Assembly: GCA_902761695.1 (NCBI GenBank)
Contig: CACWLT010000006.1
Span: forward strand, 1-58,092
Direction: 5' to 3'
Source: an uncultured Ruminococcus sp.
GTDB lineage: Bacteria; Bacillota; Clostridia; Oscillospirales; CAG-272
Length of the DNA stretch: 58,092 bases
In this document: positions 1 through 58,092 of the stretch, piece by piece
Position numbering within the stretch: the stretch's first letter is position 1
Layout of the letters: the number at the start of each line of letters is the position of its first letter
Notes under the pieces: model-generated
The model's input: only the letters and a program-made list of their open reading frames with translations
Database searches by the model: none
What the model was told of the DNA's origin: nothing
Program-made: the position numbers and the translations under genes

Positions 1-122
1 CAGGAGGTTTTTCGGTCCCGGCGCGGGAGGTGCGGGGGAGACGGGGATATTGTAGCACATTCCGGCGCGGGGGGCAAGAGGGAAGGGAGATGTTCCGGAT
101 TTCGGCAAATATACGGCGGCGC

Positions 123-151
123 TTGACATGTTGAGTTTTTCCCTGTATAAT
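123..151 (+). promoter_or_regulatory. SigA/sigma70-type promoter upstream of the first SBP gene
   Basis: TTGACA at 123-128, 17-nt spacer, TATAAT at 146-151; lies 44 nt upstream of the ATG at 195. Confidence 0.6.
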
Positions 152-194
152 GCAGTCAGATCGTTGCATCATTTATTTAAAGGAGACAAGGGGA

Positions 195-1679
195 ATGAAA
201 ATATCTGTCCGCGCGGTTTCCCTGCTTTTGACGCTGAGCCTGCTGTCCGCGGCGGGATGCTCTGCGCCCGAACCGGAGCCCGATGTGTCCTCCGCCTACA
301 CGCCTGCCGAAACGGAAGCGGCTCCCGAGGCTGAAGCGGCGCCCGAGGAGACACGACCGCCCCTGGGCCTTCCGGAGGCTGATTTCGGCGGGGCAGCCTT
401 CCGCATTTCCTGCTACGACGGCGGCAACTCCGTTCCCACGATCCAGCCCGAGGAGCTGACCGGGGAGGCGGTGAACGACGCCATCTACAACCGGAACACC
501 ATGCTGCAGGAGCAGTATGATTTCGTCTTTGACGCGGTATCCCACGACAACGACTACAACGGGCACACAAGGGAGATCGCGGCCATGGTGAGCGCCGGGG
601 ACGACTCCTTCGAGATGATTTACGGCCACGTGGTGGGGACCTGCAACAACGCCATCATCGGCAACTACATGAACCTCTATGATCTGCCCCATCTGGATTT
701 CGGCGCGGTGTGGTGGCCTGCGCAGTCCGTGGATGAGATGACGATTTTCGGGCGGATGTACACCATCACGGGGAGCGCGACCTACAGTCAGCTGGCGGCG
801 GCGAAGGTGGTGTTCTTCAACAAGGATCTGGCCGAGCAGTATGGTCTGGACGATCCCTACGAGCTGGTGCGGAACGGGGAATGGACCATCGACGCCCTTA
901 TCGACCGGACGGAGGGGATCTATCAGGACACGAACGGCGACGGGAAGCGGGATCCGGACGACCTTTACGGCTACGGCACGCATCCCATGCAGAACGGGTT
1001 CTTCGTCTCTACCAACACGCCTATTCTTTCCCGCACCGAGGACGGCGGCAAGGAGATTTCCGTCATGACGGACCGGACCGTGGCGCTGGTGGAGAAGCTC
1101 TACAGCTGGTATTACGAATCCGGCGGGGTTTATCTGAAATCCTCCGTGGCCGATCCCGGCGGATACGCGGACCGGTTCGCCACGGGGCACACGGTGTTCT
1201 CCTTCGGCCACATCATGCACGCGCCCGCCTACTACCGGAGCTCGGAGATTTCCTACGGCATCCTGCCCCAGCCGAAATACGACACGGCCCAGGAGAAGTA
1301 CATCGCCTTTGCCTGCCCCAGTCTGTTCAGCGTGCCGATCACGTGTCAGAACACGGAGATGACCGGTTTCGTCTTTGAGGCGATGACGTACTACGGCTAC
1401 TTCGACATCATTCCGGTTTACTACGAGACCACGCTGAAGGGGAAGATCGCGGACGCGCCGGACGACGTGGAGATGCTGGAGATCGTCAACGACGCGCTGA
1501 CCGTTTCCTTCGCCTACTGCTACGACAACTGGGAGGGCTTCGCTCATTTCCTCAGCGGCACGGTCATGAACTTCACGGAGACGTCGGGGAACAAGGACGT
1601 GGCCAGCGTCTTCGCCAAGCGGAACAAGATCGCGCAGAAGAGGCTGGAGAAATGCCTCAAGGCGTTCAGAGGGGACTAA
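195..1679 (+). CDS. Extracellular solute-binding lipoprotein (ABC-type sugar SBP, LplA-like), paralog 1
   Basis: ORF 150..1679 trimmed to the ATG at 195 (AAAGGAG upstream). N-terminus MKISVRAVSLLLTLSLLSAAGC is a lipoprotein signal peptide with lipobox. Motifs DPYELVRNGEWTID and DTNGDGKRD are shared with seven paralogs in this window. Confidence 0.8.
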   Translation: MKISVRAVSLLLTLSLLSAAGCSAPEPEPDVSSAYTPAETEAAPEAEAAPEETRPPLGLPEADFGGAAFRISCYDGGNSVPTIQPEELTGEAVNDAIYNRNTMLQEQYDFVFDAVSHDNDYNGHTREIAAMVSAGDDSFEMIYGHVVGTCNNAIIGNYMNLYDLPHLDFGAVWWPAQSVDEMTIFGRMYTITGSATYSQLAAAKVVFFNKDLAEQYGLDDPYELVRNGEWTIDALIDRTEGIYQDTNGDGKRDPDDLYGYGTHPMQNGFFVSTNTPILSRTEDGGKEISVMTDRTVALVEKLYSWYYESGGVYLKSSVADPGGYADRFATGHTVFSFGHIMHAPAYYRSSEISYGILPQPKYDTAQEKYIAFACPSLFSVPITCQNTEMTGFVFEAMTYYGYFDIIPVYYETTLKGKIADAPDDVEMLEIVNDALTVSFAYCYDNWEGFAHFLSGTVMNFTETSGNKDVASVFAKRNKIAQKRLEKCLKAFRGD

Positions 1680-1685
1680 GGAAGA

Positions 1686-1888
1686 TAATGCTAAATCCTT
1701 TCTAAGGGGATACGCGGCTTCTTGAAAGAAACCCAGAGCAGCAAGCTGCTCGGCAAGAACTTTATACTATCAACTGGTGCAGCGTTCTTCTTTACGTGCA
1801 GCACGGGGTAACGTACAGCGCATTATTTTCAGGTTATGCTTTTCGCGCATCATGGTCGGATTGCCCTTTTAGGCTGAGAAGAGCATAA
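1686..1888 (+). mobile_element. MITE-like TIR repeat, copy A (203 bp)
   Basis: Left end TAATGCTAAATCCTTTCTAAGGGGATACGCGGCTTCTTGAAAG. Right end CCCTTTTAGGCTGAGAAGAGCATAA is its imperfect reverse complement. Invariant core GTGCAGCACGGGGTAACGTACAGCGCA at 1796-1822. Starts 7 nt after the SBP stop codon. Confidence 0.75.
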
Positions 1889-1963
1889 GAAAACGGTAAA
1901 GGGTCTGCCCTGCGGTACTGATGTGCTGCGGGGCTTTTTGACACGGGGATTCTCTATGCGGGC

Positions 1964-1992
1964 TTGACAGGGTTTTGCGGGATTGCTATAAT
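1964..1992 (+). promoter_or_regulatory. Consensus SigA-type promoter
   Basis: TTGACA at 1964-1969, 17-nt spacer, TATAAT at 1987-1992 (perfect consensus); precedes the small ORF at 2023 and the GH gene at 2200. Confidence 0.65.
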
Positions 1993-2022
1993 AAAGTAAA
2001 GTCCGTGCATGAAGGATATCCC

Positions 2023-2175
2023 ATGAAACAGACGGGAAGACTGGCGGTGATGCTGCTGGCGGCGGCAATGCTTCCGGTTTCCTGTGCTTCGGAGAATCCG
2101 GAGAGCGGCGGGGTGACTCCACCTAAGGTTCAGACGAAAACCTATGATAAAATTATCGGGATGTTCGCGGACTGA
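2023..2175 (+). CDS. Small putative lipoprotein (50 aa)
   Basis: Internal ATG of ORF 1975..2175 with GAAGGA 6 nt upstream. MKQTGRLAVMLLAAAMLPVSCASE is a signal peptide plus lipobox. No homolog recalled; it could be the N-terminal remnant of an SBP gene. Confidence 0.4.
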   Translation: MKQTGRLAVMLLAAAMLPVSCASENPESGGVTPPKVQTKTYDKIIGMFAD

Positions 2176-2199
2176 CAAAACGACTGACGGGAAACAAAA

Positions 2200-3081
2200 A
2201 TGACCATACTTGACGGAATCAAATCTTCGCGGCTGATCCCGGGGGACGGTACCCATGCGTTCCGGGATCCGGCGGTGATCTGCCGGGACGGGGTTTTCCG
2301 GCTGTACTGCACCTATGTGGAGACGGAGGCGGACGGCGGGATCTATATGTACACCGTTCTCATGCGCTCGACCGACCTCGTGCATTGGAGCGCGCCCCGG
2401 AAGCTGACGCCGCGGGACCGGGCCCTCAATTTCTCCAGTCCCGGAAACATCGTGGAATGGCGGGGGGAATACGTGATGTGCCTCCAGACCTACTGCCGGG
2501 AGAACGGGGAGAAATACGGGAACGAGCGGAGCCGGATCTGGACCATGCGCAGCCGGGATCTGGAAAACTGGGACGAGCCCCGGCCCCTGATGGTGAAGGG
2601 GGACGTGCCGTTATCCGGGATGGGGCGGATGATCGATCCCTATCTGATTTACGACGGGGCGTCGGGGCTCTGGAACTGCTTCTACAAGCAGAACGGGGTG
2701 AGCAGGTCTACCTCGCCGGATCTGGAGCGCTGGGAATACCGGGGAGCCTTTCCGGGCGGGGAGAACGTCAGCGTCATCCGGCGGGGCGGGGAATACCTCA
2801 TGTTCCACTCCCCGGAGAACGGGATCGGGGTGAAGCGGTCCTTCGATCTTGAGCATTGGGAGGACGCCGGGGCGCTTCTGACCTTCGGGCAGCGGGACTG
2901 GCTCTGGGCGAGAGGGCGTCTGACGGCGGGATTTGTTCTGCCCTATGAGGAGGACGGGGAGACGGTTTATCTCATGTTCTTCCACGGCACGGGGCCCGAG
3001 GACGAGCGCGTGGATTTCGACAGGAACGCCTCCATCGGGCTGGCCTGGAGCCGGGATCTGGTGCGGTGGGAGTGGAGATAA
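2200..3081 (+). CDS. Beta-propeller glycoside hydrolase-like protein (GH43/GH130-clan-like), cytoplasmic
   Basis: 293-aa ORF with no signal peptide. Repeated blade-like segments (FRDPAVICRDGVFRLYCT, MIDPYLIYDG.SGLWNCFYK, GEYLMFHSP, VYLMFFHG). The family call is approximate. Confidence 0.5.
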   Translation: MTILDGIKSSRLIPGDGTHAFRDPAVICRDGVFRLYCTYVETEADGGIYMYTVLMRSTDLVHWSAPRKLTPRDRALNFSSPGNIVEWRGEYVMCLQTYCRENGEKYGNERSRIWTMRSRDLENWDEPRPLMVKGDVPLSGMGRMIDPYLIYDGASGLWNCFYKQNGVSRSTSPDLERWEYRGAFPGGENVSVIRRGGEYLMFHSPENGIGVKRSFDLEHWEDAGALLTFGQRDWLWARGRLTAGFVLPYEEDGETVYLMFFHGTGPEDERVDFDRNASIGLAWSRDLVRWEWR

Positions 3082-3272
3082 TACTAATCTCATTCAAAAA
3101 GGGAAAACGCGGCTTCTTGAAAGGGAAGCCCCGCTCAACAAGTTGAGGGGCAAGAACTTAAATAATCCACTGGTGCAGCTTTCTTTTCTTCGTGCAGCAC
3201 GGGGTAACGTACAGCGCACTTATTTAGCTTTGCTTTTTCCATGTATTTGCTGGATTGTTGAGAATAGTATAA
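3079..3272 (+). mobile_element. MITE-like TIR repeat, copy B (194 bp)
   Basis: Begins TAATACTAATCTCATTCAAAAAGGGAAAACGCGGCTTCTTGAAAG, where the TAA is the stop codon of the upstream gene. Same 27-nt core. Right end TTGAGAATAGTATAA. Confidence 0.75.
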
Positions 3273-3298
3273 GCCGTTTCGGGAACAGGAGACACATC

Positions 3299-5548
3299 AT
3301 GTCAAGACATATTTACACGTTGAACCGGCCGGCGGGGTGGCCGCATGAGGAATGGCGGGAGGCGCTGCCTCTGGGGAACGGGCTGACGGGGGTTCTCATG
3401 CCGGGGTCCATCGCGGCGGAGCACATCACCTTCAACCGGCACGATCTCTGGCACGGGGGAAACGAGGGCGGGGAGATCCCGGACATCTCGGAGACCTTCC
3501 GGGCCATGCGGGAGGCCGTCCGGAGAGGGGATTACACCGCCGCGAATCAGGACAATCTCATGGCCGCGCTGAATGAGGCGGGATATCACGCGGGGCCGGA
3601 GGTTCCTTATCCGCTGGGGTGGCTGAACCTGACCTTCACGCCGGAGGGGATGTTCCGTCACTACCGGCGTGGGGTGAACATGCGGACCGGGGAGGCCTTC
3701 GTGACGTTTGAAATCGGGGGCTGCCGGTATGAGCGCCGGATGTTCGTCTCCCGGGCCTGCGACGCGGCCGTGCTCCGGATGACGGGGGAGCGGGAATTTA
3801 CGGCGCTCTTTGATTTAGCGCTCTTCTCCGAGGAGGGGGAAGCGGAGATCACGGACCGGTCCATCCGGAAAGCCTCCCGGGACGGGGACACGGCGGTGAA
3901 CGTGCTGTTCCGGGGAGACTTCCGGAGCGAGGTGCGTGGGGACAAGATAGCGGTGACGGGGCGGGACTGGACGGTGCTGATCCGCTGTTCGTCCCACGGG
4001 TCGCGCCTCTCCCTTGACGATATTGCCGGGGAGAGCTGGGAATCCCTTCTGGAAAAGCACACGGCGCTTTACACGCCCCTTTACGACGCTGTCGACATCG
4101 AGCTGGCGGGGGAGGAGGACTTCGAAGCTTCCAATGAGGAGATGCTGGACGCGGCCTACGACGACGAGGCGTCTCCCGCGCTGATCGAGCGGCTGTGGCG
4201 GTTCGGGCGGTATCTCTTTATTTCGGCGGCGTCGGGGAAGGGCAATCCCGTTCCCCTCTACGGGCTCTGGCACGGGGCGGACGGGCTTCCCTGGGCGCAG
4301 TACGTGGCCAACGAGAACGTGGAGATGACCTACTGGCACGTCATGGCGGGGGGAATGGCCTGGGCGGTGCCTCCGCTGCTCCGGTACTACGCGGCGCATC
4401 TCGACAAATTCCGGGAGTGCGCGCGGCGGATTTTCGGGATGCGGGGGATCTGGATCTCGGCCTACACCACCCCGAACACGGCGGGGCCCTGCGTTCCGGT
4501 GGCGGTGATCGGCAACTGGATCAGCTGCGCGGGATGGCTCTGCCGCCACTTCTGGGAATACTATCTCTACACCGGGGACGAGGCGCTGCTGCGGGAGGAG
4601 ATTCTGCCCTTCATGCGGGAGGCGGCCCTCTTCTGGCTGGACTATGCGGAGGAGGATGAAAACGGTTTTCTGGAGCTTTTGCCCTCGGTTTCTCCGGAGA
4701 ACACGCCGGGCAATCTTCTGCACCTGCCCACGAAATCCGCCACGGGGCATCCCTGTCCGGCGGTGAAGAACGCGACTATGGATTTTGCCGTCATGAAGGA
4801 GCTCTTCACCAATCTGCTGGAGGGGATGAGGGTCACGGGGCTTTACGCGGACGAGGCGGAGGAATTCCGGTCGGCGCTCGGGAAGATCCCGGCCTATCAG
4901 ATCAACGAAGACGGCGCGGTGAAGGAATGGATGGATCCGGGGCTGACGGACAACTACGCCCACCGGCATCTCTCCCACATCTATCCGGTCTTTCCGGGGA
5001 ACGAGGTGACGGCGAAGAGCGATCCCGCGCTGTTCGAGGCCTTCCGGCGGGCGGTGCATCTCAGGGAGCTGGGCAGTCAGTGCAACTGGTCCCTCACGCA
5101 CATGGCGGCCATTTACGACCGGCTGGGCGAGGGGGAGGCGGCGGCGGAATGCCTGGATCTGCTGGCAAAGAGCGTGCTTTTGCCCTCCCTCTTCACGGTG
5201 TGCAACGACTGGAGGCACATGGGGATGACGCTGGACTGGGTGAACGTGCCGGTGCAGCTGGACGCGGTGTTCGGAACGGTGAACGCGGTGCAGGAGATGC
5301 TGTTCCGCTGGGAGAGGACGGCTTTGTCCCTGCTTCCCTCGCTGCCCGGGCGGCTGAAATCAGGCTATGTCCGGGGCATGGCGTTCCCGGGAGGGACTGT
5401 CGACATCCGATGGGGAGAGGACGGTCGGGGTGCTGTCTTGATTCGGGCGGTACGGGGAGTGGACACGGACGTTCTGGTCAGAGGCAGGTTGGTCGGGCAC
5501 ATCCGGCTGGCGGCGGGCGAGAGCGGGACCGTGGAGTGGAATGGGTGA
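3299..5548 (+). CDS. Glycoside hydrolase family 95 (alpha-L-fucosidase/galactosidase type)
   Basis: ORF 2933..5548 trimmed to the ATG at 3299 (AGGAGA upstream). N-terminal WREALPLGNGLTGVLMPG and the ~750-aa layout are typical of GH95. No signal peptide. Confidence 0.75.
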   Translation: MSRHIYTLNRPAGWPHEEWREALPLGNGLTGVLMPGSIAAEHITFNRHDLWHGGNEGGEIPDISETFRAMREAVRRGDYTAANQDNLMAALNEAGYHAGPEVPYPLGWLNLTFTPEGMFRHYRRGVNMRTGEAFVTFEIGGCRYERRMFVSRACDAAVLRMTGEREFTALFDLALFSEEGEAEITDRSIRKASRDGDTAVNVLFRGDFRSEVRGDKIAVTGRDWTVLIRCSSHGSRLSLDDIAGESWESLLEKHTALYTPLYDAVDIELAGEEDFEASNEEMLDAAYDDEASPALIERLWRFGRYLFISAASGKGNPVPLYGLWHGADGLPWAQYVANENVEMTYWHVMAGGMAWAVPPLLRYYAAHLDKFRECARRIFGMRGIWISAYTTPNTAGPCVPVAVIGNWISCAGWLCRHFWEYYLYTGDEALLREEILPFMREAALFWLDYAEEDENGFLELLPSVSPENTPGNLLHLPTKSATGHPCPAVKNATMDFAVMKELFTNLLEGMRVTGLYADEAEEFRSALGKIPAYQINEDGAVKEWMDPGLTDNYAHRHLSHIYPVFPGNEVTAKSDPALFEAFRRAVHLRELGSQCNWSLTHMAAIYDRLGEGEAAAECLDLLAKSVLLPSLFTVCNDWRHMGMTLDWVNVPVQLDAVFGTVNAVQEMLFRWERTALSLLPSLPGRLKSGYVRGMAFPGGTVDIRWGEDGRGAVLIRAVRGVDTDVLVRGRLVGHIRLAAGESGTVEWNG

Positions 5549-5566
5549 GAGAAGAAATAGACAATG

Positions 5567-5615
5567 AAAAAAAACGCGTCCGGGGGGCCGATTTGTTCGG
5601 TGCCGGGCGCGTTTT
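5567..5615. terminator. Bidirectional rho-independent terminator between convergent genes
   Basis: A-tract, then stem AACGCGTCCGG / CCGGGCGCGTT (one G-T pair), then TTTT. Sits between the GH95 stop (5548) and the GH5 stop (5631). Confidence 0.6.
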
Positions 5616-5630
5616 GACGCGGAGGGGGAT

Positions 5631-7070
5631 TCAGTTCCAGGCTTTGTCCACGGGATAAAGACCTTCGGACCGGTACTGCCGGTTGGCTTCGCCGAGGAGG
5701 GTGAGCTTCATGGCGTCGGTGCCGCTGTCGGTGAAGTCCTGGAACTGCCAGGTGAGGGCGAGCTGGATGCCGGAGGAGCGGATATCGTCGATGAGGGCGC
5801 GGAAATGCTCCTCCAGGTCAGGGGCGTTGTTCATATCCAGAAAGTCCCCCATTTCTCCGAAGATGCAGCCCTTTCCGGCGGCGTCGGCGGCCTCCTTATA
5901 GGCGGTGAAGTACTCCCGCTGGGTGACGGTCTTGCCCCAGGGATCCATGGTTTCGACGTATTTTCCGGAGCCGTCCCCGGTGCCCTGCTGGAGGTGGAAG
6001 CAGGCGCAGTCGATGGGATCCGGCGTCATGAGGGCGTTCATTTCGTCGAACTGGGCGCGGGTGTTCTTCGTCCAGTCCACGGCCCAGGAATGGGTCTTTT
6101 TGTTCATATGCTGCGAGGCGCGGGAGGAGGCCTTGGCGAAGGGGCGCATTTCCCCGTTGCCGGTCTCGATCATGCGCCAGCCGTCGTATTCCCGGATTTT
6201 TCCGGAGATCTGCCGGTAAAAGGAGATCATTTCCTCCGAGGAGAAATAGTCGAAGCCGGTGGGCTCGTCATCGGGATAGCCGCTCAGCCAGCTCCAGTTC
6301 ACGGTATCGCAGAGGTCGGCGTCCAGGTTGTACTCGTTTCCGATCTCCCAGGCCCAGACGGCGGGAGAGGCGGCATAGCGGCTGACAATGGCGGCGGTAT
6401 AATCGAGGGCATACCGCACCGTGGCGCTCTCCGGGTCTCCCATGGCGGACCGGTGCTCGCCCACATGGAGGGGCAGGGCAGTGTCATGCCAGAACAGGGA
6501 GACGATGATGCCGATCTTCGCTTCCTCCGCCGCTTCCACCACCCGGTCCAGATACCGGAGCACTTCGTCGGGATCCCGGTCGAAGGCTTCATAATAGTCC
6601 GTCCAGTAGCCGCCGAAGGGCATCCGGACGAAGTCCACGCCGTAGTCCTTCAGCTTCCGGAAGGCTTCGGCGAAGGGCTGATCGTCAAAGTCCGCGTACC
6701 AGTAATGGGCGAAGGCGCCGAAATAGTTCACGCCGAAGCCGCAGAAACGCTCTCCGGCCAGGCGGATCTCCCCGCCGTCCTCCACGTGAAGGCCGAGGCG
6801 GGCGGTGTTCCGCTCTCCGGGGGAGGGGATGTCATACGGGAACCGGGGGGAAGTCTGCATGGGGGTGTCCTCCGTTTCTGTCGGGTTTGCCGTTTCCGGC
6901 GGCGGGGCCGGATCGACCGGAGCTTCCGTCTGGACGGGATCCGCCGGCATCGGTTCGGCGGTCTCCGTGGGGATGCTGTCCTGCGCGGCGGGCGGGGGAT
7001 CCGTTTTTTTGCCGCAGCCGGTCAGAAGCAGCAGGGCGGCGGTGAGGAGAAGGATTTTTCTGATTGTCAC
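5631..7070 (-). CDS. Secreted lipoprotein, glycoside hydrolase family 5 (mannanase/glucanase-like)
   Basis: MTIRKILLLTAALLLLTGCG lipobox; Pro/Thr/Glu-rich linker; WAWEIGNEYN matches the GH5 acid/base NE motif. Confidence 0.7.
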   Translation of the reverse strand: MTIRKILLLTAALLLLTGCGKKTDPPPAAQDSIPTETAEPMPADPVQTEAPVDPAPPPETANPTETEDTPMQTSPRFPYDIPSPGERNTARLGLHVEDGGEIRLAGERFCGFGVNYFGAFAHYWYADFDDQPFAEAFRKLKDYGVDFVRMPFGGYWTDYYEAFDRDPDEVLRYLDRVVEAAEEAKIGIIVSLFWHDTALPLHVGEHRSAMGDPESATVRYALDYTAAIVSRYAASPAVWAWEIGNEYNLDADLCDTVNWSWLSGYPDDEPTGFDYFSSEEMISFYRQISGKIREYDGWRMIETGNGEMRPFAKASSRASQHMNKKTHSWAVDWTKNTRAQFDEMNALMTPDPIDCACFHLQQGTGDGSGKYVETMDPWGKTVTQREYFTAYKEAADAAGKGCIFGEMGDFLDMNNAPDLEEHFRALIDDIRSSGIQLALTWQFQDFTDSGTDAMKLTLLGEANRQYRSEGLYPVDKAWN

Positions 7071-7098
7071 GGGTTTTCGCGCCTCCGTTCGGGTATCG

Positions 7099-8157
7099 TC
7101 AGGGGCTCACCTGCATCCGGTGACGGAATCCCCGTCGGGCGTCGGCTTGGGCGCGGTCCGGTGGGAAGCCCAGCAGCGGGATGCCGCGGTCCACAGTGTT
7201 CCGATAGATGACTTCCATATTGTTCAGGTGGGGCTGGGACATGTTTACGCCGGTCAGCATGGGCTGGGCGCAGAGGTGGGCGATATAGTGGTCGCCGCGC
7301 CCGCAGAAGTGCATGATGCCGCCGCCGTACCGCTCCAGCAGGATCCGGTCGTAAGGGACGGCGAATTCTTCATACAGCTCCGGGGAGAGGTTCATGGCGC
7401 TGTCGCAGCGGAGGGCGATCCGTCCCTTATGGCGGATATGGGACCAATGGGCGTTCATCTCCGCGCCGCAGGGGAAGAGGGCGAACCACTTGTCCATGAA
7501 GCGGATATAGGTCTCGGTGATGAGGTTCATGGCGGCGTGCACCAGCTCCGGCTCGTCGTACATGGCGTAGAACATGTCCTGTCCCCACAGAAGCTCGCAG
7601 ATATCCAGCGGTCCCTGCAGGTCGGGATGGTAGACGTACACGTACCGGCCGAGCTTCGGGTAAGCCTCCACGATCTCCCGCAGGATCTCCCCGCAGCGGA
7701 AGACACGGGCTCCGAAGCCGGCGTTCAGGTCGGGCGCGCCCTTTTCCAGCAGCTCCCGCATTTTATCCGTGCTGTTGAACGAGCGGGCGGTGGGGAGGGT
7801 ATTGGTGTGGCGGGGCATCTCAAAGATCTCCGCGCCGAAGACGGTGGCCAGGATCGCCGAGCCGTAATTGGCCCGCACCGCCAGATTGCTCCCGCCGTTT
7901 GCCAGGCAGTGGGACACGCCCGTCATCTCCGAGGTGATCATGGTTTCGTAATCGGCCAGGGCGTCGTTGATGTTGATGCCGGGGAGGGGCGTTCCGGGCG
8001 GGGTATGGCGGCCTCTCACGGGGCGGAAGATATCCTCCTCCCAGGTCCCGCTTAAGAAGCGGAGCCAGCTTTCGTCAAGGGCGTCCTCCGTCTCCGGGTC
8101 GATGCGCCGCTCGATATCCTCCAGCAGCGCGGCGGTTTCCTTACGCAGCTTCATCAT
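7099..8157 (-). CDS. Uroporphyrinogen decarboxylase (URO-D)-superfamily protein of unknown function
   Basis: ORF 7099..8199 trimmed to the ATGATG at 8157, which overlaps the upstream stop (ATGA). C-terminal half DSAMNLSPELYEEFAVPYDRILLERYGGGIMHFCGRGD resembles the URO-D/MtaA-CmuA fold segment (DSW.G.LSP..F.EF..PY...H.CG). Confidence 0.5.
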   Translation of the reverse strand: MMKLRKETAALLEDIERRIDPETEDALDESWLRFLSGTWEEDIFRPVRGRHTPPGTPLPGININDALADYETMITSEMTGVSHCLANGGSNLAVRANYGSAILATVFGAEIFEMPRHTNTLPTARSFNSTDKMRELLEKGAPDLNAGFGARVFRCGEILREIVEAYPKLGRYVYVYHPDLQGPLDICELLWGQDMFYAMYDEPELVHAAMNLITETYIRFMDKWFALFPCGAEMNAHWSHIRHKGRIALRCDSAMNLSPELYEEFAVPYDRILLERYGGGIMHFCGRGDHYIAHLCAQPMLTGVNMSQPHLNNMEVIYRNTVDRGIPLLGFPPDRAQADARRGFRHRMQVSP

Positions 8158-8756
8158 AGCGCGGTCCCCGTGGGCGGCTCGATATTCAGGAGCGGGCATA
8201 CGCAGCAGAGAACCGCGTTGCCGATCCGCTCCGTGCCGTCCGGCGTGTTGAAGTGGGTCATGTCGGAGCGAGCGCTTTCCGGCGCGTCCTTCATGACGGC
8301 GTACAGATCGTCAAAGAGGGCGCCCTCCCGGGTCACGACCTCTTCCGCTATAGCGTTGTATCGCTCGATCTCTGCGTTGCGGCGGTAGAAAACCGGTCCG
8401 TATCCGGCCTCGACGATGGGGGTGGAGGCGGCGAATACGCTGACGGCATGGGGAAAGAGGGTGCGGATGCGGCGGGCGAGCTGGCCGATGGTGACGGCGT
8501 ACTGCTCCGGGATGGTGACGGGGAGATCGTCTCCCAGGTGGATCACGTCCCAGAGACCGGCGTTCCAGTGGACCACGTCCGCGTCGCTGCCCCAGCCGCC
8601 CTCCTGCTGCCAGTCGCCGAGGTACCGGTACATATACTGGGCGAAGCGGCAGTTCTCCTCCGGAAAGAGGACCTCGGCTGCCCCGGCGAGCTTTTCCTTC
8701 ACATAGGCGGCGTAGCCCATGCGGATGGAATCTCCCAAAAGAATGAGTTTTTTCAT
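8154..8756 (-). CDS. SGNH/GDSL hydrolase (carbohydrate esterase-like)
   Basis: ORF trimmed to MKKLILLGDSI (block I GDS); WNAGLWD (block III-like); DMTH (block V DxxH). Confidence 0.75.
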   Translation of the reverse strand: MKKLILLGDSIRMGYAAYVKEKLAGAAEVLFPEENCRFAQYMYRYLGDWQQEGGWGSDADVVHWNAGLWDVIHLGDDLPVTIPEQYAVTIGQLARRIRTLFPHAVSVFAASTPIVEAGYGPVFYRRNAEIERYNAIAEEVVTREGALFDDLYAVMKDAPESARSDMTHFNTPDGTERIGNAVLCCVCPLLNIEPPTGTAL

Positions 8757-8909
8757 GATGCGGGGACCTCCGGTGATGATGTCGGGGGAGGATGGCTCCG
8801 CGCCCCCATACAGTATAGCAGAAGGGGAGAAAAAAGTAAAGCGGAAATTGCGGGACGGCGGGAAGCAGAACATGATGAAAATGTTCTTTTTTCAAAATCG
8901 CGGATCCTC

Positions 8910-8938
8910 TTGCGCGGCGGGGGGGATTTTGCTACAAT
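8910..8938 (+). promoter_or_regulatory. SigA-type promoter with extended -10
   Basis: TTGCGC at 8910-8915, 17-nt G-rich spacer ending TGC, TACAAT at 8933-8938. Nearly identical to the promoter at 25559-25587. Confidence 0.5.
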
Positions 8939-8971
8939 GGAGCTGCAAAGGAAAAATCCGGAGGGTTGGTT

Positions 8972-9582
8972 ATGGACAGAAAGAACGTATTTCCGCTGGG
9001 GTTCTGGAACTATGCGCGGCTGAGCGGAATGGGGGAGCATCCCGTGCGGGACTGGGCCGAGGCGGGGATGAATCTCTGCCACTCCCCCCATTTCGTGCCC
9101 GGGGAGGACGATCCGAGGCAGATGGCGGCCTTGCTTGACGAATGCGCGGACAACGGCATTCAGCTCATTCTGGACGATCCCCGCTGTCACTGGACGGGAG
9201 CGCTGTCGGAGCCGGAGGGCTATAAGGCGCGATTTTTGCAGATGCTGGACGAATTCGGACGCCATCCCGCTGTTTACGGGTACTATGTGGGGGACGAGCC
9301 CTGGGCGGCGCAGATGGAGGAAGCGAAGGCTGCTGTGCGCGTTCAGCGGGAGCTCATGCCGGAGAAGGCGCCGTTTCTCAATTTCAATCCCTAAAGGGTC
9401 CGGACGGCATGCCGGTGAGCCCGTATCCCTACACCCGGATGCCCTGGGGCGGAGTGGAGGTCAACTGCGCGCGGAACGACGTCTGCAACGGCTTCCATAT
9501 CCGGGAGGACGGGACGGTGCACAACGCCGCCTGGCTCGCTCCGGGGCAGATGGAGGTGTGGAGACTGGAGACGGTGGAATGA
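8972..9582 (+). pseudogene. Remnant of a TIM-barrel glycoside-hydrolase-like gene (N-terminal ~140 aa plus ~60-aa tail in another frame)
   Basis: ATG at 8972 after GGAGGG. The frame ends at a TAA at 9392-9394 (…APFLNFNP*). A different frame continues …LKGPDGMPVSPYPYTRMPWGGVEVNCARNDVCNGFHIREDGTVHNAAWLAPGQMEVWRLETVE* and ends at 9580-9582. Total length is too short for a barrel. Confidence 0.45.
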
Positions 9583-9623
9583 TGCGTTATCCGAATCACA
9601 TGGTTAATAAAAGGAGGGCACCA

Positions 9624-10990
9624 ATGTATCCGCTTTACGAGTATGACCGGCGGCTGGTGGAATGCGTTCCGTCCGGGAGGCAGCTGAAGCACGCGCGGAT
9701 GGAGTTTTACGGCTTTCTCTGCTTCAACATGGTCACCTTCACGGACCGGGAATGGGGAACGGGGAAGGAATCGCCCGCGTTTTTCGCGCCAACGGAATAC
9801 GATCCGGCGCAGTGGATCGGCGTGATGGCGGAGGCGGGGATGAGGGGCGCGATCCTTGTGGCGAAGCACCACGACGGGTTCTGTCTCTGGCCCTCCCGAT
9901 ACACGGAGCACTGCGTGAGGAACAGTCCCCTGCAGGGCGGGGGAGCGGACGTGGTGCGGGACGTGGCGGAGGCATGCCGGGAAAAGGGGATGACTACGAC
10001 GATTTCTTCTGCGGGCAGCTGACGGAGCTTCTCACGGGGTACGGTCCACTCTTCTCCGTGTGGTTCGACGGGGCGTGCGGGGAGGGACCCAACGGAAAGC
10101 GGCAGGTCTACGACTGGGAGCGGTATTACGCCCTGATCCGGAAATACCAGCCGGACGCCTGCATCTCGGTGTCGGGGCCGGACGTGCGCTGGTGCGGCAA
10201 CGAGGCGGGATGTACCCGGGAATCCGAATGGTCCGTGCTCCCCACGGCGTTTTATACCCCGGACGAGGTGGCGGAGAAGAGCCAGAAGGAGGACGGCGCG
10301 GCCTTCCGGGAGAAGAAAATCGACATGATGGGGGAGGATCTGGGCAGCCGGGATTTTTTAAAGGGGGCGAAGGGCCTGCGGTGGTATCCCTCCGAGACGG
10401 ACACCTCCATCCGGCCCGGGTGGTTCTGGCATGAATCGGAGAACGACCGGGTGCGGGACGCGGACACGCTGTTTGACATCTGGCTCCGGACGGTGGGAGG
10501 GAACTCCTCCCTGCTTCTGAATGTTCCGCCGGACAGACGGGGGCTGTTCCACGAGAACGACGTGAAAAATCTTCTGGCGCTGGGGGAGCGGATCCGGGCG
10601 GCCTTCGGGGTCAATCTGGCCGAGGGGGCCGCATTCACCGCCGATCACGACGACGGGATCCACACGGCGGACGCCCTCCGGGAGGACAGCTGGGACGCGT
10701 ACTTCAAGACGCCCGACGGAGAGAACACTGCACAGATTACGGTGGCGCTTCCCCGTGAGGCGGAGGTGCGGTATATTGAATTGAAGGAGCACATCCCCAT
10801 GAGCCAGCGGGTGGAGCGGTTCGCCGTCGATGCCCGGTCCCGGGACGGGGAATGGGTGGAGATCGCCGCCGGGACCACGGTGGGGTACAGAAGGATCCTG
10901 CCGGTCGAACCGGTTCTGACGGGCGCCGTCCGGGTGCGGATCCTCGATTCCCGGGTCTGCCCGGTGCTGTCGTTTATCGGGATATACTGA
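9624..10990 (+). pseudogene. GH29 alpha-L-fucosidase disrupted by an internal deletion/frameshift near 9985
   Basis: N-terminal frame (ATG 9624, AAAGGAGGG RBS) reads MEFYGFLCFNMVTFTDREWG…AKHHDGFCLWPSRYTEHCVRNSP…ACREKGM, then stops at 10022. The C-terminal frame (ORF 9662..10990) resumes at DDYDDFFCGQLTELLTGYGPLFSVWFDGACGEG. The expected KFGVYLSPWDRH-type segment is missing. Confidence 0.7.
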
Positions 10991-11090
10991 CGGGCACGGC
11001 GGGGAATGCCTCTGCACATTTCGCACAGGCGGCGGGGGATCATCCGGTGATTTTTGTGGGAATCCTCCAAATTTTCGGGTGATTTGCCCA

Positions 11091-11119
11091 TGGAATTCGC
11101 TGCGGTTTTTTGCTATAAT
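11091..11119 (+). promoter_or_regulatory. Extended -10 promoter
   Basis: TGGAAT at 11091-11096, 17-nt spacer ending TGC, TATAAT at 11114-11119; 42 nt upstream of the SBP ATG. Confidence 0.45.
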
Positions 11120-11160
11120 CAGGAAGGGAAAAACTGCATTCAGAAAGGCAGGAAGGCACC

Positions 11161-12633
11161 ATGAAAAAGAGAATCACCGCACTGACGCTCTCCGTTCTTC
11201 TGCTGCTCCTGAGCGCCTGCTCGGAAAAGGGCGGGAACACGGAGGAGACCGCCGCATCCGCCGCAGCCGGGGAAGATCCCGCCGTGACTGCGGAGGAGGA
11301 GACCGCCTGGATCGACACCCTTCCGGCCGAGGATTTCGGGGGGATCACCTTCAACATAGCGTGGTCCACGCCGAATCTGTCCTGGAACGAGATCGCGCCC
11401 GACGCGGACGAGATCGCCGGGGATCTGGTGGGGGAGGCCGTGCATCAGCGGAACCTGCTGACGGAGGACAGGCTGAATATTTCCATCACCGCCCAGCCGG
11501 CCACCCAGTTCTGGACCACCGTGAACACGGACATCAAGAATCTGGTTCTGGCCGGGGACACGAGCATTGACGCATACGGCGTATCCACCTGGTTCATGTT
11601 CAAGGCCTCCATCGACGGGCTGCTCTGCAATCTGGACACGGTGGAGACGCTGGATCTCTCCCACGACTGGTGGGAGCACGGGCTGAACGAGATGATGTCC
11701 TTAAACGGCGCGCAGCACTACATGGCCAACGGCATGATCAACTATCTGGACGACTACGCCATCTCCTGCCTCTACTTCAACAAGCCCCTGTGCACAGATC
11801 TTGGGCTGGAGCATCCCTACGAGCTGGTGCGCAACGGGGAATGGACCCTGGATAAATTCCTCGCCTATGTGGACGCGTCCTCAGCGGATCTGGACGGCAA
11901 CGGGATCTGGGACGAGAACGACCGGTACGGGCTGGTGGAGAACAGCGGCCTGCTGAACCGGTTCCTCCCCAGCTTCGGCACCCAGGTGGTGGGCTTTGAC
12001 GAGAACGGGGACGGCACCATCAACCAAAGCGAGATCTTCTTCGAGCAGCTGGACCGGATGACGAACGCCCTGCTGGATCCCCTCTACGCGCCGGTGCTTC
12101 TGCGGGACCGTGCCCTCGGGTATGAGAAGGCGGACACGGTATTCCCCGGCGGGCGCGCGCTGTTCTTCGGGGAGATGGTCAACAGCATCACCACCTTCCG
12201 CGAGACGATGGATCCGGACTTCGGCCTCATTCCCTATCCGAAATACACGGAGGAGCAGGCGCAGTACTATTCCTCCTACAACACCGCCTGGGGGACCTCC
12301 TACGGCTTCCCGGTCACCAATCCCGAGCTGAACCGGTCCGGGCGGATCATCGAGGTGATGGGCTACTACTCCATGGACACGATCTATCCCGCCAGCATCG
12401 AGAAGAACATTCTCACCAAGACCGTGCGGGACGAGGAATCCTCCGACATGCTCCGGCTGATGTTCGAATGCAAGTTCTACGAGCTGGGCTCCTGGGGCAC
12501 CTCCGTCTACGGCAACCTCTGCGGCATGGCCAGCTCCGGGAAGAACAACTTCGTATCCAGCCTCAAATCCATCGTCAAGATCAACGCGAAGGAATTCGAC
12601 GCGGTCAAGAATTACTATGATTTCGGCAACTGA
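11161..12633 (+). CDS. Extracellular solute-binding lipoprotein, paralog 2
   Basis: MKKRITALTLSVLLLLLSACS lipobox; EHPYELVRNGEWTLDKF and DLDGNGIWDEND motifs. Confidence 0.8.
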   Translation: MKKRITALTLSVLLLLLSACSEKGGNTEETAASAAAGEDPAVTAEEETAWIDTLPAEDFGGITFNIAWSTPNLSWNEIAPDADEIAGDLVGEAVHQRNLLTEDRLNISITAQPATQFWTTVNTDIKNLVLAGDTSIDAYGVSTWFMFKASIDGLLCNLDTVETLDLSHDWWEHGLNEMMSLNGAQHYMANGMINYLDDYAISCLYFNKPLCTDLGLEHPYELVRNGEWTLDKFLAYVDASSADLDGNGIWDENDRYGLVENSGLLNRFLPSFGTQVVGFDENGDGTINQSEIFFEQLDRMTNALLDPLYAPVLLRDRALGYEKADTVFPGGRALFFGEMVNSITTFRETMDPDFGLIPYPKYTEEQAQYYSSYNTAWGTSYGFPVTNPELNRSGRIIEVMGYYSMDTIYPASIEKNILTKTVRDEESSDMLRLMFECKFYELGSWGTSVYGNLCGMASSGKNNFVSSLKSIVKINAKEFDAVKNYYDFGN

Positions 12634-12650
12634 AGGGGAAATGACTGATT

Positions 12651-14567
12651 ATGAAGAACCGTTCATTCATCACGGGCTCCGGCAATCCGGAGAAGCTGCG
12701 GCTCATTGAGGAGAGCTTTTCCATGCTGGCGGATTCGCCCGAACTTCCCGATCTGCGGATGCTCTACAAGTCCTCCACCGACATGCTCAGCGAGGGCTTT
12801 ATCTGGGGCGACGGCTGGTGGATCCAGAACAGCTTCGGCTTCACCATGGGGGCGGTCCCGCTGCTGGATCCCTTCTGGAGCCGGATTCTGCAGAACTCCT
12901 ACGACGCCTTCTGGCAGCGGATCGGGGACGGGCGGCGCATCGGATCGGACAACGGGGTCCCCACCCATCCCAACTACGGCTACTGCGCGCCGGACGGCTC
13001 CCTGGGGGACTGCGTGAAGCAGAGCGTCGGGATCGTATACCGGCAGGGGGACGGGGACGTGGATTCCTACGACTGGTTCTACGAGGCCACGGCGGCGGGG
13101 GTGCTGATGGAGGCGGAGATCCTCCTCTTCGACCGCAGGCCCGAAAAAATCCGCGCCTATCTGCCCCTCATGCGCCGCTCCCTGGACCACATCGAATCGA
13201 CCCGGGCGGAAAACGGGCTGTTTCTGGTGGGACCCTCGGCGAATCTGCTGGCCCCCAGCTACGGCGGAAGTCCCGCGGATGAGAACGGAAAGCCGGGGAA
13301 GGGCTATCTGACGGGTCTCTCGGTCACCACTGCCGCCGCGCTGAAACGGTGCGCCGCCCTCTGCCGGATGGTGGGGGACACGGATACCGCCGGGGAATAC
13401 GAGCGCCGTCTGGAGCGAACCCTCCGCGCTCTGCCGCTGCTTCTGACGGGGGAGGGGTATTTCGTCAAGTCCATGGATCCCGACGGCACGAAGCACGGGG
13501 TTTACGGCGCGGACCGGTACGGCTATCTGGAGGGGGTCTGCAACGTGGACGCGGCGGCCTGGGGCGTTGTGGGAGAGGATATCGCCCGCTCCATCCGAGA
13601 AAAGATCGCCGCCGTCCCCGGGATCCGACCGGCCGGGATCCTCTGCAACAACTATCCCCATCTGGACGACACGCTGGACAGCTACCGGAAGCACTCGAGC
13701 GAGCCCCACTCCCTGGGATGGCGCTCCGGCGACTGGGTGGACGGCGGATGCTGGGCGACGGTGGAGGGCCGGGCTGTTCTGGCTTATCTGAGGACCGGGG
13801 CGTATGAGGACGCCTTCCGTGCCGCCGGGGTCTACATGAAATGGGCGGAGGAATACCGGCAGGACGCGCCCATGTCCCAGTGGGGCTTCAATACCAACAA
13901 TCCCTGGCAGCAGGAGAACGACGACCACACCGAGTGCAAGCGGCCCGTATCCGTTATGGTGGACAACTTCGCGCCGGTGACCTGCCTGCTCCGGGGGCTC
14001 TTCGGATGGGAAGGGGACGATAAGGGGCTGACGGTCCGGCCGCAGATCCCCGGTGACATCACCTCCCTGCGGCTGCACGTGCCCGTGTATTTCGGCGGGT
14101 GTGCGGTTTACGCGGCATATACGGGCGGGGACGCTCCCCTGCGGGCGCTGCTGGACGGCAGGGAGATCCCCGTGAGCGAGGACGGGACCGTTCACATTCC
14201 CGACGCGCTCCTGACCCGGGGCGGGGAGGTCTGCCTGGTTCTTGACCGGTCAGGCTCCGCGCCTGCTCTGACGGCGGAGGAGCTGAAGCGGGACGGCGGT
14301 CCGACGGGAGACATCGACGGGCTGCCGGAAGAGCTGGCGGATATCTATGCGGAATGCGCCGCCGCGCTGGAAGAGGAGAACGATCCCCTCAGGCGCGCGC
14401 AGCTTGCGGAAATTCTCTCCGCCGCTGAAACGGCCGCCCTCCGCCGCAGGCTGCCCTTCGACCGGCACGCGCTCAGGCCCATGACCGACGACAAGCGGGC
14501 CGGGATCCTGAATCTCTACGATCAGACGGTGCGGGAGCTCTACGCGGGGCTGAAGCACAGGGGATAA
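12651..14567 (+). CDS. Hypothetical 638-aa cytoplasmic protein, possibly an (alpha/alpha)6-barrel glycosidase-like fold
   Basis: Long ORF 18 nt after the SBP stop, with no signal peptide. Trp/Gly-rich helical-repeat-like segments (GDWVDGGCWATVEGRAVLAYLRTG). No family confidently recalled. Confidence 0.35.
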   Translation: MKNRSFITGSGNPEKLRLIEESFSMLADSPELPDLRMLYKSSTDMLSEGFIWGDGWWIQNSFGFTMGAVPLLDPFWSRILQNSYDAFWQRIGDGRRIGSDNGVPTHPNYGYCAPDGSLGDCVKQSVGIVYRQGDGDVDSYDWFYEATAAGVLMEAEILLFDRRPEKIRAYLPLMRRSLDHIESTRAENGLFLVGPSANLLAPSYGGSPADENGKPGKGYLTGLSVTTAAALKRCAALCRMVGDTDTAGEYERRLERTLRALPLLLTGEGYFVKSMDPDGTKHGVYGADRYGYLEGVCNVDAAAWGVVGEDIARSIREKIAAVPGIRPAGILCNNYPHLDDTLDSYRKHSSEPHSLGWRSGDWVDGGCWATVEGRAVLAYLRTGAYEDAFRAAGVYMKWAEEYRQDAPMSQWGFNTNNPWQQENDDHTECKRPVSVMVDNFAPVTCLLRGLFGWEGDDKGLTVRPQIPGDITSLRLHVPVYFGGCAVYAAYTGGDAPLRALLDGREIPVSEDGTVHIPDALLTRGGEVCLVLDRSGSAPALTAEELKRDGGPTGDIDGLPEELADIYAECAAALEEENDPLRRAQLAEILSAAETAALRRRLPFDRHALRPMTDDKRAGILNLYDQTVRELYAGLKHRG

Positions 14568-14676
14568 AGACGCAGAAAGGAAAAGGCGCGCCGGGGCGGT
14601 GATTGCTCCGCCGGCAGAATAATAGCTTGCGGAACGGTATAACAGCACGGCGCGGAAGCGGGAGGATTTGACTTTC

Positions 14677-15669
14677 ATGAACGACATCCGGTATCTCACC
14701 GATCATTACGACGAAAAAATAGAACAGATCAACCGGCTGGGGGCGCCGCTGAACTTTGTCTTCATCACCGACATGCACAACGGGCTGGCGCTGAAGAAGC
14801 TCCCGGGGCACGGGGACAGGGAATTCGGCAGGGCGGCAGATCACATCCGGTCCATACAGTACATTTTGGACCGCTGCCCGGGCATTTCCTGCGTGGTGAA
14901 CGGCGGGGACATCGGAAACGACTACTGGCCCGACGCGGAGGGGATCCGGTCCACCTACCGGGAAACCATGGACGCCCTCTATGCCCTGAGCGTGCCCGTC
15001 CACTGCTGCATCGGGAACCACGACGACGCCACGGCCATGGCGGAGCGGCTGAAGGACAACGCCGTCGCCATCCTGCCGGACGAGATGCACGAGATCTGCA
15101 TGAAGTACAATCCCACGCCGGAGAATTACTATTACACCGACCTGCCGGATTCCGAATGGCGGTTCATCCTGCTCAACAGCTGCGACCGGCCATACCGCAT
15201 CGGGGCGAACGGGCGGTTCATCGAGGACTATCCCCTGGAGTTCTCCAACGCCCAGGCGGCATGGCTGGAGCGGGAGGCGCTGGACACGGACCGGAAGATC
15301 CTGGTGTTCAGTCACGCGCCCGTGAGCAACGTCGGCATATTCGGGTCCATCGGGAAGGGAGGCGGCTACGTGCGGACCCACGACGACACCCTGAACTCCT
15401 CCCGGGTCTACACGGCGCTGCGGGACTGCAAAAACGTGAAGGCGCTGATCGCGGGGCACGTGCACTACGACAACCTGCTCTACCGGGACCGGATGGTGCT
15501 CGTCACGTCCCAGTGCTCCTTCGTGCAGGAGTGGGCGCCCAGCTGTCCGAAGCGGGAGCACGGCACTGTCACCGAGACGGCCTTCGACGTCTTCTCCGTC
15601 AAGGACGAGCTGATGATGATCACCCGTTTCGGCGCGGGATGCGACCGGGCGGCGACGCTCCTGCGGTGA
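14677..15669 (+). CDS. Calcineurin-like metallophosphoesterase
   Basis: ATG at 14677 with GGGAGGA upstream (the ORF track starts at the TTG at 14668). Motifs FITDMH, GGDIGND, GNHD, SHAP, GHVH. Confidence 0.75.
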   Translation: MNDIRYLTDHYDEKIEQINRLGAPLNFVFITDMHNGLALKKLPGHGDREFGRAADHIRSIQYILDRCPGISCVVNGGDIGNDYWPDAEGIRSTYRETMDALYALSVPVHCCIGNHDDATAMAERLKDNAVAILPDEMHEICMKYNPTPENYYYTDLPDSEWRFILLNSCDRPYRIGANGRFIEDYPLEFSNAQAAWLEREALDTDRKILVFSHAPVSNVGIFGSIGKGGGYVRTHDDTLNSSRVYTALRDCKNVKALIAGHVHYDNLLYRDRMVLVTSQCSFVQEWAPSCPKREHGTVTETAFDVFSVKDELMMITRFGAGCDRAATLLR

Positions 15670-15745
15670 CGCGGCTCCGGGGAGAGGACGGAATAACAGG
15701 AACAAATAACATACCGGGTTCCGGCGGAAACAATGAGGAGATGCC

Positions 15746-17595
15746 ATGAGAATCGAAATCGACGCGGGGAAGAGGACAAAGCTCTCCCCTTACGTATTCG
15801 GACACAATCTGGAACACACCCGTTCGGCGGTGGGCGGCAGCGGCGGTCTCTCCGCAGAGATGCTCCGGAACCGGAAATTCGCCGGGAAGCCCGGGAAGAA
15901 CAGCGGCGCGGCGGCGGAATGGACGACGGTGGGCGACAGGGCCTTCTTCCAGAACGGGGGACGGGCCTGCTACACCCGGCACATCGGCTGTGAACGGATG
16001 GCGCGGCAGAACGAGCTCCAGTCCCAGAGCGTCCAGAACGTTCACGGCGGGCTCTGCGGGCTGGCGCAGCGGGAGCTGGCCGTCCGGGCGGGCGTGCGGT
16101 ACGAGGTCCGGGCCGTCACGATGGTTTATGTTCCAGTGACCCTGGCGGCGGAGCTGACGGACCGGCGGGGAGAGCGGATCTACGCCCGGGAGGAATTCGC
16201 CCTTCTGCCCGGGGATTGGGAGACGCACGAGGTCGTTCTGACGCCGGACACGGACGACGACGACGCGGCCATCCGCTTTGTCTTCACGGAGCGGGCGGAG
16301 GTGGTCTTCGGCGCGGTGTCCATGATGAATGCGGGCCATTTTCACGGGATGCGGGCGGACGCGGTGCGGTGTCTCGAATCGGACCCACGATCCTGCGGTG
16401 GCCGGGGGGCAATTTCGCCGGGGAATACCGCTGGAAGGACGGCCTCCTGCCCGCCGACATGCGCGGTCCTCTTCAGGCGGCCATGGAGATCGAGACCCAG
16501 CCCCATTCCAACGGCTACGACTACCACGAGATCTCCACGGACGATTTCATCGCGCTCTGCCGGGAGGTGGGCGCGGAGCCGTTTCTGACCATCAATCTGG
16601 CCTGGAACAGCCCGGAGGACAGCGCGGACTGGGTGGAATACTGCAACGGATCAGCCGACACGGAATACGGGCGGAAGCGGGCGGAAAACGGCCATCCCGA
16701 GCCCTACGGCGTCCGGTTCTGGTCCCTGGGCAACGAGATGGGCTACGGTCACATGGAGGGCCCCGGCGGTCCGGCGGAATACGCGGCGCTGGCCCGGGTC
16801 CACGTCGACGCCATGAAGGAAAAATCGCCGGACATCGAGCTCTTCTCCTCCGGTCCCTATCCGAACGACGGATGGGCTGAGCAGTCCGCGGCGGCTCTGG
16901 CGGGGGACGTGAAGACCATCTCCCTGCACCACTACGCGAACGCGTACATGGACTACACGACGCCGGAGAAGACCGCCGCCACCTACCGGAGCATCGTGGG
17001 ATCCGTGTCGGGCGCGGAGGAGCTGGCTCGGCGGATGCGGAAATCCCTGGACGCCACCGGGGAGAAGCTGCACATCTCCTTTGACGAGTGGAACTTCTGG
17101 TACGCCTGGTACCGGCCCTCCTGCGCGGGAGAGGGGATCTTCGCGGCAAAAATGATCCACATGCTGCTCCGGGAATCCGTGGAGCTCGACATGCCGTACT
17201 GCTGCTACTTCCAGCCGGTGGGTGAGGGCGCGATCCTCATCGATAACGGCGGGGCGCGGCTGACGGCCAACGGGCAGATGTTCGCCATGATGCGGGCCCA
17301 CTGCGGCGGGGAGCTCTGCGCGCTGGAGGGTGTGGACGCCTATTCCGCGCTGGCCACGGTGAGGGACGGACGTCTGACCCTGACCCTCATCAACGACAGC
17401 TGGGACGAGGAGCGGGAATTCCGCTTCAATCTCCCGGGGAGCGATCCCGAGGGGGAGGTCTGGTCGGCGGAGGAGGTCACGCCGTATTCGGAATTCACGC
17501 GGCGGCCTCTGGATATCGCGGCGGAGGACGGGGCGGCACGGGTGCTCCTGCCTCCTCACAGCGCGGCGAAGATCACGCTTTCCTTCGGGGCGTGA
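15746..17595 (+). pseudogene. GH51 alpha-L-arabinofuranosidase with a frameshift near 16375-16380
   Basis: ORF 15746..16588 (MRIEIDAGKRTKLSPYVFGHNLEH…GMRADAVRCLES) and ORF 16216..17595 (…IGPTILRWPGGNFAGEYRWKDG…WSLGNEMGY…) are two halves of one GH51-like protein in different frames. Confidence 0.7.
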
Positions 17596-17623
17596 GGGCG
17601 TCCGACGGAAGGAGAGAGCGACG

Positions 17624-18863
17624 ATGATGACCCCCTGAAGAGAGAGGCGGCGGTCCTGCTGGCCGTGGCGGTGCTGGCGCCTCTGACCGCTTGCGGCGCG
17701 GCGGAGACGGAACCTGACGAATCCTCTGCTCCGGAGCAGTCCGTGAGCGGGGGAGAGGAGGCCGAAACCGAAGCTGTGCCGGAAACGGAGGTCGTTCGGG
17801 TGGACACCCTGGTGGACGGTCCCGCGAAGACGGATCTGGAGGGGTAAAAGCTCCGGCTGGTGACGTCCACCTGGTACAACAACGACCGGATCATCCACCC
17901 GGAGGAGCTGACCGGGGAGGTCATCAACGACGCCGTCTACAACGCCAATCTGGCGGTGGCGGAGACCTACAACTGCGGCTTTGATCCCATTATCCTGGAT
18001 TCCTGTCAGGGGGACCCAGGCCGTGGGGCTTTCGGTAAAATCCGGCATGGACGAATACGACATGTCCTGCAACCACGACAACCAGACCGTGTCCAATGCC
18101 ATGAACGGGTATTTTCTCAATATCCGGGTCTCGGACATCTTCAACTTCGACGCGCCTTGGCGGACCAGGACGGCGGAGGACTTCACCGTGGGCGGGGGCA
18201 TCTTCGCCGGGGACTGGTATCTGGAGGATCTGATCGGGCTGACGAAGGACATGAACCGGGATCTGGACGGGGACGGGGCCATCACCCTGGGAAAGGATCA
18301 GTACGGCTTCATGGCCAGCACGCTGGGACTGGTGAATTTTCAGGTATCCCTGGGCATTTCGGTGGTGGGCAAGGACGAGGAGGGGTATCTCACCTTCTCC
18401 GTGGACCGGGACAGGCTCTCGTCCGCTCTTGACGCCATGGAACGGCTGATGGAGAACGGGCTCAACAAGGATAACGTTCCCGGCGAGCCCTGGGGCTACG
18501 GCACGGTTCATTTCGCCGACGGGAAGGTACTTTTCAACTATCCCCAGATCCTGGATATCCCGGCGCAGATGCACGACACGGACGTTCGGTTCGGGACCCT
18601 GCCGCCGCCGAAGCTGGACGAGAACCAGAAGGACTGCATTTCCGGCTGTTTCGACGTGTACTGGGCGATCCCCAAGACGGCCTGTCACCGGCTGGACGTT
18701 ATCGCCGCCATCATCGAGGGCAGGGGGCACAACTGCTTCTACGGCATGACCTCCGGGACCATGGCGTTCGGAGATCGCGAAGAACGAGTCCATGATCCAG
18801 AAGCAATTGGGGAAGACCAACGACCTCTTCCGGAAGATGAACGAGGAATGGGAGAATCCGTGA
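17624..18863 (+). pseudogene. Heavily decayed solute-binding lipoprotein gene (paralog 3)
   Basis: ATGATGACCCCCTGA: the C5 run puts the lipoprotein signal (LKREAAVLLAVAVLAPLTACG) out of frame. In-frame TAA at 17845-17847 within DLEG*KLRLVTS. Frameshift near the G5 run at ~18010. About 40 aa are missing between FAGDW and LEDLIGL. The C-terminal part is truncated, with the tail IAKNESMIQKQLGKTNDLFRKMNEEWENP* in a third frame. Confidence 0.7.
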
Positions 18864-18903
18864 CGGTCCCGGATGAGTCGGAAGTTATGCCGATAGACTG
18901 CTG

Positions 18904-18944
18904 CAGCCGCCCGGAGGTAAAACTTCGGACGGCTGTCTGTCTGT
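18904..18944 (+). terminator. Possible stem-loop terminator
   Basis: CAGCCGCCCG (18904-18913) pairs with CGGACGGCTG (18926-18935), one mismatch, followed by a T-containing tail TCTGTCTGT. The U-tract is weak. Confidence 0.3.
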
Positions 18945-18997
18945 AGCGTCCGTCCATACAGAGGGGGGAAACACGGAAATTGACAGCTCCCCGGAGA

Positions 18998-19026
18998 TTG
19001 CTTTTTTTGCTCCGATTTGGTATAAT
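18998..19026 (+). promoter_or_regulatory. Extended -10 promoter for the GH2 gene
   Basis: TTGCTT at 18998-19003, 17-nt spacer ending TGG, TATAAT at 19021-19026. Confidence 0.5.
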
Positions 19027-19069
19027 AGGCCGATGAAATCTGTGAAATCCCCATTCCGGAGGAAGAGAC

Positions 19070-22003
19070 ATGCTGAACCGATCCTACATTGCCAATCCCC
19101 ATATGATGGGGGAGAAGCGTCTGCCCGCCCGCTCCCTGCTGATCCCCGCGCAGAAGAGGGGCGTCACCCACAAAAACTTCACCGAATCGGATCGCGTGGA
19201 ACTTCTGAACGGCACATGGCGGTTTTCCTACCGGCAGGAGGACACGGAGGAGGCGTTCTACCGGCCGGACTATGACGACCGGGGAGAGGGCTGGGACGAT
19301 CTTCCCGTGCCGTCCATGTGGCAGTTCCACGGTTACGGCACCTGCTTCTATCCAAACGTGCGCTACTGCTTCCCCTATGATCCGCCGTACATTCACGGCC
19401 CGAATCCGGTGGGGCTGTACCGCCGGACGTTCTTTGCGGAGAAGGCGGAGGGGCGGGTCGTTCTGCGCTTCGGCGGAGTGGACAACGCGTATTTCGTCTG
19501 GCTCAACGGGGAATACGCGGGCTTCTCCAAGGGGAGCCGGATTGCTGCGGAATTCGACGTGACCGCGCTGCTCCGGGAGGGGGAGAATCTTCTGGCGGTG
19601 AAGGTTTACACGTACAGCGACGCGTCGTATCTGGAGAATCAGGACATGCTCATGGCCAGCGGGATCTTCCGGGACGTGATGCTGATCCGGACGGGGAAGA
19701 ACGCCCTCTGGGACTACACGCTGCTGCCGGGCGAGGACGGCTTCCGGGTGAAATACAGCTGCGGCGCGGCGGGCGGTCCGGCTGTTCTGCGGTTTTCGCT
19801 GGATGACGCGGAGGGGGAGGAGATATCCCGTGCGGAGTGCCCGCTGACGGCCTCCGGGGAGGTGTTTCTGCCCATCGAGAACGCCGTGACCTGGAACGCG
19901 GAGAGGCCCTATCTCTACACCTTTACGATGGAAATTATGGAAAACGGCGCCGTGACCGAGGTTCACACCAAGCGGGCGGGGATCGCGAGGTCGGAGATCC
20001 GGGGGAACTCTTTATTGATGAACGGGCGTCCCATCACCCTCAAGGGTGTCAACCGGCACGAGAACAACGCGCGGGCGGGCCGGGCAATTACGGTGGAGCA
20101 GATCGAGCGGGAACTCAGAGACATCAAAGCCTGCGGGCTCAACGCCATCCGATGCTCCCACTACACCAACCAGTCGGTCTTTTACGAGCTGGCGTCGGAG
20201 CTGGGCATTTACGTCATGGACGAGGCGGACGCGGAGACCCACGGGGCGGAGGCCAGCGGGGATCAGGGGGCGCTCAACAAGGATCCGGCGTGGTTCGACG
20301 CCTTCTTCGACCGCTTCTCCCGGATGACGGCGCTGGACAAGAACGAGACCTGCGTCAACATCTGGTCCACGGGGAACGAATGCGGGGCCGGACAGAACCA
20401 CACGAAGTGCGTGGAATGGCTCATGAAGCAGGAATTCGCCAAGCCCGTCAACACCGCCTCCCCCATGCCGGAGGGGGCGAAGGAGGTCTTTGCCTACACG
20501 GGCTACATGCCCATGAGCACCCTGCGGAATTATCCGAAGGACGCGGCCCATCCCTATCTGATGGTGGAATACGGTCACGCCATGGGGAACTCTCCCGGCG
20601 GGCTGGAGGACATCTGGAACTGGGTTTACGAGAACGAGCAGTGCTGCGGCGGCTATGTGTGGGAGTTCAAGAGCCACGGCTTTTACACGGAAGGGAAGGC
20701 CGGGCGGCCCCGGTACCTCTACGGCGGGGACTTCCCGGACGTCTATCACTGGTCCAACTTCTCCCTGGACGGCTACCACACCAGCGACGGAACGCCGAAG
20801 CCGACCTGGGATGAGCTTCGGGAGGTATCCGCGCCGGTGCATGTGCGCTGGACGGACGCGGGGGCCGAGCTGAAGAATACCTTTGACTTCACGTCCCTGG
20901 ACGGTTTTGCGCTCCGGTGGGCCATCCGGGCGGACGGGGTGACGGTGAAGAGCGGCGAATACGCCCTGGACGGGATCGGTCCCCGGGAATGGAGGGCCTT
21001 CCCCCTGCCGGTGTCCGATGCGGATTTGGCCGGGCTGACGGGGCTGATCACCGCGGACTGCGAATTTTACAAGGGTGAGGAGAAGATCGCCCGCAAGCAG
21101 AAGATCCTCTGCGACATTCCCGCGCCCATGCCGGAGCCCGAGGTCTTTGCCCATACCGTGGAGACATGGGACTGCGGCGCGGCGGTGAAGGGAGAGGACT
21201 TTGCCGTTCTGATCCGGGACGGACAGCTGACGCGGCTGGAGCGGGACGGGAGGATCATTTTTGAGAATCCCATGCGGCTCAACTGCTGGCGGGCTCCCAC
21301 GGACAACGACGGGATCGTGGGCTTTGCGCCGCGCCTGGCCGGGGACTGGAAGGACAAGCTCGTGGACACCATGGTCTTTGGCTGTTATGGCGTGAAGGTC
21401 GAGGACGGGGCGGATGCCGTGCGGGTGACGGCGGAGGGAAAATTCCTGCCGTACTGCCACGACTGGGGCTTTGAAGCAGCGCTGATATACACCGTTCTGG
21501 CCCACGGTGAGGTGGATGTGTCCGTGAAGCTCACGCCGTACGGTCAGGGTGCGCCTGAGGTGCTCCCCCGGGTGGGCGTTGTGTTCACGCTGCCGGAGGA
21601 TTATTCCCGCTGCGCCTGGCTGGGACGGGGACCCGGGGACAGCTATCCGGACCGGAAGGCAGACGCGCCGGTTGGGCTCTGGGAGGACGATGCGGAGCGG
21701 ATGAACTTCCTCTACGACGTGCCCCAGGAGACGGGGAACCACGAGGACTGCCGCCGGGTCACGGTGAAGGGCGAGGGCCGGGAGCTGACGGTGCTCGGCG
21801 AATTTTCCTTCTCCCTCCACGATTTCACGCTGGAAAATCTGACGGCGGCCCGCCACCGCGACGAGCTGGAGAAAAGCCGGGAGCGGTTCCTCTATATCGA
21901 TCACCGGCACCGTGGGCTCGGGTCCAATTCCTGCGGTCCCCAGCCCGAGGCGGAATACGAGCTGCCCATGGGTCCCTTTGCCTGGGAATTCCGGATCCGT
22001 TGA
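19070..22003 (+). CDS. lacZ: GH2 beta-galactosidase (LacZ-like)
   Basis: 977 aa. VNRHE, WSTGNECG (acid/base region) and MVEYGHAMGNS (nucleophile region) match the LacZ motifs WSLGNESG and CEYAHAMGNS. Confidence 0.85.
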   Translation: MLNRSYIANPHMMGEKRLPARSLLIPAQKRGVTHKNFTESDRVELLNGTWRFSYRQEDTEEAFYRPDYDDRGEGWDDLPVPSMWQFHGYGTCFYPNVRYCFPYDPPYIHGPNPVGLYRRTFFAEKAEGRVVLRFGGVDNAYFVWLNGEYAGFSKGSRIAAEFDVTALLREGENLLAVKVYTYSDASYLENQDMLMASGIFRDVMLIRTGKNALWDYTLLPGEDGFRVKYSCGAAGGPAVLRFSLDDAEGEEISRAECPLTASGEVFLPIENAVTWNAERPYLYTFTMEIMENGAVTEVHTKRAGIARSEIRGNSLLMNGRPITLKGVNRHENNARAGRAITVEQIERELRDIKACGLNAIRCSHYTNQSVFYELASELGIYVMDEADAETHGAEASGDQGALNKDPAWFDAFFDRFSRMTALDKNETCVNIWSTGNECGAGQNHTKCVEWLMKQEFAKPVNTASPMPEGAKEVFAYTGYMPMSTLRNYPKDAAHPYLMVEYGHAMGNSPGGLEDIWNWVYENEQCCGGYVWEFKSHGFYTEGKAGRPRYLYGGDFPDVYHWSNFSLDGYHTSDGTPKPTWDELREVSAPVHVRWTDAGAELKNTFDFTSLDGFALRWAIRADGVTVKSGEYALDGIGPREWRAFPLPVSDADLAGLTGLITADCEFYKGEEKIARKQKILCDIPAPMPEPEVFAHTVETWDCGAAVKGEDFAVLIRDGQLTRLERDGRIIFENPMRLNCWRAPTDNDGIVGFAPRLAGDWKDKLVDTMVFGCYGVKVEDGADAVRVTAEGKFLPYCHDWGFEAALIYTVLAHGEVDVSVKLTPYGQGAPEVLPRVGVVFTLPEDYSRCAWLGRGPGDSYPDRKADAPVGLWEDDAERMNFLYDVPQETGNHEDCRRVTVKGEGRELTVLGEFSFSLHDFTLENLTAARHRDELEKSRERFLYIDHRHRGLGSNSCGPQPEAEYELPMGPFAWEFRIR

Positions 22004-22016
22004 CGGGAGGATGATC

Positions 22017-24143
22017 ATGACACGCAAACGAATGCTTTTATGGGGAACGGTCTGCTGCCTGCTGCTGTTTTTCGCTGCCTGCCGCAAGGGGGGACCGGTG
22101 CACATTGAGCCGTCGTCGCCTGAAAACAGCCTGCCCGGCAGCACCCAGGCCGCTGCGGATGCCGGAAAGACGGAGACGCCGGAGCCCGCGGGTCCCGACT
22201 GCACCCTGGTCCGGGCGGACAACTCCTCCAAAGCCGTGACGGACGCCGCCGTTGCCCTGCGGAAGACGCTGGAGGAGATGGGGCTGACGGTGGAGCTGAC
22301 GACCGACTGGGTGAAGCGGGGCGAGGAGATCACGCGGTATCCCGGCGAGATCCTCATCGGGCGCACCAACCGGCCGGAATCCGAGGCGCTGTATGCCCGG
22401 ATGGACGAGGCGGAGGAGCCCTACGACTACATCGTCTCCGTCGGCGGGGTCATGTGCGTGGCCTGCGAGGACGAAGGGGCCATGGACGCCGCGGAGCTGT
22501 TCGCCGGGGAATACGCGAAATGGCGCGCGGGGCGGGACGGCTACGGGGATCAGGAATTCGACAGGCTCCATGAATTCGAGCGGAAGCTGGTGATCGGCGG
22601 GGAGGCCTACGTCCGGGTGAACGTCACCGGGGGCAAATCCGCGCCGGAGCAGTTCGCGGCCTCCGAGCTGAAGAAATACCTGAAAAAGATGGGGCTTTAC
22701 GAAGGGGACGGCGCGACGGTCACCCTGAATCTGGATCTGAGCCTGAGCCGGGACTCCTACGCGATAGCCGTGGGGGAAAACGGGGAGATCGCCGTCACAG
22801 GCGGCAACGGGCGGGGCGTGATCTACGGGGCCTACGCCTTTCTGGAGCGGTACGCCGGGGCGCGGTTCTTCATGCCGGGGCTGGAATCCCTGGGGAGCGG
22901 GGACATCATCGTGGACGGCGGCTTCACCCATGACATGATCTTCGAGATGCGGCAGTCCGACTGGCAGTGCGGCAACAGCGACATTGACTGGTGCGTGAAG
23001 AACGGCATAAACCAGCGGGATATCCCGGCGTCCAAGGGCGGCAATATCAAATACGGCGGGTTCGTCCACACCATGTCCTCCCTGGCGGGGACGCCGGCGG
23101 ACAAGCAGCCCTGCTTCTCGGATCCGGAGATCCTGGACACGGTGATTGCGAACGTCCGGGCCATGCTGGAACGGGATCCCTCCATCACCATCGTCTCGGT
23201 GTCCCAGAACGACAACCAGAACTACTGCACCTGCGCCAAATGCCGGGCGGTGGACGCGGAGGAGGGCAGCCACATGGGGACGCTTCTGCGGTTCGTCAAC
23301 GCCGTGGCGGAGGATATCGAAGACGACTACCCGGACGTGATCATCGACACCCTGGCCTATCAGCACACCAGGCAGGCCCCGAAGATCACGCGGCCCCGGG
23401 ACAACGTCTGCATCCGGCTCTGCTCCATCGAGTGCTGCTTCAGCCATCCGCTGAACGATCCCTCCTGCTCCGTGAACGCGGCCTTCAAAAAGGACATCGA
23501 GGACTGGAACGAGATCTGCGACCGGATCTACGTCTGGGACTACGTGACCTGCTTCTCCTACTACGTAGAGACCTTCCCGAACTTCGAGGTGCTCAGGGAG
23601 AACATGCGGTTTTTCGCGGAGCACGGGGTGAAGGGGATGTATCCCGAGGGGAACTACAATTCACCGAAGTCCGGGGAGTTCGGCGAGCTGCGGTGTTATC
23701 TGCTGGCAAAGCTCATGGCGGATCCCATGATGAGCGACGAGGACTATCACGCGTACATGGACGAGTTCCTGGCCGCCTACTACGGGGAGGGCTGGGAGAG
23801 CATCCGGGAATACATCGACTGGAGCTGCGCGCTGGCGGCGAAGAAGCACATGAACATCTGGAATCCCATGACCTCGGTGCTGGGCATCAAGCGGAGCGAG
23901 CGGGCGGAGGTCCTCTCCCGCTGGGATGAGGCCTGGGACCGGGCGGAGGCGCTGGCGGGGGACCGTCTGGACGCGGTGAAGCGCTCCCGGCTTCAATGGA
24001 CCTGCGTGAGGCTGATGTTCTCCCCCGACGCGGAAATGGCAAGGGCGTTTCTGGATGAGATCGAGCGGCAGGACATCCGCTGGAACGAATGGAACCCCAT
24101 GCCGGTGAATCCGAACCTCTCGGTCTCCGCGGCGGGGTGGTGA
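22017..24143 (+). CDS. DUF4838-like surface lipoprotein (glycan-active, function unknown)
   Basis: ATG at 22017, 6 nt after GGGAGG. MTRKRMLLWGTVCCLLLFFAAC lipobox. SQNDNQNYCTCAKCRAVD, TLAYQHT and CSIECCFSHP are motifs recalled from the DUF4838 family. About 75-80% identical over ~500 aa to the paralog at 40456. Confidence 0.6.
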   Translation: MTRKRMLLWGTVCCLLLFFAACRKGGPVHIEPSSPENSLPGSTQAAADAGKTETPEPAGPDCTLVRADNSSKAVTDAAVALRKTLEEMGLTVELTTDWVKRGEEITRYPGEILIGRTNRPESEALYARMDEAEEPYDYIVSVGGVMCVACEDEGAMDAAELFAGEYAKWRAGRDGYGDQEFDRLHEFERKLVIGGEAYVRVNVTGGKSAPEQFAASELKKYLKKMGLYEGDGATVTLNLDLSLSRDSYAIAVGENGEIAVTGGNGRGVIYGAYAFLERYAGARFFMPGLESLGSGDIIVDGGFTHDMIFEMRQSDWQCGNSDIDWCVKNGINQRDIPASKGGNIKYGGFVHTMSSLAGTPADKQPCFSDPEILDTVIANVRAMLERDPSITIVSVSQNDNQNYCTCAKCRAVDAEEGSHMGTLLRFVNAVAEDIEDDYPDVIIDTLAYQHTRQAPKITRPRDNVCIRLCSIECCFSHPLNDPSCSVNAAFKKDIEDWNEICDRIYVWDYVTCFSYYVETFPNFEVLRENMRFFAEHGVKGMYPEGNYNSPKSGEFGELRCYLLAKLMADPMMSDEDYHAYMDEFLAAYYGEGWESIREYIDWSCALAAKKHMNIWNPMTSVLGIKRSERAEVLSRWDEAWDRAEALAGDRLDAVKRSRLQWTCVRLMFSPDAEMARAFLDEIERQDIRWNEWNPMPVNPNLSVSAAGW

Positions 24144-24198
24144 CGGTCGGAGATTATCGCGGAAAACACAGCGGCAGAATACGGAAAGGACGACAGCG

Positions 24199-25425
24199 AT
24201 GAAAATGAAAAGACGAATCAGCGTTCTGCTGGCCATGATCCTGCTCTCCGGGGCCCTTGCCTCCTGCGGCGGGGGAACGCAGGAGAGCGGCGGTACCGGG
24301 GAAAACCAGACGGCGGCTGTGACGGAGGCGGAAGGACAGCAGGATGAGGCGGAGAATCCCGCCGGTCACAGCGGAGAAGCCGAGCCGGGAGAAGAAGCCG
24401 GTCAGCACTCCGAATCGGAGGAGGCCGAACCGGAGCAGCCGGCGGCGGAGCGGGACACGAGCCTCCACGATCAGGAGGTGACGGCACCCGAGGCGGGCAT
24501 GACCGAGGTAGAGCGGGGGATGTTTCTGGCGAAGGTGGGGGACTGCGGGTTCTCGGCGTTTCTGGCGGGGGGCGGCGCGTCCTCCGACGGGGATGTGGTG
24601 GCCTTCCTCTCCTCCCTGCTGATGGCGCCTGGGCTGGACGTCTCTCCCGTCGGCATGGGATGCAGCACCTACGCGGCGGAAAGCGCGGACGGCGGGCACG
24701 TTTTCGGGCGGAACTTCGACTGGAGCTGCTCCCAGGTGATGCTGCTGGAGGCTCACCCCGCAGACGGATACGCCTCCTTCTCCACGGTGAATCTGGACTT
24801 TCTCCGGGAGAGCGCGAATCTTCCGAACGAGGTTCTGCCCACGGCGGCCTACTACGCGCCTCTGGACGGCATGAACGAGAAGGGGCTGGCGGTCTCGGTC
24901 AACATGATCAGCGACACGGCCCGGATCAGTCAGAACACGAACAAGCCGGACCTGACCACCACCACGGCCATGCGGCTGATGCTGGACCGGGCGGCCTCGG
25001 TGGAGGAAGCGCTGGCGCTGCTGGGAAGCTATGACCTCCACGGCTCCTACGACATGATGATCCACTTCGCCGTGTCCGACACCACGGGCCGCGCGGTGGA
25101 CGTGGAGTACATCGGGGGCGAGATGACGGTGGTGGAGACGCCGATCCTGACGAACTTCTATCTGGCGGAGGGGGAGAAGCAGGGCATCGGCTCCGAGGAA
25201 TCCCACCGGCGGTACGAGACGCTGGAGGCTTTTTTAAAGGCGCACGAAAAGGCGGACATTTACGACGTGCGGGACGCGCTCACCGCCGCCCGGGAATCGG
25301 CCTTCGATCCCGATCCGTCGGAGGGCACCGAATGGAGCGTGCTGTACGATCAGACCAACCTCACCGCCACCTGGTACCGGCGGGAAAAGTTCGATCAGGG
25401 CTGGACGGTGAAGCTGGGGTCGTGA
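24199..25425 (+). CDS. Ntn-type linear amide C-N hydrolase lipoprotein (choloylglycine hydrolase/C45-like)
   Basis: MKMKRRISVLLAMILLSGALASCGG lipobox; acidic low-complexity linker (EAEGQQDEAENP…SESEEAEPEQP); GCSTYAAESADGGHVFGRNFDW resembles the Cys-nucleophile segment. Confidence 0.55.
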   Translation: MKMKRRISVLLAMILLSGALASCGGGTQESGGTGENQTAAVTEAEGQQDEAENPAGHSGEAEPGEEAGQHSESEEAEPEQPAAERDTSLHDQEVTAPEAGMTEVERGMFLAKVGDCGFSAFLAGGGASSDGDVVAFLSSLLMAPGLDVSPVGMGCSTYAAESADGGHVFGRNFDWSCSQVMLLEAHPADGYASFSTVNLDFLRESANLPNEVLPTAAYYAPLDGMNEKGLAVSVNMISDTARISQNTNKPDLTTTTAMRLMLDRAASVEEALALLGSYDLHGSYDMMIHFAVSDTTGRAVDVEYIGGEMTVVETPILTNFYLAEGEKQGIGSEESHRRYETLEAFLKAHEKADIYDVRDALTAARESAFDPDPSEGTEWSVLYDQTNLTATWYRREKFDQGWTVKLGS

Positions 25426-25455
25426 GGGGAAAGGAATAAACTGAACGAAATATTT

Positions 25456-25495
25456 CTCCGGGAGTTTCCGATGCGGGAGCTCCCGGAGTTTTTTT
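25456..25495 (+). terminator. Rho-independent terminator
   Basis: Perfect 9-bp stem CTCCGGGAG (25456-25464) / CTCCCGGAG (25480-25488) followed by TTTTTTT (25489-25495). Confidence 0.75.
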
Positions 25496-25558
25496 CATGC
25501 GGGAGTGAAGAAAACAGAACATTTTTCTTATGTTCTTGTGCAATTTTCCGAAAAACGC

Positions 25559-25587
25559 TTGCGCGGGCGGGGGTATTTTGCTACAAT
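25559..25587 (+). promoter_or_regulatory. SigA-type promoter with extended -10
   Basis: TTGCGC at 25559-25564, 17-nt G-rich spacer ending TGC, TACAAT at 25582-25587; ~85-nt leader to the SBP ATG at 25674. Confidence 0.5.
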
Positions 25588-25673
25588 AAAGACGAGAATC
25601 TCCTGCGGGCACTGTTCCTTTTCGGAAGGGAGCGCACGGAGACAACCTGAACGGACAAGGAGGATTTCACAGG

Positions 25674-27164
25674 ATGAAAAGAACGGCGGCGATGCTTTTA
25701 GCGCTCACACTTCTCGGCTCCCTCGTTTCCTGCGCGGCGCAGAAGCCGGAGGAGGAACAGAATCAGACGCCCTCCGCAGGCGTTCAGACCCAGGCGGCGG
25801 ATCCCGGAACGGAAACACAGGCTGCGCCGGAGGAAACCGTCATTCCGCTTGGCATCCCGGAGGAGGACAACGGAGGACGCGACTTCCACGTGCTCGTTCC
25901 AATCGAAAAGGCCTACGAGTTCGTCACGGAGGCCACCGGAGAGGTTGTGAACGACGCGATCTTCGAGCGGAGCAACAAGACGGCGGACCTCTTCAACATC
26001 AGCTTTTCCTATCAGTACGAGCCCGGCGGGTGGGACTACCGGGATTCCTACAACAATTTCATCAAGAACGCGGTGCTGGCCGGGGATTCCACCTACGATC
26101 TGGCAACGGGGTACATTGTCTGCACCCTGCCGGTCTACATGCAGGGCAGTCTCACGGACTTCATGACCGTGGAGGGGCTGAATCTGGACAATCCCTGGTG
26201 GATGAACGGGCTGTATGAGGACCTCAACGTGGACGGGCATCTCTTCTGCGTATACGGGGACGCCAATCTCTCCGTCTACAAGGATTGCTCGGTGATTTAC
26301 TTCAACAAGCAGGTGCTGAACGACTTCGGGCTGGAGAATCCCTACGATCTTGTCCGGGAGGGGACCTGGACCATGGAAAAGTTCCTCTCCATGGCGGAAA
26401 CGACGGTGGTGGACATTGACGGCGACACGAAGATCAATCCCGAAATCGACGCCATCGGAGCCTACGCGCAGGGGGTGCCGCTCCGGGCATTCCAGACCTC
26501 CCTGGACGTGAAGGTTATCGACACGGACGAGGCGGGGGAGCGCGTTTCTGCGGGGCTGACGGAGCGGCTGATCCAGGCTCACGAATGGGTGACGCGGTTT
26601 CTGCGGGCCGACTGCGAGTCCCTCTACGGGGAGATGAACGCGGTGGACTTCTACCAGTTCTGCCATCATCTGGCGGAGAACCGGTCCCTGTTCCACGCAT
26701 CCTACATCTACATCATCGAGGGGGACGTGATGCGGAACATGGAGGCGGATTTCGGCATCATCCCCTATCCGAAGTTCGACGAGGCCCAGGACCGGTACAA
26801 GACGCAGATCGGCACCTCCTCCAATGTGGTCTTCCTGACGAAGACGGCGGGGGATCCCTCCCTGTCCTGCCGGGTGATGGAAGCCCTGAACTACTACAGC
26901 ATGCTGGATGTCATCCCCACCTACTACACCGTGGCACTCGAGAACAAATACACGCGTGACAAGGACGTCCCCGAAATGCTGGCGCTGATCCGGGAGGGGA
27001 TGACCATGGACTTCGCCTTCGCCTACTCCACATGCTTCTCCGGTCAGTGGCCAAACACTCTGATGGTTGTGGGAGACACCGATCTGGCCTCCAAGATGAA
27101 GGGTTGGGAAAAGATGTGGAAGAAGGATCTGGAAAAGCTGGCGAAAATTCCGGAACAGCCTTGA
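25674..27164 (+). CDS. Extracellular solute-binding lipoprotein, paralog 4
   Basis: MKRTAAMLLALTLLGSLVSCA lipobox; ENPYDLVREGTWTMEKF and DIDGDTKINPE motifs. Confidence 0.8.
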   Translation: MKRTAAMLLALTLLGSLVSCAAQKPEEEQNQTPSAGVQTQAADPGTETQAAPEETVIPLGIPEEDNGGRDFHVLVPIEKAYEFVTEATGEVVNDAIFERSNKTADLFNISFSYQYEPGGWDYRDSYNNFIKNAVLAGDSTYDLATGYIVCTLPVYMQGSLTDFMTVEGLNLDNPWWMNGLYEDLNVDGHLFCVYGDANLSVYKDCSVIYFNKQVLNDFGLENPYDLVREGTWTMEKFLSMAETTVVDIDGDTKINPEIDAIGAYAQGVPLRAFQTSLDVKVIDTDEAGERVSAGLTERLIQAHEWVTRFLRADCESLYGEMNAVDFYQFCHHLAENRSLFHASYIYIIEGDVMRNMEADFGIIPYPKFDEAQDRYKTQIGTSSNVVFLTKTAGDPSLSCRVMEALNYYSMLDVIPTYYTVALENKYTRDKDVPEMLALIREGMTMDFAFAYSTCFSGQWPNTLMVVGDTDLASKMKGWEKMWKKDLEKLAKIPEQP

Positions 27165-27199
27165 AAACAAAGAAGGACAAAACACAAAGGAGAATCATC

Positions 27200-28636
27200 A
27201 TGTATCTGAAATATCTCTATCCCGCGCCGAAGAATTTCAGGGAAGACGAGGGCGAGCGCTTTGTATTCGGTGCCCGCGTGACAGCCCGGGTTTCGGGACT
27301 CACCCCGGAGGAAGCGGAACGGGTCAGGATCCTGTGGAACCGGTTCAGCTGCACGGCGTCGGAGCTGGAGCTTGTGCCGGGCGGCGAAGGGTTCCGGCTG
27401 GACATCGGGGAGGGGACGGACTGTGCCCTTGACCCCGTTGACCGGTACGCGCTGAAGGTCACCTCCGCCGGGGTCACGGTGAAAGGCGCGGACGGGGGCG
27501 GTCTGATGGACGGGATCAAGACCCTGGTACAGCTGATCTGTCCGGACGTGTTGGAGGAAGGGCGGGAATCCTTCTACATCACGGCGGCGGAGGCCCACGA
27601 TTCCCCGGCCATCCCCTTCCGGGCGGTGCATTTCTGCGTGTTCCCGGATTCCAGCCTGTACAATCTGGAAAAGGCGATCCATCTGGCGGGATTTTTAAAG
27701 ATGACCCACGTGATCCTGGAATTCTGGGGGACCTTCCGGTACGAATGCCTGCCGGAGCTGGCGTGGAAGGAGAAGTCCTTCTCGAAGGCGGAGCTGAAGC
27801 CGCTGGTGGAGCTGGCCCGCAGCTACGGCATGGAGGTCATTCCCATGTCGAACCAGTTCGGGCACGCCACCCAGTCCCGGTCCTGCTACGGCCGCCATGT
27901 GGTGCTGAACCGGAATCCCCGCCTGGCCCGCCTGTTCGAGCCCGACGGCTGGACCTGGTGCCTCTCGAATCCCGACACCTACCGGCTGCTTTCCGAGGTA
28001 CGCGCGGAGCTGGCGGATTTCTGCGGGGAGGGGAAGTATTTCCACGTCGGATTTGACGAGGCCTATTCCTTCGCCACCTGCGACCGGTGCCGGAAGCGCG
28101 TGCCGCACGAGCTGCTGGCGGAATACCTGAACCGGATCACGGAGGACGTATGCGGAACGGGCCGCCGCCCCATCGTCTGGCACGACCAGTTCATCCGGCG
28201 GGGAGACTTCGGCGAGGGGCCCATCGTCACCACCGGGGACAACCGGAACACGGCGGCGGCGCTGGAGCTGCTGGATCGGCGGATCATTATGGCGGACTGG
28301 CAGTACTCCTACGGAAACGGGTTCAACCCCACGACGAAATACTTCATGGACCGGGGGTTTGACACCGTGGTCTGCCCCTGGGACGGGCACGAGAACATCC
28401 GCTCCCTGGCGGCGGACGCGAAGAAGCTCGGGGCTTACGGGATCCTTCTGACCACCTGGCATCACCTGCCGAACTGGCTCCGGGACGCGTCCTTTGCCGC
28501 CGGCTGCGTCTGGGGAGAGGGAGAGGAGAATCCGCCCCATCCCGACACGGAATGCGCGTATCTGCTCCGTACCCTGTACGACACGGAGGGGGATTACGCA
28601 AGCTCAGGCTGGAACATGAACGAAGTGCCGCAGTAA
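27200..28636 (+). CDS. GH20-like hexosaminidase-family protein
   Basis: ORF 27032..28636 trimmed to the ATG at 27200 (AAAGGAGA upstream). AIPFRAVHF…, NQFGHA and FHVGFDEAY resemble the GH20 HxGGDE catalytic motif. No signal peptide. Confidence 0.55.
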   Translation: MYLKYLYPAPKNFREDEGERFVFGARVTARVSGLTPEEAERVRILWNRFSCTASELELVPGGEGFRLDIGEGTDCALDPVDRYALKVTSAGVTVKGADGGGLMDGIKTLVQLICPDVLEEGRESFYITAAEAHDSPAIPFRAVHFCVFPDSSLYNLEKAIHLAGFLKMTHVILEFWGTFRYECLPELAWKEKSFSKAELKPLVELARSYGMEVIPMSNQFGHATQSRSCYGRHVVLNRNPRLARLFEPDGWTWCLSNPDTYRLLSEVRAELADFCGEGKYFHVGFDEAYSFATCDRCRKRVPHELLAEYLNRITEDVCGTGRRPIVWHDQFIRRGDFGEGPIVTTGDNRNTAAALELLDRRIIMADWQYSYGNGFNPTTKYFMDRGFDTVVCPWDGHENIRSLAADAKKLGAYGILLTTWHHLPNWLRDASFAAGCVWGEGEENPPHPDTECAYLLRTLYDTEGDYASSGWNMNEVPQ

Positions 28637-28667
28637 CCCGCCCGGATATCGGACAAAGGAGGACGAC

Positions 28668-29699
28668 ATGGCTATCAGACACACCGCCGTCAGCTACTAC
28701 GGCTTAAACTACGAGGAGCACGCCCGCGCGGACTTCCGGGAGATGCTGGAGCACGGATGCGACACCGTGATTTTGGCCATCACCGAGTTTGACATGGATT
28801 TCTGGTTTCCCAATCTGAACAACATCATAAAGACCGCTCACGACGTCGGGCTGCGGTGCCTGGCGGATCTCTGGGGTATCGGCAAGTACTTCGGCGGGGA
28901 GCAGGTGAGCCTGTTTTTACAGAACAACATCCATAACCGGCAGGTCTCCGCCATGACGGGGGAGCCGCTGAACGCCGCCTGCTTCAATACGCGCTCCTTC
29001 CGGGACTACTTCAGGCGGCTGGCCGTGAAGATCGCGGAGAACACGGAGATCGACGGGTTCTTCTGGGACGAGCCCCACTACGCCCTGCCGAAATCCTACG
29101 CCTCCATCACCGGGGGAGCGGGGGAGGACTGGGCGTGCCGGTGTCCGGTCTGTCAGAAAAAGTTCGCGGACTACTACGGCTACGAGATGCCGAAGCTTAT
29201 GACCGACGACGTGAAGCAGTTCCGCTGGCGGGAGGCGCTGGAGATCCTCTCCGACACGTCGAAAACGCTGAAGGAGATCAACCCGAAGCTGGAGATCACC
29301 TGCTGCGTCCACGCGACCCTCAACACCTACTACGTCACGGAGCTGCGGGGCTACGACAACTGGGACGCCGTGGCCTCCTGCCCGTATTTCGACGTCTTCT
29401 CGACCACGATCCTCAACTGGGATCTGCCCGACGCGTTTTTCCGGGAGATCACGGAGCGGACGGTCCGGGCGGCGAAGAAGTACGGCAAGGAGTCGGAACG
29501 CTGGCTCATGGGCTACAACAAGATGCCGGCGGATCTCTCCCGGATCGACTGGGCCGTGGATCTTTACGAATCCCTCGGCGCGGACCGGCTCGGCACCTGG
29601 ACCTACCGGGGCGGCTACGGCACCTCCGTGGCGGCGAAGGATCCCATCCTGCTGTGGGACCGGATCGGGGAGAACTACCGCAGGGTATTGAAGAAATAA
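28668..29699 (+). CDS. Hypothetical TIM-barrel-like protein with a CxCxxC motif
   Basis: 343-aa ORF with AAAGGAGGA RBS; FFWDEPHY…DWACRCPVCQKKF; no family recalled. Confidence 0.35.
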   Translation: MAIRHTAVSYYGLNYEEHARADFREMLEHGCDTVILAITEFDMDFWFPNLNNIIKTAHDVGLRCLADLWGIGKYFGGEQVSLFLQNNIHNRQVSAMTGEPLNAACFNTRSFRDYFRRLAVKIAENTEIDGFFWDEPHYALPKSYASITGGAGEDWACRCPVCQKKFADYYGYEMPKLMTDDVKQFRWREALEILSDTSKTLKEINPKLEITCCVHATLNTYYVTELRGYDNWDAVASCPYFDVFSTTILNWDLPDAFFREITERTVRAAKKYGKESERWLMGYNKMPADLSRIDWAVDLYESLGADRLGTWTYRGGYGTSVAAKDPILLWDRIGENYRRVLKK

Positions 29700-29748
29700 A
29701 GGATCGGACAAACGGGCGGGATTTCCCGCATGACAAAAGGAGGTTCGC

Positions 29749-31245
29749 ATGAAGATCAGAAGACTGACATCGCTCCTGCTGGCGGCGCTTCTGCTGGTTC
29801 CTGCGGCGGGGTGCTCCGAGACGGCGGAATCCTCCGATCCCGGGGAGACGGCGGCGGCGCAGATTCCGGAAGCCGTTGATGTGACGGTGGAGACGGAGCC
29901 GGAGACGAACTATGTGGACACGCTGCCCGTCATGGATTTCGAGGGGAGGCTGTTCCAGATCGGGGCGGATGCGGGCTATCACCTCTCCCCGGAAGAGCTG
30001 ACCGGCGAGACCATCAACGACGCCGTGTACAAGCAGATGACCAATACGGAGGAGCGGTACGACACGGACATTCAGGTCATCGGCGTCAACACCGGTCTGG
30101 TGAAGGCTTCCGTCAACGCGGGGGACGACGCTTACCAGATCGTCACGGGCGGGACCAGCGGGTTCGCCTCAGGGTATGTGCTGTCGAGCATGGTGCAGAA
30201 TCTGTACAAATTTGACCGGATCGACCTCACGAAACCCTGGTGGAACCAGAATTCCGTGAAGGAGCTGACCCTCAACGGCAAGCTCTACATGGCCTTCGGC
30301 GACTTCGCCTGCGAGCGCGGCATCACCTACACCCACTCCTTCTATTTCAACAAGGTGCTGGGGGAGGAGTTCAACCTGAACGAGAACATCGAGAACCTGT
30401 ACGGCGAGAAGAATATGTACGAGCTGGTCCGCTCCGGGAAATGGACCATCGACGCGCTGGAGAGCCTGATCGCCGGGGTCTATGTGGACGTGGACGGCGA
30501 CGGGGATGTGAAAAAGGACTTCGACGACCTCTACGGCCTGGGGCAGTCCATTCCCGTGTCCGGCGTATACCGCACGGCCTTCGACTGTCTGATTATGGCC
30601 CGTGACGACGAGGGCTGGCCGGTGCTGGACATCAACACGGACAAGTTCAACGCCATTGTGCCGCGTATCTATGCCCTCTGCTTTGAGAATCCGTCCGTTC
30701 TGGAGGGAGAGCACGCGGAGGAGGGGATCCTGGGCGACACCTTCGTGGCCGGGCGGCTGATGATCTATTCCGGCTTCCTCTGCGACGTGGCCAAGCTGCG
30801 GGAGATGAAGGACGAATTCGGCGTGTTGCCCTTCCCGAAGTACGACGAGGGGCAGGAGAACTACTTCACCACCGTCCGGGGGGACAACTATTTCCTGGGC
30901 ATCCCGGTGACGGTGGCCGAGGCGGACCGGGACTTTGTGGGGCTGGTGACGGAGACCATCGCCTGTTACGGCTACACCGACGTCCGCCCCGCCGTGTACG
31001 ACGACACGCTGAAGGGCAAGATGACCCGGGACGAGGATTCCGTGCAGATGCTGGACATTCTGGTGGACGGCATCGTGGTGGAGTTCGCCTTTGCCCACGC
31101 CAACGACGGCAGCTTCTCCTACGTGCTGTGGAACGTGCTGAACGCCAGACTGGACAGCTTCGCGTCGTACTACCAGAAGAAGCTGAAGGTCGCCAACAAA
31201 TACTACGAAAAGGTCAACAACGTGTACAAGTCCATGGAGGACTGA
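29749..31245 (+). CDS. Extracellular solute-binding lipoprotein, paralog 5
   Basis: MKIRRLTSLLLAALLLVPAAGCS lipobox; NMYELVRSGKWTIDAL and DVDGDGDVKKD motifs. Confidence 0.8.
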   Translation: MKIRRLTSLLLAALLLVPAAGCSETAESSDPGETAAAQIPEAVDVTVETEPETNYVDTLPVMDFEGRLFQIGADAGYHLSPEELTGETINDAVYKQMTNTEERYDTDIQVIGVNTGLVKASVNAGDDAYQIVTGGTSGFASGYVLSSMVQNLYKFDRIDLTKPWWNQNSVKELTLNGKLYMAFGDFACERGITYTHSFYFNKVLGEEFNLNENIENLYGEKNMYELVRSGKWTIDALESLIAGVYVDVDGDGDVKKDFDDLYGLGQSIPVSGVYRTAFDCLIMARDDEGWPVLDINTDKFNAIVPRIYALCFENPSVLEGEHAEEGILGDTFVAGRLMIYSGFLCDVAKLREMKDEFGVLPFPKYDEGQENYFTTVRGDNYFLGIPVTVAEADRDFVGLVTETIACYGYTDVRPAVYDDTLKGKMTRDEDSVQMLDILVDGIVVEFAFAHANDGSFSYVLWNVLNARLDSFASYYQKKLKVANKYYEKVNNVYKSMED

Positions 31246-31270
31246 CGCCGGAAAAACAGCAGGAGGCATT

Positions 31271-31993
31271 ATGATGCAGGAAAAGCTGGATTTACTGTTG
31301 GAGAAATACGATGTTCCCGCCGGGGCCGAAATGAGCGGGACGGACGAAGTCATCATCGGCGGGCGGGCGTATCCCCTCCTCCCCCATCGCTTCGAGCGGC
31401 GGATCACGGAGCTGAAAAAGATGCTCGGCGACGGGACCACGGGGAGGATCTCCGCCGTCCGGTGCGGTCATGTCTCGCCGTGCACCGTGCCGCTGTACGG
31501 GTTGATCCGCCGGGAGTTCGACATCGCGCGGTTCATCACGGGGCAGGAGATTGTCGGGGTGACGGCCTTTGTCCGCGCCGAAAACGGGGAGGACCGCGCG
31601 GCGACCCTCATTGCGGAGATGAGCGGCGGGGCGGTGTGCTCCATGGAGATCGCCGACACGCTGCCCGCCGGGGAAGGGCACATCGACAAGCACGAGGTCA
31701 TCACGGGCCGGGGGCTGGTCTGCGACCGGGTGGTGGATTCCCAGATCCCGGCTCAGTCGGTCTACCTCTACGGGGAAAGCGGCGATGAAGCGTATACCGA
31801 CGTGGATTATGAGCTCTACGGGCTGGATCAGGACGAGGCGGCCGCCGTCCGGTGCGCGTTTGCCTTAGCGAAGGACGAGGGGCTGCGGGCAGAGGCGCTG
31901 TCGAACGCCGAGAGGCTGGATAAGCTCATGGCGGCGGTGAAGCGGTCGGCAGAGAGCCGCGAGCGGGTATCGGTCGGAAGCGATGAGGTCTGA
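31271..31993 (+). CDS. Hypothetical protein resembling a Rossmann-less Gfo/Idh/MocA C-terminal domain
   Basis: 240-aa ORF immediately upstream of the Gfo/Idh/MocA-like gene. No GxGxxG segment. The assignment is tentative. Confidence 0.35.
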   Translation: MMQEKLDLLLEKYDVPAGAEMSGTDEVIIGGRAYPLLPHRFERRITELKKMLGDGTTGRISAVRCGHVSPCTVPLYGLIRREFDIARFITGQEIVGVTAFVRAENGEDRAATLIAEMSGGAVCSMEIADTLPAGEGHIDKHEVITGRGLVCDRVVDSQIPAQSVYLYGESGDEAYTDVDYELYGLDQDEAAAVRCAFALAKDEGLRAEALSNAERLDKLMAAVKRSAESRERVSVGSDEV

Positions 31994-32009
31994 GGGGAGG
32001 ACTGCAAGG

Positions 32010-33086
32010 ATGGAAAAGCTGAAAATCGCCATGATGTCCATGACCCACGGACACACGAGAAAGTATTATCAGGTATTGAAGGAGAACCCGAAGCTGGAGT
32101 GGATCGCCGTTTCCACCGCCAACGAGGACGTGAAGCGGATCTTTCTGAACTCGGTGGAGGGGATCCCGTGCTACGACTCCGACGAGGCCATGCTGGACGC
32201 GCATCCCGAGATCGAAGCGGCGGTGCTGGCCAGCGAGAACAGCGAGCACCTCCGCCAGATGAAGCTTTGCGCCGAACGGGGGATCCATATTTTGTCCATG
32301 AAGATCCCGACCTTCGACATGGAGGAATACGACGAGATGATCCGGCTCTGCGAGGAGCGCCGGGTGGTCTGCCAGATCGAGCTGGAGCTGCACTACAATC
32401 CCGTGGTGCGCCGGATGCGGGAGCTGGTGGAGGCGGGGAAGATCGGCAATCTGCTCTCCTTCAAGGCGACGAACACCACGCTCTCCCCGGTCTGGGCGTT
32501 CCCCTGGCAGGGCGTGCCGGAGAAGAGCTACGGGCGGAGAGTTCCCCTCAAGGACGGGGATCCCCGGTTCCGCGGCGGCGCGCTGTGCGACCATCCCCAC
32601 ATCTTCGACCTGATCCGGCACGTCACGGGGAGCGAGTTTGAATCCCTCTACGCCTCCGCGGCGCCGAACATCCGGCCGGACATCGAGGAGGAGGACATGC
32701 TGAACATCGTGGGACGGATGAAAAACGGGGTGGTCTTCTCCCTCGATCCATCCTGGTCCAACATGGAGGAGAGGCTGAAGGTGCCCGGACCCGGCTGGGA
32801 GGTGGCCCCGAAGCGGATGGAGGTCAACCTGATCCTCTGCGGCGACAGGGGGACAATCATGACGGACTGCTTCGGCCCGAACACCTACCACAACGGCGCG
32901 CCCAACGACCGGTACACCGTGAACTACACCTACTTCGACGAATGGGTGGGGCTCATCGACGAGTTTGTGGACAACATCCGGCTTGACCGGCTGCCGAAGA
33001 TCAATCTCCGCTGGCACCGGGAGACCGTCCGGGTTATGAACGCGGTTTACGACAGCATTGCGTCCGGCCGGGTGGTCACGCTCTGA
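32010..33086 (+). CDS. Gfo/Idh/MocA-family oxidoreductase-like protein (divergent)
   Basis: ORF 31983..33086 trimmed to the ATG at 32010 (GGGGAGGA upstream). MEKLKIAMMSMTHGH…; ILSMKIPTF sits in the position of the family EKP motif; the C-terminal alpha/beta domain is present. Confidence 0.5.
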   Translation: MEKLKIAMMSMTHGHTRKYYQVLKENPKLEWIAVSTANEDVKRIFLNSVEGIPCYDSDEAMLDAHPEIEAAVLASENSEHLRQMKLCAERGIHILSMKIPTFDMEEYDEMIRLCEERRVVCQIELELHYNPVVRRMRELVEAGKIGNLLSFKATNTTLSPVWAFPWQGVPEKSYGRRVPLKDGDPRFRGGALCDHPHIFDLIRHVTGSEFESLYASAAPNIRPDIEEEDMLNIVGRMKNGVVFSLDPSWSNMEERLKVPGPGWEVAPKRMEVNLILCGDRGTIMTDCFGPNTYHNGAPNDRYTVNYTYFDEWVGLIDEFVDNIRLDRLPKINLRWHRETVRVMNAVYDSIASGRVVTL

Positions 33087-33095
33087 CGGTTTGCC

Positions 33096-34238
33096 ATGAG
33101 CACGAAGATTGCCGCGCTGACGGAGGAGATCGGCCGGGGGATCCGGGAGGGGCTCTTCGGCGCGTCCGGGGAGGTCTTCCTGACGGCCCGTCAGATCGTT
33201 GCGGCCTACGATGTGTCCCTGGACAGCGCCATGCGGATCCTCACCGGTCTGACGGAGGCCCGCCTCCTCCGTCTGGAGGGAAAGCGCTATTACGTCACCG
33301 CCGGGTACGCCGCGCCGGACAGTCCGCTGGGGGAGAAGCTGAACAGAAAGCGCAGGCCGCTTCTCGGGATGATTCTCAATTCCGTCGACAGCCCGTTTTT
33401 CTCCTCCCTGGCCAGGGAGCTGAGCACGGCGGCGGACCACGCGGACTACACGATCCTGATGGCGGACAGCGGAAACCGGCCGGAGCGGGACAAGGAGCTG
33501 CTCGACCTCTTCATCGGGCTGGGGGCCGCCGGGATCTTTATCGCGCCCAGCATTTCCGCCGATCCGGAGCTCTACGCCCGCTGTCCCGTGCCGCTGGTAT
33601 CTCTGGGGCGGGATCTGGGGCTTTCCAACTGCGACGCCGTGACGGTGAACAACGAGGCGGCGGGGCGGCAGGCGGCGGATCATCTGCGGGCGGTGGGCTG
33701 CACCAGGTTCGCCTACGTGGGCATCCGGCAGTATCTGGACGAGGACCCGCGGCTGCGCGGATACGCCGAACAGCTGGAGCGGCTGGGGATCCGTCCGGAG
33801 CGGGACGCTGTCCTTGCCGCGGATCAGCCGCCGGACCGGGGACTGGACTACGAATCCCTGTCGGGGCCGCTCGGGGCGCTGTTCCTCGGGATGGGGGAGG
33901 ACGAGAAGCTGGGGATCTTCTGCTATCACGATCTTCTGGCGTCCTACACCCTGCAGCGGGCGAAGCACTACAGCCACCTCTATCCCGGGCGGTTCCGCAT
34001 CCCGGAGGACGTGGCGGTGGTGGGCTTCGACGATCTGCCGGTGGCCTCCGTGATCGTGCCGCCGCTGACCACGGTGCGGTATCAGTACGGCGCTATCGCG
34101 GGGGTGGCCCTGACCTCCATGCTGGACTACATCGCCGATCCGGGACACACGCCGGGCAAGCACGAGATCTTTTCCTCCCTGAGCATCCGGGAGAGCACCA
34201 TGAAGACCGTAGGGGCGGCGGGGGAGGACGGAAGATGA
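33096..34238 (+). CDS. Transcriptional regulator: N-terminal winged-helix (GntR-like) plus LacI/PBP1 sugar-binding domain
   Basis: LTARQIVAAYDVSLDSAMRILTGL (wHTH-like); LLGMILNSVDSPFFSSLA and VVGFDDLPVASVIVPPLTTV (classic LacI-family ligand-domain motifs). Confidence 0.7.
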   Translation: MSTKIAALTEEIGRGIREGLFGASGEVFLTARQIVAAYDVSLDSAMRILTGLTEARLLRLEGKRYYVTAGYAAPDSPLGEKLNRKRRPLLGMILNSVDSPFFSSLARELSTAADHADYTILMADSGNRPERDKELLDLFIGLGAAGIFIAPSISADPELYARCPVPLVSLGRDLGLSNCDAVTVNNEAAGRQAADHLRAVGCTRFAYVGIRQYLDEDPRLRGYAEQLERLGIRPERDAVLAADQPPDRGLDYESLSGPLGALFLGMGEDEKLGIFCYHDLLASYTLQRAKHYSHLYPGRFRIPEDVAVVGFDDLPVASVIVPPLTTVRYQYGAIAGVALTSMLDYIADPGHTPGKHEIFSSLSIRESTMKTVGAAGEDGR

Positions 34239-35101
34239 AGCTTCTTATAATTGGGCTCTGCGGGCAGTCGGTATTTCTCAGGGTCCCGCATTTTCACGCG
34301 CCGGGGGAGACCCTTCACGCCGAGTCCCTGTTCTCCGAGCCCGGTGGGAAGGGGTACAACCAGGCGGTGGCGGCCCGGCGCATGGGAGCGGAGACGGTCT
34401 TCGCGGGCGCTGTGGGGCGTGACGCGGAGGGGGTGCTCTGCGAGGCGCGGCTGACTGAGGAGGGGATTACCTCCTGTCTCATCCGCAAGCCGGAGCGGAC
34501 GGCCTATGCCTCCATCCTGACGGACGGGCGCGGGGAGAACCGGGTGACGGTATTCCCCGGAGCGCGGCTGACGGCTGCCGACATCCGGGGGCTGGAGGGG
34601 CGGTTTGCTGAGGCTGGGATGGTGCTGCTGACCCCGGAGATCCCGGAGGAGGTCTTCGCGGAGGCGATGGCGCTGGCGAAAAAGCACGGCGTCCGGGCGG
34701 TCGTCAATCCCGCGCCGTTCTTCCCCTGGGTGAGAAAATATCTCGATTCCGCATGGCTGCTGACGCCGAACGGGAGCGAAGCCGGGGCCATGCTGGACTG
34801 CACACCGGAGGATCTGCCCCGTGCTCTGGCCGCGTCCAGGTATCCCCGTGTGGTTGTGACGCTGGGGGGAGAGGGGGCGCTTTGCCTGGAGGACGGCGTC
34901 ATAACAAAAATCCCCGCGCCGTCTGTGACCGTTCGGGACACAACCGGGGCGGGGGATTGTCTGAATGGAGTGCTGTGCGCGCTGCTGTCGGAGGGGTATT
35001 CCCTCACGGAGGCTGCGGGAAAAGCCGTTCTTGCCGCCTCTCTGTCCGTGACGCGTCCCCATGTGCTGGACGGGATGCCGCGGCGGGAGGAGATCGTTTA
35101 A
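34235..35101 (+). CDS. rbsK: Ribokinase / PfkB-family sugar kinase
   Basis: GGKGYNQAVAARRMG and DTTGAGDCLNG (PfkB signatures). The ATGA overlap with the regulator stop suggests translational coupling. Confidence 0.75.
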   Translation: MKLLIIGLCGQSVFLRVPHFHAPGETLHAESLFSEPGGKGYNQAVAARRMGAETVFAGAVGRDAEGVLCEARLTEEGITSCLIRKPERTAYASILTDGRGENRVTVFPGARLTAADIRGLEGRFAEAGMVLLTPEIPEEVFAEAMALAKKHGVRAVVNPAPFFPWVRKYLDSAWLLTPNGSEAGAMLDCTPEDLPRALAASRYPRVVVTLGGEGALCLEDGVITKIPAPSVTVRDTTGAGDCLNGVLCALLSEGYSLTEAAGKAVLAASLSVTRPHVLDGMPRREEIV

Positions 35102-35229
35102 TAATGAGCCAGCAAGCTGAAAATCGGTTTTCAGACGTGCGGCTGCCGGAACCCCGGGTTGGCCTGGGCTTCAGGCATCGGATACCGATTCCGGCAAGCT
35201 TTTGTTTGCTGGCGGAGCAATAAGGAAGG

Positions 35230-35850
35230 TCAGGCCTTCAGCATTTCGCGGACGCGGTCGGCGATGATTCCGGCCTGGATATCGATGGCTTCGGCTCGGA
35301 AGTGAAAGGTGTCCGACCAGTACCGCTCCCGGTCCAGGGGATCCATGGCGGAGAACAGGTCGATCACGGGCAGATTCTGCTCCCGGGACAGGCGCAGGAC
35401 GGTCTCGTTCAGGGAAGCCGATATGGCGGTGAGGGCGGGATCCTTCAGGGGCGTGGAGAGGGTCAGGGCCAGCTTCGTCTCCGGGAGCTTCGCGCGGATG
35501 AACGCAACAGAGGAGGCATAGGCCGCGTCCCACTCCGCCCGGGCCGTGGTCAGGCTGTGGAGGCCGTTGTTGAAGCAGACCGCGTCATAGGGGCGGGCGT
35601 CCAGCATGAAGTCCAGCTCCCGGAAATAGTCCGGGTCTGTCACGCACTTGGAGGACGCCCAGAAGGAGACGTTCACCTCCCCGGCCAGCTTGTCCCGGAC
35701 GGCGCCGTTATAGCCGTTGCAGATGGAATCCCCGATGAGGAGGACCCGGGGGCGGCTCTCGTCCAGGGTGTCATAAGCGTATGTGATGCTCCATTCGATG
35801 CCTTCCCGTTTCCGGGAGGTGGAGCGAGGCGCAAAATCCTGCCATGTCAT
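35230..35850 (-). CDS. SGNH/GDSL hydrolase (carbohydrate esterase-like)
   Basis: ORF trimmed to MTWQ at 35850 (GGAGGA 7 nt upstream); VLLIGDSICNGY (block I), FNNGLH (block III), DTFH (block V). Confidence 0.75.
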   Translation of the reverse strand: MTWQDFAPRSTSRKREGIEWSITYAYDTLDESRPRVLLIGDSICNGYNGAVRDKLAGEVNVSFWASSKCVTDPDYFRELDFMLDARPYDAVCFNNGLHSLTTARAEWDAAYASSVAFIRAKLPETKLALTLSTPLKDPALTAISASLNETVLRLSREQNLPVIDLFSAMDPLDRERYWSDTFHFRAEAIDIQAGIIADRVREMLKA

Positions 35851-35943
35851 AGGGATATCCTCCATTGCGGCTGATGAATTGCGGGTTGGTTCCTCTATGC
35901 GGAACGCGGGCTTCTTTGGGGGAATTCGTGAAAGTCCCTTATG

Positions 35944-35972
35944 ATTGTAACACAATCCGGGAGATCCGTCAA
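35944..35972 (-). promoter_or_regulatory. Minus-strand SigA-type promoter with extended -10 for the SGNH gene
   Basis: Read on the minus strand: TTGACG (35972-35967), 17-nt spacer, TGTTACAAT (-10 at 35949-35944). Confidence 0.55.
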
Positions 35973-35979
35973 GGTATCC

Positions 35980-36051
35980 GGCGGAACGCTCGGCGGAACG
36001 CCCGGCAGAATGCCCGGCAGAATGCCCGGCAAAGTGCCTGGCAGAATGCCC
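35980..36051. repeat. Tandem array of six 12-nt units (consensus GGCAGAATGCCC), each an internal GGCA-N3-TGCC palindrome
   Basis: Units: GGCGGAACGCTC, GGCGGAACGCCC, GGCAGAATGCCC, GGCAGAATGCCC, GGCAAAGTGCCT, GGCAGAATGCCC. The array lies between the -35 boxes of two divergent promoters. Confidence 0.9.
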
Positions 36052-36073
36052 TTCATTTCCGCCGGCGGACTTC

Positions 36074-36102
36074 TTGACAGGGCGGCCGGTTTTTGCTATG
36101 AT
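36074..36102 (+). promoter_or_regulatory. SigA-type promoter for the metallophosphoesterase gene
   Basis: TTGACA at 36074-36079, 17-nt spacer ending TGC, TATGAT at 36097-36102. Confidence 0.55.
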
Positions 36103-36170
36103 GAAGGGGAACGGGAACCGTACGGCTGGCGGACAGCCGGCGCGGGGGCCGATACTCGACGCGGACGGCG

Positions 36171-37418
36171 ATGGACATGGAGAGGAAAGCAGTGAAACAG
36201 GTCATTTTGCGGTTTATGGCATGCAGCGATCTGCACTACAAGAACGATCCCGCCTGCCGGGAGAAAAAGCGCTTCGAGGAGGGGCTCCGCCAGCTGTATG
36301 CCTACGCGGATTCCCAGCCGTACAAAGCCGTAGATGCGGTGTACATCGTTGGGGATTTCACCGATCAGGGCACCATGGAGCAGATGACGCTGGTGAAGGA
36401 GTCCCTGGACCGGGGACTGCGGCCGGGAACGGAGGCGGTGCTCTGCATGGCGTCCCACGAATACGGCGGTCCGGGCGGACAGACGGGGGCGCGGGAGCGG
36501 TTCGGACAGATCTTCGGGCAGGACGCGGACACCCATCGCGTCATCCGGGGGTTTCACTTCATCGCCGTGTCCACGGACGAGGACTGCCGGTTCTGGGAGC
36601 CGCAGGTTTCCTTTGCCGCCGGAGCCCTGGAGGCTGCGCACGAGGATGATCCCCGGCGGGCGGTCTTTTTCTTCCAGCATCCCCATCTCACGGACACGGT
36701 GTACGGAAGCATCGTATGGGGGGAGCGGGACCTGAATCCGACCCTGTACAACTATCCGCAGGTCATCGATTTCTCCGGCCACTCCCATGTTCCGATCAAC
36801 GACCCGCGCTCCATCCATCAGGACTATGTCACGTCGGTGGGCACGGGAACCTTCAGCTATTTCGAGATGGACGAGTTCGACAAGATCTGCGGTACGTTTC
36901 CGCCCGACGCTGGGGAGGCGGCCCAGATGCAGATTGTGGAGGCCTTCGACGACGGCAGCGTGCTGATCAAGCCCTGGGATGTGCTCACGGGGCAGCCCTT
37001 CCACGAAGGATGGACGGTGGAGCGGCCCTGGGATCCGGCGTCCTTCGTCTACACGCGGCCCATCCGGTACCGGTTCGCGGAGAATCAGAAGCCCCGGTTC
37101 CCGGAAGGCGCGGTCCTCACGGCGGAGCAGACGGAGGCGGGCTTCAGGCTGACCTTCGATCACGCGGAGAAGGTGATGGGATCGGACGGCAGGGAAGAAG
37201 ACGTGGACGACTACGTCATTACGGTCCGGGACGGGGACGGGATCCTGTGCCGCCGGTTCGTGATCTGGTCGCCCTATTACCTGACGCGGCGGCCGGAGAA
37301 GATGAGCTACGATTTCCCGAAGCTGAAAAAGGGCGTCTACACCGTGGCGGTGAAGGCCCGGGGTTTCTGGCGCAACGAATCGGAGGACTGCCTCAAAGCG
37401 GAGCTGATCGTTGAGTGA
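36171..37418 (+). CDS. Calcineurin-like metallophosphoesterase with a C-terminal beta-rich domain
   Basis: FMACSDLH, VGDFTDQG, SHEY, FFFQHPH and FSGHSHVP motifs. The true start may be the GTG at 36192 (GGAGAGGA upstream). Confidence 0.7.
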   Translation: MDMERKAVKQVILRFMACSDLHYKNDPACREKKRFEEGLRQLYAYADSQPYKAVDAVYIVGDFTDQGTMEQMTLVKESLDRGLRPGTEAVLCMASHEYGGPGGQTGARERFGQIFGQDADTHRVIRGFHFIAVSTDEDCRFWEPQVSFAAGALEAAHEDDPRRAVFFFQHPHLTDTVYGSIVWGERDLNPTLYNYPQVIDFSGHSHVPINDPRSIHQDYVTSVGTGTFSYFEMDEFDKICGTFPPDAGEAAQMQIVEAFDDGSVLIKPWDVLTGQPFHEGWTVERPWDPASFVYTRPIRYRFAENQKPRFPEGAVLTAEQTEAGFRLTFDHAEKVMGSDGREEDVDDYVITVRDGDGILCRRFVIWSPYYLTRRPEKMSYDFPKLKKGVYTVAVKARGFWRNESEDCLKAELIVE

Positions 37419-37598
37419 ACTAATCTCAATCTAAAAGGGAAACGCGGCTTCTTGAAAGAAGCCTGGCAAGAACTTTCAAAATACCCTGGTGCAGCTTCCT
37501 CTCAAAATGCAGCACGGGGTAACGTACAGCGCATTTTTCAGGTTCTGCTTTTTCACACGCCTTTATCAGATTTCCCTTTATAGCTGAGACAAGTATGA
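37416..37598 (+). mobile_element. MITE-like TIR repeat, copy C (183 bp, compact form)
   Basis: TGAACTAATCTCAATCTAAAAGGGAAACGCGGCTTCTTGAAAGAAGCC… where the TGA is the upstream stop codon. Same 27-nt core. Right end TTTCCCTTTATAGCTGAGACAAGTATGA is the inverted left end. Confidence 0.8.
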
Positions 37599-37657
37599 TT
37601 TGGCGTCCCCGCGCGGCGAGTCGGCCGAAAGAATAAAAAACGGAAAGGATCATACCC

Positions 37658-39313
37658 ATGAACAAAAACACCTTCTGCAATCCGGTGAACATCAACTATC
37701 AGTATCAGCACTACTTCAACGGGCGGGAATCTGCGGATCCGGCGGTGGTGCTGTTCCGGGGGGAGTACTTCCTTTTCGCGTCCCACGGCAGCGGGTACTG
37801 GGTCTCGGGGGATCTGGTGAACTGGGAATTCATCGAGGTGGATCTCGAGAAGCAGCCGCAGTTCCGGCTCTTCGCCCCGGCCACGATGGTGCTGGGTGAC
37901 CGGCTCTATCTGGCGCACTCCGAGGGCGGGGACATGATGTACTCCGAAAATCCCCGGGATCCGGATTCCTGGGTCAATCTGGGCCATCCCTACGTCTGGA
38001 ACGATCCGGCTCTGTTTCTGGACGACGACGGCAAGGTATACATGTTCGACGGGCTGAGCAATGTTACGCCGCTGCGGGTAGCCCGGCTGGATCCGGACAA
38101 CGATATGGCGCTGCTGGAGGGGCCTGTGGACATCTTCCAGTCGGACAAGGACAGCCGTGGCTTCGAGCGGCTCGGAGACTGCAATGAGATCAACGACCGG
38201 AATCCCTCCCTCGAGGGGCCGTGGATGTTCAAGGCGGGTGGGAAATACTACCTGACCTACGCCGTGCCGGGAACGGAATTTTCGTCGTACTGTGACGGAT
38301 GCGCCGTGGCGGACGAGCCGATGGGGCCCTACCGCTTCTGCGAGAGCAGCCCTTCCGTCTACAAGGCTACGGGATTTATGCGGGGCGCGGGGCACGGATG
38401 TCTGTTTGCCGACAAAAACGGGAACCTCTGGAAGATGGATACGGTCTCCATCAGCGTGAACCACCTCTTCGAGCGCCGCCTCTGCCTCTTCCCCTCGAAG
38501 ATCGGGGAGGACGGGGAGCTCTACACCAACACCGTCCGGGGGGACTATCCCATGCGCATGCCCCACGCGGTGAAGGATCCCTTTGACGAACTGGACGCGG
38601 GCTGGCAGCTGCTTTCCCTCGGCGCGGCGTCCGGGGCCTCCTCCGTGCTGGACGAAGAACATGGTCCGGAGAAGGCGGCGGACGAGAACATGAAGACCTG
38701 GTGGAGCGCTGCTACCGGCGATCCCGGCGAGCGGATCTCCTTCGATCTGGGGCGGACGGCGGAGGTCCGGGCGGTTCAGGTGAATTTCGCCGATCAGGAC
38801 ACGGAGCGCGTCACGGGGCGGCACAACGGCTTTTCTTGGCGGTATCTGATCGAGGCGTCGGAGAACGGGGCGGACTGGTTCCCCCTCGTCGACCGGCGGG
38901 ACAACGATGACGACCGGCCTCACGAGTATTTCGAGCTGGAGGAAGGGAAGCGTCTGCGGTATTTCCGGCTGACCAACTGCGGCGCGGTCCCGGCGGGCGG
39001 TAAATTCGCCGTCAGCGGCTTCCGCGTGTTCGGACCGGCGGAGATCCCCGCGCCTGCCTCCGCTCCCGTCTTCCGGGCGGAACGCTGTGAGGACGAGCGG
39101 GACATGCGGGTGAGCTGGGATCCCGTGGAGGGGGCCGAGGGCTATATCATCCGCTGGGGCGTCAACCCGGAGGAGCGGAACACCCACTGGCAGGTGATCG
39201 GGGACTGCGCGGCCGTGATCCGGTGCCTGACCCGGGGCGTGCGGTATTACGTTTCCGTGGACGCCTACAACGCGGGCGGTCTGATCCGGGGAACAGAGAC
39301 CGTCCGGGTCTGA
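37658..39313 (+). CDS. GH43 glycoside hydrolase with a C-terminal discoidin (CBM32-like) and Fn3-like domains
   Basis: ADPAVVLFRGEYFLF, NDPALFLDDDGKVYM and EGPWMFKAGGKYYLTY (GH43 propeller motifs); WWSAATGDPGERISFDLG…VQVNF (F5/8 type C-like). Confidence 0.75.
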   Translation: MNKNTFCNPVNINYQYQHYFNGRESADPAVVLFRGEYFLFASHGSGYWVSGDLVNWEFIEVDLEKQPQFRLFAPATMVLGDRLYLAHSEGGDMMYSENPRDPDSWVNLGHPYVWNDPALFLDDDGKVYMFDGLSNVTPLRVARLDPDNDMALLEGPVDIFQSDKDSRGFERLGDCNEINDRNPSLEGPWMFKAGGKYYLTYAVPGTEFSSYCDGCAVADEPMGPYRFCESSPSVYKATGFMRGAGHGCLFADKNGNLWKMDTVSISVNHLFERRLCLFPSKIGEDGELYTNTVRGDYPMRMPHAVKDPFDELDAGWQLLSLGAASGASSVLDEEHGPEKAADENMKTWWSAATGDPGERISFDLGRTAEVRAVQVNFADQDTERVTGRHNGFSWRYLIEASENGADWFPLVDRRDNDDDRPHEYFELEEGKRLRYFRLTNCGAVPAGGKFAVSGFRVFGPAEIPAPASAPVFRAERCEDERDMRVSWDPVEGAEGYIIRWGVNPEERNTHWQVIGDCAAVIRCLTRGVRYYVSVDAYNAGGLIRGTETVRV

Positions 39314-39345
39314 CTGCAAGGGAAGGACAGAAAGGAGGCGGGCAT

Positions 39346-40380
39346 ATGATCGGATTCAACTACGGCAATCCCATGGCGGACAGGCCGGTGACGCCGGAGA
39401 GGATGCGCCGGGTGCGGGCTATGCTGGACACGCCGGTGAAGCGGGGGGCCGTCATGGAGTTTGACGACCGGTACACCGACTGTCCCTCCGTGTTCCGGCA
39501 CGGGGACCGGTGGCTCATGACCTTCATCGCCATCGCGAAGGACACGGGGATCTCCGGCTACGAGACCCATCTGGCGGAATCGGAGGACCTTCTGCACTGG
39601 CGGTACGTCGGTCCCCTGCTCCGGCGGGACGAAGGGCGCGTGTGGGATTCCAGACAGATCGCGGGGTACGCCGCCCTGTACGATACGGCCGTGGACGGGG
39701 GATGCCGGCTTTCCACCCACGGCGGGCGGTACTGGATGACCTACCTGGCCGGATCCAGCGACGGCTACGAGCCCGATCCCCTGCTGATGGGCATCGCGTC
39801 CGCAGAAGATCCCGCCGATCCGGATTCGTATCTGCGCTGTGAGCGGCCGATTCTGACGCCCAACGACAAGGACGCGCGGTTCTTTGAGACAAAGACCCTC
39901 TACAAAAGCGCCGTGGTCCGGGATACGGATGGGCTGACGGGCTATCCCTTTGTGATGCTCTACAACGCCAAGGGGTACGACGGCCGGGAGCGCATTTACG
40001 AGGCCGTGTCGGAGGACATGGAGCACTGGATCCGGTACGGAAACCGCCCGGTGATCGACGACGTGACGGGGGATCCGGACTGCTATATCACCGCCGATCC
40101 TATGCTGCTGCGGGACGAGGACGGACTCTGGATCATGAATTTCATGAAGTGCAGCAAATCCCGGTCCGCCTTTGACACCTTCGCCTGCTCCTACGACCTG
40201 ATCCACTGGACCGAGTGGCTGGGAGAGCCCACCGCCGCGCCGTCGAAGGACGATCCGGAGGAGGACCTCTACGCCCACAAGCCCTGGATCGTCACCTGGG
40301 AAGGGCATGTCTACCACTTCTACTGCGCCTGCACCGCCACAACCAACCGCCGGTATATCGCGCTGGCTACGGATTTCTGA
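39346..40380 (+). CDS. Beta-propeller glycosidase-like protein (GH43/GH130-clan-like)
   Basis: ORF 39223..40380 trimmed to the ATG at 39346 (AAAGGAGG upstream). Blade-like repeats (CPSVFRHGDRWLMTF, GGRYWMTYLAG, PFVMLYNAKG, GHVYHFYCA). The family call is approximate. Confidence 0.45.
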   Translation: MIGFNYGNPMADRPVTPERMRRVRAMLDTPVKRGAVMEFDDRYTDCPSVFRHGDRWLMTFIAIAKDTGISGYETHLAESEDLLHWRYVGPLLRRDEGRVWDSRQIAGYAALYDTAVDGGCRLSTHGGRYWMTYLAGSSDGYEPDPLLMGIASAEDPADPDSYLRCERPILTPNDKDARFFETKTLYKSAVVRDTDGLTGYPFVMLYNAKGYDGRERIYEAVSEDMEHWIRYGNRPVIDDVTGDPDCYITADPMLLRDEDGLWIMNFMKCSKSRSAFDTFACSYDLIHWTEWLGEPTAAPSKDDPEEDLYAHKPWIVTWEGHVYHFYCACTATTNRRYIALATDF

Positions 40381-40455
40381 CGGGACGCAGCGGTGGAGAG
40401 AGGAAAAGCAGAACCATTGAACCCATATACGGGTATAAAAACGGAGGATGGAATC

Positions 40456-42018
40456 ATGGGAAGAATGATCGTCAAGGGCAAGGAATTTGCCGCCGCGCGG
40501 GTCCTTTGCGGGGACAGCGCTCCTGAGAACTACGCGGCATCCGAGCTGCGGAAATACCTCGCCATGCTGGGGATTCCGGAGGGGGACGGCGCGGCTGTCT
40601 CGATCCGGGAGGACGCCTCCGTCGGACGGGACGGGTACGCGGTATCCGCCGGGGAGGACGGGGAGATCACCATCGCGGGGGGGAACGGACGGGGCGCCAT
40701 CTACGGGGTCTACGCTCTGCTGGAGCGCTGCGCCGGGGTGCGGTTCTACATGCCCGGGGTGGAGAAGACCGGCGGGGACACCGTGGAGGTGAAGGAGGAC
40801 TTCGCGCACACCCCCGTCTTTGAGATGCGGCAGTCCGACTGGAGGTGCGGCAACGGCAGCGCGGACTGGTGCGTGAAGAACGGCATCAACCAGCGGGAAC
40901 TGCCGAAGGAGATGGGCGGGCACATCAAGTACGGCGGGTTCGTCCACACCATGACCGGTCTTGTGGGGACGCCGTGGGATGAGCAGCCCTGCTTCAGCGA
41001 TCCCGAGGTGCTGAAAAAGGCCATTGCCGGAGTCCGGGCCATTCTGGAGAAGGATCCGGACGTGAAGATCGTCTCCGTGTCCCAGAACGACAACCAGAAC
41101 TACTGCAAATGCGAGAAGTGCCGGGCCGTGGACGAGGAGGAGGGCAGCCACATGGGGACCCTGCTCCGCTTCGTGAACGCCGTGGCAGCGGACATCGCGG
41201 AGGACTACCCCGACGTGGTGATCGACACACTGGCTTATCAGCACACGCGGAAGGCGCCGAAAATCACGAAGCCTCTGCCCAACGTCTGCATCCGGCTCTG
41301 CTCCATCGAATGCTGCTTCAGCCATCCGCTGGACGATCCCACCTGCCCGGTGAACGCCGCGTTTTATCGCGACATCGTGGAGTGGAACAGGATCTGCGAC
41401 CGGATCTACATCTGGGACTACGTGACCTGCTTCCCCCACTACATCCCCACCTTCCCGAACTTCGGCGTGCTGCGGAAGAACATGCGCTTCTTCGCGACCC
41501 ACGGCGTGAAGGGCATGTATCCCGAGGGCAACTATCAGTCGGAGCAGTCCGGGGAGTTCGGCGAGCTGCGGTGCTGGCTGCTGGCGAAGCTGATGATGGA
41601 TCCCATGATGAGCGAGGGGGAATACCTCGGTCACATGGACGACTTCCTCGAGGGCTACTACGGCGCGGGGTGGCGGTATATCCGGGCTTACATCGACTGG
41701 ACCGTGTCGGAGGCGGCGGGGGCGCACATGAACATCTGGAATCCGCCCTTCGTCACCATTCCGCGGGAGAAGTACGCCGCCATGGAGGAGACCTTTGATC
41801 TCTGGTGGGACAGGGCGGAGGAGGCGGCCGGCGACCGGATCGAAGCGGTGAAGCGCTCGCGGCTCCAGTGGCGGTACATCAAGCTGATGCTCCATCCGGA
41901 CGCAGAGGTCGGGAAGGCCTTCTTCGAGGAAGTGAAGGAGCAGCGGATCCGGTGGAGAGAGGTCCAGGAGCTTCCGGAGCATCCGGACTTCGCCGCGTCC
42001 CCGGAAACCTGGCGGTGA
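40456..42018 (+). CDS. DUF4838-like protein, cytoplasmic paralog (no signal peptide)
   Basis: ATG at 40456 (ACGGAGGA upstream). Shares SQNDNQNYCKCEKCRAVD, TLAYQHT and CSIECCFSHP with the lipoprotein paralog at 22017. Nucleotide identity appears roughly 85% across the core, by eye. Confidence 0.6.
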   Translation: MGRMIVKGKEFAAARVLCGDSAPENYAASELRKYLAMLGIPEGDGAAVSIREDASVGRDGYAVSAGEDGEITIAGGNGRGAIYGVYALLERCAGVRFYMPGVEKTGGDTVEVKEDFAHTPVFEMRQSDWRCGNGSADWCVKNGINQRELPKEMGGHIKYGGFVHTMTGLVGTPWDEQPCFSDPEVLKKAIAGVRAILEKDPDVKIVSVSQNDNQNYCKCEKCRAVDEEEGSHMGTLLRFVNAVAADIAEDYPDVVIDTLAYQHTRKAPKITKPLPNVCIRLCSIECCFSHPLDDPTCPVNAAFYRDIVEWNRICDRIYIWDYVTCFPHYIPTFPNFGVLRKNMRFFATHGVKGMYPEGNYQSEQSGEFGELRCWLLAKLMMDPMMSEGEYLGHMDDFLEGYYGAGWRYIRAYIDWTVSEAAGAHMNIWNPPFVTIPREKYAAMEETFDLWWDRAEEAAGDRIEAVKRSRLQWRYIKLMLHPDAEVGKAFFEEVKEQRIRWREVQELPEHPDFAASPETWR

Positions 42019-42151
42019 ACGCGGACACGGACGGCGGCGCGGGGGATCCGGTTCCGGAAGGCGGAAGTCACGCCGGGATCGTTCTCCGCGCCGGGAGGCT
42101 TGTCAATAGGAGGGTATTGTATCCGCAGCGGAATAAAGAAAGGAGATCGTC

Positions 42152-43648
42152 ATGACCGAACTTCAGAAGCGCGCCCTTTCCCTGATTCTCGTCCTCGCCC
42201 TTGCCGCGCCGGGGCTGACCGCCTGCAGCGAAACGCAGCCCGAAGCGCAGCAGCAGAACGCCGTCTCCCCGGCCGCGGAGGAAGCGGTGACCGGGACGCC
42301 CGAGACCGAGCTCACCCGGGAGAACACGCCGGATACCCTGCCGGACGATCTGGATTTCGGCGGGGAGACCTTCACCATCTACTACTCGAACGGCTTCAAC
42401 TGGTCGGGGCAGATCGAGGGCGGGGAGGAGCTGACCGGGGACGTGGTGCCCGACACGGTGATCCAGTGCAACCAGTCCGTGGCCGAACGCCTCAACATCG
42501 ATCTTGAGTACTATCCCGAGAATTCCGGCGACTGGAGCACCATCAACACGCTGGTCAGCAATCTGATCATGGCAAACGACGCCACCTACGACGTGTTCAT
42601 GGGCGAGCAGTACGGCCTGACCCAGACGGCGGTCAAGGGCTACTACCGCAACGCGCTGGAGCTGCCGTACTTCGATTTCGATCAGCCCTGGTGGAACGTC
42701 ACCTTCATGGAGAACCTCCAGCTGACGGACGACTACCGCATGTTCCTGACGGGGGATTTTAATCTGACCACCCTCTGCCAGCTCTTCGTGCAGTACTACA
42801 ACAAGGCGGTCTACTCGAATCTCTTCGGCAATCCGGACGATCTCTACCAGACGGTTTTGGAGGGGAACTGGACCATCGACAAAATGAGCGAGCTGATTGC
42901 CTCCTCCTACATCGATCTGGACGGGAACGGAAAGCTCACCCCCGAGGATCAGCTGGGATACGTGGCCTACAAGACCTTCTCCACCGTGGACCCGTTCATG
43001 TACTGCGCCGACATCCCCTACACCTCCCGGGACGACGAGGGCAGAATCGTCATCGACATGAACCAGGAGCGGGCCGTGACCCTGACGGAAAAGGTGGTGC
43101 ACCTCTTCAATCAGGAGGGGGCCTACACCGAGGGGACTGATTCCTTCATGACCGGGGGAGCCCTGTTCTGCGCCGGGCTTCTGCGGACGGCCGAGAACTT
43201 CCGCGACATGGAGGATGACTTCGGCTTCCTGCCCTCCCCGAAGCTGGACGAGAGCCAGGAGCACTACCGGAATCTGGTGGGGGACTGCAATCTGTTCACG
43301 GTGGTTCCCGTCACCTCGACAAGAGCGGAAATGGCGGGGGCCGTCCTCGAGGCCCTGAACGCCCAGACCTACCGGACCGTTTTGCCGGCCTGGTACGAGG
43401 TCACGCTGAAATGCAAGTACTCCCGGGACCTGATCTCCTCCGACATCATCGATCTGATCCACGATTCCATTTACACGGACTTCCTCTTCGCCTACTCCCC
43501 CATGGTGAGCCAGATGGGGCAGGTCATGCGGGATCTGGTGACGAACAACAACACCAATTATATGTCGAACGTGGCCTCCAAGGAAAAGGCGGCGGCCAAG
43601 TCCCTGGAGCGGATGTACAAGGAGCTGGACAAGAACCGGAATCCGTAA
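42152..43648 (+). CDS. Extracellular solute-binding lipoprotein, paralog 6
   Basis: MTELQKRALSLILVLALAAPGLTACS lipobox; DDLYQTVLEGNWTIDKM and DLDGNGKLTPED motifs. Confidence 0.8.
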   Translation: MTELQKRALSLILVLALAAPGLTACSETQPEAQQQNAVSPAAEEAVTGTPETELTRENTPDTLPDDLDFGGETFTIYYSNGFNWSGQIEGGEELTGDVVPDTVIQCNQSVAERLNIDLEYYPENSGDWSTINTLVSNLIMANDATYDVFMGEQYGLTQTAVKGYYRNALELPYFDFDQPWWNVTFMENLQLTDDYRMFLTGDFNLTTLCQLFVQYYNKAVYSNLFGNPDDLYQTVLEGNWTIDKMSELIASSYIDLDGNGKLTPEDQLGYVAYKTFSTVDPFMYCADIPYTSRDDEGRIVIDMNQERAVTLTEKVVHLFNQEGAYTEGTDSFMTGGALFCAGLLRTAENFRDMEDDFGFLPSPKLDESQEHYRNLVGDCNLFTVVPVTSTRAEMAGAVLEALNAQTYRTVLPAWYEVTLKCKYSRDLISSDIIDLIHDSIYTDFLFAYSPMVSQMGQVMRDLVTNNNTNYMSNVASKEKAAAKSLERMYKELDKNRNP

Positions 43649-43677
43649 AAAAGAACGCATTTTTCACGGCGCCGGGA

Positions 43678-43706
43678 TGGAAAAACAACCGGGGTTGTGC
43701 TATACT
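43678..43706 (+). promoter_or_regulatory. Extended -10 promoter for the GH31 gene
   Basis: TGGAAA at 43678-43683, 17-nt spacer ending TGC, TATACT at 43701-43706. Confidence 0.4.
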
Positions 43707-43767
43707 GGCAGGGAAACGGACGGTGTGAGTGACATACAGCCTCGCCGTAAGCGGGAAAGGAAACGGA

Positions 43768-46038
43768 ATGCAGAACAGAATTGAAATCGAAAAAGACGGG
43801 CGGCCCCTGTTTGCGGCGGCATACGGTCCGGCAGCGGTGCGCCTGACCTACGGGCGGGATCCCGACACGCTGGGCGAATCCTGCATCGTCAAGGCCTCCC
43901 CGGCGGATTTTCCGGACGCGGCGGCGACGGCGGAGGTCGGGGAAGAAAACGCGATTCTCCGGACGGGCGGCTTGGTCGTGACGGCAGAGAGGCGCAGCGG
44001 AGCGGTCCGGATCGAGGACGGGGCGGGAAAGCTGCTCTCGCGGATCCACCGGTTCTCTCTGACGGAATACGACATGCTCCGCACCGTGGGCGGCGATACG
44101 GAAACCCGGCATACCGTGGACGGCGTCCGGGTCACGGTGAAAAACGGGGAGCGGGAATTCTCCCGGAAATCCTGCCACGGCGCCGTGACCTTCGATTTCA
44201 CGGAGGAGGAGACCCTCTTCGGGCTGGGCAGCCACGAGGAAGGATACCCGAATCTCAGAGGACAGTTTGTGCCGCTCTATCAGGAGAACATGCGCATCGC
44301 GGTGCCGGTGTTTGTGTCCACCAAGGGCTACGGGGTGCTTATCGACTGCACCTCCGTCATGACCTTCGACGCCACGGACCACAGGCGGGGGAAGTTCTTC
44401 CTGGATTCCGCCGACGCGGTGGACATCTGGTTCGTGTACGGCGGGGACTATGACGGGGTGTGCCGGGAGCTTTGCAGGCTGACCGGGAGGACGCCCATGC
44501 TGCCGAAATGGGCCGCCGGGTACGTGCAGTCCAAGGAGCGGTACGGATCCCAAAAGGAGCTGATTGACATCGGCCGGAAATACCGGGAGCTGGGGATCCC
44601 CATCGACGTCATCGTGCAGGACTGGCTCTACTGGGACGACGGCATGTGGGGCAACAAGCACTTCAACAAAGAGCGCTATCCCGACCCGCAGGCGCTGACG
44701 GACGAGCTGCACAGAATGGATCTGCGGCTGATGGTGTCCATCTGGCCGAATCTCTCCGGGGAATCGGAGGACAGGGTCGAGCTGCGGGAGGCGGGGCATC
44801 TTTTGGGCGACGGCTCCATGGTGAACGCCTACGACGAGGCGGCCCGGGCCATGTACTGGAAGCAGGCTTACGAGGGGCTGTTCCGGTACGGCATCGACGG
44901 CTGGTGGTGCGACTCCTCCGAGCCCTACGACGCGGTCTGGGGCGGCGCGGAACGGGCTCCCCTTCCCGAGCGGATGGCGAAATCCGTGGGGGAATTCAAA
45001 AAATACCTGGACGACGGGGTGCTGAACGTCTACTCCCTCCATCACTCCATGGGTATGTACGAGAACCAGCGGCGGTGCTCGGACAAGCGGGTGGTGAACC
45101 TGACCCGGTCCGGGTACGCGGGACAGCACCGGTACGGAACGGTCGTCTGGTCCGGGGACTGCTCGGCCAACTGGGAGACCCTCCGGAAGCAGGTGCGGAT
45201 CATGCAGAACTACATCGCCACGGGGGAGGCGTACTGGAACTCCGACATCGGCTCCTTCTTCGCGTCCGGCGGATACGAATGGTTCCGGGACGGGGATTAT
45301 CCGGAGGGCTGCGACGATCCGGGCTACCGGGAGCTCTACACCCGCTGGCTCCAGTTCGCCGCCTTCACGCCCATGATGCGTTCCCACGGCACCAACACGC
45401 CGAGGGAGGTCTGGCGGTTCGGCGAGAGGGGGACGGCGTACCGGGACGCCATCGAGGGGGCCATCCGGCTCCGCTATGCCCTCCTTCCCTACATTTATTC
45501 GGTCCACGCGGCGGTGACCTTTGACGGGATCATGCCGGTGACGCCGCTGGCTCTGGCGTATCCCGGAGACCGGGAGGCGGCGAAGGCGTCCGGGGAATAT
45601 CTCTACGGAAAGTCCCTTCTGGTCTGCCCGGTGACGGATCCCGGGGCGGAGGAGATCACGGTATATCTTCCCGAGGGCGGATGGTACGATTATGAGACGG
45701 AGGAATTTTACGAGGGCGGCCGGTATGTGAAGCTCCCCGTGAGCATCGAGAAGATCCCGCTGTTTGTGAAGGCCGGGGCCATCCTTCCCGTCGCGCCCCC
45801 CGTGCAGTCCACGGCGGAGCTGGCGGGGAAGACCTATGAGCTCCGGATCTACGCGGGGGCGGACGGGGAATTCACCCTCTACGACGACGGCGGGCTGGAC
45901 TACGCCTACGAACAGGGCGACTGCACCGCCGTGACCTATCGATACCGGGAATCCGACGGAGCGCTCACGGAGAGCGTTTCGGGAAAGCCGGACTGGAAGC
46001 ATCCCATCACCGTGCGCAGGATCGGAAAAAACGGCTGA
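43768..46038 (+). CDS. GH31 alpha-glucosidase/alpha-xylosidase
   Basis: ORF trimmed to MQNRIEIEKDG at 43768. KWAAGYVQSKERY, DVIVQDWLYW, GIDGWWCDSSEP (nucleophile region) and MMRSHGT motifs. Confidence 0.8.
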   Translation: MQNRIEIEKDGRPLFAAAYGPAAVRLTYGRDPDTLGESCIVKASPADFPDAAATAEVGEENAILRTGGLVVTAERRSGAVRIEDGAGKLLSRIHRFSLTEYDMLRTVGGDTETRHTVDGVRVTVKNGEREFSRKSCHGAVTFDFTEEETLFGLGSHEEGYPNLRGQFVPLYQENMRIAVPVFVSTKGYGVLIDCTSVMTFDATDHRRGKFFLDSADAVDIWFVYGGDYDGVCRELCRLTGRTPMLPKWAAGYVQSKERYGSQKELIDIGRKYRELGIPIDVIVQDWLYWDDGMWGNKHFNKERYPDPQALTDELHRMDLRLMVSIWPNLSGESEDRVELREAGHLLGDGSMVNAYDEAARAMYWKQAYEGLFRYGIDGWWCDSSEPYDAVWGGAERAPLPERMAKSVGEFKKYLDDGVLNVYSLHHSMGMYENQRRCSDKRVVNLTRSGYAGQHRYGTVVWSGDCSANWETLRKQVRIMQNYIATGEAYWNSDIGSFFASGGYEWFRDGDYPEGCDDPGYRELYTRWLQFAAFTPMMRSHGTNTPREVWRFGERGTAYRDAIEGAIRLRYALLPYIYSVHAAVTFDGIMPVTPLALAYPGDREAAKASGEYLYGKSLLVCPVTDPGAEEITVYLPEGGWYDYETEEFYEGGRYVKLPVSIEKIPLFVKAGAILPVAPPVQSTAELAGKTYELRIYAGADGEFTLYDDGGLDYAYEQGDCTAVTYRYRESDGALTESVSGKPDWKHPITVRRIGKNG

Positions 46039-46072
46039 GGCCGAGGATACAGAAATCAGAAAGGATTTTGAC

Positions 46073-47548
46073 ATGAAAAAGCAGCTTTCACTTCTGCTGG
46101 CTCTTCTGACGCTCCTGCCGTCCCTGGCGGCGTGCGGCGAAAGCGAGGTCAACACGGAGGAGGAGACGACCTCCGTCCAGAGCAGCGAAGTGGTTTCCCC
46201 CGCGGAGACGGAGCCCCCGGAGACGGAGCTGCCGCTGCCCGAGGCCGATTACGACGGATACGAGGTCCGCGTGCTGAACAACATCTCCAACTTCGCCTAC
46301 ACCAACATCGGCGAGGAGGGGCTGACGGGCGAATCGCTGGACGACGCCGTCTTCAACCGCAACAAGACCGTTGAGGACAAGCTGAACGTCACCTTCACCA
46401 TCGAGAAGCGGGAGTACTACGACACCCGGGATACCATCACGAAGGTGGTGTCCGCCGGCGAGGACGTCTACGATTTCTACACCTGCGACCTCAACATCCT
46501 GCTGGGCCACGCCATGAACGGGTACGTCCTGAACGCGAAGAACGTGGACACCCTCCAGTTCGATCAGCCCTGGTGGAACAAGCAGGCCATCGATTCCGTC
46601 TCCATCGGGGACGCGGTCTACGGCTTCTTCGGGGACCTGCACACCGGGTACTTCGAGAGCCACAACGTGGCGGCCTTCAACAAGCGGATCCTGACCGACC
46701 TGAACCTGTCCGATCCCTACGAGCTGGTCCGCAACAACGAGTGGACGCTGGATAAGATGATCGTCATGATGGACGCGGCGAAGATGGATCTGGACGGCGA
46801 CGGCAAATGGACGGTGGAGGATCAGTACGGTCTCTCCATGTTCCAGGGCAACTGGTCCCTGGCCTTCATCACCGGCGGAAACGCCTTCATCGTGCAGAAG
46901 GACGAGAACAACCTGCCCGTCTGGAATGGTATCAGCGAGCGGTTCCTGACGATCTTCGAGGCGGCGGCGACGGGCATTTTCGACGAGAACACCAACAACG
47001 CCATCAACGCCCGGGGCACCCTTCCCGGAGATCTGGAGCTTTACCGGCTGATGTTCATCTACGACCGGGTGCTGTTCCTGGTGACGCAGATCGGCGTTCT
47101 GAAGAACATGCGGGACGTGAATTTCGAGCTGGGCGTCGTTCCGTCCCCGAAATTCGACCAGACCCAGGAGAACTACGTATCCCTCATCTTCCAGGGGGCC
47201 AACGCGGTGGGCATTCCGCTGACCAATCCCGACGCGGAGCGCACCGGCGTGGTGCTGGACTATCTGGCGGCCATGTCCACCGACACCGTCCGCGACGTCT
47301 ACATCAACCAGACCCTGGACTTCAAGTACATTCAGGACCAGGAGAGCCAGGAAATGCTGGACATCATCCTGTCCACGGGCACCTTTGAGATCGCGGCGGT
47401 TTACGACTGGGGCGGCATCGCGGGGCAGGTCATGACGCTGCTCAACGCGGGCAAGACCACGCTGGCGTCCACGGCGGCCAAGCTGGAGAAGCGGGTCGTG
47501 AAGGCGATGGAGGAAACGGTCGACACCTTCTCCAAGGTGGGGCAGTGA
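46073..47548 (+). CDS. Extracellular solute-binding lipoprotein, paralog 7
   Basis: MKKQLSLLLALLTLLPSLAACGESE lipobox; SDPYELVRNNEWTLDKM and DLDGDGKWTVED motifs. Confidence 0.8.
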   Translation: MKKQLSLLLALLTLLPSLAACGESEVNTEEETTSVQSSEVVSPAETEPPETELPLPEADYDGYEVRVLNNISNFAYTNIGEEGLTGESLDDAVFNRNKTVEDKLNVTFTIEKREYYDTRDTITKVVSAGEDVYDFYTCDLNILLGHAMNGYVLNAKNVDTLQFDQPWWNKQAIDSVSIGDAVYGFFGDLHTGYFESHNVAAFNKRILTDLNLSDPYELVRNNEWTLDKMIVMMDAAKMDLDGDGKWTVEDQYGLSMFQGNWSLAFITGGNAFIVQKDENNLPVWNGISERFLTIFEAAATGIFDENTNNAINARGTLPGDLELYRLMFIYDRVLFLVTQIGVLKNMRDVNFELGVVPSPKFDQTQENYVSLIFQGANAVGIPLTNPDAERTGVVLDYLAAMSTDTVRDVYINQTLDFKYIQDQESQEMLDIILSTGTFEIAAVYDWGGIAGQVMTLLNAGKTTLASTAAKLEKRVVKAMEETVDTFSKVGQ

Positions 47549-47609
47549 TACGCAGCCGACCGTTTGCCGGAGCCGATTTCACAGACAGAATCAAGAAAGG
47601 AACAGAGCA

Positions 47610-49138
47610 ATGAAAAAAACAGTTTCACTTCTGCTGGCGTTTTTTCTGCTTCTGACATCACTGGCGGCCTGCGGGGAGAGCGAAGAGAACGCGGGGACCG
47701 ATAACGCGGGATCCGTACAGTCCGGCGGCGACGGCAATCCTTCCGCGGAAACGGAGGCGGAGACCGAATCCCCCACGCCGAACTGGGACGTTGTCTCAAA
47801 GACGGATCTTGGCGGGATGGACATTATTGCCACCACCAACGACTTCGATTCCAACTTCTACAACGTTCTGGACTGGGACGAGATCACCGGGGACAATCTG
47901 AAGGACGCCATGTACAACCGCAACCGGGCCGTGGAGAGCGCGCTGAACTGCGTCTTCTCCGTGGTCTACGGCGGCGGGACCGGCATACTGGAAAAATCCG
48001 TCTCGGCGGGAAGCGGGGACGTGGATTTCGCCTACAACCTGGTCAGCGCGGGCGGCGGACTGATCCAGAAGGGGTATCTCTCGCCCTTCGACATGCTGGA
48101 CAACATCGACATGACGAAGGCGTACTGGGATCAGGGCGCGCAAAAATACCTCCGGATCCTCGGGAAGATGTATTTCGGCTTCGTCGAATCCTGGGGAAGA
48201 TGTATTTCGGCTTCGTGGATTTCGGCTTCGACCACTACGACTCCCTGGCGGTGCTGTTCTACAACGGCAAGCTGGTGACCGACTATCAGCTGGAGGATCC
48301 TCAGGAGATGGTGCTGGAGGACACCTGGACCATCGACAAGATGTCCGATCAGATCGCCGCGGTGCTGACCGACGTCAACGGGGACGGGAAGTACACGCTG
48401 ACGGAGGACGTATTCGGTCTGACGGGCCGGGAATACTGGTTCCAGCCCTTCCTGAACCGCTCCGGCGAATACCTCATCACCTGGGACGACAAGGCGGAGA
48501 ATTTCGTGCTCCACATGACCGACGACCGGTTCGTGCGGGTGTCCGAGGTGATCACCTCCATCTACAGCAGCCAGAATCCGGCGACGGACTACTCCGACTA
48601 TGACAAGGGGCGCGTCGCGTTCTCCGAGGGACGGTCCCTGTTCTACTTCCGCCTGCCGGGCGACTTCCGGCAGCTGCGCGAGGTGGAGGACGACTACGGC
48701 GTGGTGTGCTTCCCGCGGTATGCCGAGGACGGCGGCAATTCCTCCTATTTCGTGAAGAATCCCACGACCCTGTATCTGCCCACGGTGGTCTGCGATGCCA
48801 ACGGGGACGGGCGGCAGGACTACGACGAGATCGGCGCGTTCCTCGAGGCCATGGGCGCGTACACGTACGACAACACGCTGGACGTCTATCTGGAGAACAC
48901 CGTCATCGGCAAGGGCATGCGGGACGAGCGGTCCGCAGACATGGTGCGGCTGATGATGAAAAACCGCTCCTTCGACCTGGGCGAGGCCTTCAGTCTCCAC
49001 GACGTGATGGACATTTACCGCCTTGCCGTCATCAAGGGAGAGGGTCTGGCCTCCAGCGAGCAGAAGGCGGAGAAGTTCTTCAACCGGCTGACGTCCAAGA
49101 TCGTCGACAAGATCCGGGAATTCGATATCGGAAACTGA
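47610..49138 (+). pseudogene. Solute-binding lipoprotein, paralog 8, frameshifted by a 32-bp tandem duplication
   Basis: ORF 47610..48278 (MKKTVSLLLAFFLLLTSLAACGESE…LGKMYFGFVESWGRC…*) and ORF 48200..49138 (MYFGFVDFGFDHYDSLAVLFYNGKL…). Removing one repeat copy restores a single frame reading …ILGKMYFGFVDFGFDHYD…. Confidence 0.75.
48156..48219 (+). repeat. 32-bp direct tandem duplication (2 mismatches) inside the SBP gene
   Basis: 48156-48187 ATCCTCGGGAAGATGTATTTCGGCTTCGTCGA; 48188-48219 ATCCTGGGGAAGATGTATTTCGGCTTCGTGGA. Confidence 0.9.
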
Positions 49139-49181
49139 CGCGGCATCCTCAGCCGCGGCAAACAGGAAAGGAATAATCTCT

Positions 49182-51338
49182 ATGACACGCACCCCCGAAA
49201 TCCGCGCGAAGGAGCTCCTCGCGCAGCTCACCATCGAGGAAAAACTGCATCAGCTCACGGCGCAGATGGTGTTCGACATCGGCGAGGGCTACGAGGACCG
49301 GCGGGATCCCCTCTGCGGCTGCTACCGCAATCCCGGCCATTTCATGCACCAGAACGGGAGGATCTCCTCCCCCGGCGAGGTGGCCCGGCGGATCAATCTG
49401 GACGTGAAGCAGAGCATGGAGGCCCAGCCCCACGCCATTCCGCCCCTGGAGCACGGGGAAAGTCTCCACGGCGCGCAGTGGGGGATGGCGACCATCTTCC
49501 CGCAGCCCATCGGACTGGCGTCCACCTTTGATCCCGCGCTGGTGGGGGAGGCGGCGGACGTGATCGGGCGGGAGACTGCGGCGGTGGGCGTGCGTCAGGC
49601 GCTGGCTCCCGTGGTGAACCTGGCCCGGGACGTGCGCTGGGGACGGACCATCGAGACCTTCGGGGAGGATCCGAAGCTGGCGGGGGATATGGGCGCGGTC
49701 ATGTGCCGGGGATTCGAGCACAACGGCGTCGCGGCCACTCCGAAGCATTTCGTCGACAACTACGCGGACGGCGGGCGGGACTCCAACTACTCCACCCACT
49801 CCGAGCGGGAGCTGCGGGAGGTCTATCTCAAGCCCTTCGAGGCTTGCTTCAAGGAGGGCGGGGCCCACGGCGTCATGGCGGCCTACAACAGCCTCTTCAA
49901 CGGACTGCCCGCCCACGCCAATCCGTGGCTGCTGACGAAGGTGCTGCGGGAGGAATGGGGCTTTGACGGCATCGTGGTGTCCGATTACGGCGGCGTGGAC
50001 GGTACGGCGGGCGCTCACCGGATCGCGGGGGATCTGCCCGAGGCGGTGGCCATCTGTCTCTCCTCCGGTCTGGACGTGACCCTGTCCAATCTGGATTACA
50101 AGGATATCCGGGAGGCCTGGGACCGGGGGATTCTGCCGGAGGAGGTCGTGGACCGGGCGGTGCTCCGGCTGCTGACGCTGAAATTCCGGCTGGGGCTGTT
50201 CGATCACCCCGCCGTCGACCCGGACGAGGCGGACCGTATCGTGCGGTGCGAGGCACACAAAAAAACCGCGCTGGAGGCGGCCCGGAAGAGTCTGGTGCTG
50301 CTCGAGAACGACGGGATGCTGCCGTTTGAGAAGGGCAAAATCAGGACCCTTGGCGTGTTCGGACCCGGGGCGGACGTTCTTCCCACGGGCAGAAACTACT
50401 CCGGTCCCTATGCCCATCTCTGGGAGGCCGAGGACGCGCGCTCGCCCCTGGCCTACTTCCGGGAGCACGCGGAGGGGGTGGAGATCGTGACCGGGGGAGA
50501 CGACGAGATCCCGGCTCTGGCTCCCCGGTGCGACGCCGTGCTGTACTTCACCTTCATCGTGGAGGGCGAGGGGCTGGACCGCTCCGACCTGAAGCTGCCG
50601 GCCTACCGCACCGCCTCAGCGAAGGACGAGGCCGCCCAGATCGTGGACAAGGCGGAGCTGACCGTCGAGGTGGATCAGGAGGCGTCGATCCTCAAGCTGG
50701 CGGAGGCGAATCCCAACGCTGCGGTGATCCTGATGAACGGGGCTCCGGTGGACGTGTCGGCATGGCGGGGCGCGGTCCGGGCGGTGCTCGAGGCGTGGTA
50801 TCCCGGCGAGGGAGGTGCGGAGGCTCTGTGGGAGACCCTGTGGGGGGACAGCAACCCCGGCGGGAAGCTGCCCGTGAGCTGGCCGAAATCCGTGGGTCAG
50901 CTGCCGCTCTTCTACGGATACAAGCCCAGCGGCCGGGGCTACGGCTACGAGAACAACGACGGAAAACCGCTGTATCCCTTCGGCTACGGGCTGAGCTACA
51001 CGTCCTTTGTCCTGAAGAATCCGGAACTGACGAGGATGGATGCGGGCTGGGCGCTGTCCCTGGACGTTGAGAACACCGGGACCCGGGGCGGGGACGAGGT
51101 GGTGCAGGTCTATCTGACCTCGAAGCGGACGACGGTCGTGCGGCCGGTGAAGGAGCTGGTCGCCTATTGCCGGGTTTCCGTGCCGGGCGGCGAATGCGCG
51201 CGGGTGACGCTGGACATTCCGGAGTGGGTCACCTGGTATTACGACGCGGACATGAATTTCGGGCCCCACGGCGGCGAATTCACCCTGCTCGTCGGCACGT
51301 CGGCGGAGGACAGGGCGTTCTCCGTCGGGCTGGAATGA
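49182..51338 (+). CDS. GH3 beta-glucosidase/beta-xylosidase
   Basis: 718 aa. ESLHGAQW, KHFVDNYADGG and GIVVSDYGG (GH3 SD nucleophile motif), plus a C-terminal Fn3-like/PA14-less layout. Confidence 0.8.
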   Translation: MTRTPEIRAKELLAQLTIEEKLHQLTAQMVFDIGEGYEDRRDPLCGCYRNPGHFMHQNGRISSPGEVARRINLDVKQSMEAQPHAIPPLEHGESLHGAQWGMATIFPQPIGLASTFDPALVGEAADVIGRETAAVGVRQALAPVVNLARDVRWGRTIETFGEDPKLAGDMGAVMCRGFEHNGVAATPKHFVDNYADGGRDSNYSTHSERELREVYLKPFEACFKEGGAHGVMAAYNSLFNGLPAHANPWLLTKVLREEWGFDGIVVSDYGGVDGTAGAHRIAGDLPEAVAICLSSGLDVTLSNLDYKDIREAWDRGILPEEVVDRAVLRLLTLKFRLGLFDHPAVDPDEADRIVRCEAHKKTALEAARKSLVLLENDGMLPFEKGKIRTLGVFGPGADVLPTGRNYSGPYAHLWEAEDARSPLAYFREHAEGVEIVTGGDDEIPALAPRCDAVLYFTFIVEGEGLDRSDLKLPAYRTASAKDEAAQIVDKAELTVEVDQEASILKLAEANPNAAVILMNGAPVDVSAWRGAVRAVLEAWYPGEGGAEALWETLWGDSNPGGKLPVSWPKSVGQLPLFYGYKPSGRGYGYENNDGKPLYPFGYGLSYTSFVLKNPELTRMDAGWALSLDVENTGTRGGDEVVQVYLTSKRTTVVRPVKELVAYCRVSVPGGECARVTLDIPEWVTWYYDADMNFGPHGGEFTLLVGTSAEDRAFSVGLE

Positions 51339-51359
51339 GCGCGGCATCCTGGAAGGACA

Positions 51360-51920
51360 ATGGACGGTATGGAATTATATAAAGGGTCACCGGCGGACAT
51401 GACGGGGCGGAGCGACAGGGAAAAGCGGGCCTACGCGCTGCTGGACAGGCTGGGCGTCCCGTTTGAGCGCACGGATCACCCGGACCGGCCGGCTGACACC
51501 ATGGAGGTCTGCGCCGAGGTGGACGCGGTGCTGAACGTGCATATCTGCAAGAACCTGTTTCTGTGCAACCGGTCGAGGACGCAGTACTATCTGCTCGTCA
51601 TGCCCGGGGACAAGCCGTTTAAGACAAGGGAGCTCTCCTCCCAGATCATGTCCAGCCGCCTGTCCTTCGGGGACGAGGAGACCATGGCGCGCCTGCTCGA
51701 TCTGCATCCCGGCAGCGTTTCGGTGCTGGGGCTGATGAACGACGGGGAGCACCGGGTGCGGCTCCTGATCGACGGGGACGTGCTGGAGGAGGAGATGTTC
51801 GGCTGCCATCCCTGCGAGAACACCAGCTCCATCCGCTTCCCCACCCGGGAGCTGACGGAGAAGATCCTGCCCGCGCTGGGGGTGGAGCCGGCGATTGTGC
51901 GCCTGTCGGGGAAAGACTGA
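51360..51920 (+). CDS. YbaK/ProX-family aminoacyl-tRNA deacylase domain protein
   Basis: 186 aa; HICKNLFLCNRSRTQYYLLVMPGDKPFKTRELS and GSVSVLGLMND are typical of prolyl-tRNA-synthetase-associated editing domains. Confidence 0.6.
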   Translation: MDGMELYKGSPADMTGRSDREKRAYALLDRLGVPFERTDHPDRPADTMEVCAEVDAVLNVHICKNLFLCNRSRTQYYLLVMPGDKPFKTRELSSQIMSSRLSFGDEETMARLLDLHPGSVSVLGLMNDGEHRVRLLIDGDVLEEEMFGCHPCENTSSIRFPTRELTEKILPALGVEPAIVRLSGKD

Positions 51921-51987
51921 CGGACGAGGGCTGGCCGACGGAGATTGACAGATAGGAATTGACCGGCGGGGAGGGCCGACAGGAAAG

Positions 51988-53235
51988 ATGAACAGGAAGA
52001 ATTTTGCGTTTGACGGATCCATGACGAGAGAGGTGCTGGAAAACTACCTCTCCCGGGCTGTCACCCACACGGGGCTGACCTACGACAACATGGCGCCCTC
52101 CCGCACCTTTGCGGATGATCTCCGGATGCTCCTTTCCGAAGGGGCGAAGTTCGTGGGGCGGTGCGGGCTGATCTGGCAGGCGACGGACGAAAAAGAGCAC
52201 CGCCGGGTCTCGAGGGAGAGAGCGGAGATCATCCACCGGGCAGATCCCGAGATCATCCTGCAGGGCTGTATTTTTGAATGTATCTGGAAGCCCTACATCG
52301 ACAGCCTGCCCGTTCCCGCATGGGTGTTCGAGGCGTTCGGCCTGCCTGTTGAAGCGCGGAATTTCAGCTACGACGCCATGCTCTACCCGGACGGCACATT
52401 TGTGAATCACTGGGGGATAAACGGCGGATCGGTGGAGGACATCCGGCAGCTCGAGACCCGGATGTACATCTATTACCGCGCCCGGTGCTACATCGACGAC
52501 GGGTTCGAGGCCCTTCACTTCGGGCAGGTCCACCTGATTGGGGCGAAGGACGAGGGCTTCCTTTACTGGAAGGAGACGCTGGACCGGGTGCGAGCTTATG
52601 CGAAAGAACACGCCCGGCGGCATTTCGTCCTCTGCGACGCCCACACCCACGGGATCACCGTGGACGGCGTGTCCCTCTTCGACTACAACGCATGGCCCCT
52701 GCGATTGAAGGAGATCCCGGATCAGCCGCTGGCCTGCGTGCTGGAGGAAGGGTACAACGACAGCATCTGGGGACGGTCGAAGGGCGGCATGACTCCTTCT
52801 GGATGGTACGCAGACTCCCTGCCGTATCTGGTGGAGTTCGACAACTTCGGCAGACGCCCGGACGCCCCGGTGCCGACCCTCGACAGCCACTACGCCTGGG
52901 GCTACGACGAGATCGACTGGCTCATGCTGCACAAGAAGGAGGAACGGGCGGCGATCATCCGGTATGTGTACGATTTCGTCCGGGCACACGGCGGGCACCT
53001 GGAAATGCCTTCCCGCCGCTGTCTGACGGAGGAGTATGAATCGGTCTGGGCGCACCCGGACACGGACTGGCTGGACCGGGTGGCGAAGGACGAATTCCTG
53101 CGGTACACGGTGGACGAGGACGGAAACGCGCACATCCTCCGCCGGTATTACAGCGCGAACAACCCGTCGGACGGCTGTCCCTTCGGGCTGGGCGACGAGG
53201 AGATTATCACGGAGCTCTGGCGCGGGGAAGAATAA
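51988..53235 (+). CDS. Hypothetical 415-aa cytoplasmic protein (possibly TIM-barrel glycan-active)
   Basis: Long ORF in the coding frame of a GH island, with no recognisable motifs. Its TAA stop lies inside the terminal repeat of MITE copy D. Confidence 0.3.
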   Translation: MNRKNFAFDGSMTREVLENYLSRAVTHTGLTYDNMAPSRTFADDLRMLLSEGAKFVGRCGLIWQATDEKEHRRVSRERAEIIHRADPEIILQGCIFECIWKPYIDSLPVPAWVFEAFGLPVEARNFSYDAMLYPDGTFVNHWGINGGSVEDIRQLETRMYIYYRARCYIDDGFEALHFGQVHLIGAKDEGFLYWKETLDRVRAYAKEHARRHFVLCDAHTHGITVDGVSLFDYNAWPLRLKEIPDQPLACVLEEGYNDSIWGRSKGGMTPSGWYADSLPYLVEFDNFGRRPDAPVPTLDSHYAWGYDEIDWLMLHKKEERAAIIRYVYDFVRAHGGHLEMPSRRCLTEEYESVWAHPDTDWLDRVAKDEFLRYTVDEDGNAHILRRYYSANNPSDGCPFGLGDEEIITELWRGEE

Positions 53236-53388
53236 TACTATTCTCAGTCTAAAAAGGAAATTTGAATAAGGTATGGGAAAGCAGAACCTGAGAAAATGAG
53301 TTGCACGTTACCCCGTGCTGCACTTTGATAAGGTCCGGGCTTCCCTTTCAAGAAGCCGCGTTTCCCTTTTAGCTTGAGATTGGTATTA
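53233..53388 (-). mobile_element. MITE-like TIR repeat, copy D (156 bp, internally shortened, reverse orientation)
   Basis: Plus-strand ends are TAATACTATTCTCAGTCTAAAAAGG … CCCTTTTAGCTTGAGATTGGTATTA. The core variant is GTGCAGCACGGGGTAACGTGCAACTCA on the minus strand. Both flanking convergent stop codons lie within the termini. Confidence 0.8.
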
Positions 53389-54546
53389 CGCTTCCGCCCC
53401 GAGGACGGCGGCGTAGGCGGTGTTGCGGATCATGCCGTGCCATTCGTACCACTTTGATCCGGCCTCCTGCTGGGCGTAGAAGATGCCGACGCCGTTTTCC
53501 GGGTCCGCCAGCAGATAGCAGCCGAGAGCTCCGTCCCAGCCGAACTCCCCGTTGGCGCTTAAGGAATTGTTCCGCTCCCGGCAGAGCAGGGTCCGCACGC
53601 CCAGACCGTAGCCGTAGCCCGCCTTGCTCCAGCCGCCCATGGCCTCGAAGTCCCGCATGGCGTCGGGGTTCAGCTGATTTTCGCGCATGGCGTCGACGGA
53701 TTCCGGGGAGAGCACGCGTACCCCGTCCGCCGTGACGCCCCGGTTGGAGAGCATGGCGGCCAGCTTCGCGTAATCACGGAGGGAGGAGATCAGCCCGCCG
53801 CCTCCGGAACGGTACGCGGGTCCCATGCCCATGTCCACGCCCTCCTTGCGGATCACGGCGCGGGCAGTCCCCATGGCTCCGTCAAAGCCGTGGATCTCGG
53901 GGGCCATGCGGGACCGCTGCTCCTCCGTCAGCACGAAGGTTGTATCCGTCATGCCGAGGGGATCGAAGAGCTCCCGGCGCAGTACGTCGGGGTAGGGAAT
54001 GCCCGCCGCCGCCTCCATCACCGCCGCCAGCACGTCGTGGCAGAAGCTGTACCGGAAATGGGTCCCCGGCTCAAAGGCCAGAGGCTCCGCGACAAGGGCC
54101 GCCGCGACCTGCCGGGTGGTGGGGCGTCCGTTCGTTTCCCGGATGAGGTTCTTCACGGCGGCGGTGGTGCCGTCGTAGGTGAGGCCCGCCGACATGGACA
54201 GCAGGTGGCGCACCGTGATGGAGATCCGGACGGGATGAACCTCTCCGTCCTCTCCCCGCACTGTCGCCCGGTCCAGCTCCGGGAGCCATTCCGCCGCCGG
54301 GGCGTCCAGCGTCAGGATTCCCTTCTCGATCAGCCTCACGGCGGCTGCGGCGGTGGAGATCTTGGTGGCGGAATAGAGGTTCACCAGGGTGTCCGGTCCG
54401 AAGGGAATCCCCCGCTCAAAGTCCGCGAATCCGGCGCAGTGCTCGTGGACGGTTTTCCCCCCGACGGTGACGGCGCACCCAAGGCCGGGGATGTTCTTCT
54501 CCCGGTAAAAGCTGTCGAGATACCGGTCCAGAGCGGTAAAATTCAT
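53386..54546 (-). CDS. Beta-lactamase-family serine hydrolase (class C/esterase type)
   Basis: ORF trimmed to MNFTALDRY at 54546 (GAGGAGGAAGG upstream, ATGA overlap with the upstream stop); LYSATK is an SxxK motif. Confidence 0.7.
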   Translation of the reverse strand: MNFTALDRYLDSFYREKNIPGLGCAVTVGGKTVHEHCAGFADFERGIPFGPDTLVNLYSATKISTAAAAVRLIEKGILTLDAPAAEWLPELDRATVRGEDGEVHPVRISITVRHLLSMSAGLTYDGTTAAVKNLIRETNGRPTTRQVAAALVAEPLAFEPGTHFRYSFCHDVLAAVMEAAAGIPYPDVLRRELFDPLGMTDTTFVLTEEQRSRMAPEIHGFDGAMGTARAVIRKEGVDMGMGPAYRSGGGGLISSLRDYAKLAAMLSNRGVTADGVRVLSPESVDAMRENQLNPDAMRDFEAMGGWSKAGYGYGLGVRTLLCRERNNSLSANGEFGWDGALGCYLLADPENGVGIFYAQQEAGSKWYEWHGMIRNTAYAAVLGAEA

Positions 54547-55511
54547 GCCTTCCTCCTCATCCACCCCGCCGGCAGATCGTCGAGCGGTTCCGGCAGGGTG
54601 AGTTTCTTCCCCACCTCGGCGAAGGCGGCGCGGAGGTTGTCGTCCACCGATCCGTCCGCACGGGGGCTGATGTTGTTCATGAAGTTCACGTTCTTCGAGA
54701 AGCAGTCCTCTGCCAGCTCCACGATCCAGTCCGCGGACCGGGGCGGCGTTTCGGGATCCGTGGCCCGCCAGAACCACGTCCCGGTCATTTTCTGGCAGAG
54801 GATCCCGGGGCCGGAGAACTCCCCTTCCAGCTTCTGTCCCGCGCCGCCCTCGTAGAAGCAGATGTCGGAATGCTCGATGTCCTTCGTCCATCCGATGCAG
54901 AGGGAGAGGCAGTCCGGCTGGAGGGATTTCACAAGGCCGTCGATCTCCTCAAAGGGCAGGGCTTCGTAGGACGGTCCGCCCCAGGGGGAGCTCCACCCGT
55001 CGAACATGATGAAGGGGATCTCGCCGTAGTTCGTGAGAAGCTCCGTGATCTGCCCCTTTACGGCCGCAACCTGCTCCGGGGTGCAGCTGCGCCGTCCGAA
55101 GCCCGCCGTCAGATCGAGGATGGAAAAATACAGTCCCGCCACGATCCCCGCCTCCCGGAACGCCGTCAGATATTCCTTTACCACATCCGTTTTGTTCGTC
55201 GCGTTGCGGACGCAGTGCTCGGAGTACGCCGTGGGCCAGGTGCAGAAGCCCTCGTGGTGCTTGGTCGTATAGGCGGCGAAGCGGCATCCCCCGGCTTTCG
55301 CGGTTTCGGCCCACTGACGGCAGTCGAGGTGTGTCGGATTCCAGTCCTTTTCATTGAAGGGGTATTTCCGGGGCTCGTTCCCGTTTTCGTGCATGAACTC
55401 CCAGTCCTCGGTGTCCCCGGTGTTGAACTGGACTGCCGCGCTGTTCCAGTGGATGAAGGTCCCCATGCGGAGGTTGATGAAGTTTTTCTGTAATGTCTCA
55501 AGATGCGTCAT
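54543..55511 (-). CDS. GH29 alpha-L-fucosidase (catalytic domain only, 322 aa)
   Basis: MGTFIHWN, TTKHHEGFCTWPTAYSEHCVRNA and LYFSILD motifs. Confidence 0.7.
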   Translation of the reverse strand: MTHLETLQKNFINLRMGTFIHWNSAAVQFNTGDTEDWEFMHENGNEPRKYPFNEKDWNPTHLDCRQWAETAKAGGCRFAAYTTKHHEGFCTWPTAYSEHCVRNATNKTDVVKEYLTAFREAGIVAGLYFSILDLTAGFGRRSCTPEQVAAVKGQITELLTNYGEIPFIMFDGWSSPWGGPSYEALPFEEIDGLVKSLQPDCLSLCIGWTKDIEHSDICFYEGGAGQKLEGEFSGPGILCQKMTGTWFWRATDPETPPRSADWIVELAEDCFSKNVNFMNNISPRADGSVDDNLRAAFAEVGKKLTLPEPLDDLPAGWMRRKA

Positions 55512-55552
55512 GATGATGGATCCTTTCGTTTCGGGCTTGCGGTGCCGTTCCC

Positions 55553-55581
55553 ATTATACAGGATCCGCGGAGGCATTTCCA
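55553..55581 (-). promoter_or_regulatory. Minus-strand promoter for the GH29/serine hydrolase pair
   Basis: Read on the minus strand: TGGAAA (55581-55576), 17-nt spacer, TATAAT (55558-55553). Confidence 0.45.
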
Positions 55582-55602
55582 CCCCTTTCGCGCAATTCGT
55601 TC

Positions 55603-55631
55603 AAACGGAGTACACAAAGGTGTGGTACAAT
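55603..55631 (+). promoter_or_regulatory. Extended -10 promoter for the esterase gene
   Basis: TGGTACAAT with the -10 at 55626-55631; the -35 is weak. Confidence 0.35.
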
Positions 55632-55658
55632 GGGACAAATCAGGAAGGAGGCTTTGTT

Positions 55659-56525
55659 ATGTCCGAATGGAAACGCATTCCCGACCGGTATCGGGAGTCG
55701 GCTGAACCGGAGAAGAGCGGCACTCTCCGAGAATTTGCCTACACTGACCGGGGTACGCCCCGCCGCGCGCTGGTCTATCTGCCAAACGGTTATGAGGAAG
55801 AAGGGGAGCGGCGGTATCCGGTTCTGTTCCTCATGCACGGCGGCGGGGGGAACGAGGAAGAGTTCTTCGGGGGCCTGGACGCGAAAATGCCCCTGAAGCC
55901 CATGCTGGACCGGATGATCGGGGAGGGACTGGTACGGCCCCTCATCGTCGTAACGCCCACCTTCAATCGGCCTGTGGATGAAGGCGTGAACCCCGACGCG
56001 GTGCGGGTCCATGCCGGGGATGCCGCCGCGCTGACCGCCGTATTCTGGCGTGAGCTTGAAGAATCCCTGATCCCGGCGGTGGACGCGGCCTTCCGGACGG
56101 AGGGGAACCGCGATTTCCGTGCCTTCGGCGGATTCTCCATGGGCGCGGAGGCCACCTGGAGCGTGCTGTGCCGGGGAGGGGCTGCTGTCCGGTACTATCT
56201 GCCCATGAGCGGGGACTTCTGGGCCGTGAGCGTCAAGGGCGGCAAGGACCACACCGCCGAGACCTGCGACCGGCTCATCGACGGGATCCGGGAACGGGGG
56301 CTTTCGCCGGAGGATTACCGGGTGTTCGCCGTCACCGGAGAGCAGGATATCGCCTATGAGGCCATGAAGCCCATGACGGAGGAGCTGCTCGGCCGGGCGC
56401 CCTGGTTCCGGAGCGCGGACGAAGGGGGCAACCTGACCTGGCGCGTCTCCCCCGGCTGGCATGCCTACGAGTGGTGCTGGGACTATATCGCTCTGGCCCT
56501 GCCGGAGTTCTTTCCGGGGGCGTGA
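55659..56525 (+). CDS. Alpha/beta-hydrolase esterase (CE1/feruloyl-esterase-like)
   Basis: ATG at 55659 (GGAAGGAGG upstream); YPVLFLMHGGGGNEEEFF; GFSMGA is the GxSxG nucleophile elbow. Confidence 0.7.
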   Translation: MSEWKRIPDRYRESAEPEKSGTLREFAYTDRGTPRRALVYLPNGYEEEGERRYPVLFLMHGGGGNEEEFFGGLDAKMPLKPMLDRMIGEGLVRPLIVVTPTFNRPVDEGVNPDAVRVHAGDAAALTAVFWRELEESLIPAVDAAFRTEGNRDFRAFGGFSMGAEATWSVLCRGGAAVRYYLPMSGDFWAVSVKGGKDHTAETCDRLIDGIRERGLSPEDYRVFAVTGEQDIAYEAMKPMTEELLGRAPWFRSADEGGNLTWRVSPGWHAYEWCWDYIALALPEFFPGA

Positions 56526-56722
56526 TACTAATCTCAAGCTAAAAGGGGAACGCGGCTTCTTGAAAGAAACCCAGAGCAGCAAGCTGCTCGGCAAGAACTT
56601 TAAAGTACACTGGTGCATTTTCCTTCTCAAAGTGCAGCACGGGGTAACGTACAGCGCATTTTTTCAGGTTTTTTTTTCACACATCTTGGTAAGTTTGTCT
56701 TTTTTTGGATGGGTATAGTATA
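56523..56722 (+). mobile_element. MITE-like TIR repeat, copy E (about 200 bp, degenerate right end)
   Basis: TGATACTAATCTCAAGCTAAAAGGGGAACGCGGCTTCTTGAAAG, where the TGA is the esterase stop. The internal hairpin GAGCAGCAAGCTGCTC is identical to copy A. Same 27-nt core. The right terminus GGGTATAGTATAG only partly mirrors the left. Confidence 0.7.
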
Positions 56723-56741
56723 GAACCCGGGCGTCATGAGC

Positions 56742-56792
56742 GGAAAAACAGCCGTCTGTCCGGCAATCCTGCGGGATCCGGACGGGCGGCTG
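56742..56792 (-). terminator. Rho-independent terminator of the ArsC/Spx-like gene
   Basis: Minus strand: ACAGCCGCCCGTCCGG, loop, CCGGACAGACGGCTGT, then TTTTT (plus-strand AAAAA at 56743-56747). Confidence 0.65.
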
Positions 56793-56811
56793 TGTCTTGT
56801 CGGTGGGGCGT

Positions 56812-57153
56812 TCAGCTCCAGGTTTTCCACACGTCGGGGGCGTATCCCACGGTGGCGTATCTGCCGTTGCGGACGATGGGGAGCTTTAATACGGACTGGT
56901 TCTCGAAGGCCTTGTCCGCCCGGTCCCGCTCGCCCAGATAGGTCACCAGAGCCAGAAGCTCCCGGTCCCGGCAGTCCGGGTCCAGCATGGCGTTGAGGGA
57001 GCCCACCGCCTGCAGGACGGAATTGAATTCGCCCCGGGAGAGGCCCTTTTCGTTCATGTCCACATACTGAAAGCGGATTCCCCGTTCCTTGAAGAACCGC
57101 TCGGCGGCGCGGGAGTCCTTGCTTTTCTTTGTTCCGAAAATCTGAATGTTCAT
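56812..57153 (-). CDS. ArsC/Spx-family protein lacking the N-terminal redox cysteines
   Basis: MNIQIFGTKKSKDSRAAERFFKERGI… aligns to the family N-terminus (…YG.K.C..C.KA..WL…) with Ser in both Cys positions; 113 aa. Confidence 0.6.
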   Translation of the reverse strand: MNIQIFGTKKSKDSRAAERFFKERGIRFQYVDMNEKGLSRGEFNSVLQAVGSLNAMLDPDCRDRELLALVTYLGERDRADKAFENQSVLKLPIVRNGRYATVGYAPDVWKTWS

Positions 57154-57202
57154 GGCTTGTCCTTTCCGTGGAAGAATTCCGGTTCTGCCGGGGAAAAACG
57201 GT

Positions 57203-58092
57203 TCACGACACCCGGCCGTTTTCCATGCGGAGGATCTCGTCGGCTATGCGGGCGGTGGAGGTCCGGTGCGTCACCAGAACCACGGTTTTGCCCGCCGATT
57301 CCTCCCGGAGAGATTTCAGAATGACCGCCTCGTTCAGGCTGTCCAGATTGCTGGTGGGCTTGTCCAGAAGCATCAGGGGCGCGTCGTGGAGGAAGGCGCG
57401 GGCCAGGCCGATCCGCTGCCGCTCGCCGCCGGACAGGGTGTCTCCCAGCTCGCCCACCGGTGTCTCGTAGCCGTCGGGCAGGGACAGGATGAAATCGTGC
57501 ACCGACGCCTTCCGGCAGGCCTCCTCGATGTCCTCCTGACCGGCGTCCGGGCGGCCGATGCGGATATTCCCCGCCACGGTGTCCCGGAAAAGCTGGACCT
57601 CCTGGGTGGTATAGCTCTCCATTCGGCGCAGATCGTCCGTGTTGATCCGCTCCACGCTGCGGCCGGAGACGGAGACGGTTCCCGCGTCCGTTTTCCAGAA
57701 CCGCATCAGGAGGCGGAGCATGGTGGACTTGCCGCAGCCGCTCTTTCCCACCACGCCGATGACCAGGTTTTCCGGCAGCGTCAGGGACAGATCCCGGAGA
57801 ACGGCTTCCCCGCCGTAGGAGAAGGAGACGCCGTCGAAGGCCGCGCCGGAATAGGAGACGCCTTCCATGCCGGTCACGTCCTCCGTTTCGGGTTCCTCGT
57901 CCAGAATCGCCAGGATCCGGGCTCCGGAGGCGACGGTGGCCTGCAGGGTGGTGCCCAGTCCCGCCAGTGCCGTCACGGGTCCGAATGAGGACATGAGGGC
58001 CAGGAGGGGAAGGAGGAATCCGTCAAACTCCACGGCGCCGTTTGCGTACAGGATGGCGCAGAGGGCCAGCATGCAGAGATCGAAGAAGAGGA
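57203..58092 (-). CDS. ABC exporter, fused permease/ATPase (C-terminal part; continues beyond the window edge)
   Basis: Walker A GKSGCGKST, signature LSGGERQR and Walker B LMLLDKPTSNLD. Upstream TM-like segments run off the window. Resembles CydC/CydD-type exporters. Confidence 0.75.
   Translation of the reverse strand, partial: LFFDLCMLALCAILYANGAVEFDGFLLPLLALMSSFGPVTALAGLGTTLQATVASGARILAILDEEPETEDVTGMEGVSYSGAAFDGVSFSYGGEAVLRDLSLTLPENLVIGVVGKSGCGKSTMLRLLMRFWKTDAGTVSVSGRSVERINTDDLRRMESYTTQEVQLFRDTVAGNIRIGRPDAGQEDIEEACRKASVHDFILSLPDGYETPVGELGDTLSGGERQRIGLARAFLHDAPLMLLDKPTSNLDSLNEAVILKSLREESAGKTVVLVTHRTSTARIADEILRMENGRVS

Follow-up and report, generated by a model that had tools for sequence, protein, structure and literature searches.

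Eight paralogous lipoprotein genes lie scattered among about 20 genes for glycan breakdown in the stretch of DNA analysed here (the window, 58,092 nucleotides or 58 kb). Judged by a structural model, they encode a deeply divergent family of SBPs, and no intact CUT1 permease pair adjoins any of 263 genes of this family, in about 200 loci covering 1.64 Mb. We rate it an even call whether these lipoproteins are substrate-specific receptors, co-regulated with cytoplasmic enzymes, that feed a few permease pairs encoded elsewhere, an arrangement resembling that of the Bug/TTT orphans.

Of the eight window copies, six are intact; the other two are a decayed pseudogene and a frameshifted gene (Table 1). 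A family HMM (107 homologs, 487 positions) matches the intact copies over their full length with 431-528 bits and agrees with an earlier note on this DNA, which had placed eight SBP-like lipoprotein genes in the window. The copy that the note had called decayed, from 17624 onwards, is split between frames, has an internal deletion of HMM positions 184-220 and ends with a C-terminal truncation at position 392. The copy from 47610, described there as frameshifted, owes this state to a 32-nt tandem duplication (48153-48184 / 48185-48216, repeats 94% identical). A lipobox signal peptide, also claimed in the note, is found heuristically at the N-terminus of every intact copy, and the lipobox cysteine is invariant across the 107 homologs. 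A DNA pattern for the motif WT.[DE]-x11-D.[DN]G[DN] matches five window copies, against 0 matches expected by chance.

Table 1. Features of the 58-kb window. Domains are from Pfam, lipoboxes and signal peptides from a heuristic, bit scores from the family HMM.
Feature	Position	Strand	Remarks
Copy 1, SBP-fold lipoprotein, 494 aa	195..1679	+	intact; 490 bits, full length; lipobox LSAAGC; no Pfam/NCBIfam match
GH43-like	2200-3081	+	Pfam; without signal peptide
GH95	about 3299-5548	+	Pfam; without signal peptide; start inferred from locus L125 gene calls
GH5 lipoprotein	5631-7070	-	Pfam; lipobox
URO-D-like gene	7099-8199	-	Pfam
GDSL esterase	8154-8873	-	Pfam
Copy 2, SBP-fold lipoprotein, 490 aa	11161..12633	+	intact; 431 bits; lipobox
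638-aa unknown protein, metallophosphoesterase, GH51-like (two overlapping frames)	12651..17595	+	Pfam; without signal peptides
Copy 3, pseudogene	17596..18943	+	HMM pieces 2-48, 65-110, 120-183, 221-392 across two frames
GH2 beta-galactosidase, cytoplasmic	within 19070..25425	+	Pfam; signal-peptide heuristic
DUF4838/GH20b-like lipoprotein	22011-24143	+	Pfam; signal-peptide heuristic
Ntn-hydrolase lipoprotein	24199-25425	+	Pfam; signal-peptide heuristic
Copy 4, SBP-fold lipoprotein, 496 aa	25674..27164	+	intact; 454 bits; lipobox
GH20 and 343-aa unknown gene	27200..29699	+	3' of copy 4; Pfam; GH20 start from locus L004 gene calls
Copy 5, SBP-fold lipoprotein, 498 aa	29749..31245	+	intact; 528 bits; copy used for modelling
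Two GFO/IDH/MocA oxidoreductases, Peripla_BP_3 (LacI-type) regulator, PfkB sugar kinase	31271..35101	+	3' of copy 5; Pfam
Metallophosphoesterase, GH43+F5/8-C, GH43-like, DUF4838	36171..42018	+	Pfam; all without signal peptide
Copy 6, SBP-fold lipoprotein, 498 aa	42152..43648	+	intact; 483 bits; lipobox
GH31	43729..46038	+	3' of copy 6; Pfam
Copy 7, SBP-fold lipoprotein, 491 aa	46073..47548	+	intact; 484 bits; lipobox
Copy 8, SBP-fold lipoprotein	47610..49138	+	frameshifted; HMM 1-185 in one frame, 177-485 in another
GH3	49182..51338	+	3' of copy 8; Pfam
Exporter-type fused ABC protein, C-terminal part	57203..58072	-	TM segment, then ABC_tran at residues 92-241; runs off the window

Sequence comparison gives little hint of what these proteins are. 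None of the eight copies matches Pfam at E<=0.01, SBP_bac_1 (PF01547) and SBP_bac_8 (PF13416) included, and NCBIfam recognised nothing in them beyond the signal peptide. A profile search of PDB sequences with these proteins returned nothing, and hhalign against MalE or UgpB gave probabilities below 10%. Precomputed Pfam annotation gives weak matches to SBP_bac_1/8 for only about 17 of 120 homologs. The AF2 model of copy 5 (pLDDT 90.6, pTM 0.86) yielded 946 PDB matches in Foldseek at E<=0.001. The top 50 were all CUT1-type SBPs or MBP fusions with probability 1.0, and the best, SBPs of the MalE/UgpB/RafE/CbpB kind, reached E about 1e-11 and a target-normalised TM of 0.5-0.66 at 11-14% identity. 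From predicted structure alone, it is evident that the family has the two-lobe alpha/beta PBP type II (SBP) fold, and the SBP assignment of the earlier note is thereby upheld. Across the family, with a mean identity of 30%, about 30 positions show no or almost no variation, and the proteins contain an EF-hand-like D-x-[DN]-G-[DN]-G loop.

The family comprises 7,683 clusters (50% identity, E<=1e-30) and was found solely in MAGs of uncultured Clostridia from rumen, human gut, termite gut and digester. Host labels of its loci are Clostridia/Oscillospiraceae, which are monoderms, and most members are annotated 'hypothetical protein'. Related loci were gathered with a hand-designed DNA motif and sub-alignment A3. 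The same organisation was seen in at least 78 independent MAGs, and the 78 sampled MAGs include no cultured representative. Up to six family genes per MAG occur among the matches listed, and eight in the window. Neighbours elsewhere include sugar kinases, oxidoreductases and AraC/LacI regulators with cytoplasmic ligand-binding domains. The regulators next to family genes are soluble proteins, either AraC (cupin + HTH) or of LacI type.

Most enzymes in the window carry no signal peptide, and their substrates must therefore be imported. The earlier note had described the enzymes as signal-peptide-less, which holds for most of them but not for the GH5 enzyme, the Ntn-hydrolase and one of the DUF4838 proteins, all three with heuristically called lipoprotein signals. 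The gene order that follows copy 5 (oxidoreductases, regulator, PfkB) is repeated in locus L004. A search for contigs encoding the window gene at 51988-53235 found no record.

Neither BPD_transp_1 nor an importer ATPase was detected by Pfam among the about 40 genes of the window, and each stop-free frame with at least three TM-like segments is the antisense shadow of a real gene. Pfam and the TM-segment scan thus bear out the absence of permease and importer ATPase that had been asserted for the 58 kb. The sole ABC gene, at 57203, is of exporter type, as proposed: it is a TMD-plus-ABC_tran C-terminal fragment without any importer component, and gives a weak MalK match (E=3e-17). A near-identical contig reaches 2.1 kb further upstream and has only a DUF3604 gene there. 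Within the family, flanks of at least 2 kb were available downstream of 159 genes and on both sides of 94, and several family genes sit within contigs of 150 kb to 1.5 Mb. BPD_transp_1 is absent from the Pfam families matched by at least two of 138 immediate downstream neighbours. Both detectors recovered the positive controls potABCD, PstC and E. coli. The earlier note had said that its reading would fall if orphan SBPs of this family proved the norm in characterised systems. Orphans are the norm family-wide, but no family member has been characterised, so that the puzzle is extended and not dissolved.

Several candidate partners were followed up and rejected. A complete ABC operon adjoins a family SBP in one case, locus L145, where family SBP, ATPase and two TMD genes lie in this order on one strand; NCBIfam identifies it as potABCD, complete with a PotD of its own. 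In loci L003 and L130, a gene of about 306-310 aa without Pfam match lies beside GH36 and AraC; it was dismissed as a recurring membrane partner since the L130 protein is soluble, and the EamA-like protein of L003 was found elsewhere only in L088. ORFs of 250-345 aa with at least four TM-like segments in the genome-scan loci proved to be ZIP, ABC-2 exporter, PstC, ZnuB, EamA, SSS, PlsY, PnuC, MgtC or antisense. Larger multi-TM ORFs were identified as O-antigen ligase, Na/H antiporter, MatE, FeoB, P-type ATPase, CitMHS, MurJ, MFS_1, xanthine permease, CbiQ, GGDEF and TgpA; three further ones without Pfam match do not recur across loci. The 4-TM ORFs of set 2 and a weak MalG match in locus L087 were spurious.

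One family-bearing species encodes a complete standalone MalK/MsmK-type ATPase (ABC_tran+OB_MalK+TOBE_2; it scores 477 bits for the NCBIfam UgpC subfamily, whose cut-off is 432) at 1.3-2.7 kb from family SBPs. No TMD adjoins it, and none lies within ±10 kb of MsmK orthologs. As an ATPase of the MsmK type is useless without CUT1-type TMDs, another part of that genome must encode them. Such CUT1 TMD genes as were seen in family-bearing contigs are all remnants in decay. Permease relics in loci L093 and L135 were considered as decayed cognate partners and discarded, because locus L219, from an organism of 31% GC, places them in another operon, whose head is a 574-aa lipoprotein outside the family. 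What the relics document is that CUT1 TMD genes decay in family-bearing contigs; they are no sign of an ancestral linkage.

If the lipoproteins share remote permeases, the eight genes would encode lipid-anchored, substrate-specific oligosaccharide receptors of a MalE/CUT1-type SBP clade, each gene being sited and regulated with the cytoplasmic enzymes that process its particular glycan. Lipoprotein enzymes at the surface (in the window GH5, DUF4838 and Ntn-hydrolase) would cut the polymer, and the SBPs would catch the oligosaccharides and hand them to a few ABC permease pairs whose genes lie at other sites of the genome and which are driven by a standalone multitask MsmK-type ATPase. Breakdown would be completed by cytoplasmic exo-glycosidases (GH95, GH29, GH2, GH20, GH31, GH3, GH43), kinases and oxidoreductases. 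The window paralogs share just 23-33% pairwise identity, and individual copies have 60-90% orthologs in other genomes. Such ancient paralogs fit specialised receptors, and the near-invariant positions are compatible with one common docking partner. Precedents are the Bug/TTT orphan SBPs, the multitask MsmX/MsmK ATPases and single orphan CUT1 SBPs of Bifidobacterium. Docking to a shared permease and a many-to-few ratio are inferred. The MsmK-type ATPase and the linkage to cytoplasmic enzymes and sugar-sensing regulators favour shared permeases over a role in surface binding. If a founder SBP lay beside the shared permease in each genome, several such cases would be expected among the 263 genes; none was seen, which counts against shared permeases. 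No candidate for a shared permease turned up, and the partner TMDs are putative in their existence, number and identity.

The earlier note had offered two alternatives, permeases shared by many SBPs and co-option as surface glycan-binding proteins. Its premises, SBP fold and orphan status, hold, but the choice between the two is not separable on present data. In the latter case, the SBP fold would have been co-opted for capture independently of a transporter, as a functional analogue of SusD/SGBP in Gram-positives that keeps glycans on the cell surface within reach of surface enzymes, with uptake left to an unrelated system. We consider this unlikely, though well worth keeping in mind. It would account for the lack of an adjacent permease throughout the family, and agrees with the three surface lipoprotein enzymes of the window and the decay of CUT1 TMD genes in family-bearing contigs. 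It is kept alive by locus L026, where a nearly complete family module (HMM 81-482) lies inside a surface protein of giant size (>2,666 aa) that has Cadherin-like and Flg_new repeats, so that the fold serves for binding alone at least once; this module is, however, a divergent outlier (102 bits vs more than 400). Moreover, the majority of the linked enzymes, cytoplasmic exo-glycosidases, kinases and oxidoreductases, require imported oligosaccharides. MFS/GPH or PTS sugar transporters are not enriched nearby; the multi-TM neighbours are MatE, MurJ, EamA, FeoB, CbiQ, P-type ATPases and some MFS_1 proteins of generic type, few in number. Taken more broadly, the proposition that a CUT1-derived SBP-fold family was freed from ABC permeases and forms a new functional class, be it as a SusD-like capture layer in Gram-positives or as partner of a component of unrecognised kind, is likewise improbable but has some weight.

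Rather doubtful is a remote membrane partner other than classical CUT1 MalF/G, which might belong to a TMD family not yet recognised or be a secondary transporter of the kind found in TRAP/TTT. Given that neither Pfam nor profile comparison with MalE/UgpB can reach the family itself, its partner may be equally divergent, and the search of 1.64 Mb showed no classical TMD. On the other hand, the neighbourhoods of family genes have no recurring multi-TM protein of unknown type, EamA-type proteins occur in only about 4 of 200 loci, and the conserved MsmK-type ATPase in a family-bearing genome suggests ordinary CUT1 TMDs. SBPs can serve as sensor co-receptors (PMC11113362), and regulator genes often adjoin family genes. 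That the lipoproteins sense extracellular sugars and signal to membrane kinases or chemoreceptors, delivering no substrate for uptake, is nevertheless very improbable, as the adjoining regulators are not membrane kinases or response regulators and no histidine kinase recurs in family neighbourhoods. Hardly credible is an assembly or binning artefact, by which permeases would be missing because MAG contigs are fragmentary. All data do come from MAGs and metagenome contigs, and many loci are short 8-kb tiles, but the flanks and long contigs described above, the recovered controls and the recurrence of the organisation in independent MAGs speak against it.

Polysaccharide-utilisation loci of Gram-positives are usually recognised by an SBP with two adjacent permease genes, and SBPs by Pfam. 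The family fails on both counts, and its loci are therefore invisible to standard annotation. If many receptors feed few translocators, carbohydrate ABC import would have its first many-to-one architecture on a large scale. It would extend the 'shared ATPase' idea of MsmK to permeases, and substrate range would be predicted from genomes by counting receptors, not transporters. Independence from any transporter would establish a new type of surface glycan-binding protein in Gram-positives, and a family freed from ABC permeases would mean a glycan uptake route in abundant gut lineages that is unseen by gpPUL schemes (SBP plus permeases). Since the genes are defined, a structural model exists and genomes can be named, the question of sugar import is now testable.

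The family shares the PBP type II fold and the setting in glycan-utilisation loci with CUT1 SBPs (MalE, UgpB, RafE, C. thermocellum CbpB, T. maritima MalE1-3), and the lipoprotein anchor with those of Gram-positives. It differs from them by its low identity (11-14%), about 100 additional residues, the EF-hand-like loop and the lack of two permease genes beside any family gene in the loci examined. With SusD/SGBP of Bacteroidota PULs it has in common one lipoprotein per glycan-specific enzyme cluster and divergent paralogs per genome. SusD, however, has an unrelated all-alpha, TPR-like fold, which the PBP type II family does not resemble, and always comes with a gene for the TonB-dependent transporter SusC in diderm hosts; no SusC was found beside family genes. 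Several binding proteins per translocator are known from Ali/AmiA-AmiCDEF and Borrelia OppA1-5. These and other SBPs with borrowed transporters (MppA-OppBCDF, Bifidobacterium LT-SBP) number a handful per transporter, mostly in peptide systems, and the home operon with the founder SBP is known, whereas a family of thousands of clusters shows none. Among binding proteins that feed a common translocator, some have their genes at a distance from it (PMC3173086, PMC8110962). Bifidobacterium has single orphan CUT1 SBPs (PMC8110962). Multitask MsmX/MsmK ATPases serve several CUT1 importers, each SBP still lying beside its own TMD pair (PMC7658222). MsmX/MsmK/MsiK systems resemble the present case in that importer components are uncoupled in the genome and shared, and a standalone ATPase of this type is present in a family-bearing species; there the shared part is the ATPase, whereas family SBP loci are without the TMD pair itself. 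Bug/TctC SBPs (Bordetella, Rhodoplanes) are soluble periplasmic proteins of Proteobacteria that bind carboxylates or amino acids, not glycans, and combine the TctC fold subfamily with a secondary TTT transporter, whereas the family is MalE-like; the window copies have no TctC (PF03401) Pfam match, and no TctA-like 12-TM neighbour was found in the loci examined. Partners of the Bug/TTT orphans are presumed to be shared and encoded at distant sites (PMC11452294). Like the family described here, Bug/TctC SBPs are massively expanded, mostly without adjacent membrane component, and their genes are often sited with substrate-specific metabolic genes.

The eight paralogous lipoproteins proposed by the earlier note were all recovered by a 487-position HMM trained on 107 family homologs, and the six intact copies scored 431-528 bits over the whole model. 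The copy taken as decayed is a true pseudogene, with split frames, an internal deletion and an early end, and the break in the frameshifted copy is explained by a 32-nt tandem duplication. At 94% identity between its two halves, this duplication marks a genuine lesion, and a homopolymer error can be discounted. Lipobox signal peptides are present at the N-terminus of all intact copies, as had been described, and the lipobox cysteine is invariant across the family. Among themselves the window paralogs are 23-33% identical and each has orthologs of 60-90% identity elsewhere; the copies are thus long-diverged and specialised, and did not arise by recent amplification.

None of the eight copies matched Pfam at E<=0.01, NCBIfam matched their signal peptides and nothing else in them, a profile search against all PDB sequences gave zero matches and, when profiles were compared, neither E. 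coli MalE nor UgpB reached 10% probability. A minority of homologs give weak Pfam SBP_bac_1/8 matches. The intact copy at 29749-31245 was modelled with AlphaFold2 from the 107-sequence alignment (mean pLDDT 90.6, pTM 0.86); the model has as Foldseek neighbours in the PDB Thermotoga maritima MalE1-3, UgpB, RafE, a cyclodextrin-binding protein, Clostridium thermocellum CbpB and MBP fusions (probability 1.0, E ~1e-11, identity 11-14%). The solute-binding protein (SBP) fold read from sequence is thus borne out by structure prediction, and by its modelled structure the family is a clade of MalE/CUT1-type SBP-fold lipoproteins missed by sequence libraries. The D-x-[DN]-G-[DN]-G...D loop conserved in the family is a putative EF-hand-type Ca2+ site, and the (F/Y)NK and GxWT(I/L)D motifs may match equivalent strand motifs in canonical SBPs. 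Invariant positions, in the numbering of the 29749-31245 protein, include W164/W165, Y224, V227, G230, W232, T233, D235, R351, P361, P363, K364, Q369 and Y372.

An exhaustive HMM search over 1.84 billion representatives yielded 7,683 family clusters (50% identity) at a threshold of E<=1e-30 and 13,246 when this was relaxed to E<=1e-10; nearly all of the best 150 clusters are 480-510 aa long and match end to end. Most homologs carry the name 'hypothetical protein'. A degenerate DNA motif, designed for less than one chance match per 596 Gb, matched the window five times (zero expected) and at least 118 loci in GTDB species representatives, where 116 of the 118 listed hold true family genes. The matches listed fall in 78 different MAGs and zero isolates. 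These MAGs bear the labels Clostridia, Oscillospiraceae, Eubacteriales, 'Ruminococcus sp.' or Ca. Flemingiibacterium and originate from rumen, hindgut, human gut, termite gut and digesters. One family-bearing termite-gut contig (L119, WRIO01000099.1) was binned in a 'Candidatus Cloacimonadota' MAG; since all other matches are from Clostridia, this is most likely a binning error.

The window has a GC content of ~62%, and third-position GC, used for telling real genes from shadow ORFs, reveals ~40 genes, nearly all on the plus strand. Between the SBP copies lie glycan-active genes (GH43-like, GH95, GH5, GH29-like, GH51-like, GH2, two DUF4838, GH20, GH31 and GH3) together with GDSL esterases, metallophosphoesterases, GFO/IDH/MocA oxidoreductases, a LacI-type regulator, a PfkB kinase and several proteins without Pfam match. 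The linked enzymes had been described as devoid of signal peptides. By a simple heuristic this holds for most of them, which look cytoplasmic, and fails for the GH5, one DUF4838 protein and one Ntn-hydrolase, whose lipoprotein signals mark them as surface lipoproteins. Judged by the GH5/GH31/GH95/GH2/GH3/GH43 and GH20/GH29 neighbours, candidate SBP ligands are oligosaccharides from xyloglucan, those with fucose or galactose decorations and those containing hexosamine. Three conserved-looking cytoplasmic proteins without Pfam match directly adjoin family SBPs or GH genes and could represent new glycan-active enzymes. Genes of the URO-D-like type (uroporphyrinogen-decarboxylase fold) are a repeated feature of these glycan loci. 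Another gene is probably frameshifted in the GH51-like arabinofuranosidase region, which immediately precedes the decayed SBP copy, and several window genes therefore look inactivated; two GH29 or GH29-like genes may be further truncated or frameshifted cases.

Coordinates of features in the window and in loci from other contigs
Locus	Position	Strand	Feature	Details
Window	195-1679		Intact family SBP	family HMM
Window	11161-12633		Intact family SBP	family HMM
Window	25674-27164		Intact family SBP	family HMM
Window	29749-31245		Intact family SBP	family HMM
Window	42152-43648		Intact family SBP	family HMM
Window	46073-47548		Intact family SBP	family HMM
Window	17596-18943		SBP copy 3, pseudogene	pieces in two frames; HMM positions 184-220 deleted; ends at HMM position 392
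Window	47610-49138		SBP copy 8, frameshifted	tandem duplication 48153-48184 / 48185-48216
Window	15746-17595	+	GH51-like region	two ORFs, 15746-16588 and 16216-17595, overlap out of frame
Window	9662-10990	+	GH29-like ORF	covers only C-terminal half of Alpha_L_fucos model
Window	54543-55511	-	GH29	short, 322 aa; overlaps 501-aa ORF in another frame (region 53386-55511)
Window	12651-14567	+	No Pfam match	638 aa
Window	28668-29699	+	No Pfam match	343 aa
Window	51988-53235	+	No Pfam match	415 aa
Window	7099-8199	-	URO-D-like	
L093	2248-3348, 4937-5953		URO-D-like	
L219	5409-6416		URO-D-like	
L026	3-8000	+	Giant surface protein	stop-free ORF >2,666 aa
L216-L218	840-9528	+	MsmK region	MsmK gene immediately preceded by a tandem pair of giant SLH-domain surface proteins (1,234 and 1,564 aa)
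L093	6688-7983	-	CUT1 operon relic	TMD2: C-terminal third, EAA loop to C-terminus kept; 49% GC organism
L135	9693-10525	+	CUT1 operon relic	TMD2: internal deletion, EAA loop missing; 45% GC organism
L219	6593-10330	+	Source CUT1 operon	574-aa non-family lipoprotein, 141-aa ORF, UgpA-like TMD1, MalG-like TMD2; 31% GC organism

The absence of a cognate permease from the 58 kb could be confirmed: real multi-TM character is missing from every window frame, and the four stop-free frames with at least three TM-like segments are all antisense to real genes. The sole ABC gene, at the 3' end, is indeed an exporter-type fused protein. No permease was seen just upstream of the window, where a near-identical contig adds 2.1 kb with only a DUF3604 gene.

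The same absence extends to the family as a whole. Three permease detectors were used, namely a hydropathy scan (positive controls MalF, MalG, UgpA and UgpE flagged with 5-9 segments), phmmer with E. coli MalF/G/K and UgpA/E/C, and Pfam or NCBIfam on each candidate. They were applied to 121 non-redundant loci from the genome scan and context look-ups (896 kb, 153 family genes) and to 80 loci from a metagenome scan with ±10 kb flanks (746 kb, 110 family genes); at least 2 kb of flank was available downstream of 159 genes, upstream of 165 and on both sides of 94. Not one locus of these 263 family genes contains an intact MalF/G-type permease pair. The permease domain BPD_transp_1 is absent from the Pfam gene tables of loci within contigs of 50 kb-1.5 Mb, including loci of Pfam-SBP-matching homologs, among them a complete locus for fructan that encodes GH32s, fructokinase, GH172 and AraC. 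Neither is it among the Pfam families with at least two members in the 138 immediate same-strand downstream neighbours. These span 97 families, most commonly xylose-isomerase-like TIM barrels (6/138), URO-D-like proteins (4/138), GFO/IDH/MocA, GDSL, AraC, metallophosphoesterases, sulfatases and family paralogs. A genuine ABC importer present in these loci, potABCD of L145, was caught by both detectors; it was dismissed as cognate operon of the family SBP because it brings its own PotD.

In one species, a complete MalK/MsmK-type importer ATPase (ABC_tran, OB_MalK and TOBE_2 domains; NCBIfam UgpC subfamily 477 bits, cut-off 432) is encoded at a distance of 1.3-2.7 kb from family SBPs, as a solitary gene flanked by surface-protein genes on one side and a CCA/poly(A) polymerase gene on the other. 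Three assemblies share this arrangement, including the 1.54-Mb contig JBMNMF010000002.1 of GCA_050953205.1; GCA_022791685.1 is another nearly complete genome with the family. Since such an ATPase is useless without CUT1-type permease subunits (TMDs), these should exist elsewhere in the same genome. The two SLH-domain proteins preceding the MsmK gene have identical N-termini, and a secreted, C-terminally anchored 343-aa protein without Pfam match follows it. CUT1 TMD genes in family-bearing contigs are remnants only (L093, L135). Together with L219, these loci present one CUT1 operon at three stages of decay, and in L219 TMD1 is intact and TMD2 frameshifted (143+109 aa). Because the pieces are still 77-81% identical despite differing GC contents, horizontal spread and subsequent loss are suggested. 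As lost cognate partner of the family the relics were ruled out by the non-family lipoprotein of L219; with L219 as their source operon, they therefore record the decay of another CUT1 operon.

The earlier note had left two readings of the orphan SBP-enzyme modules, shared permeases or co-option for surface binding. The modules proved permease-free throughout the 263 family genes, and the former reading is favoured. In this most economical model, to which we give about an even chance, the family would comprise substrate-specific receptors, each co-regulated with cytoplasmic enzymes for its own glycan, which would hand oligosaccharides over to a small set of remotely encoded permease pairs powered by a multitask MsmK. 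Arguments for it are the SBP fold, lipid anchoring, the fact that most linked enzymes and the AraC/LacI sensors are cytoplasmic, the standalone MsmK and precedents in other bacteria; against it, the partner permease was not found, and a 'home' operon is absent among the 263 family genes.

A transporter-independent surface glycan-binding role is rather unlikely. It draws on a giant surface protein from a yak-rumen Clostridia MAG (L026, JAGCYR010000011.1), in which residues 99-303 contain Cadherin-like and three Flg_new repeats and residues 532-991 form a divergent, nearly complete family module (HMM 81-482, 102 bits); the fold can hence act as a stand-alone binding domain. That the receptors dock to an unrecognised membrane partner appears more improbable still, and a sensing role or an artefact is given small weight.

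In full-text searches of the literature we found no description of a Pfam-blind MalE-type family this large, of its restriction, in the 78 MAGs listed, to uncultured Clostridia, of systematic uncoupling from permease genes beyond the ATPase alone, or of receptor-enzyme modules deployed as arrays. Neither the SBP fold nor the concept of orphan SBPs is new. Precedents for the favoured model are the Bug/TTT orphan SBPs, with 76 members in B. pertussis and 434 in Rhodoplanes (PMC11452294), the multitask MsmX/MsmK ATPases common to several importers (PMC7658222) and the single orphan CUT1 SBPs of Bifidobacterium, for which the use of borrowed membrane components has been proposed (PMC8110962).

Follow-up and report, generated by a model that had tools for sequence, protein, structure and literature searches.

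A probable non-autonomous mobile element with a covarying 5' hairpin module at gene ends in uncultured rumen Clostridia

Several families of short bacterial repeats resemble the element described here. Correia/NEMIS in Neisseria, RUP in pneumococcus and ERIC/IRU are, like this element, 100-300 nt long and non-coding, carry TIRs and a short TSD, and are found in tens to hundreds of intergenic copies, with internal-deletion subfamilies and co-transcription with neighbouring genes. Correia and RUP duplicate TA on insertion, whereas the TSD of the present element is a 3-bp T-N-A. It also differs from Correia, RUP and ERIC in strongly preferring stop codons with one orientation favoured, in that its 5' third is a separately evolving module which is common, throughout a genus, to several elements with unrelated interiors, and in having no known cognate IS. 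The BOX elements of Streptococcus pneumoniae and the REP/BIME sequences share other features with it: they are modular with optional middle modules, they have hairpins with compensatory changes, they are located at gene ends and a role in mRNA stability has been proposed for them. BOX and REP are without TIR and TSD, while the element has both, and REPs accompany RAYT transposases, none of which was found with this element. We know of no BOX or REP/BIME sequence that carries a mirrored third purine tract like the one described below. Firmicute sRNAs of the RsaE/RoxS type have, like the element, a pyrimidine-rich stretch between short complementary segments; they differ in that the element is multi-copy mobile DNA in which no promoter or terminator of its own was seen, that its loop is lost in a sister subfamily, and that the helix closing the loop is without covariation.

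The 5' module can also be compared to the RNA stability elements ENE and MALAT1. The bottom strand of the module has the same order of segments, which is pyrimidine tract, (stem-loop), pyrimidine tract, short loop and purine tract, and the purine tract is complementary in parallel orientation to the first tract, as U.A-U and C+.G-C triples need. An ENE holds about 5 triples, which is comparable to the 5-7 potential triples of the module, and the module, like the ENEs of transposon RNAs, is carried by a transposable element. The differences are that the triples of the module are predicted from sequence covariation, that it has no poly(A) tail or flanking ENE stems, and that co-transcription with genes mostly concerns the opposite strand (Y-R-R, a purine motif). 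To our knowledge a purine-motif (Y-R-R) triplex has not been established for RNA. ENEs occur in the transposon RNAs of plants and fungi, according to a review (PMC7583470, citing Tycowski et al. 2016). The stability elements of ENE type treated in that review are from viral and vertebrate RNAs and from RNAs of plant, fungal, slime-mould and fish transposable elements, with no bacterial example among them (PMC7583470).

The features of copy A and the positions of copies B to E are collected in Table 1; the window is the whole stretch of 58,092 nucleotides that was analysed. Searches in the window gave 5 matches to a 22-mer of the core against 0 expected, and 6 matches to the hairpin-1 motif against 0.47 expected.

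Table 1. Positions in the window of the features of copy A, of the neighbouring host terminator and of the other copies
Feature	Positions	Strand	Remarks
Left TSD TAA, copy A	1686-1688	+	same triplet at 1886-1888
5' TIR of copy A, variant b TGCTAAATCCTTTCTAAGGGGA	1689-1710	+	pairs with 1864-1885
Hairpin 1: S1 GGCTTCT (pyrimidine arm), loop TGAA, S2 AGAAACC (purine arm)	1716-1733	+	
Hairpin 2, optional cassette in the S2-S3 turn: CCAGAGCAG-CAAG-CTGCTCGG	1733-1753	+	
S3 purine tract GGC-AAGAA-C, mirrors S2, parallel complement of S1	1752-1760	+	0.3% divergence among copies
CTGGTGCAGC and the "CU-rich" segment GTTCTTCTTTAC, the helix and loop proposed earlier	1774-1795	+	
27-nt conserved core GTGCAGCACGGGGTAACGTACAGCGCA	1796-1822	+	
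Variable 3' half	1823-1863	+	20% divergence from consensus
3' TIR CCCTTTTAGGCTGAGAAGAGCA	1864-1885	+	reverse-complement match to 5' TIR
Right TSD TAA, copy A	1886-1888	+	
Host intrinsic terminator, outside the element	1907-1934	+	12-bp stem, then TTTTT
Copy B	3082-3268	+	TSD TAA 3079-3081 (stop codon of GH43-like gene) and 3269-3271
Copy C, short form without hairpin 2	37419-37595	+	TSD TGA 37416-37418 (stop codon) and 37596-37598
Copy D, internally deleted	53236-53385	-	between convergent stop codons 53386-53388 and 53233-53235
Copy E, long form	56526-56720	+	TGA 56523-56525 (stop codon), TAG 56721-56723

The best explanation of the region 1686-1888 is that it is probably one copy of a non-autonomous transposable element (MITE) with an older folded 5' module, and not an sRNA gene. 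The element is non-coding and about 150-200 nt long, and 103 nhmmer matches to it were found in this MAG (G000), spread over many of the 437 contigs. The TIRs are about 20 nt; in the family consensus TACTAATCTCAAGCTAAAAGG and the reverse complement of CCTTTTTAGGCTGAGAATAGTA agree at about 20 of 23 positions. The ends of the element read TACTAATCTCA..., and two variants of the 5' end exist in the genome. The target is T-N-A, in many cases the stop codon (TAA or TGA) of a gene in the same orientation, and the TSD is 3 bp. Identical 3-bp flanks were found in 23 of the 37 complete copies where 23% would be expected (p=4e-7), the identical triplets being TGA, TAA, TCA, TTA and TTT. Flanks of the type TGA..TCA never occur, and the flanks are therefore a direct duplication and not a part of the TIR.

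The preference for the ends of genes is pronounced. When ORFs of at least 100 codons in the same orientation are considered, the left end adjoins their in-frame stop codon in 28 of 67 cases in G000, the right end in 3 of 50, and the orientation bias of the copies relative to genes has p=5e-6. Among the 37 complete copies, 19 are inserted at a stop codon against about 16% expected (p=5e-7). A separate context analysis with crude gene models was set aside, because antisense ORFs in this GC-rich genome make it unreliable. Transcripts of a gene with a copy on its stop codon are predicted to enter the element as the first part of their 3' UTR. The left TSD of copy A is located 6 nt 3' of the stop codon (1677-1679) of the upstream lipoprotein gene, and the position of the host terminator means that copy A is inside the 3' UTR of that gene. 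A perfect promoter predicted by the promoter consensus scan is located outside copy A, at 1964-1992.

The element would be mobilised in trans by a putative DDE-type transposase. The search for an autonomous partner consisted of a TIR search in G000 and G004 and of an inspection of the surroundings of DDE_Tnp_1, DDE_Tnp_4 and rve matches in 7 genomes; no autonomous element with matching TIRs was found in G000, G004, G056, G057, G058 or G143, which are MAGs and as such usually lose IS copies. Two candidates for the partner transposase, an IS5-like pseudogene in G004 and an IS3 in G056, were rejected as their ends are unrelated to those of the element. A search for the junction of an empty site of copy A found none; the locus is spanned by two metagenome contigs, both of which are filled.

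The element's 5' third, about 50-70 nt, is a building block of greater age and genus-wide distribution. It starts with a purine-rich leader, AAAGGGGAAACGC, which is followed by hairpin 1, the optional hairpin 2 and S3, the last part reading GGCAAGAAC. In hairpin 1 a UGAA-type loop joins a homopyrimidine arm on the 5' side to a homopurine arm on the 3' side, with a GGC/GCC clamp. Of 53 genomes of the genus 38 carry the module, the richest with more than 90 copies; beyond the genus, a sample of 97 other genera from the order yielded it in 1, it was found in 1 further genome of the class, and one phage contig carries it.

A comparison of 37 module copies from about 30 genomes showed that hairpins 1 and 2 are 97.3% paired, with slid controls reaching at most 62%, and that 10 of the 12 pairs have double changes, a number reached by none of 500 shuffles. 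Judged from this alignment, both hairpins are maintained by compensatory changes. The tract of helix 1 always has C or U on the 5' side and G or A on the 3' side, so that C-G and U-A are the only pairs exchanged; one such pair is C-G 19 times and U-A 17 times across the genus. Helix 2, unlike helix 1, also flips pairs: at least 8 different stems are found in the genus under the CAAG loop, and 6 of 6 pairs have double changes. The preliminary description of this DNA had reported one hairpin-2 stem in copies A and E, another in copy B (GCTCAA/TTGAG, CCCCGCTCAA-CAAG-TTGAGGGG) under the same CAAG loop and none in copies C and D, and this is confirmed as written. Its reading of the changed stem with preserved pairing as true structure conservation was right as well, the covariation persisting with the 37 module copies. 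Hairpin 1 had been given as GGCTTC-TTGAAA-GAAGCC; it is present, but copies A and E have the arm GAAACC and not GAAGCC, and GGCTTC/GAAACC leaves one C.A mismatch which is typical of their subfamily.

The structure signal is confined to the module and does not extend to the whole element. For the entire sequence the mean folding z was -1.5 on the + strand and -2.2 on the - strand with structures that differ between copies, and RNAalifold gave a weak consensus at -9.55 kcal/mol, of which the covariation term was +0.23. Folding of the module in single-stranded form, whether as RNA or as ssDNA, is probably required if the element is to persist or spread. We considered choosing the strand from the asymmetry between G.U and C.A, and rejected this as there were too few independent events (3 versus 2).

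Hairpin 2 is present in about 60 of the 88 parsed copies in G000. Copy A lacks hairpin 2 in one metagenome contig (L123), where GAAGCCT stands in place of GAAACC plus hairpin 2; the rest of the element and its immediate flanks match the window with 100% identity. Hairpin 2 may thus be a cassette which is swapped between copies, probably via gene conversion.

S3 varies together with hairpin 1 as the mirror image of its purine arm. About 10 sequence and length classes exist, 6 of them asymmetric (natural S1 classes include T5, T6, TTCTT, TTCTTT and TTTCTT), and the mirror rule is obeyed in 148 of the 150 listed copies, the other two breaking it. The parallel complementarity between S1 and S3 is 98.6% against 83% for the antiparallel arrangement, with 23 double-change cells and none of 500 shuffles equalling it. 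Since mobile copies share descent, the approximately 10 S1/S2/S3 classes count as about 9 independent events, not hundreds. Watson-Crick pairing of S3 with S1, as in an alternative hairpin or attenuator, fails in the asymmetric classes TTTCTC/AAAGAG, TTTTCT/AAAAGA and CTTTT/GAAAA, and in the same classes S3 fails to be a direct repeat of S2. Pairing between S3 and GGTTCTGC of the 3' half was rejected too, as it is limited to the G000 family and the interiors of other families are different. The three co-varying segments form a mirror repeat plus an inverted repeat, with the strands strictly asymmetric in purines and pyrimidines, an arrangement that a triple helix can explain and Watson-Crick pairing cannot.

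A mirrored S3 next to a strictly pyrimidine:purine helix 1 is the sequence signature to be expected of an intramolecular triple helix. That the module (RNA or ssDNA) actually folds in this way, with the duplex of hairpin 1, S3 as third strand and hairpin 2 as the turn, is in our opinion possible rather than probable. The most likely form of such a fold would have S3 laid along hairpin 1, while on the opposite strand the third strand would be the upstream pyrimidine tract, in U.A-U / C+.G-C triples like those of ENE and MALAT1.

Outside the module the 27-nt core and the "CU-rich" segment would be lineage-specific cargo of one subfamily. The 27-mer is the same in copies A, B and E, copy C has one change at the first base (ATGCAGCAC...) and copy D has three changes. 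It has 76 matches in G000 with at most 3 mismatches against 0 for a control, and was found only in G000, G057, G056, one copy in G004 and RUG12348. Its invariance, which had been pointed out earlier, is real; it is however not the most conserved block, as the divergence from the consensus in the 37 complete copies is 4.7% for the 27-mer, 2.0% for hairpin 1 and 0.3% for GCAAGAAC. Singleton substitutions in the core (14 of 985, p=0.39) occur at the same rate as in the variable regions. The apparent conservation of the core and the CU-rich segment presumably reflects the youth of the copies and their common source copies, and not selection on each copy; invariance within young repeat families, as that of the 27-mer, should not be taken as selection. 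A mini-hairpin in the core suggested by RNAalifold (GUGC..ACG-GGGUAA-CGU..GCGC) was rejected as a cause of its conservation, since an A-to-T change in G056 and the variant in G004 break its pairs uncompensated.

A different role for the module, which is compatible with the element being a MITE, is that it acts in cis on RNA and has been co-opted by the host. Hairpin 1, with or without hairpin 2, would just past the stop codon block 3'-to-5' exonucleases or end transcripts, and would stabilise the upstream coding region like REP/BIME and some MITEs. We can only suggest this tentatively. It agrees with the finding that, among 38 module copies drawn from about 30 genomes, 24 are preceded at a distance of at most 60 nt by the end of a long ORF in the same orientation, with the orientation bias of 28:3 in G000, and with the hairpin-1 loop on the transcribed strand being UGAA in nearly all classes. 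Private mutations at resident loci are about 3-fold rarer in the module (7 of 1146 cells) than in the variable parts (46 of 2388 cells; p=0.0017), but this depletion could equally reflect gene conversion, which the swap of hairpin 2 shows to occur. The top strand has no U-tract after either hairpin and a terminator scan did not rise above shuffles, the host terminator has been retained downstream of copy A, and the long-form subfamily has proliferated in spite of its C.A mismatch in hairpin 1 on this strand, all of which speak against such a role.

It is improbable that S1, S2 and S3 are double-stranded DNA sites for a protein, either a transposase or a nucleoid protein, with the covariation resulting from co-evolution of protein and DNA and not from single-strand folding. 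The blocks are subterminal, where transposases bind, and by our reading a degenerate GCAGAAC is located at a similar distance from the 3' end. A mirror repeat is furthermore a palindrome in a weak/strong alphabet (A/T versus G/C), and a protein reading the minor groove might see that symmetry. Several matched proteins would however be needed in genomes where classes coexist (T5, T6 and TTTCTT in G002, five classes in G053), base-specific reading of the major groove cannot equate AAAGAA with AAGAAA, and in hairpin 2 the stem sequence is free with the pairing alone being kept.

The preliminary description favoured a trans-acting sRNA derived from the 3' UTR, in which a CU-rich apical loop closed by GTGC/GCAC plus CCC/GGG would pair with Shine-Dalgarno regions. 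We find this very unlikely. Many copies are indeed predicted to be co-transcribed with the upstream gene, and the segment is pyrimidine-rich in the copies of G000 and G057. GTGC and GCAC are present and complementary as described, but the CCC arm was found in 2 of 20 scored copies, and the helix has 0 covarying pairs, its departures giving unpaired cells only; it was not predicted by RNAalifold, and in G056 both partners change uncompensated, GCAC to GCTC and GTGC to GTTC. The loops are CU-rich in this genome as stated, yet they represent one ancestral sequence with few substitutions and not independent CU-rich solutions, the G056 subfamily has GAACTGC or GAATCGC in their place, and a CCUCC anti-SD is found in few copies. 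The approximately 100 copies per genome are unlike sRNA genes, and no Rfam family matched the window at the gathering score. The consensus scan found no promoter-like site within copies A, B and E, the sole site inside an element being a 9/12 match on the minus strand of copy C, and copy A lies upstream of the terminator of the host gene. A match to the Phe_leader family at a relaxed Rfam threshold (E=1.9) was put down to chance. An outward promoter at the junction of 3' TIR and TSD (TTGCCT-17-TATAAN) was also considered, and is below the scan threshold in every copy of the window.

That the repeats are palindromes of REP/BIME type spread by a RAYT (Y1/HUH) transposase, and not a MITE with TIR and TSD, is hardly credible: genomes hold from 50 to more than 90 copies of the short hairpin module, which occurs in both orientations, the organisation is modular and the module sometimes forms an inverted pair at both ends of composite elements, but Y1_Tnp (PF01797) is absent from G000, G004, G056, G058 and G143 (four of them at least 93% complete) while control genomes score, and Y1 elements are without the TIRs and 3-bp TSDs that are clear in the families of G000 and G004.

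MITEs with RNA hairpins are in themselves ordinary. What is unusual in the present case is a short module spread across a whole genus of uncultured rumen Clostridia. If the triple helix suggested by the mirror rule is true, the module would be the first reported case in bacteria of an interspersed repeat that forms a triplex, and the triplex could block 3' exonucleases just past stop codons or could be the recognition structure of the mobilising enzyme. Provided that it is physically real, the module would be a natural multi-copy test bed for triplexes in bacteria with dozens of natural "compensatory mutants" at hand, and may represent a new means by which mobile DNA protects or marks transcripts at the ends of genes.

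The segment 1686-1888 is one of five copies of a repeat of 150-199 nt in the window, where a 22-mer from its core has five matches against none in 100 shuffles. The genome holding the window (G000) is a MAG, 83% complete and in 437 contigs; core matches number 76 in it, with none for the reversed control, and an nhmmer profile built from the five window copies gave 103 matches. The window copies are set in a glycan-utilisation island, and the genes beside them include a lipoprotein without Pfam match, a GH43-like gene, GH95, GH43 with an F5/8 type C domain and an esterase.

Repeat copies in the window and features around them
Feature	Position	Strand	Remark
Copy A	1689-1885	+	repeat copy
Copy B	3082-3268	+	repeat copy
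Copy C	37419-37595	+	repeat copy
Copy D	53236-53385	-	repeat copy
Copy E	56526-56720	+	repeat copy
Stop codon	1677-1679		TAA, upstream of copy A
Target-site duplication	1686-1688, 1886-1888		copy A
Core	1796-1822		27-mer of copy A
Terminator	1907-1934		upstream gene's own
Promoter	1964-1992		perfect TTGACA-17-TATAAT
Glycan-utilisation island	195-1676, 2200-3078, 3299-5545, 37658-39310, 55503-56522		setting of the copies

The element is a MITE, a new member of this kind. Its consensus starts with TACTAATCTCAAGCTAAAAGG and ends with CCTTTTTAGGCTGAGAATAGTA, inverted repeats which agree at about 20 of 23 positions. The outer 3-bp flanks are the same on both sides in 23 of the 37 two-ended copies (23% expected by chance, p=4e-7), the triplet being TGA in 9, TAA in 6, TCA in 5, TTA in 2 and TTT in 1. 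The complementary pair TGA...TCA was never seen among these 37, and the flanks are thus a direct duplication of a T-N-A target, outside the inverted repeat. Of 67 left ends, 28 directly adjoin, in frame, the stop of an open frame which has at least 100 codons and points the same way; of 50 right ends, 3 do (28:3, p=5e-6). Stop-codon sites are occupied by 19 of 37 complete copies (p=5e-7), TAA and TGA stops making up about 16% of the usable non-coding T-N-A sites according to a crude gene model. Copy A lies 6 nt past the stop codon of the gene upstream and is followed by the upstream gene's own terminator and then by a promoter; lying between stop codon and terminator it is embedded in the 3' UTR. 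Neither an autonomous partner element nor a Y1/RAYT gene was found in the searches.

The preliminary description had proposed structure conservation and an sRNA design for this segment, and its observations are confirmed in part: the two 5' hairpins covary, and there is no support for reading the segment as an sRNA. The helix GTGC/GCAC plus CCC/GGG, thought to enclose CU-rich loops, shows no double-sided change at any of its seven pairs in 22 copies; the sole variation is pair-breaking, 18 of the 20 copies scored have A at the centre of the "CCC" arm, and the helix is absent from the RNAalifold prediction. The subfamily which carries the core is confined to G000, two other genomes (G057 and G056), one copy in a third (G004) and RUG12348, a close relative identified through an exact match. 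In G056 GCAC has become GCTC with the partner T unchanged, one copy has GTTC for GTGC, and the "CU-rich" segment reads GAACTGC, GAATCGC or similar. Every loop in G000 is a version of the single sequence CTT(C/T)CTTCTCAAAG. Taken together, these results lend the sRNA design no support.

The 27-mer core had been singled out as invariant, which is correct for the window; hairpin 1 and GCAAGAAC are tighter still. Among 37 complete copies the core diverges by 4.7% from the consensus, against 12-20% in the spacer, the CU segment and the 3' half, and the two tighter blocks by 2.0% and 0.3%, respectively. The differences were divided into shared (subfamily-level) and private (post-insertion) variants. 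Private changes are as frequent in the core (14/985) as in the variable regions (46/2388, p=0.39), so the invariance of the 27-mer comes from shared source copies and not from selection on resident copies. Hairpin 1 together with S3 has 7/1146, about a third of the variable-region rate (p=0.0017). A small hairpin in the core was rejected as a kept structure; it is not preserved in G056 or G004.

The 5' third of the element, the module, has the layout ...AAAGGGGAAACGC - GGC[Y-tract]G..loop..[R-tract]GCC - (T or hairpin 2) - GGC[R-tract]C - TTT, in which the Y-tract (S1) and the first R-tract (S2) are the arms of hairpin 1 and the second R-tract is S3. The stem variants of hairpin 2 were described correctly at the outset, and reading them as structure conservation was right. 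G000 itself offers two stem variants and absence only: among the 88 copies parsed, hairpin 2 is missing from 28, has the stem GAGCAG/CTGCTC (minor variants included) in about 56 and GCTCAA/TTGAGC in two, and a third copy, in contig C5, has GCGCAA/TTGAGC. To gain diversity a covariance model (R1) of the element's 5' part was built and relatives were searched. Of 53 genomes of the genus, 38 carry the module, and the copy number in one genome can exceed 90. In 37 module copies from about 30 genomes 97.3% of the cells of the two helices are paired, with both-sided changes at 10 of 12 pairs; none of 500 column shuffles reached these values, and slid controls did not exceed 62%. Hairpin 2 has at least eight stems (GAGCAG, GCACAG, GCTGAA, GCTCAA, CACTCAG, CCTGACG, GAGACA, AACAAG) and nearly always the loop CAAG.

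Hairpin 2 behaves as a cassette. The metagenome contig Ga0310697_10737603 has copy A inserted between the same flanks and shares the variants specific to this copy; it is 100% identical to the window over the element and its immediate flanks, save that GAAGCC-T stands in place of GAAACC-C plus hairpin 2. A k-mer assembly chimera (k of at least 21) would need more shared sequence than the 16-19 nt present on each side; gene conversion between copies is the likely mechanism of the exchange.

Outside the genus, a sampling of 97 other genera of the order gave the module in one genome, of another family (G143), and none in the other 96; a further genome of the class has a single copy. G143 has at least 20 copies, and all six inspected belong to class TTCTTT/AAGAAA. 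This patchy distribution suggests horizontal transfer. A phage contig (IMGVR_UViG_3300028888_000097, 90.7 kb) carries a copy at 4730-4850, consisting of the module and the core-like AAGCACGGGGTAACGTGCAG, with the TAA stop of one gene before it and the ribosome-binding site of the following gene after it; such a phage may carry the element from one lineage to another. A sister MITE in G004, another species (L032, L039, L068; about 220-300 nt, about 64 copies), has the same terminal inverted repeats, TGA duplication and 5' module (class TTTCTT/AAAGAA, hairpin 2 GCTCAA/TTGAGC) and a wholly different interior, so that module and ends travel with different cargo. Composite elements with the module inverted at both ends occur in other genomes of the genus (L072, L073, L075, L087, L088); the ends of L072 are of mirror-related classes, TTCTTT at the left and TTTCTT at the right. 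In another such genome (L079, about 1460-1510) five to six tandem GGGGGAAC units directly upstream of the module replace the TACTAATCTCA-type end. G000 also has a second dispersed repeat of about 300-420 nt, more abundant still with more than 100 blastn matches (for example C25:6201-6620, C264:2830-3270 and C311:1-262, all outside the window), whose ends resemble those of the MITE and which has GC-rich hairpins inside.

Helix 1 always has pyrimidines in its 5' arm and purines in its 3' arm, and its exchanges are limited to C-G to U-A; helix 2 flips pairs too. S3 changes in step with hairpin 1: it stays the parallel complement of S1 and hence the mirror image of the purine arm. The S1/S3 classes are TTCTT/AAGAA, TTTTT/AAAAA, TTTTTT/AAAAAA and TTTCTTT/AAAGAAA, and the asymmetric TTCTTT/AAGAAA, TTTCTT/AAAGAA, CTTTT/GAAAA, TTTTTC/AAAAAG, TTTCTC/AAAGAG and TTTTCT/AAAAGA; these last six are decisive for the mirror rule. 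About nine independent events underlie the classes, several of which can be found together in a single genome. An alignment-free pattern search listed 150 sequences, of which 148, judged by reading, obey the rule. Pair counting gave 98.6% complementarity for parallel S1-S3 with 23 double-change cells at 3 of 4 positions, and none of 500 shuffles came up to the observed values, whether in percentage paired, in double-change cells or in covariation score. The antiparallel arrangement gave 83% and one double-change cell, its best slid register (94.5%) being carried by the symmetric classes only. S3 as a direct repeat of S2 and S3 as Watson-Crick partner of S1 each fail in at least three classes.

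An intramolecular triplex requires a homopurine tract with both an inverted repeat and a mirror repeat, and S1, S2 and S3 would fit this requirement. Hairpin 2 would sit exactly at the turn linking duplex and third strand. Hairpin 1 has the loop UGAA on the Y-R-R strand and hairpin 2 has CUUG on the other; both are stable tetraloops, CUUG being the classic one. According to the orientation rules used (PMC7583470) the order Y-R-R on the element's + strand would correspond to the purine motif, in which the third strand runs antiparallel to the purine strand. The opposite strand reads Y-(stem-loop)-Y-loop-R, and its first tract is complementary to the purine tract in parallel orientation; on sequence alone, this matches the U.A-U / C+.G-C arrangement of the ENE and MALAT1-type RNA triple helices. 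The stability elements of this type which the same paper lists come from viral RNAs, vertebrate RNAs and the RNAs of eukaryotic transposons, none from bacteria being named. The Y-R-R strand goes into the mRNA in most stop-codon-adjacent copies, and across the genus a co-oriented long ORF ends at most 60 nt upstream in 24 of 38 module copies. The G.U versus C.A asymmetries are too few for choosing a strand, and scans for terminator-like and promoter-like signals inside the element gave no excess over shuffles. The three-way covariation of this genus-wide module is unusual.

Follow-up and report, generated by a model that had tools for sequence, protein, structure and literature searches.

A strain-variable 12-nt minisatellite between two divergent predicted promoters in uncultured rumen Clostridia

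The DNA analysed in this study, hereafter the window, is a stretch of 58,092 nt with a G+C content of 62.7%, and it is a rumen metagenome scaffold (ENA ERZ28613096, STEW19-1_SAMEA5383797 scaffold_879). Two divergent genes, encoding an SGNH/GDSL-family esterase and a metallophosphoesterase, are separated in it by an intergenic region of 341 nt, which has no conserved ORF and bears a tandem array of 12-nt units. According to Pfam, a GH43/F5-8 type C gene comes next after the metallophosphoesterase gene in the rightward direction, and farther left of the SGNH gene there are genes for a GFO/IDH/MocA oxidoreductase, a Peripla_BP_3 regulator with a non-LacI N-terminus and a PfkB kinase. GH20, GH31, GH43-like and DUF4838 genes and one choloylglycine-hydrolase-family gene were recognized by Pfam in the rest of the window, and the four other ORFs scanned there gave no Pfam match. 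The window is a glycan-utilisation island. The named homologs of the metallophosphoesterase come from metagenome-assembled genomes of Clostridia, Oscillospiraceae and Ruminococcaceae. A tRNA scan of the window found nothing, and no Rfam match reached the gathering score anywhere in it. The features of the divergent gene pair and the region between them are as follows.

35230..35850, minus strand (leftward): SGNH/GDSL-family esterase gene, 206 aa (Pfam PF13472, E=4e-8; also called in public assemblies)
35899..35907, no strand: solitary GCGGAACGC within the SGNH 5' leader, some 70 nt away from the array; identical to the core of units 1-2
35944..35972, minus strand: predicted sigma-70-type promoter of the SGNH esterase gene (consensus scan, 10/12)
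35980..36051, no strand: tandem array of six imperfect 12-nt units, consensus (C)GGCRGAAYGCC (sequence, Tandem Repeats Finder, shuffle test, copy number in other assemblies)
36058..36069, no strand: perfect 12-bp palindrome TCCGCCGGCGGA, 4 nt upstream of the rightward -35, invariant in 10/10 sequences
36074..36102, plus strand: predicted sigma-70-type promoter of the metallophosphoesterase gene (consensus scan, 11/12)
36192..37418, plus strand: metallophosphoesterase gene (Pfam PF00149; likeliest start GTG 36192, preceded by GGAGAGGAAA)

From 35980 the units read GGCGGAACGCTC, GGCGGAACGCCC, GGCAGAATGCCC, GGCAGAATGCCC, GGCAAAGTGCCT and GGCAGAATGCCC, and 36051 is the last base. These are the same six head-to-tail units that had been described in an earlier, sequence-only reading of this DNA, and both Tandem Repeats Finder and a shuffle test agree with them. 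Tandem Repeats Finder gives 35978..36051, period 12, 6.2 copies, 83% matches, no indels and a score of 78 (92 at period 24); no other array in the window whose unit exceeds 3 nt has more than 3.2 copies. Of the 60 positions compared in the best-scoring 72-nt stretch of the window, 52 are self-matches at period 12. Two hundred dinucleotide-preserving shuffles of the window, each scored at whichever of periods 6-24 was best, averaged 33.9 self-matches (sd 1.3) and reached 38 at most. The periodicity of the array is far beyond chance.

The sequence-only reading had also called the array perfect and each unit a small inverted repeat. The head-to-tail register is indeed kept, but the units themselves differ; a 4+4 palindrome with a 3-nt centre is present in units 2-6, whereas in unit 1 three of the four arm pairs are formed. 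Both main unit types, GGCG-N3-CGCC and GGCA-N3-TGCC, are palindromic. Its capacity to form hairpins or cruciforms is unremarkable for the array as a whole: the single-strand fold has a z of -1.76, and 9 of 200 shuffles fold equally well.

The array is flanked by two predicted promoters, which were the only sites found in a consensus promoter scan of 35400..36600 (two sites against 0.3 expected). In the SGNH promoter the -35 is TTGACG (35972..35967) and the -10 is TACAAT (35949..35944); in the metallophosphoesterase promoter they are TTGACA (36074..36079) and TATGAT (36097..36102). Both promoters have a 17-nt spacer and a TG-extended -10. The leftward -35 is 7 nt from the array and the array is 22 nt from the rightward -35, so the positions of both sites and the widths of both gaps had been read correctly before. 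The distance from -35 to -35 in the window is 101 nt.

Other assemblies of this locus were traced through exact or near-exact copies of both flanking proteins, and nine beyond the window were recovered. The samples found with this locus include ERR3211447, SRR24639054 and those whose runs underlie ERZ27257202, ERZ27256871, ERZ27257205, ERZ12302852, ERZ28614005 and Ga0310691. Intergenic regions were parsed between the conserved anchors GATCCGTCAAGG.. and CTTCATTTCCGCCGGC and then aligned, which gave the following alleles.

Window: 6 units; reference allele
L089: 6 units; unit 1 ends GCC, unit 3 is GGCAAAGTGCC
L116: 6 units; unit 3 is GGCAAAGTGCC
L117: 6 units; unit 3 ends TGTC
L006: 7 units; the L117 allele plus one exact extra copy of unit 1
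L118: 7 units; other unit order, with GGCAGAACGCC, GGCAAAATGCC and TGTCAGAATGCC
L115: 3 units; 36 nt gone between two identical GGCAGAATGCCC units
L111, L112 and L113: 1 unit each; a single unit-like copy, GGCAGGACGCC

The first seven of these belong to the same species, their flanking kilobases being 0.5-2.5% diverged; L006, for example, differs from its closest relative, L117, by 16 substitutions in about 3.2 kb. The flanks of L111-L113 are ~8% diverged from those of the other seven, and these three therefore represent a sister lineage. A variable-number tandem repeat (VNTR) had been offered in the sequence-only reading as the alternative to a protein-binding array, with a comparison of copy number across strains as the check. 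Copy number does vary, in whole 12-nt steps: the ten independent assemblies have 6, 6, 6, 6, 7, 7 and 3 units in the same species and 1 unit in the sister lineage. Compared with the window, the length changes are +12, -36 and -60 nt, always of whole units, in register and bounded by unit edges. The distance between the two promoters, measured from -35 to -35, consequently ranges from 42 to 113 nt, with values of 42, 65, 101 or 113 nt, and the intergenic region as a whole measures 287-353 nt.

Sequence variation is found within the units as well. Within the 72 nt of the array, 4 sites segregate among the four 6-unit alleles. Among the seven same-species alleles, there is 1 segregating site in the 129 nt of the left flank, from the array to the SGNH start codon, and none in the 52 nt of the right flank, from the array to the end of the -10. 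Ten unit types occur over all alleles, and 7 of the 12 unit positions vary, palindrome arms included. In five unit types (GGCAGAATGTC, GGCAGAACGCC, TGTCAGAATGCC, GGCGGAACGCT and the single-copy GGCAGGACGCC) the 4+4 palindrome is broken without compensation. In L089 and L116, unit 3 has AAAG, a two-base variant that is also present in unit 5; this speaks for exchange between units rather than for repeated, independent point mutation. As far as can be judged from these alleles, the tract behaves as a slippage-prone minisatellite and not as a set of sites held by a DNA-binding protein.

The promoters on the two sides are constant. Their hexamers are identical in all ten strain sequences, including those of the ~8%-diverged lineage, and so is the segment of roughly 22 nt that separates the array from the rightward -35. 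The right half of the palindrome in this segment, CGGCGGA of TCCGCCGGCGGA, is the same as the start of array units 1-2; the palindrome may be a real protein site, or it may be the seed of the repeat. The solitary GCGGAACGC in the SGNH leader is present in both lineages, L113 alone having a 1-nt gap in it, and is possibly coincidental. On the left side another palindrome, ATTGT-AAC-ACAAT (ATTGTAACACAAT, 35944..35956), overlaps the extended -10 TGTTACAAT of the SGNH promoter on the minus strand, and its centre is AGC in the sister lineage. We considered ATTGT-N3-ACAAT as an operator of the neighbouring regulator and rejected it, as the window has 7 matches against 6.6 expected; three of the six other matches contain the extended -10 box TGnTACAAT.

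The strain alignment also bears on the start of the metallophosphoesterase. In public gene calls it starts at ATG 36171 and has 415 aa, while a start at GTG 36192 gives 408 aa. Since ATG 36171 and ATG 36177 are missing in L089, L116 and L111-L113, whereas the strains share GTG 36192 and, ahead of it, a purine-rich stretch that resembles a Shine-Dalgarno sequence, GTG 36192 is the likely start. A length of 408 aa is found in 6 of the 14 members of the metallophosphoesterase cluster. The 5' leader of this gene (36103..36191) falls into three or more haplotypes, which are strongly diverged and have 1-nt indels, and the promoter just upstream of it is identical. Some leader positions are common to L089, L116 and the ~8%-diverged lineage, which suggests that recombination has taken place.

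The array is thus a strain-variable bacterial minisatellite (VNTR) between two divergent predicted promoters. It may have arisen by duplication of a single 12-nt segment, and the one-unit state would still be present in the sister lineage. Whole units would then have been gained and lost and variants exchanged between units, most simply by slipped-strand mispairing or unequal recombination. Since the tract is upstream of both -35 boxes, it is outside both predicted transcripts and promoter geometry is untouched; a change of copy number would alter only the length of DNA between the promoters and the -35/-10 geometry of neither.

In our judgement the tract is probably a nearly neutral spacer whose quantitative effect on expression, if any, is modest, and not a protein-binding array. 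From -40 to -60 the rightward promoter has non-repeat sequence that does not change with copy number. The corresponding region of the leftward promoter consists of units 1-2 and is similar in the 3-7-unit alleles. Because these regions are constant or nearly so, and because steps of 12 bp break helical phase, near-neutrality is the likely state. Six of the seven same-species alleles have 6-7 units, however, and this could reflect selection for a longer spacer.

It is possible, though not probable, that the length of the tract sets the distance and the helical face between flanking elements, either two RNA polymerases or proteins at the flanking palindromes, and in this way tunes one or both genes. 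Copy number varies exactly in the DNA that separates the two promoters, and the flanks, including TCCGCCGGCGGA at 36058..36069 and ATTGT-N3-ACAAT at 35944..35956, are invariant. However, with -40 to -60 regions that are constant or similar, any direct effect on either promoter should be small. Steps of 12 bp lose helical phase, the observed spacings have no preferred phase, and ATTGT-N3-ACAAT is not enriched in the window.

Tuning by spacing does have published precedents in nadA (PMC2791445) and clbR (PMC7364221). At the nadA promoter, the repeat number between NadR operators changes expression, likely through operator spacing (PMC2791445). The tract described here resembles the TAAA tract of nadA in Neisseria meningitidis in that the repeat is outside the core promoter and alters the spacing of flanking elements, not that of -35 and -10 (PMC2791445). 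The nadA tract differs in being a 4-bp microsatellite with mapped NadR operators, an IHF site and demonstrated phase variation. Like the present array, the TAAA tract is located upstream of the -35. In the colibactin pks island of E. coli, an 8-bp VNTR of 2-20 copies lies between the divergent genes clbR and clbB, and clbR expression changes about 2-fold (PMC7364221). Both loci have a strain-variable short repeat between divergent transcripts, but the clb VNTR belongs to the 5'UTR of clbR, past the transcription start, and its effect was measured (PMC7364221). The units here are imperfect, 12 bp long and upstream of both predicted -35 boxes, so that they are presumably untranscribed.

A stronger form of the same idea, which we regard as doubtful, is that the tract acts as a copy-number 'dial' on interference or coupling of back-to-back promoters in a hemicellulose-degradation locus. 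Polymerases that crowd each other at 42 nt but act independently at about 100 nt might produce such coupling, as might local supercoiling or proteins bound to the flanking palindromes. Most documented cases of repeat-mediated expression heterogeneity so far concern surface and virulence genes in pathogens. If the 'dial' were true, it would confer heritable, reversible expression heterogeneity of carbohydrate-active enzymes on a commensal rumen anaerobe. Any effect of copy number on expression of the esterase or of the phosphoesterase and GH43 genes would extend repeat-mediated tuning to polysaccharide utilisation in gut commensals.

Other close counterparts of the tract are the intergenic VNTRs of the MLVA/MIRU type, which serve as bacterial strain typing markers (e.g. 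PMC1853098, PMC3635867). Like the tract, they have imperfect units and whole-unit polymorphism between strains, and usually they have no assigned function. They were described in cultured pathogens and their units are often longer, whereas the present array is from uncultured rumen Clostridia and is located precisely between two promoters. It adds a hitherto undescribed case to a familiar class of features, one more intergenic VNTR, and should not surprise specialists. It is nevertheless of use in two ways: as a short strain marker, which reads can span, for an uncultured rumen Clostridia population, and as a natural allelic series of 42, 65, 101 and 113 nt between otherwise identical divergent promoters, with which effects of distance on divergent transcription can be studied.

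Repeats of similar composition are not confined to this locus. A degenerate 3-unit pattern, run against 185,579 species genomes (a single genome for each species), matched 79 loci in many phyla; the species of the window was not among the matches. Open frames of at least 150 codons contain 73 of the 79 loci. Those inspected are coding repeats, namely the (GGMP)n tails of GroEL and thermosome, a secreted protein with PAERP repeats (L042), ARQN repeats (L034) and AECP repeats (L066). Because the 79 loci are spread over many phyla and mostly lie in long open frames, G+C-rich 12-mer repeats seem to arise repeatedly and independently, and they do not represent a conserved regulatory element. The DNA unit of the (GGMP)n tails, GGCGGAATGCCC, is nearly identical to GGCAGAATGCCC and is also arranged head to tail, but those repeats are coding and the array here is intergenic. 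The resemblance is convergent.

The other alternative offered in the sequence-only reading was a multimeric operator or activator array for both divergent genes. According to this explanation each palindromic unit would be a site for a regulator, such as the one with a GntR-type winged helix and a sugar-binding domain at 33096, which would coat the region and control both promoters. We consider it improbable. Units 2-6 are small inverted repeats placed between two promoters, and the palindrome is intact in the G..C as well as in the A..T type of unit, which is what selection for symmetry should produce. These palindromic types, however, are also the two CpG transition products of one sequence, and the kept palindrome is therefore only weak evidence for symmetry selection. 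The units of an operator array would be expected to be constant and symmetric, and the array to be present at the orthologous promoter in relatives. Across strains the units vary at 7 of 12 positions and five types break the arms without compensation. The sister lineage, at ~8% divergence, has both promoters with one unit-like copy, and the 64%-identical ortholog has none.

CGGCAGAAT occurs three times outside the array (14612, 24172 and 50130, the last on the minus strand within a long ORF) against 0.53 expected in the whole window, and two of the three sites are intergenic, which is in favour of an operator. None of the three 9-mers, however, has a second arm. The half-sites that had been noticed at about 14610 and 24172 thus exist as CGGCAGAAT 9-mers, but with an incomplete palindrome they are not convincing. 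Elsewhere in the 58-kb window, matches to GGCAGAATGCC (up to 2 mismatches allowed), to GGCGGAACGCC (up to 1 allowed) and to GGCRNNNYGCC are no more frequent than chance predicts. This covers, for the 58-kb window, the proposed search for clusters of the motif at other promoters. To our knowledge, no operator type consists of a 4+4-bp palindrome at a 12-bp period.

The regulator gene in question (33096..34238) encodes a Peripla_BP_3 sugar-binding domain and gave no match to a LacI-type HTH. Its N-terminus presumably resembles a GntR-type winged helix, in an AraR-like architecture. No candidate operator for this regulator was found near the array.

There is very little chance that the differences in copy number are artefacts of assembling a short repeat. 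Every allele does come from a short-read metagenome assembly. However, the whole tract, at 36-84 nt, is below the typical read length, and its units are imperfect, with exact internal repeats of at most about 32 nt. The 6-unit sequence of the window is identical in three other assemblies (one from run ERR3211447; the others are in ENA and are taken to be from the same sample), and the 1-unit allele was seen in three assemblies from different samples. The junction k-mers of the 3-unit allele should not be obtainable from a 6-unit template, and the 31-mer that joins unit 2 to the right flank would be specific to that allele. Four contigs are named k141; if this name records the word length, the word would be longer than the whole array. 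It is unlikely that the alleles are assembly artefacts.

It is hardly credible that the array is coding, whether for a small protein or for an N-terminal extension, and yields the 4-residue repeats PGRM, NARQ or ILPG. A 12-nt period preserves the frame, ORFs of 84, 70 and 53 codons span the array, the frame from ATG 35941 continues in frame into the metallophosphoesterase in L089 and L116, and similar 12-nt repeats code for protein in other genomes. All three ORFs, however, are down to 20-27 codons in L111-L113, and frame-shifting indels distinguish strains in the 5' leader; the ORFs are spurious, as they had been judged to be from the sequence. In addition, ATG 35941 is inside the leftward -10 box and has no ribosome-binding site, and the rightward promoter falls inside the ORF that starts there.

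Other readings were considered as well. A structured RNA has no Rfam match in its favour, and the tract is upstream of both predicted starts. The 12-bp centromere repeats of tubC, which are bound by TubR, have the same period; for plasmid iterons or centromere repeats, though, there are no replication or partition genes nearby, and the annotated neighbours are mostly carbohydrate-metabolism genes. A phase-variable contingency locus would have its tract between -35 and -10, within a reading frame or between mapped operators; the present tract precedes both predicted -35 boxes and overlaps no conserved ORF, and its differences in copy number were seen between samples. Compared by eye, the sequence does not fit a sigma-54 promoter, OmpR/PhoB or SARP 11-bp direct repeats, LexA boxes or G-quadruplex or i-motif tracts.

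Gene order around the phosphoesterase is different in more distant orthologs. The closest ortholog outside the species group (L090, 64% identity) has no SGNH neighbour, no array and no divergent gene pair. The orthologs at 64-69% identity (P0003, P0006 and L090) have another gene order, and they therefore provide no orthologous divergent promoter for comparison.

Two further sequences, L007 (P0002) and L114 (P0122), have the phosphoesterase in other upstream contexts and were excluded from the comparison of alleles. In L007 (ENA ERZ28612959 scaffold_97600), positions 780..2105 encode a 441-aa protein that is 99% identical to the metallophosphoesterase of the window over 73% of its length. Its N-terminus is different and signal-peptide-like (MKRKLTCRHVAAVWAVAAAW...), and the upstream DNA is unrelated. 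This is either a replacement of a domain or segment or a chimeric contig. The protein of L114 (Logan SRR28341246, positions 1..1500) belongs to the same cluster at 90% identity; upstream, in place of the SGNH esterase, L114 has an opposite-strand gene of 501 aa, and the array-bearing intergenic region is absent. Thus, gene order at this locus varies between close relatives.

Elsewhere in the window, a 32-nt tandem duplication at 48156..48219 has 2 mismatches between its copies and the highest Tandem Repeats Finder score of the window (115). It splits a 498-aa lipoprotein-like ORF into overlapping frames (ORFs 47610..48278 and 48200..49138). The duplication is either an assembly error or a real frameshifting event, that is, a pseudogene or another unstable repeat. 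Deletion of one 32-nt copy in silico makes the ORF continuous again.

Follow-up and report, generated by a model that had tools for sequence, protein, structure and literature searches.

MITEs of the IS5 family (IS1031/ISL2-type) have 3-bp T-N-A target-site duplications (TSDs), and the eukaryotic PIF/Harbinger 'Tourist' MITEs have TWA duplications. PIF/Harbinger elements are related to the IS5 family, together forming the PHIS superfamily (PMC4482050). In pneumococci, BOX, RUP and SPRITE are short non-coding mobile repeats that are over-represented between convergent genes and near the 3' ends of coding sequences (Croucher et al. 2011, PMC3049150). Thirty-six pneumococcal genes end in a stop codon that belongs to a BOX element, SPRITE consists of a hairpin and a U-rich tract and resembles a Rho-independent terminator, and these elements nest inside one another (PMC3049150). 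Correia elements of Neisseria and ERIC elements of Enterobacteria/Yersinia are MITEs bounded by terminal inverted repeats (TIRs) and co-transcribed with their neighbours. Their RNA stems affect mRNA processing, in an orientation-dependent way in ERIC, and some of them carry promoters or terminators (PMC3049150, PMC10969869). QMITE2 of Coxiella burnetii is reported to lie mainly in the 3' untranslated regions of ORFs (cited in PMC10969869).

Here we describe a repeat family from a window of 58,092 nucleotides, the whole stretch of DNA that was analysed. Its five repeats there are very probably copies of one MITE, a small non-coding mobile element of cattle-rumen bacteria. The family is new in sequence; as mobile DNA it belongs to an already described type and adds no novel type of system. 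We assign a probability of roughly 0.85 to the reading as a whole: a T-N-A-targeting MITE, mobilised in trans, for which stop codons are harmless sites and whose surviving copies are filtered and biased in orientation. It is an unusually clean example of a mobile element lying flush against genes without harm. Moreover, a stop codon that serves as the duplicated target gives a simple mechanistic reason why small bacterial repeats, as has long been noted, 'encode' stops and crowd the 3' ends of genes.

The five copies and their cargo

A preliminary description of this DNA had proposed five copies of a MITE-like TIR family, and all five were located with the coordinates and strands given below. 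The intervals extend from one 3-bp T-N-A TSD through the other.

1686..1888, + strand: c1; TSD TAA at 1686-1688 and TAA at 1886-1888, element proper 1689-1885
3079..3272, + strand: c2; TSD TAA at 3079-3081 and TAA at 3270-3272, element proper 3082-3269
37416..37598, + strand: c3; TSD TGA at 37416-18 and TGA at 37596-98
53233..53388, - strand: c4; 150 nt, a shortened copy without the middle segment
56523..56722, + strand: c5; left flank TGA at 56523-25, right flank TAG at 56720-22 (degenerate TSD)

All copies have imperfect TIRs of ~22 nt, TACYAATCTCAnnCTAAAAGG against CTTTTTAGnnTGAGAATAGTA; the outermost ends read TACYAATCTCA (left) … TGAGAATAGTA (right), and the terminal sequences given together are TACYAATCTCAAGCTAAAAGG. 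Sequence comparison confirmed the common left and right termini and their imperfect reverse complementarity, while the terminal T[A/G]A that had been counted as part of the element turned out to be the 3-bp target-site duplication. The left terminus is divergent in c1 (TGCTAAATCC) and 1 nt short in c3 (ACTAATCTCA). A 27-nt core is indeed common to the five copies (5 window matches at <=3 mismatches vs 0 in 100 shuffles) but is not invariant, being exact in three copies, with 1 mismatch in c3 and 3 in c4. As first described, the window elements are AT-richer than their surroundings (42-48% G+C vs 55-66% in 300-nt flanks) and hold no credible ORF, since the overlapping ORFs are tiny or run-through only. 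Full copies of the family span 150-408 nt, with size modes of 180, 196, 211 and 232, which is within the tens to few hundred bp of non-coding DNA expected of a MITE.

In four copies the left duplication is itself the stop codon of a co-oriented gene. These genes are the GH43 gene 2200-3081 (c2), the metallophosphoesterase gene 36171-37418 (c3), the beta-lactamase-fold gene 53386-54891(-), whose stop is the TAA at 53388-53386 on the minus strand (c4), and the esterase gene 55503-56525 with its TGA (c5). The exception is c1: the upstream gene 150-1679 has its true stop at TAA 1677-79, so the target was a second in-frame TAA, 6 nt past the gene stop. The proposal that the left end lies 0-7 nt from a co-oriented stop thus holds for all five copies; that it 'always abuts' one is true of the window, but elsewhere of only about one third of the family. 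The right flank of c4 is the stop TAA (+ strand, 53233-35) of the convergent gene 51988-53235(+). Its two flanks are mismatched (TAA/TTA in element orientation), and c4 is therefore a composite or rearranged copy; an orthologous insertion (metagenome locus L077) is flanked by TAA|TCA. The c3 and c5 insertions are also present in metagenome loci L056 and L082, respectively. A co-directional gene lies downstream of four window copies, and c2 and c3 are placed between co-directional genes. Downstream of c1 are a native terminator (1907-1934) and then a promoter, TTGACA-17-TATAAT, at 1964-1992.

The cargo is modular. Subfamily A, to which the window copies belong, carries a hairpin and a T-run. 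The structured module of subfamily B is a different one, and the two subfamilies have nothing in common beyond their termini and the left 60 nt. The following features are seen in c5:

56549..56600, + strand: left module; hairpin 1, GCGGCTTC-TTGAAA-GAAACC, common to all subfamilies
56632..56668, + strand: conserved subfamily-A core; hairpin GTGCAGCACG-GGGTAA-CGTACAGCGCA, then TTTTTT

Equivalents of the core hairpin begin at 1796, 3192, 37507 and 53323 (minus strand). The core is predicted to resemble a sense-strand intrinsic terminator, in which a G+C-rich hairpin runs straight into a stretch of T on the transcribed strand. The core sequence of the major 180-nt subfamily is GTGCA-GCACG-GGGTAA-CGTGC-AG-TGCAC + TTTTT, a hairpin of -15.1 kcal/mol. 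The window copies have CGTAC replacing CGTGC and a weaker hairpin (about -8 kcal/mol), and a simple terminator scan of the sense strand gave no call at the core of c1, c2, c3 or c5. Hairpin 2 (GAGCAGC-AAG-CTGCTC in c5) is replaced elsewhere by GCTCAAC-AAG-TTGAGC or by 0-3 units of AGGCAT-AAA-TGCCT. In alignments, the stems of hairpins 1 and 2 persist despite this wholesale sequence replacement. A conserved small ORF from the TTG in hairpin 1 was considered and rejected, because its frame differs between size classes.

Duplicated targets, an empty site and placement

The element was found in 119 metagenome stretches, and merging of orthologues leaves 128 independent sites at unrelated loci. The rumen MAG RUG12348 has at least 29 further loci, many at contig ends. 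T-N-A flanks occur at 130 of 143 unique sites (TGA 55, TAA 40, TTA 20, TCA 15), and both flanks are identical in 54 of the 79 full copies (TGA/TGA 22, TAA/TAA 19, TTA/TTA 7, TCA/TCA 4). Left and right flanks vary together, so this is a true duplication and not an extension of the TIR. Its length is fixed at 3 bp and all four central bases occur. A TSD had been anticipated and was found, although as T-N-A rather than the TA first suggested.

An exact empty site, the check that had been proposed, was located for c2. A rumen contig (L155) encodes an identical 293-aa GH43 protein, and there the sequence reads …GGAGTGGAGA TAA GTCGTTTTGGGAACAGGAGAAGCATC ATG; the filled site in the window reads …GGAGTGGAGA TAA (188-nt element) TAA GCCGTTTCGGGAACAGGAGACACATC ATG. 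The short form (…GAGA TAA GTCG…) is c2 minus the element and one TAA, with a single TAA and then a 26-nt spacer to the GH95 start codon. This presence/absence polymorphism proves that the element is mobile. A partial second case comes from RUG12348, where an orthologue of gene 51988-53235 (91% nt identity) has no element and stops at the same codon position as the window gene. Exact-protein look-ups for empty sites of c1 and c5 gave no record, and for c3 the sole additional contig stops inside the element.

Surviving copies lie almost only downstream of genes: in convergent gaps, at stop codons or right after terminator T-runs. Of the intergenic regions, 36 of 77 between convergent genes contain the element, as do 18 of 246 between tandem genes and 1 of 47 between divergent genes. 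The context of the target is symmetric, with 15 T-runs vs 1 A-run in the left flank and 14 A-runs vs 4 T-runs in the right. The element also breaks assemblies, with many copies at contig ends. At one locus (L037) the left 43 nt of the MITE are followed by foreign DNA; an IS110-family element has inserted into the MITE there, and the copy was therefore rejected as a parent element. A second MITE, present as well, is unusable as a control for placement by selection only, since it occurs mostly nested in copies of the first.

These features are best read as those of a non-coding DNA transposon remnant of 150-316 nt with ~22-nt TIRs. Going by its TIRs and TSD, it is presumably mobilised in trans by a DDE-type transposase encoded elsewhere. 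Insertion takes place into a T-N-A triplet, which is copied on both sides. TAA and TGA are themselves T-N-A and their duplication leaves an intact stop, and therefore landing at a stop is harmless to the upstream gene. For c2, the empty site shows that such a landing costs the upstream gene nothing. We infer that placement at 3' ends results from T-N-A targets in a T-rich/A-rich micro-context, together with the loss of insertions that would harm coding or promoter DNA.

Searches for a parent element covered several kinds of sequence. Pfam scans of 45 window ORFs (every gene called except the short one at 8879-9394) turned up glycoside hydrolases, esterases, kinases, a LacI-type regulator and the like but no transposase, in agreement with the preliminary description. 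In ~1 Mb of loci, the only TIR pairs 450-4000 bp apart were separate MITEs, as were the only pairs of 11-mer inverted repeats 600-3500 bp apart with matching T-N-A flanks. The TIR pattern had 0 matches in viral contigs, and blastn against plasmid and phage collections gave no match. The autonomous IS with matching termini that had been suggested was thus absent from the sample of ~1 Mb of loci, viral contigs, plasmids and phages, in which host genomes are partly covered. The preliminary description did not recognise a named repeat family, and Rfam gave none: the whole window had 0 matches at the gathering threshold, c5 searched at E≤10 had only chance matches (E>2), and nine loci with A and B copies yielded just a 5S rRNA gene.

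Orientation at stop codons

The left TSD is the stop of a co-oriented ORF with coding-type GC3 at 44 of 130 T-N-A sites (34%), or 42 of 128 after orthologous sites are merged. The share expected under the null is 10.4% of non-coding T-N-A, which makes 5.2% for each orientation, and the excess has p about 1e-18 to 1e-22. Part of this excess over a genome-wide null is simple geometry, because uniform T-N-A choice in convergent regions would already place about 34% at either stop. The orientation is a separate matter: full copies at stops are left-only in 22 cases vs right-only in 3 (p=1.6e-4), copies with perfect TSDs in 18 vs 1, and insertions exactly at a stop are co-oriented about 7-9x more often than opposite. 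The proposed test of a genome-wide bias therefore had a positive outcome, in frequency (44/130 against ~5% expected) and in orientation. Together with the TSDs and the empty site, this bias supports the MITE-like family originally proposed, and no outcome named beforehand as a refutation was observed.

A passive model in which stops are merely harmless sites does not predict such a strong orientation bias. We lean slightly towards orientation-dependent selection on the read-through transcript as its cause; an intrinsically oriented choice of target is possible but less probable, and what remains would fall to something else. The bias is present in both cargo subfamilies (A 21/71, B 20/42) and is therefore not ascribable to the terminator-like core of subfamily A. 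Two further causes were rejected. Replication direction is at odds with c4, which is inverted relative to the other four and yet co-oriented with its abutting gene, and in convergent regions the left end is still the end at the stop. An outward promoter in the right end (TTGACA-17-GAGAAT) occurs in the 180-nt subfamily and is not conserved in other subfamilies, the window copies or subfamily B; being so limited, it cannot explain a common bias.

Oriented target choice would mean that the transposase or a host factor recognises gene 3' ends and sets the orientation at insertion, so that the co-oriented stop pattern is mechanistic and not a product of selection. We regard this as a tentative alternative. 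The excess lies at the stop codon itself and not across the 3' UTR (sense 24 at distance 0), as such a mechanism would have it. It is shared by subfamilies with only the termini and left 60 nt in common, and it is pronounced (18 vs 1) among perfect-TSD copies. Near-identical young copies are at stops about as often as older ones (6/18 vs 18/53). At non-stop sites G+C is 54% in the left flank vs 43% in the right (10 nt, p=0.012), and at occupied stops TAA is over-used relative to TGA (23:21 vs 169:384 in the background). Of the 18 youngest copies, 17 carry a central purine in the TSD (17 to 1 T-R-A) although only 6 are at stops; this is a hint of some intrinsic asymmetry, one not seen in older copies. 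On the other hand, purine:pyrimidine at the TSD centre of non-stop sites is 51:35, matching the 56:44 background (sense strand, 3' regions); a general purine preference was rejected on this ground, and the youngest copies stay exceptional. No extended asymmetric motif separates the 44 occupied from 553 unoccupied stops (all positions p>0.03 uncorrected), the preferred flanks, rich in T upstream and in A downstream, form a palindromic pattern that says nothing about orientation, and a reading frame is not readable by a DNA transposase.

Somewhat more doubtful is a domesticated 3'-UTR module, in which copies at stops are kept since the element, transcribed in sense orientation, is of use to the gene upstream of it. 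Such a module might serve as an intrinsic terminator that moves from gene to gene, or as a hairpin that stabilises the 3' end; alternatively, the hairpin at its left end, with the U-rich tract, might keep out antisense transcription that reads in from convergent genes. The subfamily-A core would suit such a role, with a 9-10-bp hairpin directly before T5-6 on the sense strand (-15.1 kcal/mol) and a stem base where G-C is exchanged for A-U between subfamilies (GTGCA…TGCAC vs ATGC…GCAT). Folding is slightly more stable for the sense than for the antisense strand (-55.4 vs -53.2 kcal/mol; 38/51, p=0.0015), G·U pairs stand at several positions of the TIR stem in the sense strand and not in the antisense, and hairpins 1 and 2 survive complete sequence replacement. 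In addition, c1 follows the stop codon but precedes the native terminator of its gene and must therefore be transcribed, and pneumococcal SPRITE and BOX are precedents (PMC3049150). Against this, subfamily B has no terminator-like core and is yet more stop-associated (20/42), the core hairpin is weakened in the window copies (about -8 kcal/mol), and an efficient terminator would do harm where c2 and c3 lie, between co-directional genes. A benefit also needs no contact of the element with the stop codon, and the copies are so closely related that conservation and 'covariation' are largely descent.

An unlikely further version combines polarity with cargo. Here, intrinsically polar machinery would pick the T-R-A that ends a reading frame, guided for instance by the coding-to-intergenic composition step or by a factor engaged at gene ends. 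The result would be a 'stop-codon-homing' transposon that delivers a 3'-UTR cassette (a terminator or structured RNA cargo) in fixed orientation. The 2024 review of prokaryotic MITEs contains no such element and does not mention stop codons or orientation (PMC10969869).

It is highly improbable that the repeat is non-mobile and serves either as a small RNA gene or as a cis-regulatory riboswitch, attenuator or leader that controls the downstream gene. Three near-palindromic GTGCAGC motifs could form alternative pairings upstream of the T-run, and four window copies have a co-directional gene downstream. However, the exact empty site and TSDs denote insertion, the downstream genes are unrelated, and there is no Rfam match. 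Moreover, most copies elsewhere (36/56) are flanked by convergent genes and so have nothing downstream that they might regulate, and c4 sits between two stop codons. The element could nevertheless be mis-annotated as a regulatory RNA.

Least probable is another repeat of gene 3' ends (an integron attC site, an IS200/IS605-derived palindrome-associated element or REP/BIME), as imperfect terminal inverted repeats and a position right behind co-oriented ORFs might suggest: the flank triplet varies and matches on both sides, a true duplication, whereas IS200/IS605 and attC recombination make none; for attC, the termini (TACYAATCTCA / TGAGAATAGTA) have no RYYYAAC/GTTRRRY core sites, the neighbours are ordinary catabolic genes of 300-900 aa that lie in operons and not cassettes, and Pfam scans of the window ORFs found no integrase; the TIRs are long, whereas elements derived from IS200/IS605 have subterminal hairpins in place of TIRs and insert 3' of a fixed tetra- or pentanucleotide; and 150-316 nt with 22-nt TIRs is unlike REPs of 20-40 nt.

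For the trans-mobilised MITE that we favour, the orientation bias in two cargo subfamilies is a testable puzzle, with selection on read-through RNA or polar insertion as its answers. The cargo in question is a terminator-like hairpin or a different covarying structured module. This modularity suggests that elements of this sort can distribute 3'-UTR parts among polysaccharide-utilisation loci in rumen bacteria.

Comparison with described elements

QMITE2 has another sequence and another host, and the text of PMC10969869 gives no stop-codon-as-TSD relationship for it. Correia and ERIC, like the rumen MITE, are TIR-bounded MITEs. They duplicate TA, whereas the rumen MITE duplicates T-N-A, and coincidence with stop codons, a feature of the rumen MITE, is not reported for them.

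IS5-type and PIF/Harbinger MITEs are alike in their TIRs, small size and mobilisation in trans, the last being presumed for the rumen MITE, and the 3-bp T-N-A (TWA) duplication of the IS5 (IS1031/ISL2-type) or PIF/Harbinger kind was found here. The rumen MITE may belong to this kind; in the sequences searched, no transposase or autonomous element with its termini (TACYAATCTCA) was found.

In placement, the pneumococcal BOX, RUP and SPRITE elements come close: they and the rumen MITE have in common that they are short, non-coding and mobile, a position between convergent genes and at 3' ends, stop codons supplied by the repeat, a terminator-like hairpin and nesting. There is no sequence relationship between them, and the hosts differ (Streptococcus vs a high-G+C rumen member of Clostridia). 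What sets the rumen MITE apart is that its link with stop codons is explained exactly by the 3-bp T-N-A duplication, and that its orientation bias at stop codons is quantified.

The element and its two cargo versions

All five copies of this small inverted-repeat element are present in the window at the coordinates and on the strands first proposed. In element orientation, their flanking triplets are as follows:

1686-1888 (+), copy c1: TAA on the left, TAA on the right
3079-3272 (+), copy c2: TAA on the left, TAA on the right
37416-37598 (+), copy c3: TGA on the left, TGA on the right
53233-53388 (-), copy c4: TAA on the left, TTA on the right
56523-56722 (+), copy c5: TGA on the left, TAG on the right

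Aligned with MAFFT, the five regions have their left end, right end and internal blocks in common, and an HMM built from these regions recovers all five (E 1e-43 to 1e-67). The 27-nt core, previously called invariant, is conserved with 0, 0, 1, 3 and 0 mismatches in its five matches (0 matches in 100 shuffles). The copies are indeed AT-richer than their surroundings (G+C 42-48% vs 55-66% in the flanks and 62.7% in the whole window) and contain no credible ORF, being overlapped by tiny or run-through ORFs alone. Nor does the window contain a transposase by Pfam scans of 45 ORFs (the called short gene 8879-9394 not included). The terminal T[A/G]A had been read as part of the element; the junctions place this triplet outside it.

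The element proper runs from TACYAATCTCA at the left end to TGAGAATAGTA at the right end, with an inverted repeat of ~22 nt. Every copy carries hairpin 1 (GGCTTC-TTGAAA-GAAGCC) 3' of the left repeat. Hairpin 2, which follows, is variable and gives rise to the size classes 180, 196, 211 and 226: some copies lack it, some have 1-3 tandem 15-nt units (AGGCAT-AAA-TGCCT), and some carry GAGCAGC-AAG-CTGCTC or GCTCAAC-AAG-TTGAGC in its place. In subfamily A, which includes the window copies, there follow CTGGTGCAGC, a spacer and the core, which folds as GTGCA-GCACG-GGGTAA-CGTGC-AG-TGCAC with TTTTT directly behind it. The energy of this hairpin is -15.1 kcal/mol in the commonest subfamily and only about -8 kcal/mol in the window copies, which carry CGTAC in the core. 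Subfamily B (~39 distinct copies, 218-316 nt; L086 6752-6988, L148 9057-9296, L078 4864-5118, L055 4477-4797, L031 3788-4010 and ~35 others) has the ends and left 60 nt of A and a different cargo, whose hairpin covaries well. This cargo, 130-200 nt long (…GCACACCAATATAGCCATCCAACCTTATCAGAGTTATCG…GAGCTCA-(variable hairpin)-TTCGC…GCGATCAAAACCCAT), has invariant stretches set apart by hairpins whose pairing survives 3-6 double changes, with a large insertion in the variable hairpin of some copies. It has no Rfam match and may be a structured RNA carried on the transposon.

By Pfam content the window is a polysaccharide-utilisation region, encoding GH2, GH3, GH5, GH20, GH29, GH31, GH43 and GH95 enzymes, DUF4838 proteins, esterases, a LacI-type regulator and a PfkB kinase; the genes upstream of the five copies are unrelated to one another. 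Interspersed among the glycoside-hydrolase genes are seven paralogues for ~500-aa lipoproteins (signal peptide plus Cys) without a Pfam match (150-1679, 11161-12633, 25674-27164, 29749-31245, 42152-43648, 46073-47548 and 47610-49138, the last seemingly split by a frameshift into 47610-48278 and 48200-49138). They have common motifs, e.g. PEELTGE..NDA.YN and FG..P.PK.D, and are probably the sugar-binding proteins of ABC importers. Two DUF4838 paralogues (21912-24143 and 40393-42018), whose nucleotide sequences are 74-79% identical for several hundred bases, indicate that part of this glycan-utilisation cluster was duplicated. A 12-nt unit (CCGGCGGAACGC and variants, ~6 tandem copies, 35978-36049) separates the divergently transcribed genes 35230-35955 (-) and 36171-37418 (+).

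A mobile family often found at stop codons

Scanning one genome per species with the 18-nt core yielded 34 loci, of which 29 are in RUG12348 (a rumen MAG labelled 'uncultured Ruminococcus sp.', G+C 61%, with many copies at contig ends) and one in RUG13279; the remaining four, in Proteobacteria and Planctomycetes, are missed by the HMM and are chance matches. A further 119 metagenome stretches match the left-end pattern, and distinct insertion sites over all loci number 143. T-N-A triplets flank 130 of these (TGA 55, TAA 40, TTA 20, TCA 15), and the triplet is identical on both sides in 54 of the 79 copies with both ends visible (TGA/TGA 22, TAA/TAA 19, TTA/TTA 7, TCA/TCA 4). A longer inverted repeat would match TGA with TCA; the observed TGA/TGA shows that the duplication is direct. 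The preliminary description was right to look for a target-site duplication, but it is the 3-bp T-N-A instead of TA. Together, the inverted repeats and the duplication suggest a DDE-type cut-and-paste or copy-and-paste element making a 3-bp staggered target cut; T-N-A duplications of 3 bp are typical of some IS5-family groups and PIF/Harbinger elements. The family has no Rfam match, and searches of plasmids, phages and viral contigs found no copy.

Direct evidence of insertion comes from the GH43 gene upstream of c2 (2200-3081). A look-up of its exact protein found it on the scaffold of the window itself (scaffold_879 of cattle-rumen assembly ERZ28613096, 58,795 bp) and on a 2.3-kb contig from a separate assembly, L155, where the identical GH43 is followed by 26 nt and a GH95 gene. 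The junctions read:

L155: …GGAGTGGAGA TAA GTCGTTTTGGGAACAGGAGAAGCATC ATG…
c2: …GGAGTGGAGA TAA (element) TAA GCCGTTTCGGGAACAGGAGACACATC ATG…

The proposed search for an empty site therefore succeeded: L155 is the exact one for c2, whose insertion hit the stop codon and duplicated it, leaving the ORF and the downstream ribosome-binding site unharmed. A second, partial case is the RUG12348 orthologue of gene 51988-53235 (91% nucleotide identity), which stops at the matching codon and lacks an element behind it. The preliminary reading as a MITE-like family stands: this is a real MITE family, active or recently active in rumen Clostridia, and apparently undescribed so far.

Four copies (c2, c3, c4 and c5) have the stop codon of a co-oriented upstream gene as their left triplet; the exception is c1, where the gene ends at 1677-79 and the insertion hit the following in-frame TAA, 1686-88. 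With elements masked and genes called by the lineage's GC3>GC1>GC2 signature (62% G+C), 44 of 130 sites (42 of 128 with orthologous sites merged) have a left duplication that serves as the stop of a co-oriented coding ORF. Against a background in these loci of 10.4% stop codons among non-coding T-N-A (5.2% per orientation), the excess is ~6-fold (p about 1e-18 to 1e-22). The stop codon itself is an insertion target. The earlier claim that the element always abuts a co-oriented stop holds at only about one third of sites, where the orientation is almost always shared. By the gene calls TAG is rare (15 of 637 stops over all element-bearing loci, ~0.9 Mb), so ~98% of stop codons are T-N-A and eligible targets. 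In L052, a copy (339-) interrupted by other sequence after the core lies at a TAA 170 nt downstream of a 5S rRNA gene (53-169; Rfam 86.7 bits).

By type of intergenic region, occupancy is 36/77 between convergent, 18/246 between tandem and 1/47 between divergent genes; as the loci were picked for carrying the element, the contrast between region types is informative and the absolute rates are not. In the convergent regions that hold it, a uniform choice of T-N-A would hit either stop in 34% of cases, so the excess at stops is in good part geometry and avoidance of promoter-bearing DNA. These leave the orientation bias unexplained: when one end alone contacts a stop, it is the left in 22 and the right in 3 of the 71 copies with both ends (p=1.6e-4), and in 18 vs 1 among perfect duplications.

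Possible sources of the orientation bias

We lean towards orientation-dependent selection on the read-through transcript. In one orientation, transcription would stop before the second arm of the inverted repeat is made; in the other, a long double-stranded stem would form and could invite cleavage. Such effects are reported to depend on orientation in ERIC, and RNase III is reported to cleave Correia elements (both as summarised in PMC3049150). Folding is slightly more favourable for the sense than for the antisense strand, and some stem pairs are G·U on the sense strand only, a weak sign of RNA-level constraint because the copies are closely related. As c1 follows the stop codon of its gene and precedes that gene's terminator (1907-1934), it must belong to the 3' UTR. 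Behind that terminator, between c1 and the GH43 gene, are a consensus promoter (1964-1992; perfect TTGACA-17-TATAAT, upstream TG) and a small ORF (2024-2176, 50 aa, lipoprotein-like, a called gene in the public assembly). Both c2 and c3 sit between co-directional genes, the c2 empty site being a 26-nt operon junction; the weakened core hairpin of the window copies might fit tolerance inside operons, few such contexts being in the sample. On either side c4 meets the stop of one of two genes that converge on it (TAA, and TTA as read in element orientation); the flanks of the orthologous locus L077 are TAA and TCA, and c4 is without the middle segment. It cannot be one simple insertion; its simplest history would be a double insertion with a later deletion, or some comparable rearrangement.

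Selection on the transcript competes with an intrinsic asymmetry of insertion, at which two observations hint. At non-stop sites, the left flank is richer in G+C than the right (54% vs 43% over 10 nt each side, p=0.012), and the 18 most recently amplified, near-identical copies (mostly of the 180-nt subfamily, e.g. L070, L095, L120, L151, L027, L145) have a purine at the duplication centre in 17 cases, only 6 being at stops. No explanation tested so far fits this skew; older copies stand at 40:13. Non-stop sites overall (purine 51, pyrimidine 35; many directly 3' of a terminator T-run) agree with the 56:44 background of the sense strand downstream of genes. The flanks show a preference for T-runs upstream (15 vs 1) and A-runs downstream (14 vs 4), a palindromic pattern that cannot determine orientation. 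Relative to TGA, the use of TAA is ~2.5 times the expected (occupied 23:21, background 169:384), and no extended motif sets occupied stops apart from 553 unoccupied ones. The terminator-like core of subfamily A is not the cause, since both subfamilies show the association (A 21/71, B 20/42, with zero right-end cases in B). Replication direction is excluded, c4 being inverted relative to the other four and still co-oriented with its abutting gene.

Nested elements and relation to known repeats

The element is itself a target. An unrelated second MITE (~225-247 nt, ends TATAGCAATCCGCTCAAATACTCG…CTGAGTATTGCTATA, apparent TA duplication; L032 6669-6915, L018 1499-1721, L031 6237-6431, L038 3814-, L096 1-105, L140 195-419, L023 1-95, L153 2896-3120) repeatedly lies inside the first, at two fixed TA sites in the inverted repeats (ACTA^ATC and CCTA^AAAAG). 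At least 10 of its 17 hits are nested at these sites, an enrichment biased by picking loci for the first MITE; its reuse of one dinucleotide looks like target specificity. In L037 (~1504-3100), an IS110-family element (transposase ORF 1751-2974, minus strand; DEDD_Tnp_IS110 3.5e-29, Transposase_20 8.8e-19) interrupts the hairpin 1 loop of a copy (…GGCTTCTTGAAAG^CCTGC…); repeated hairpins are known homing targets of such elements. Having no inverted repeat or target duplication, it is ruled out as the parent.

A 2024 review of prokaryotic MITEs places QMITE2 in 3' UTRs and describes the formation of terminators as 'conceivable', with no mention of stop codons or orientation (PMC10969869). The oriented stop-codon association is the sole feature that might raise the present family above known kinds. 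The closest described behaviour is that of pneumococcal BOX, RUP and SPRITE, which are enriched between convergent genes: BOX provides the stop codon of 36 genes, and SPRITE is terminator-like and found near 3' ends (PMC3049150).
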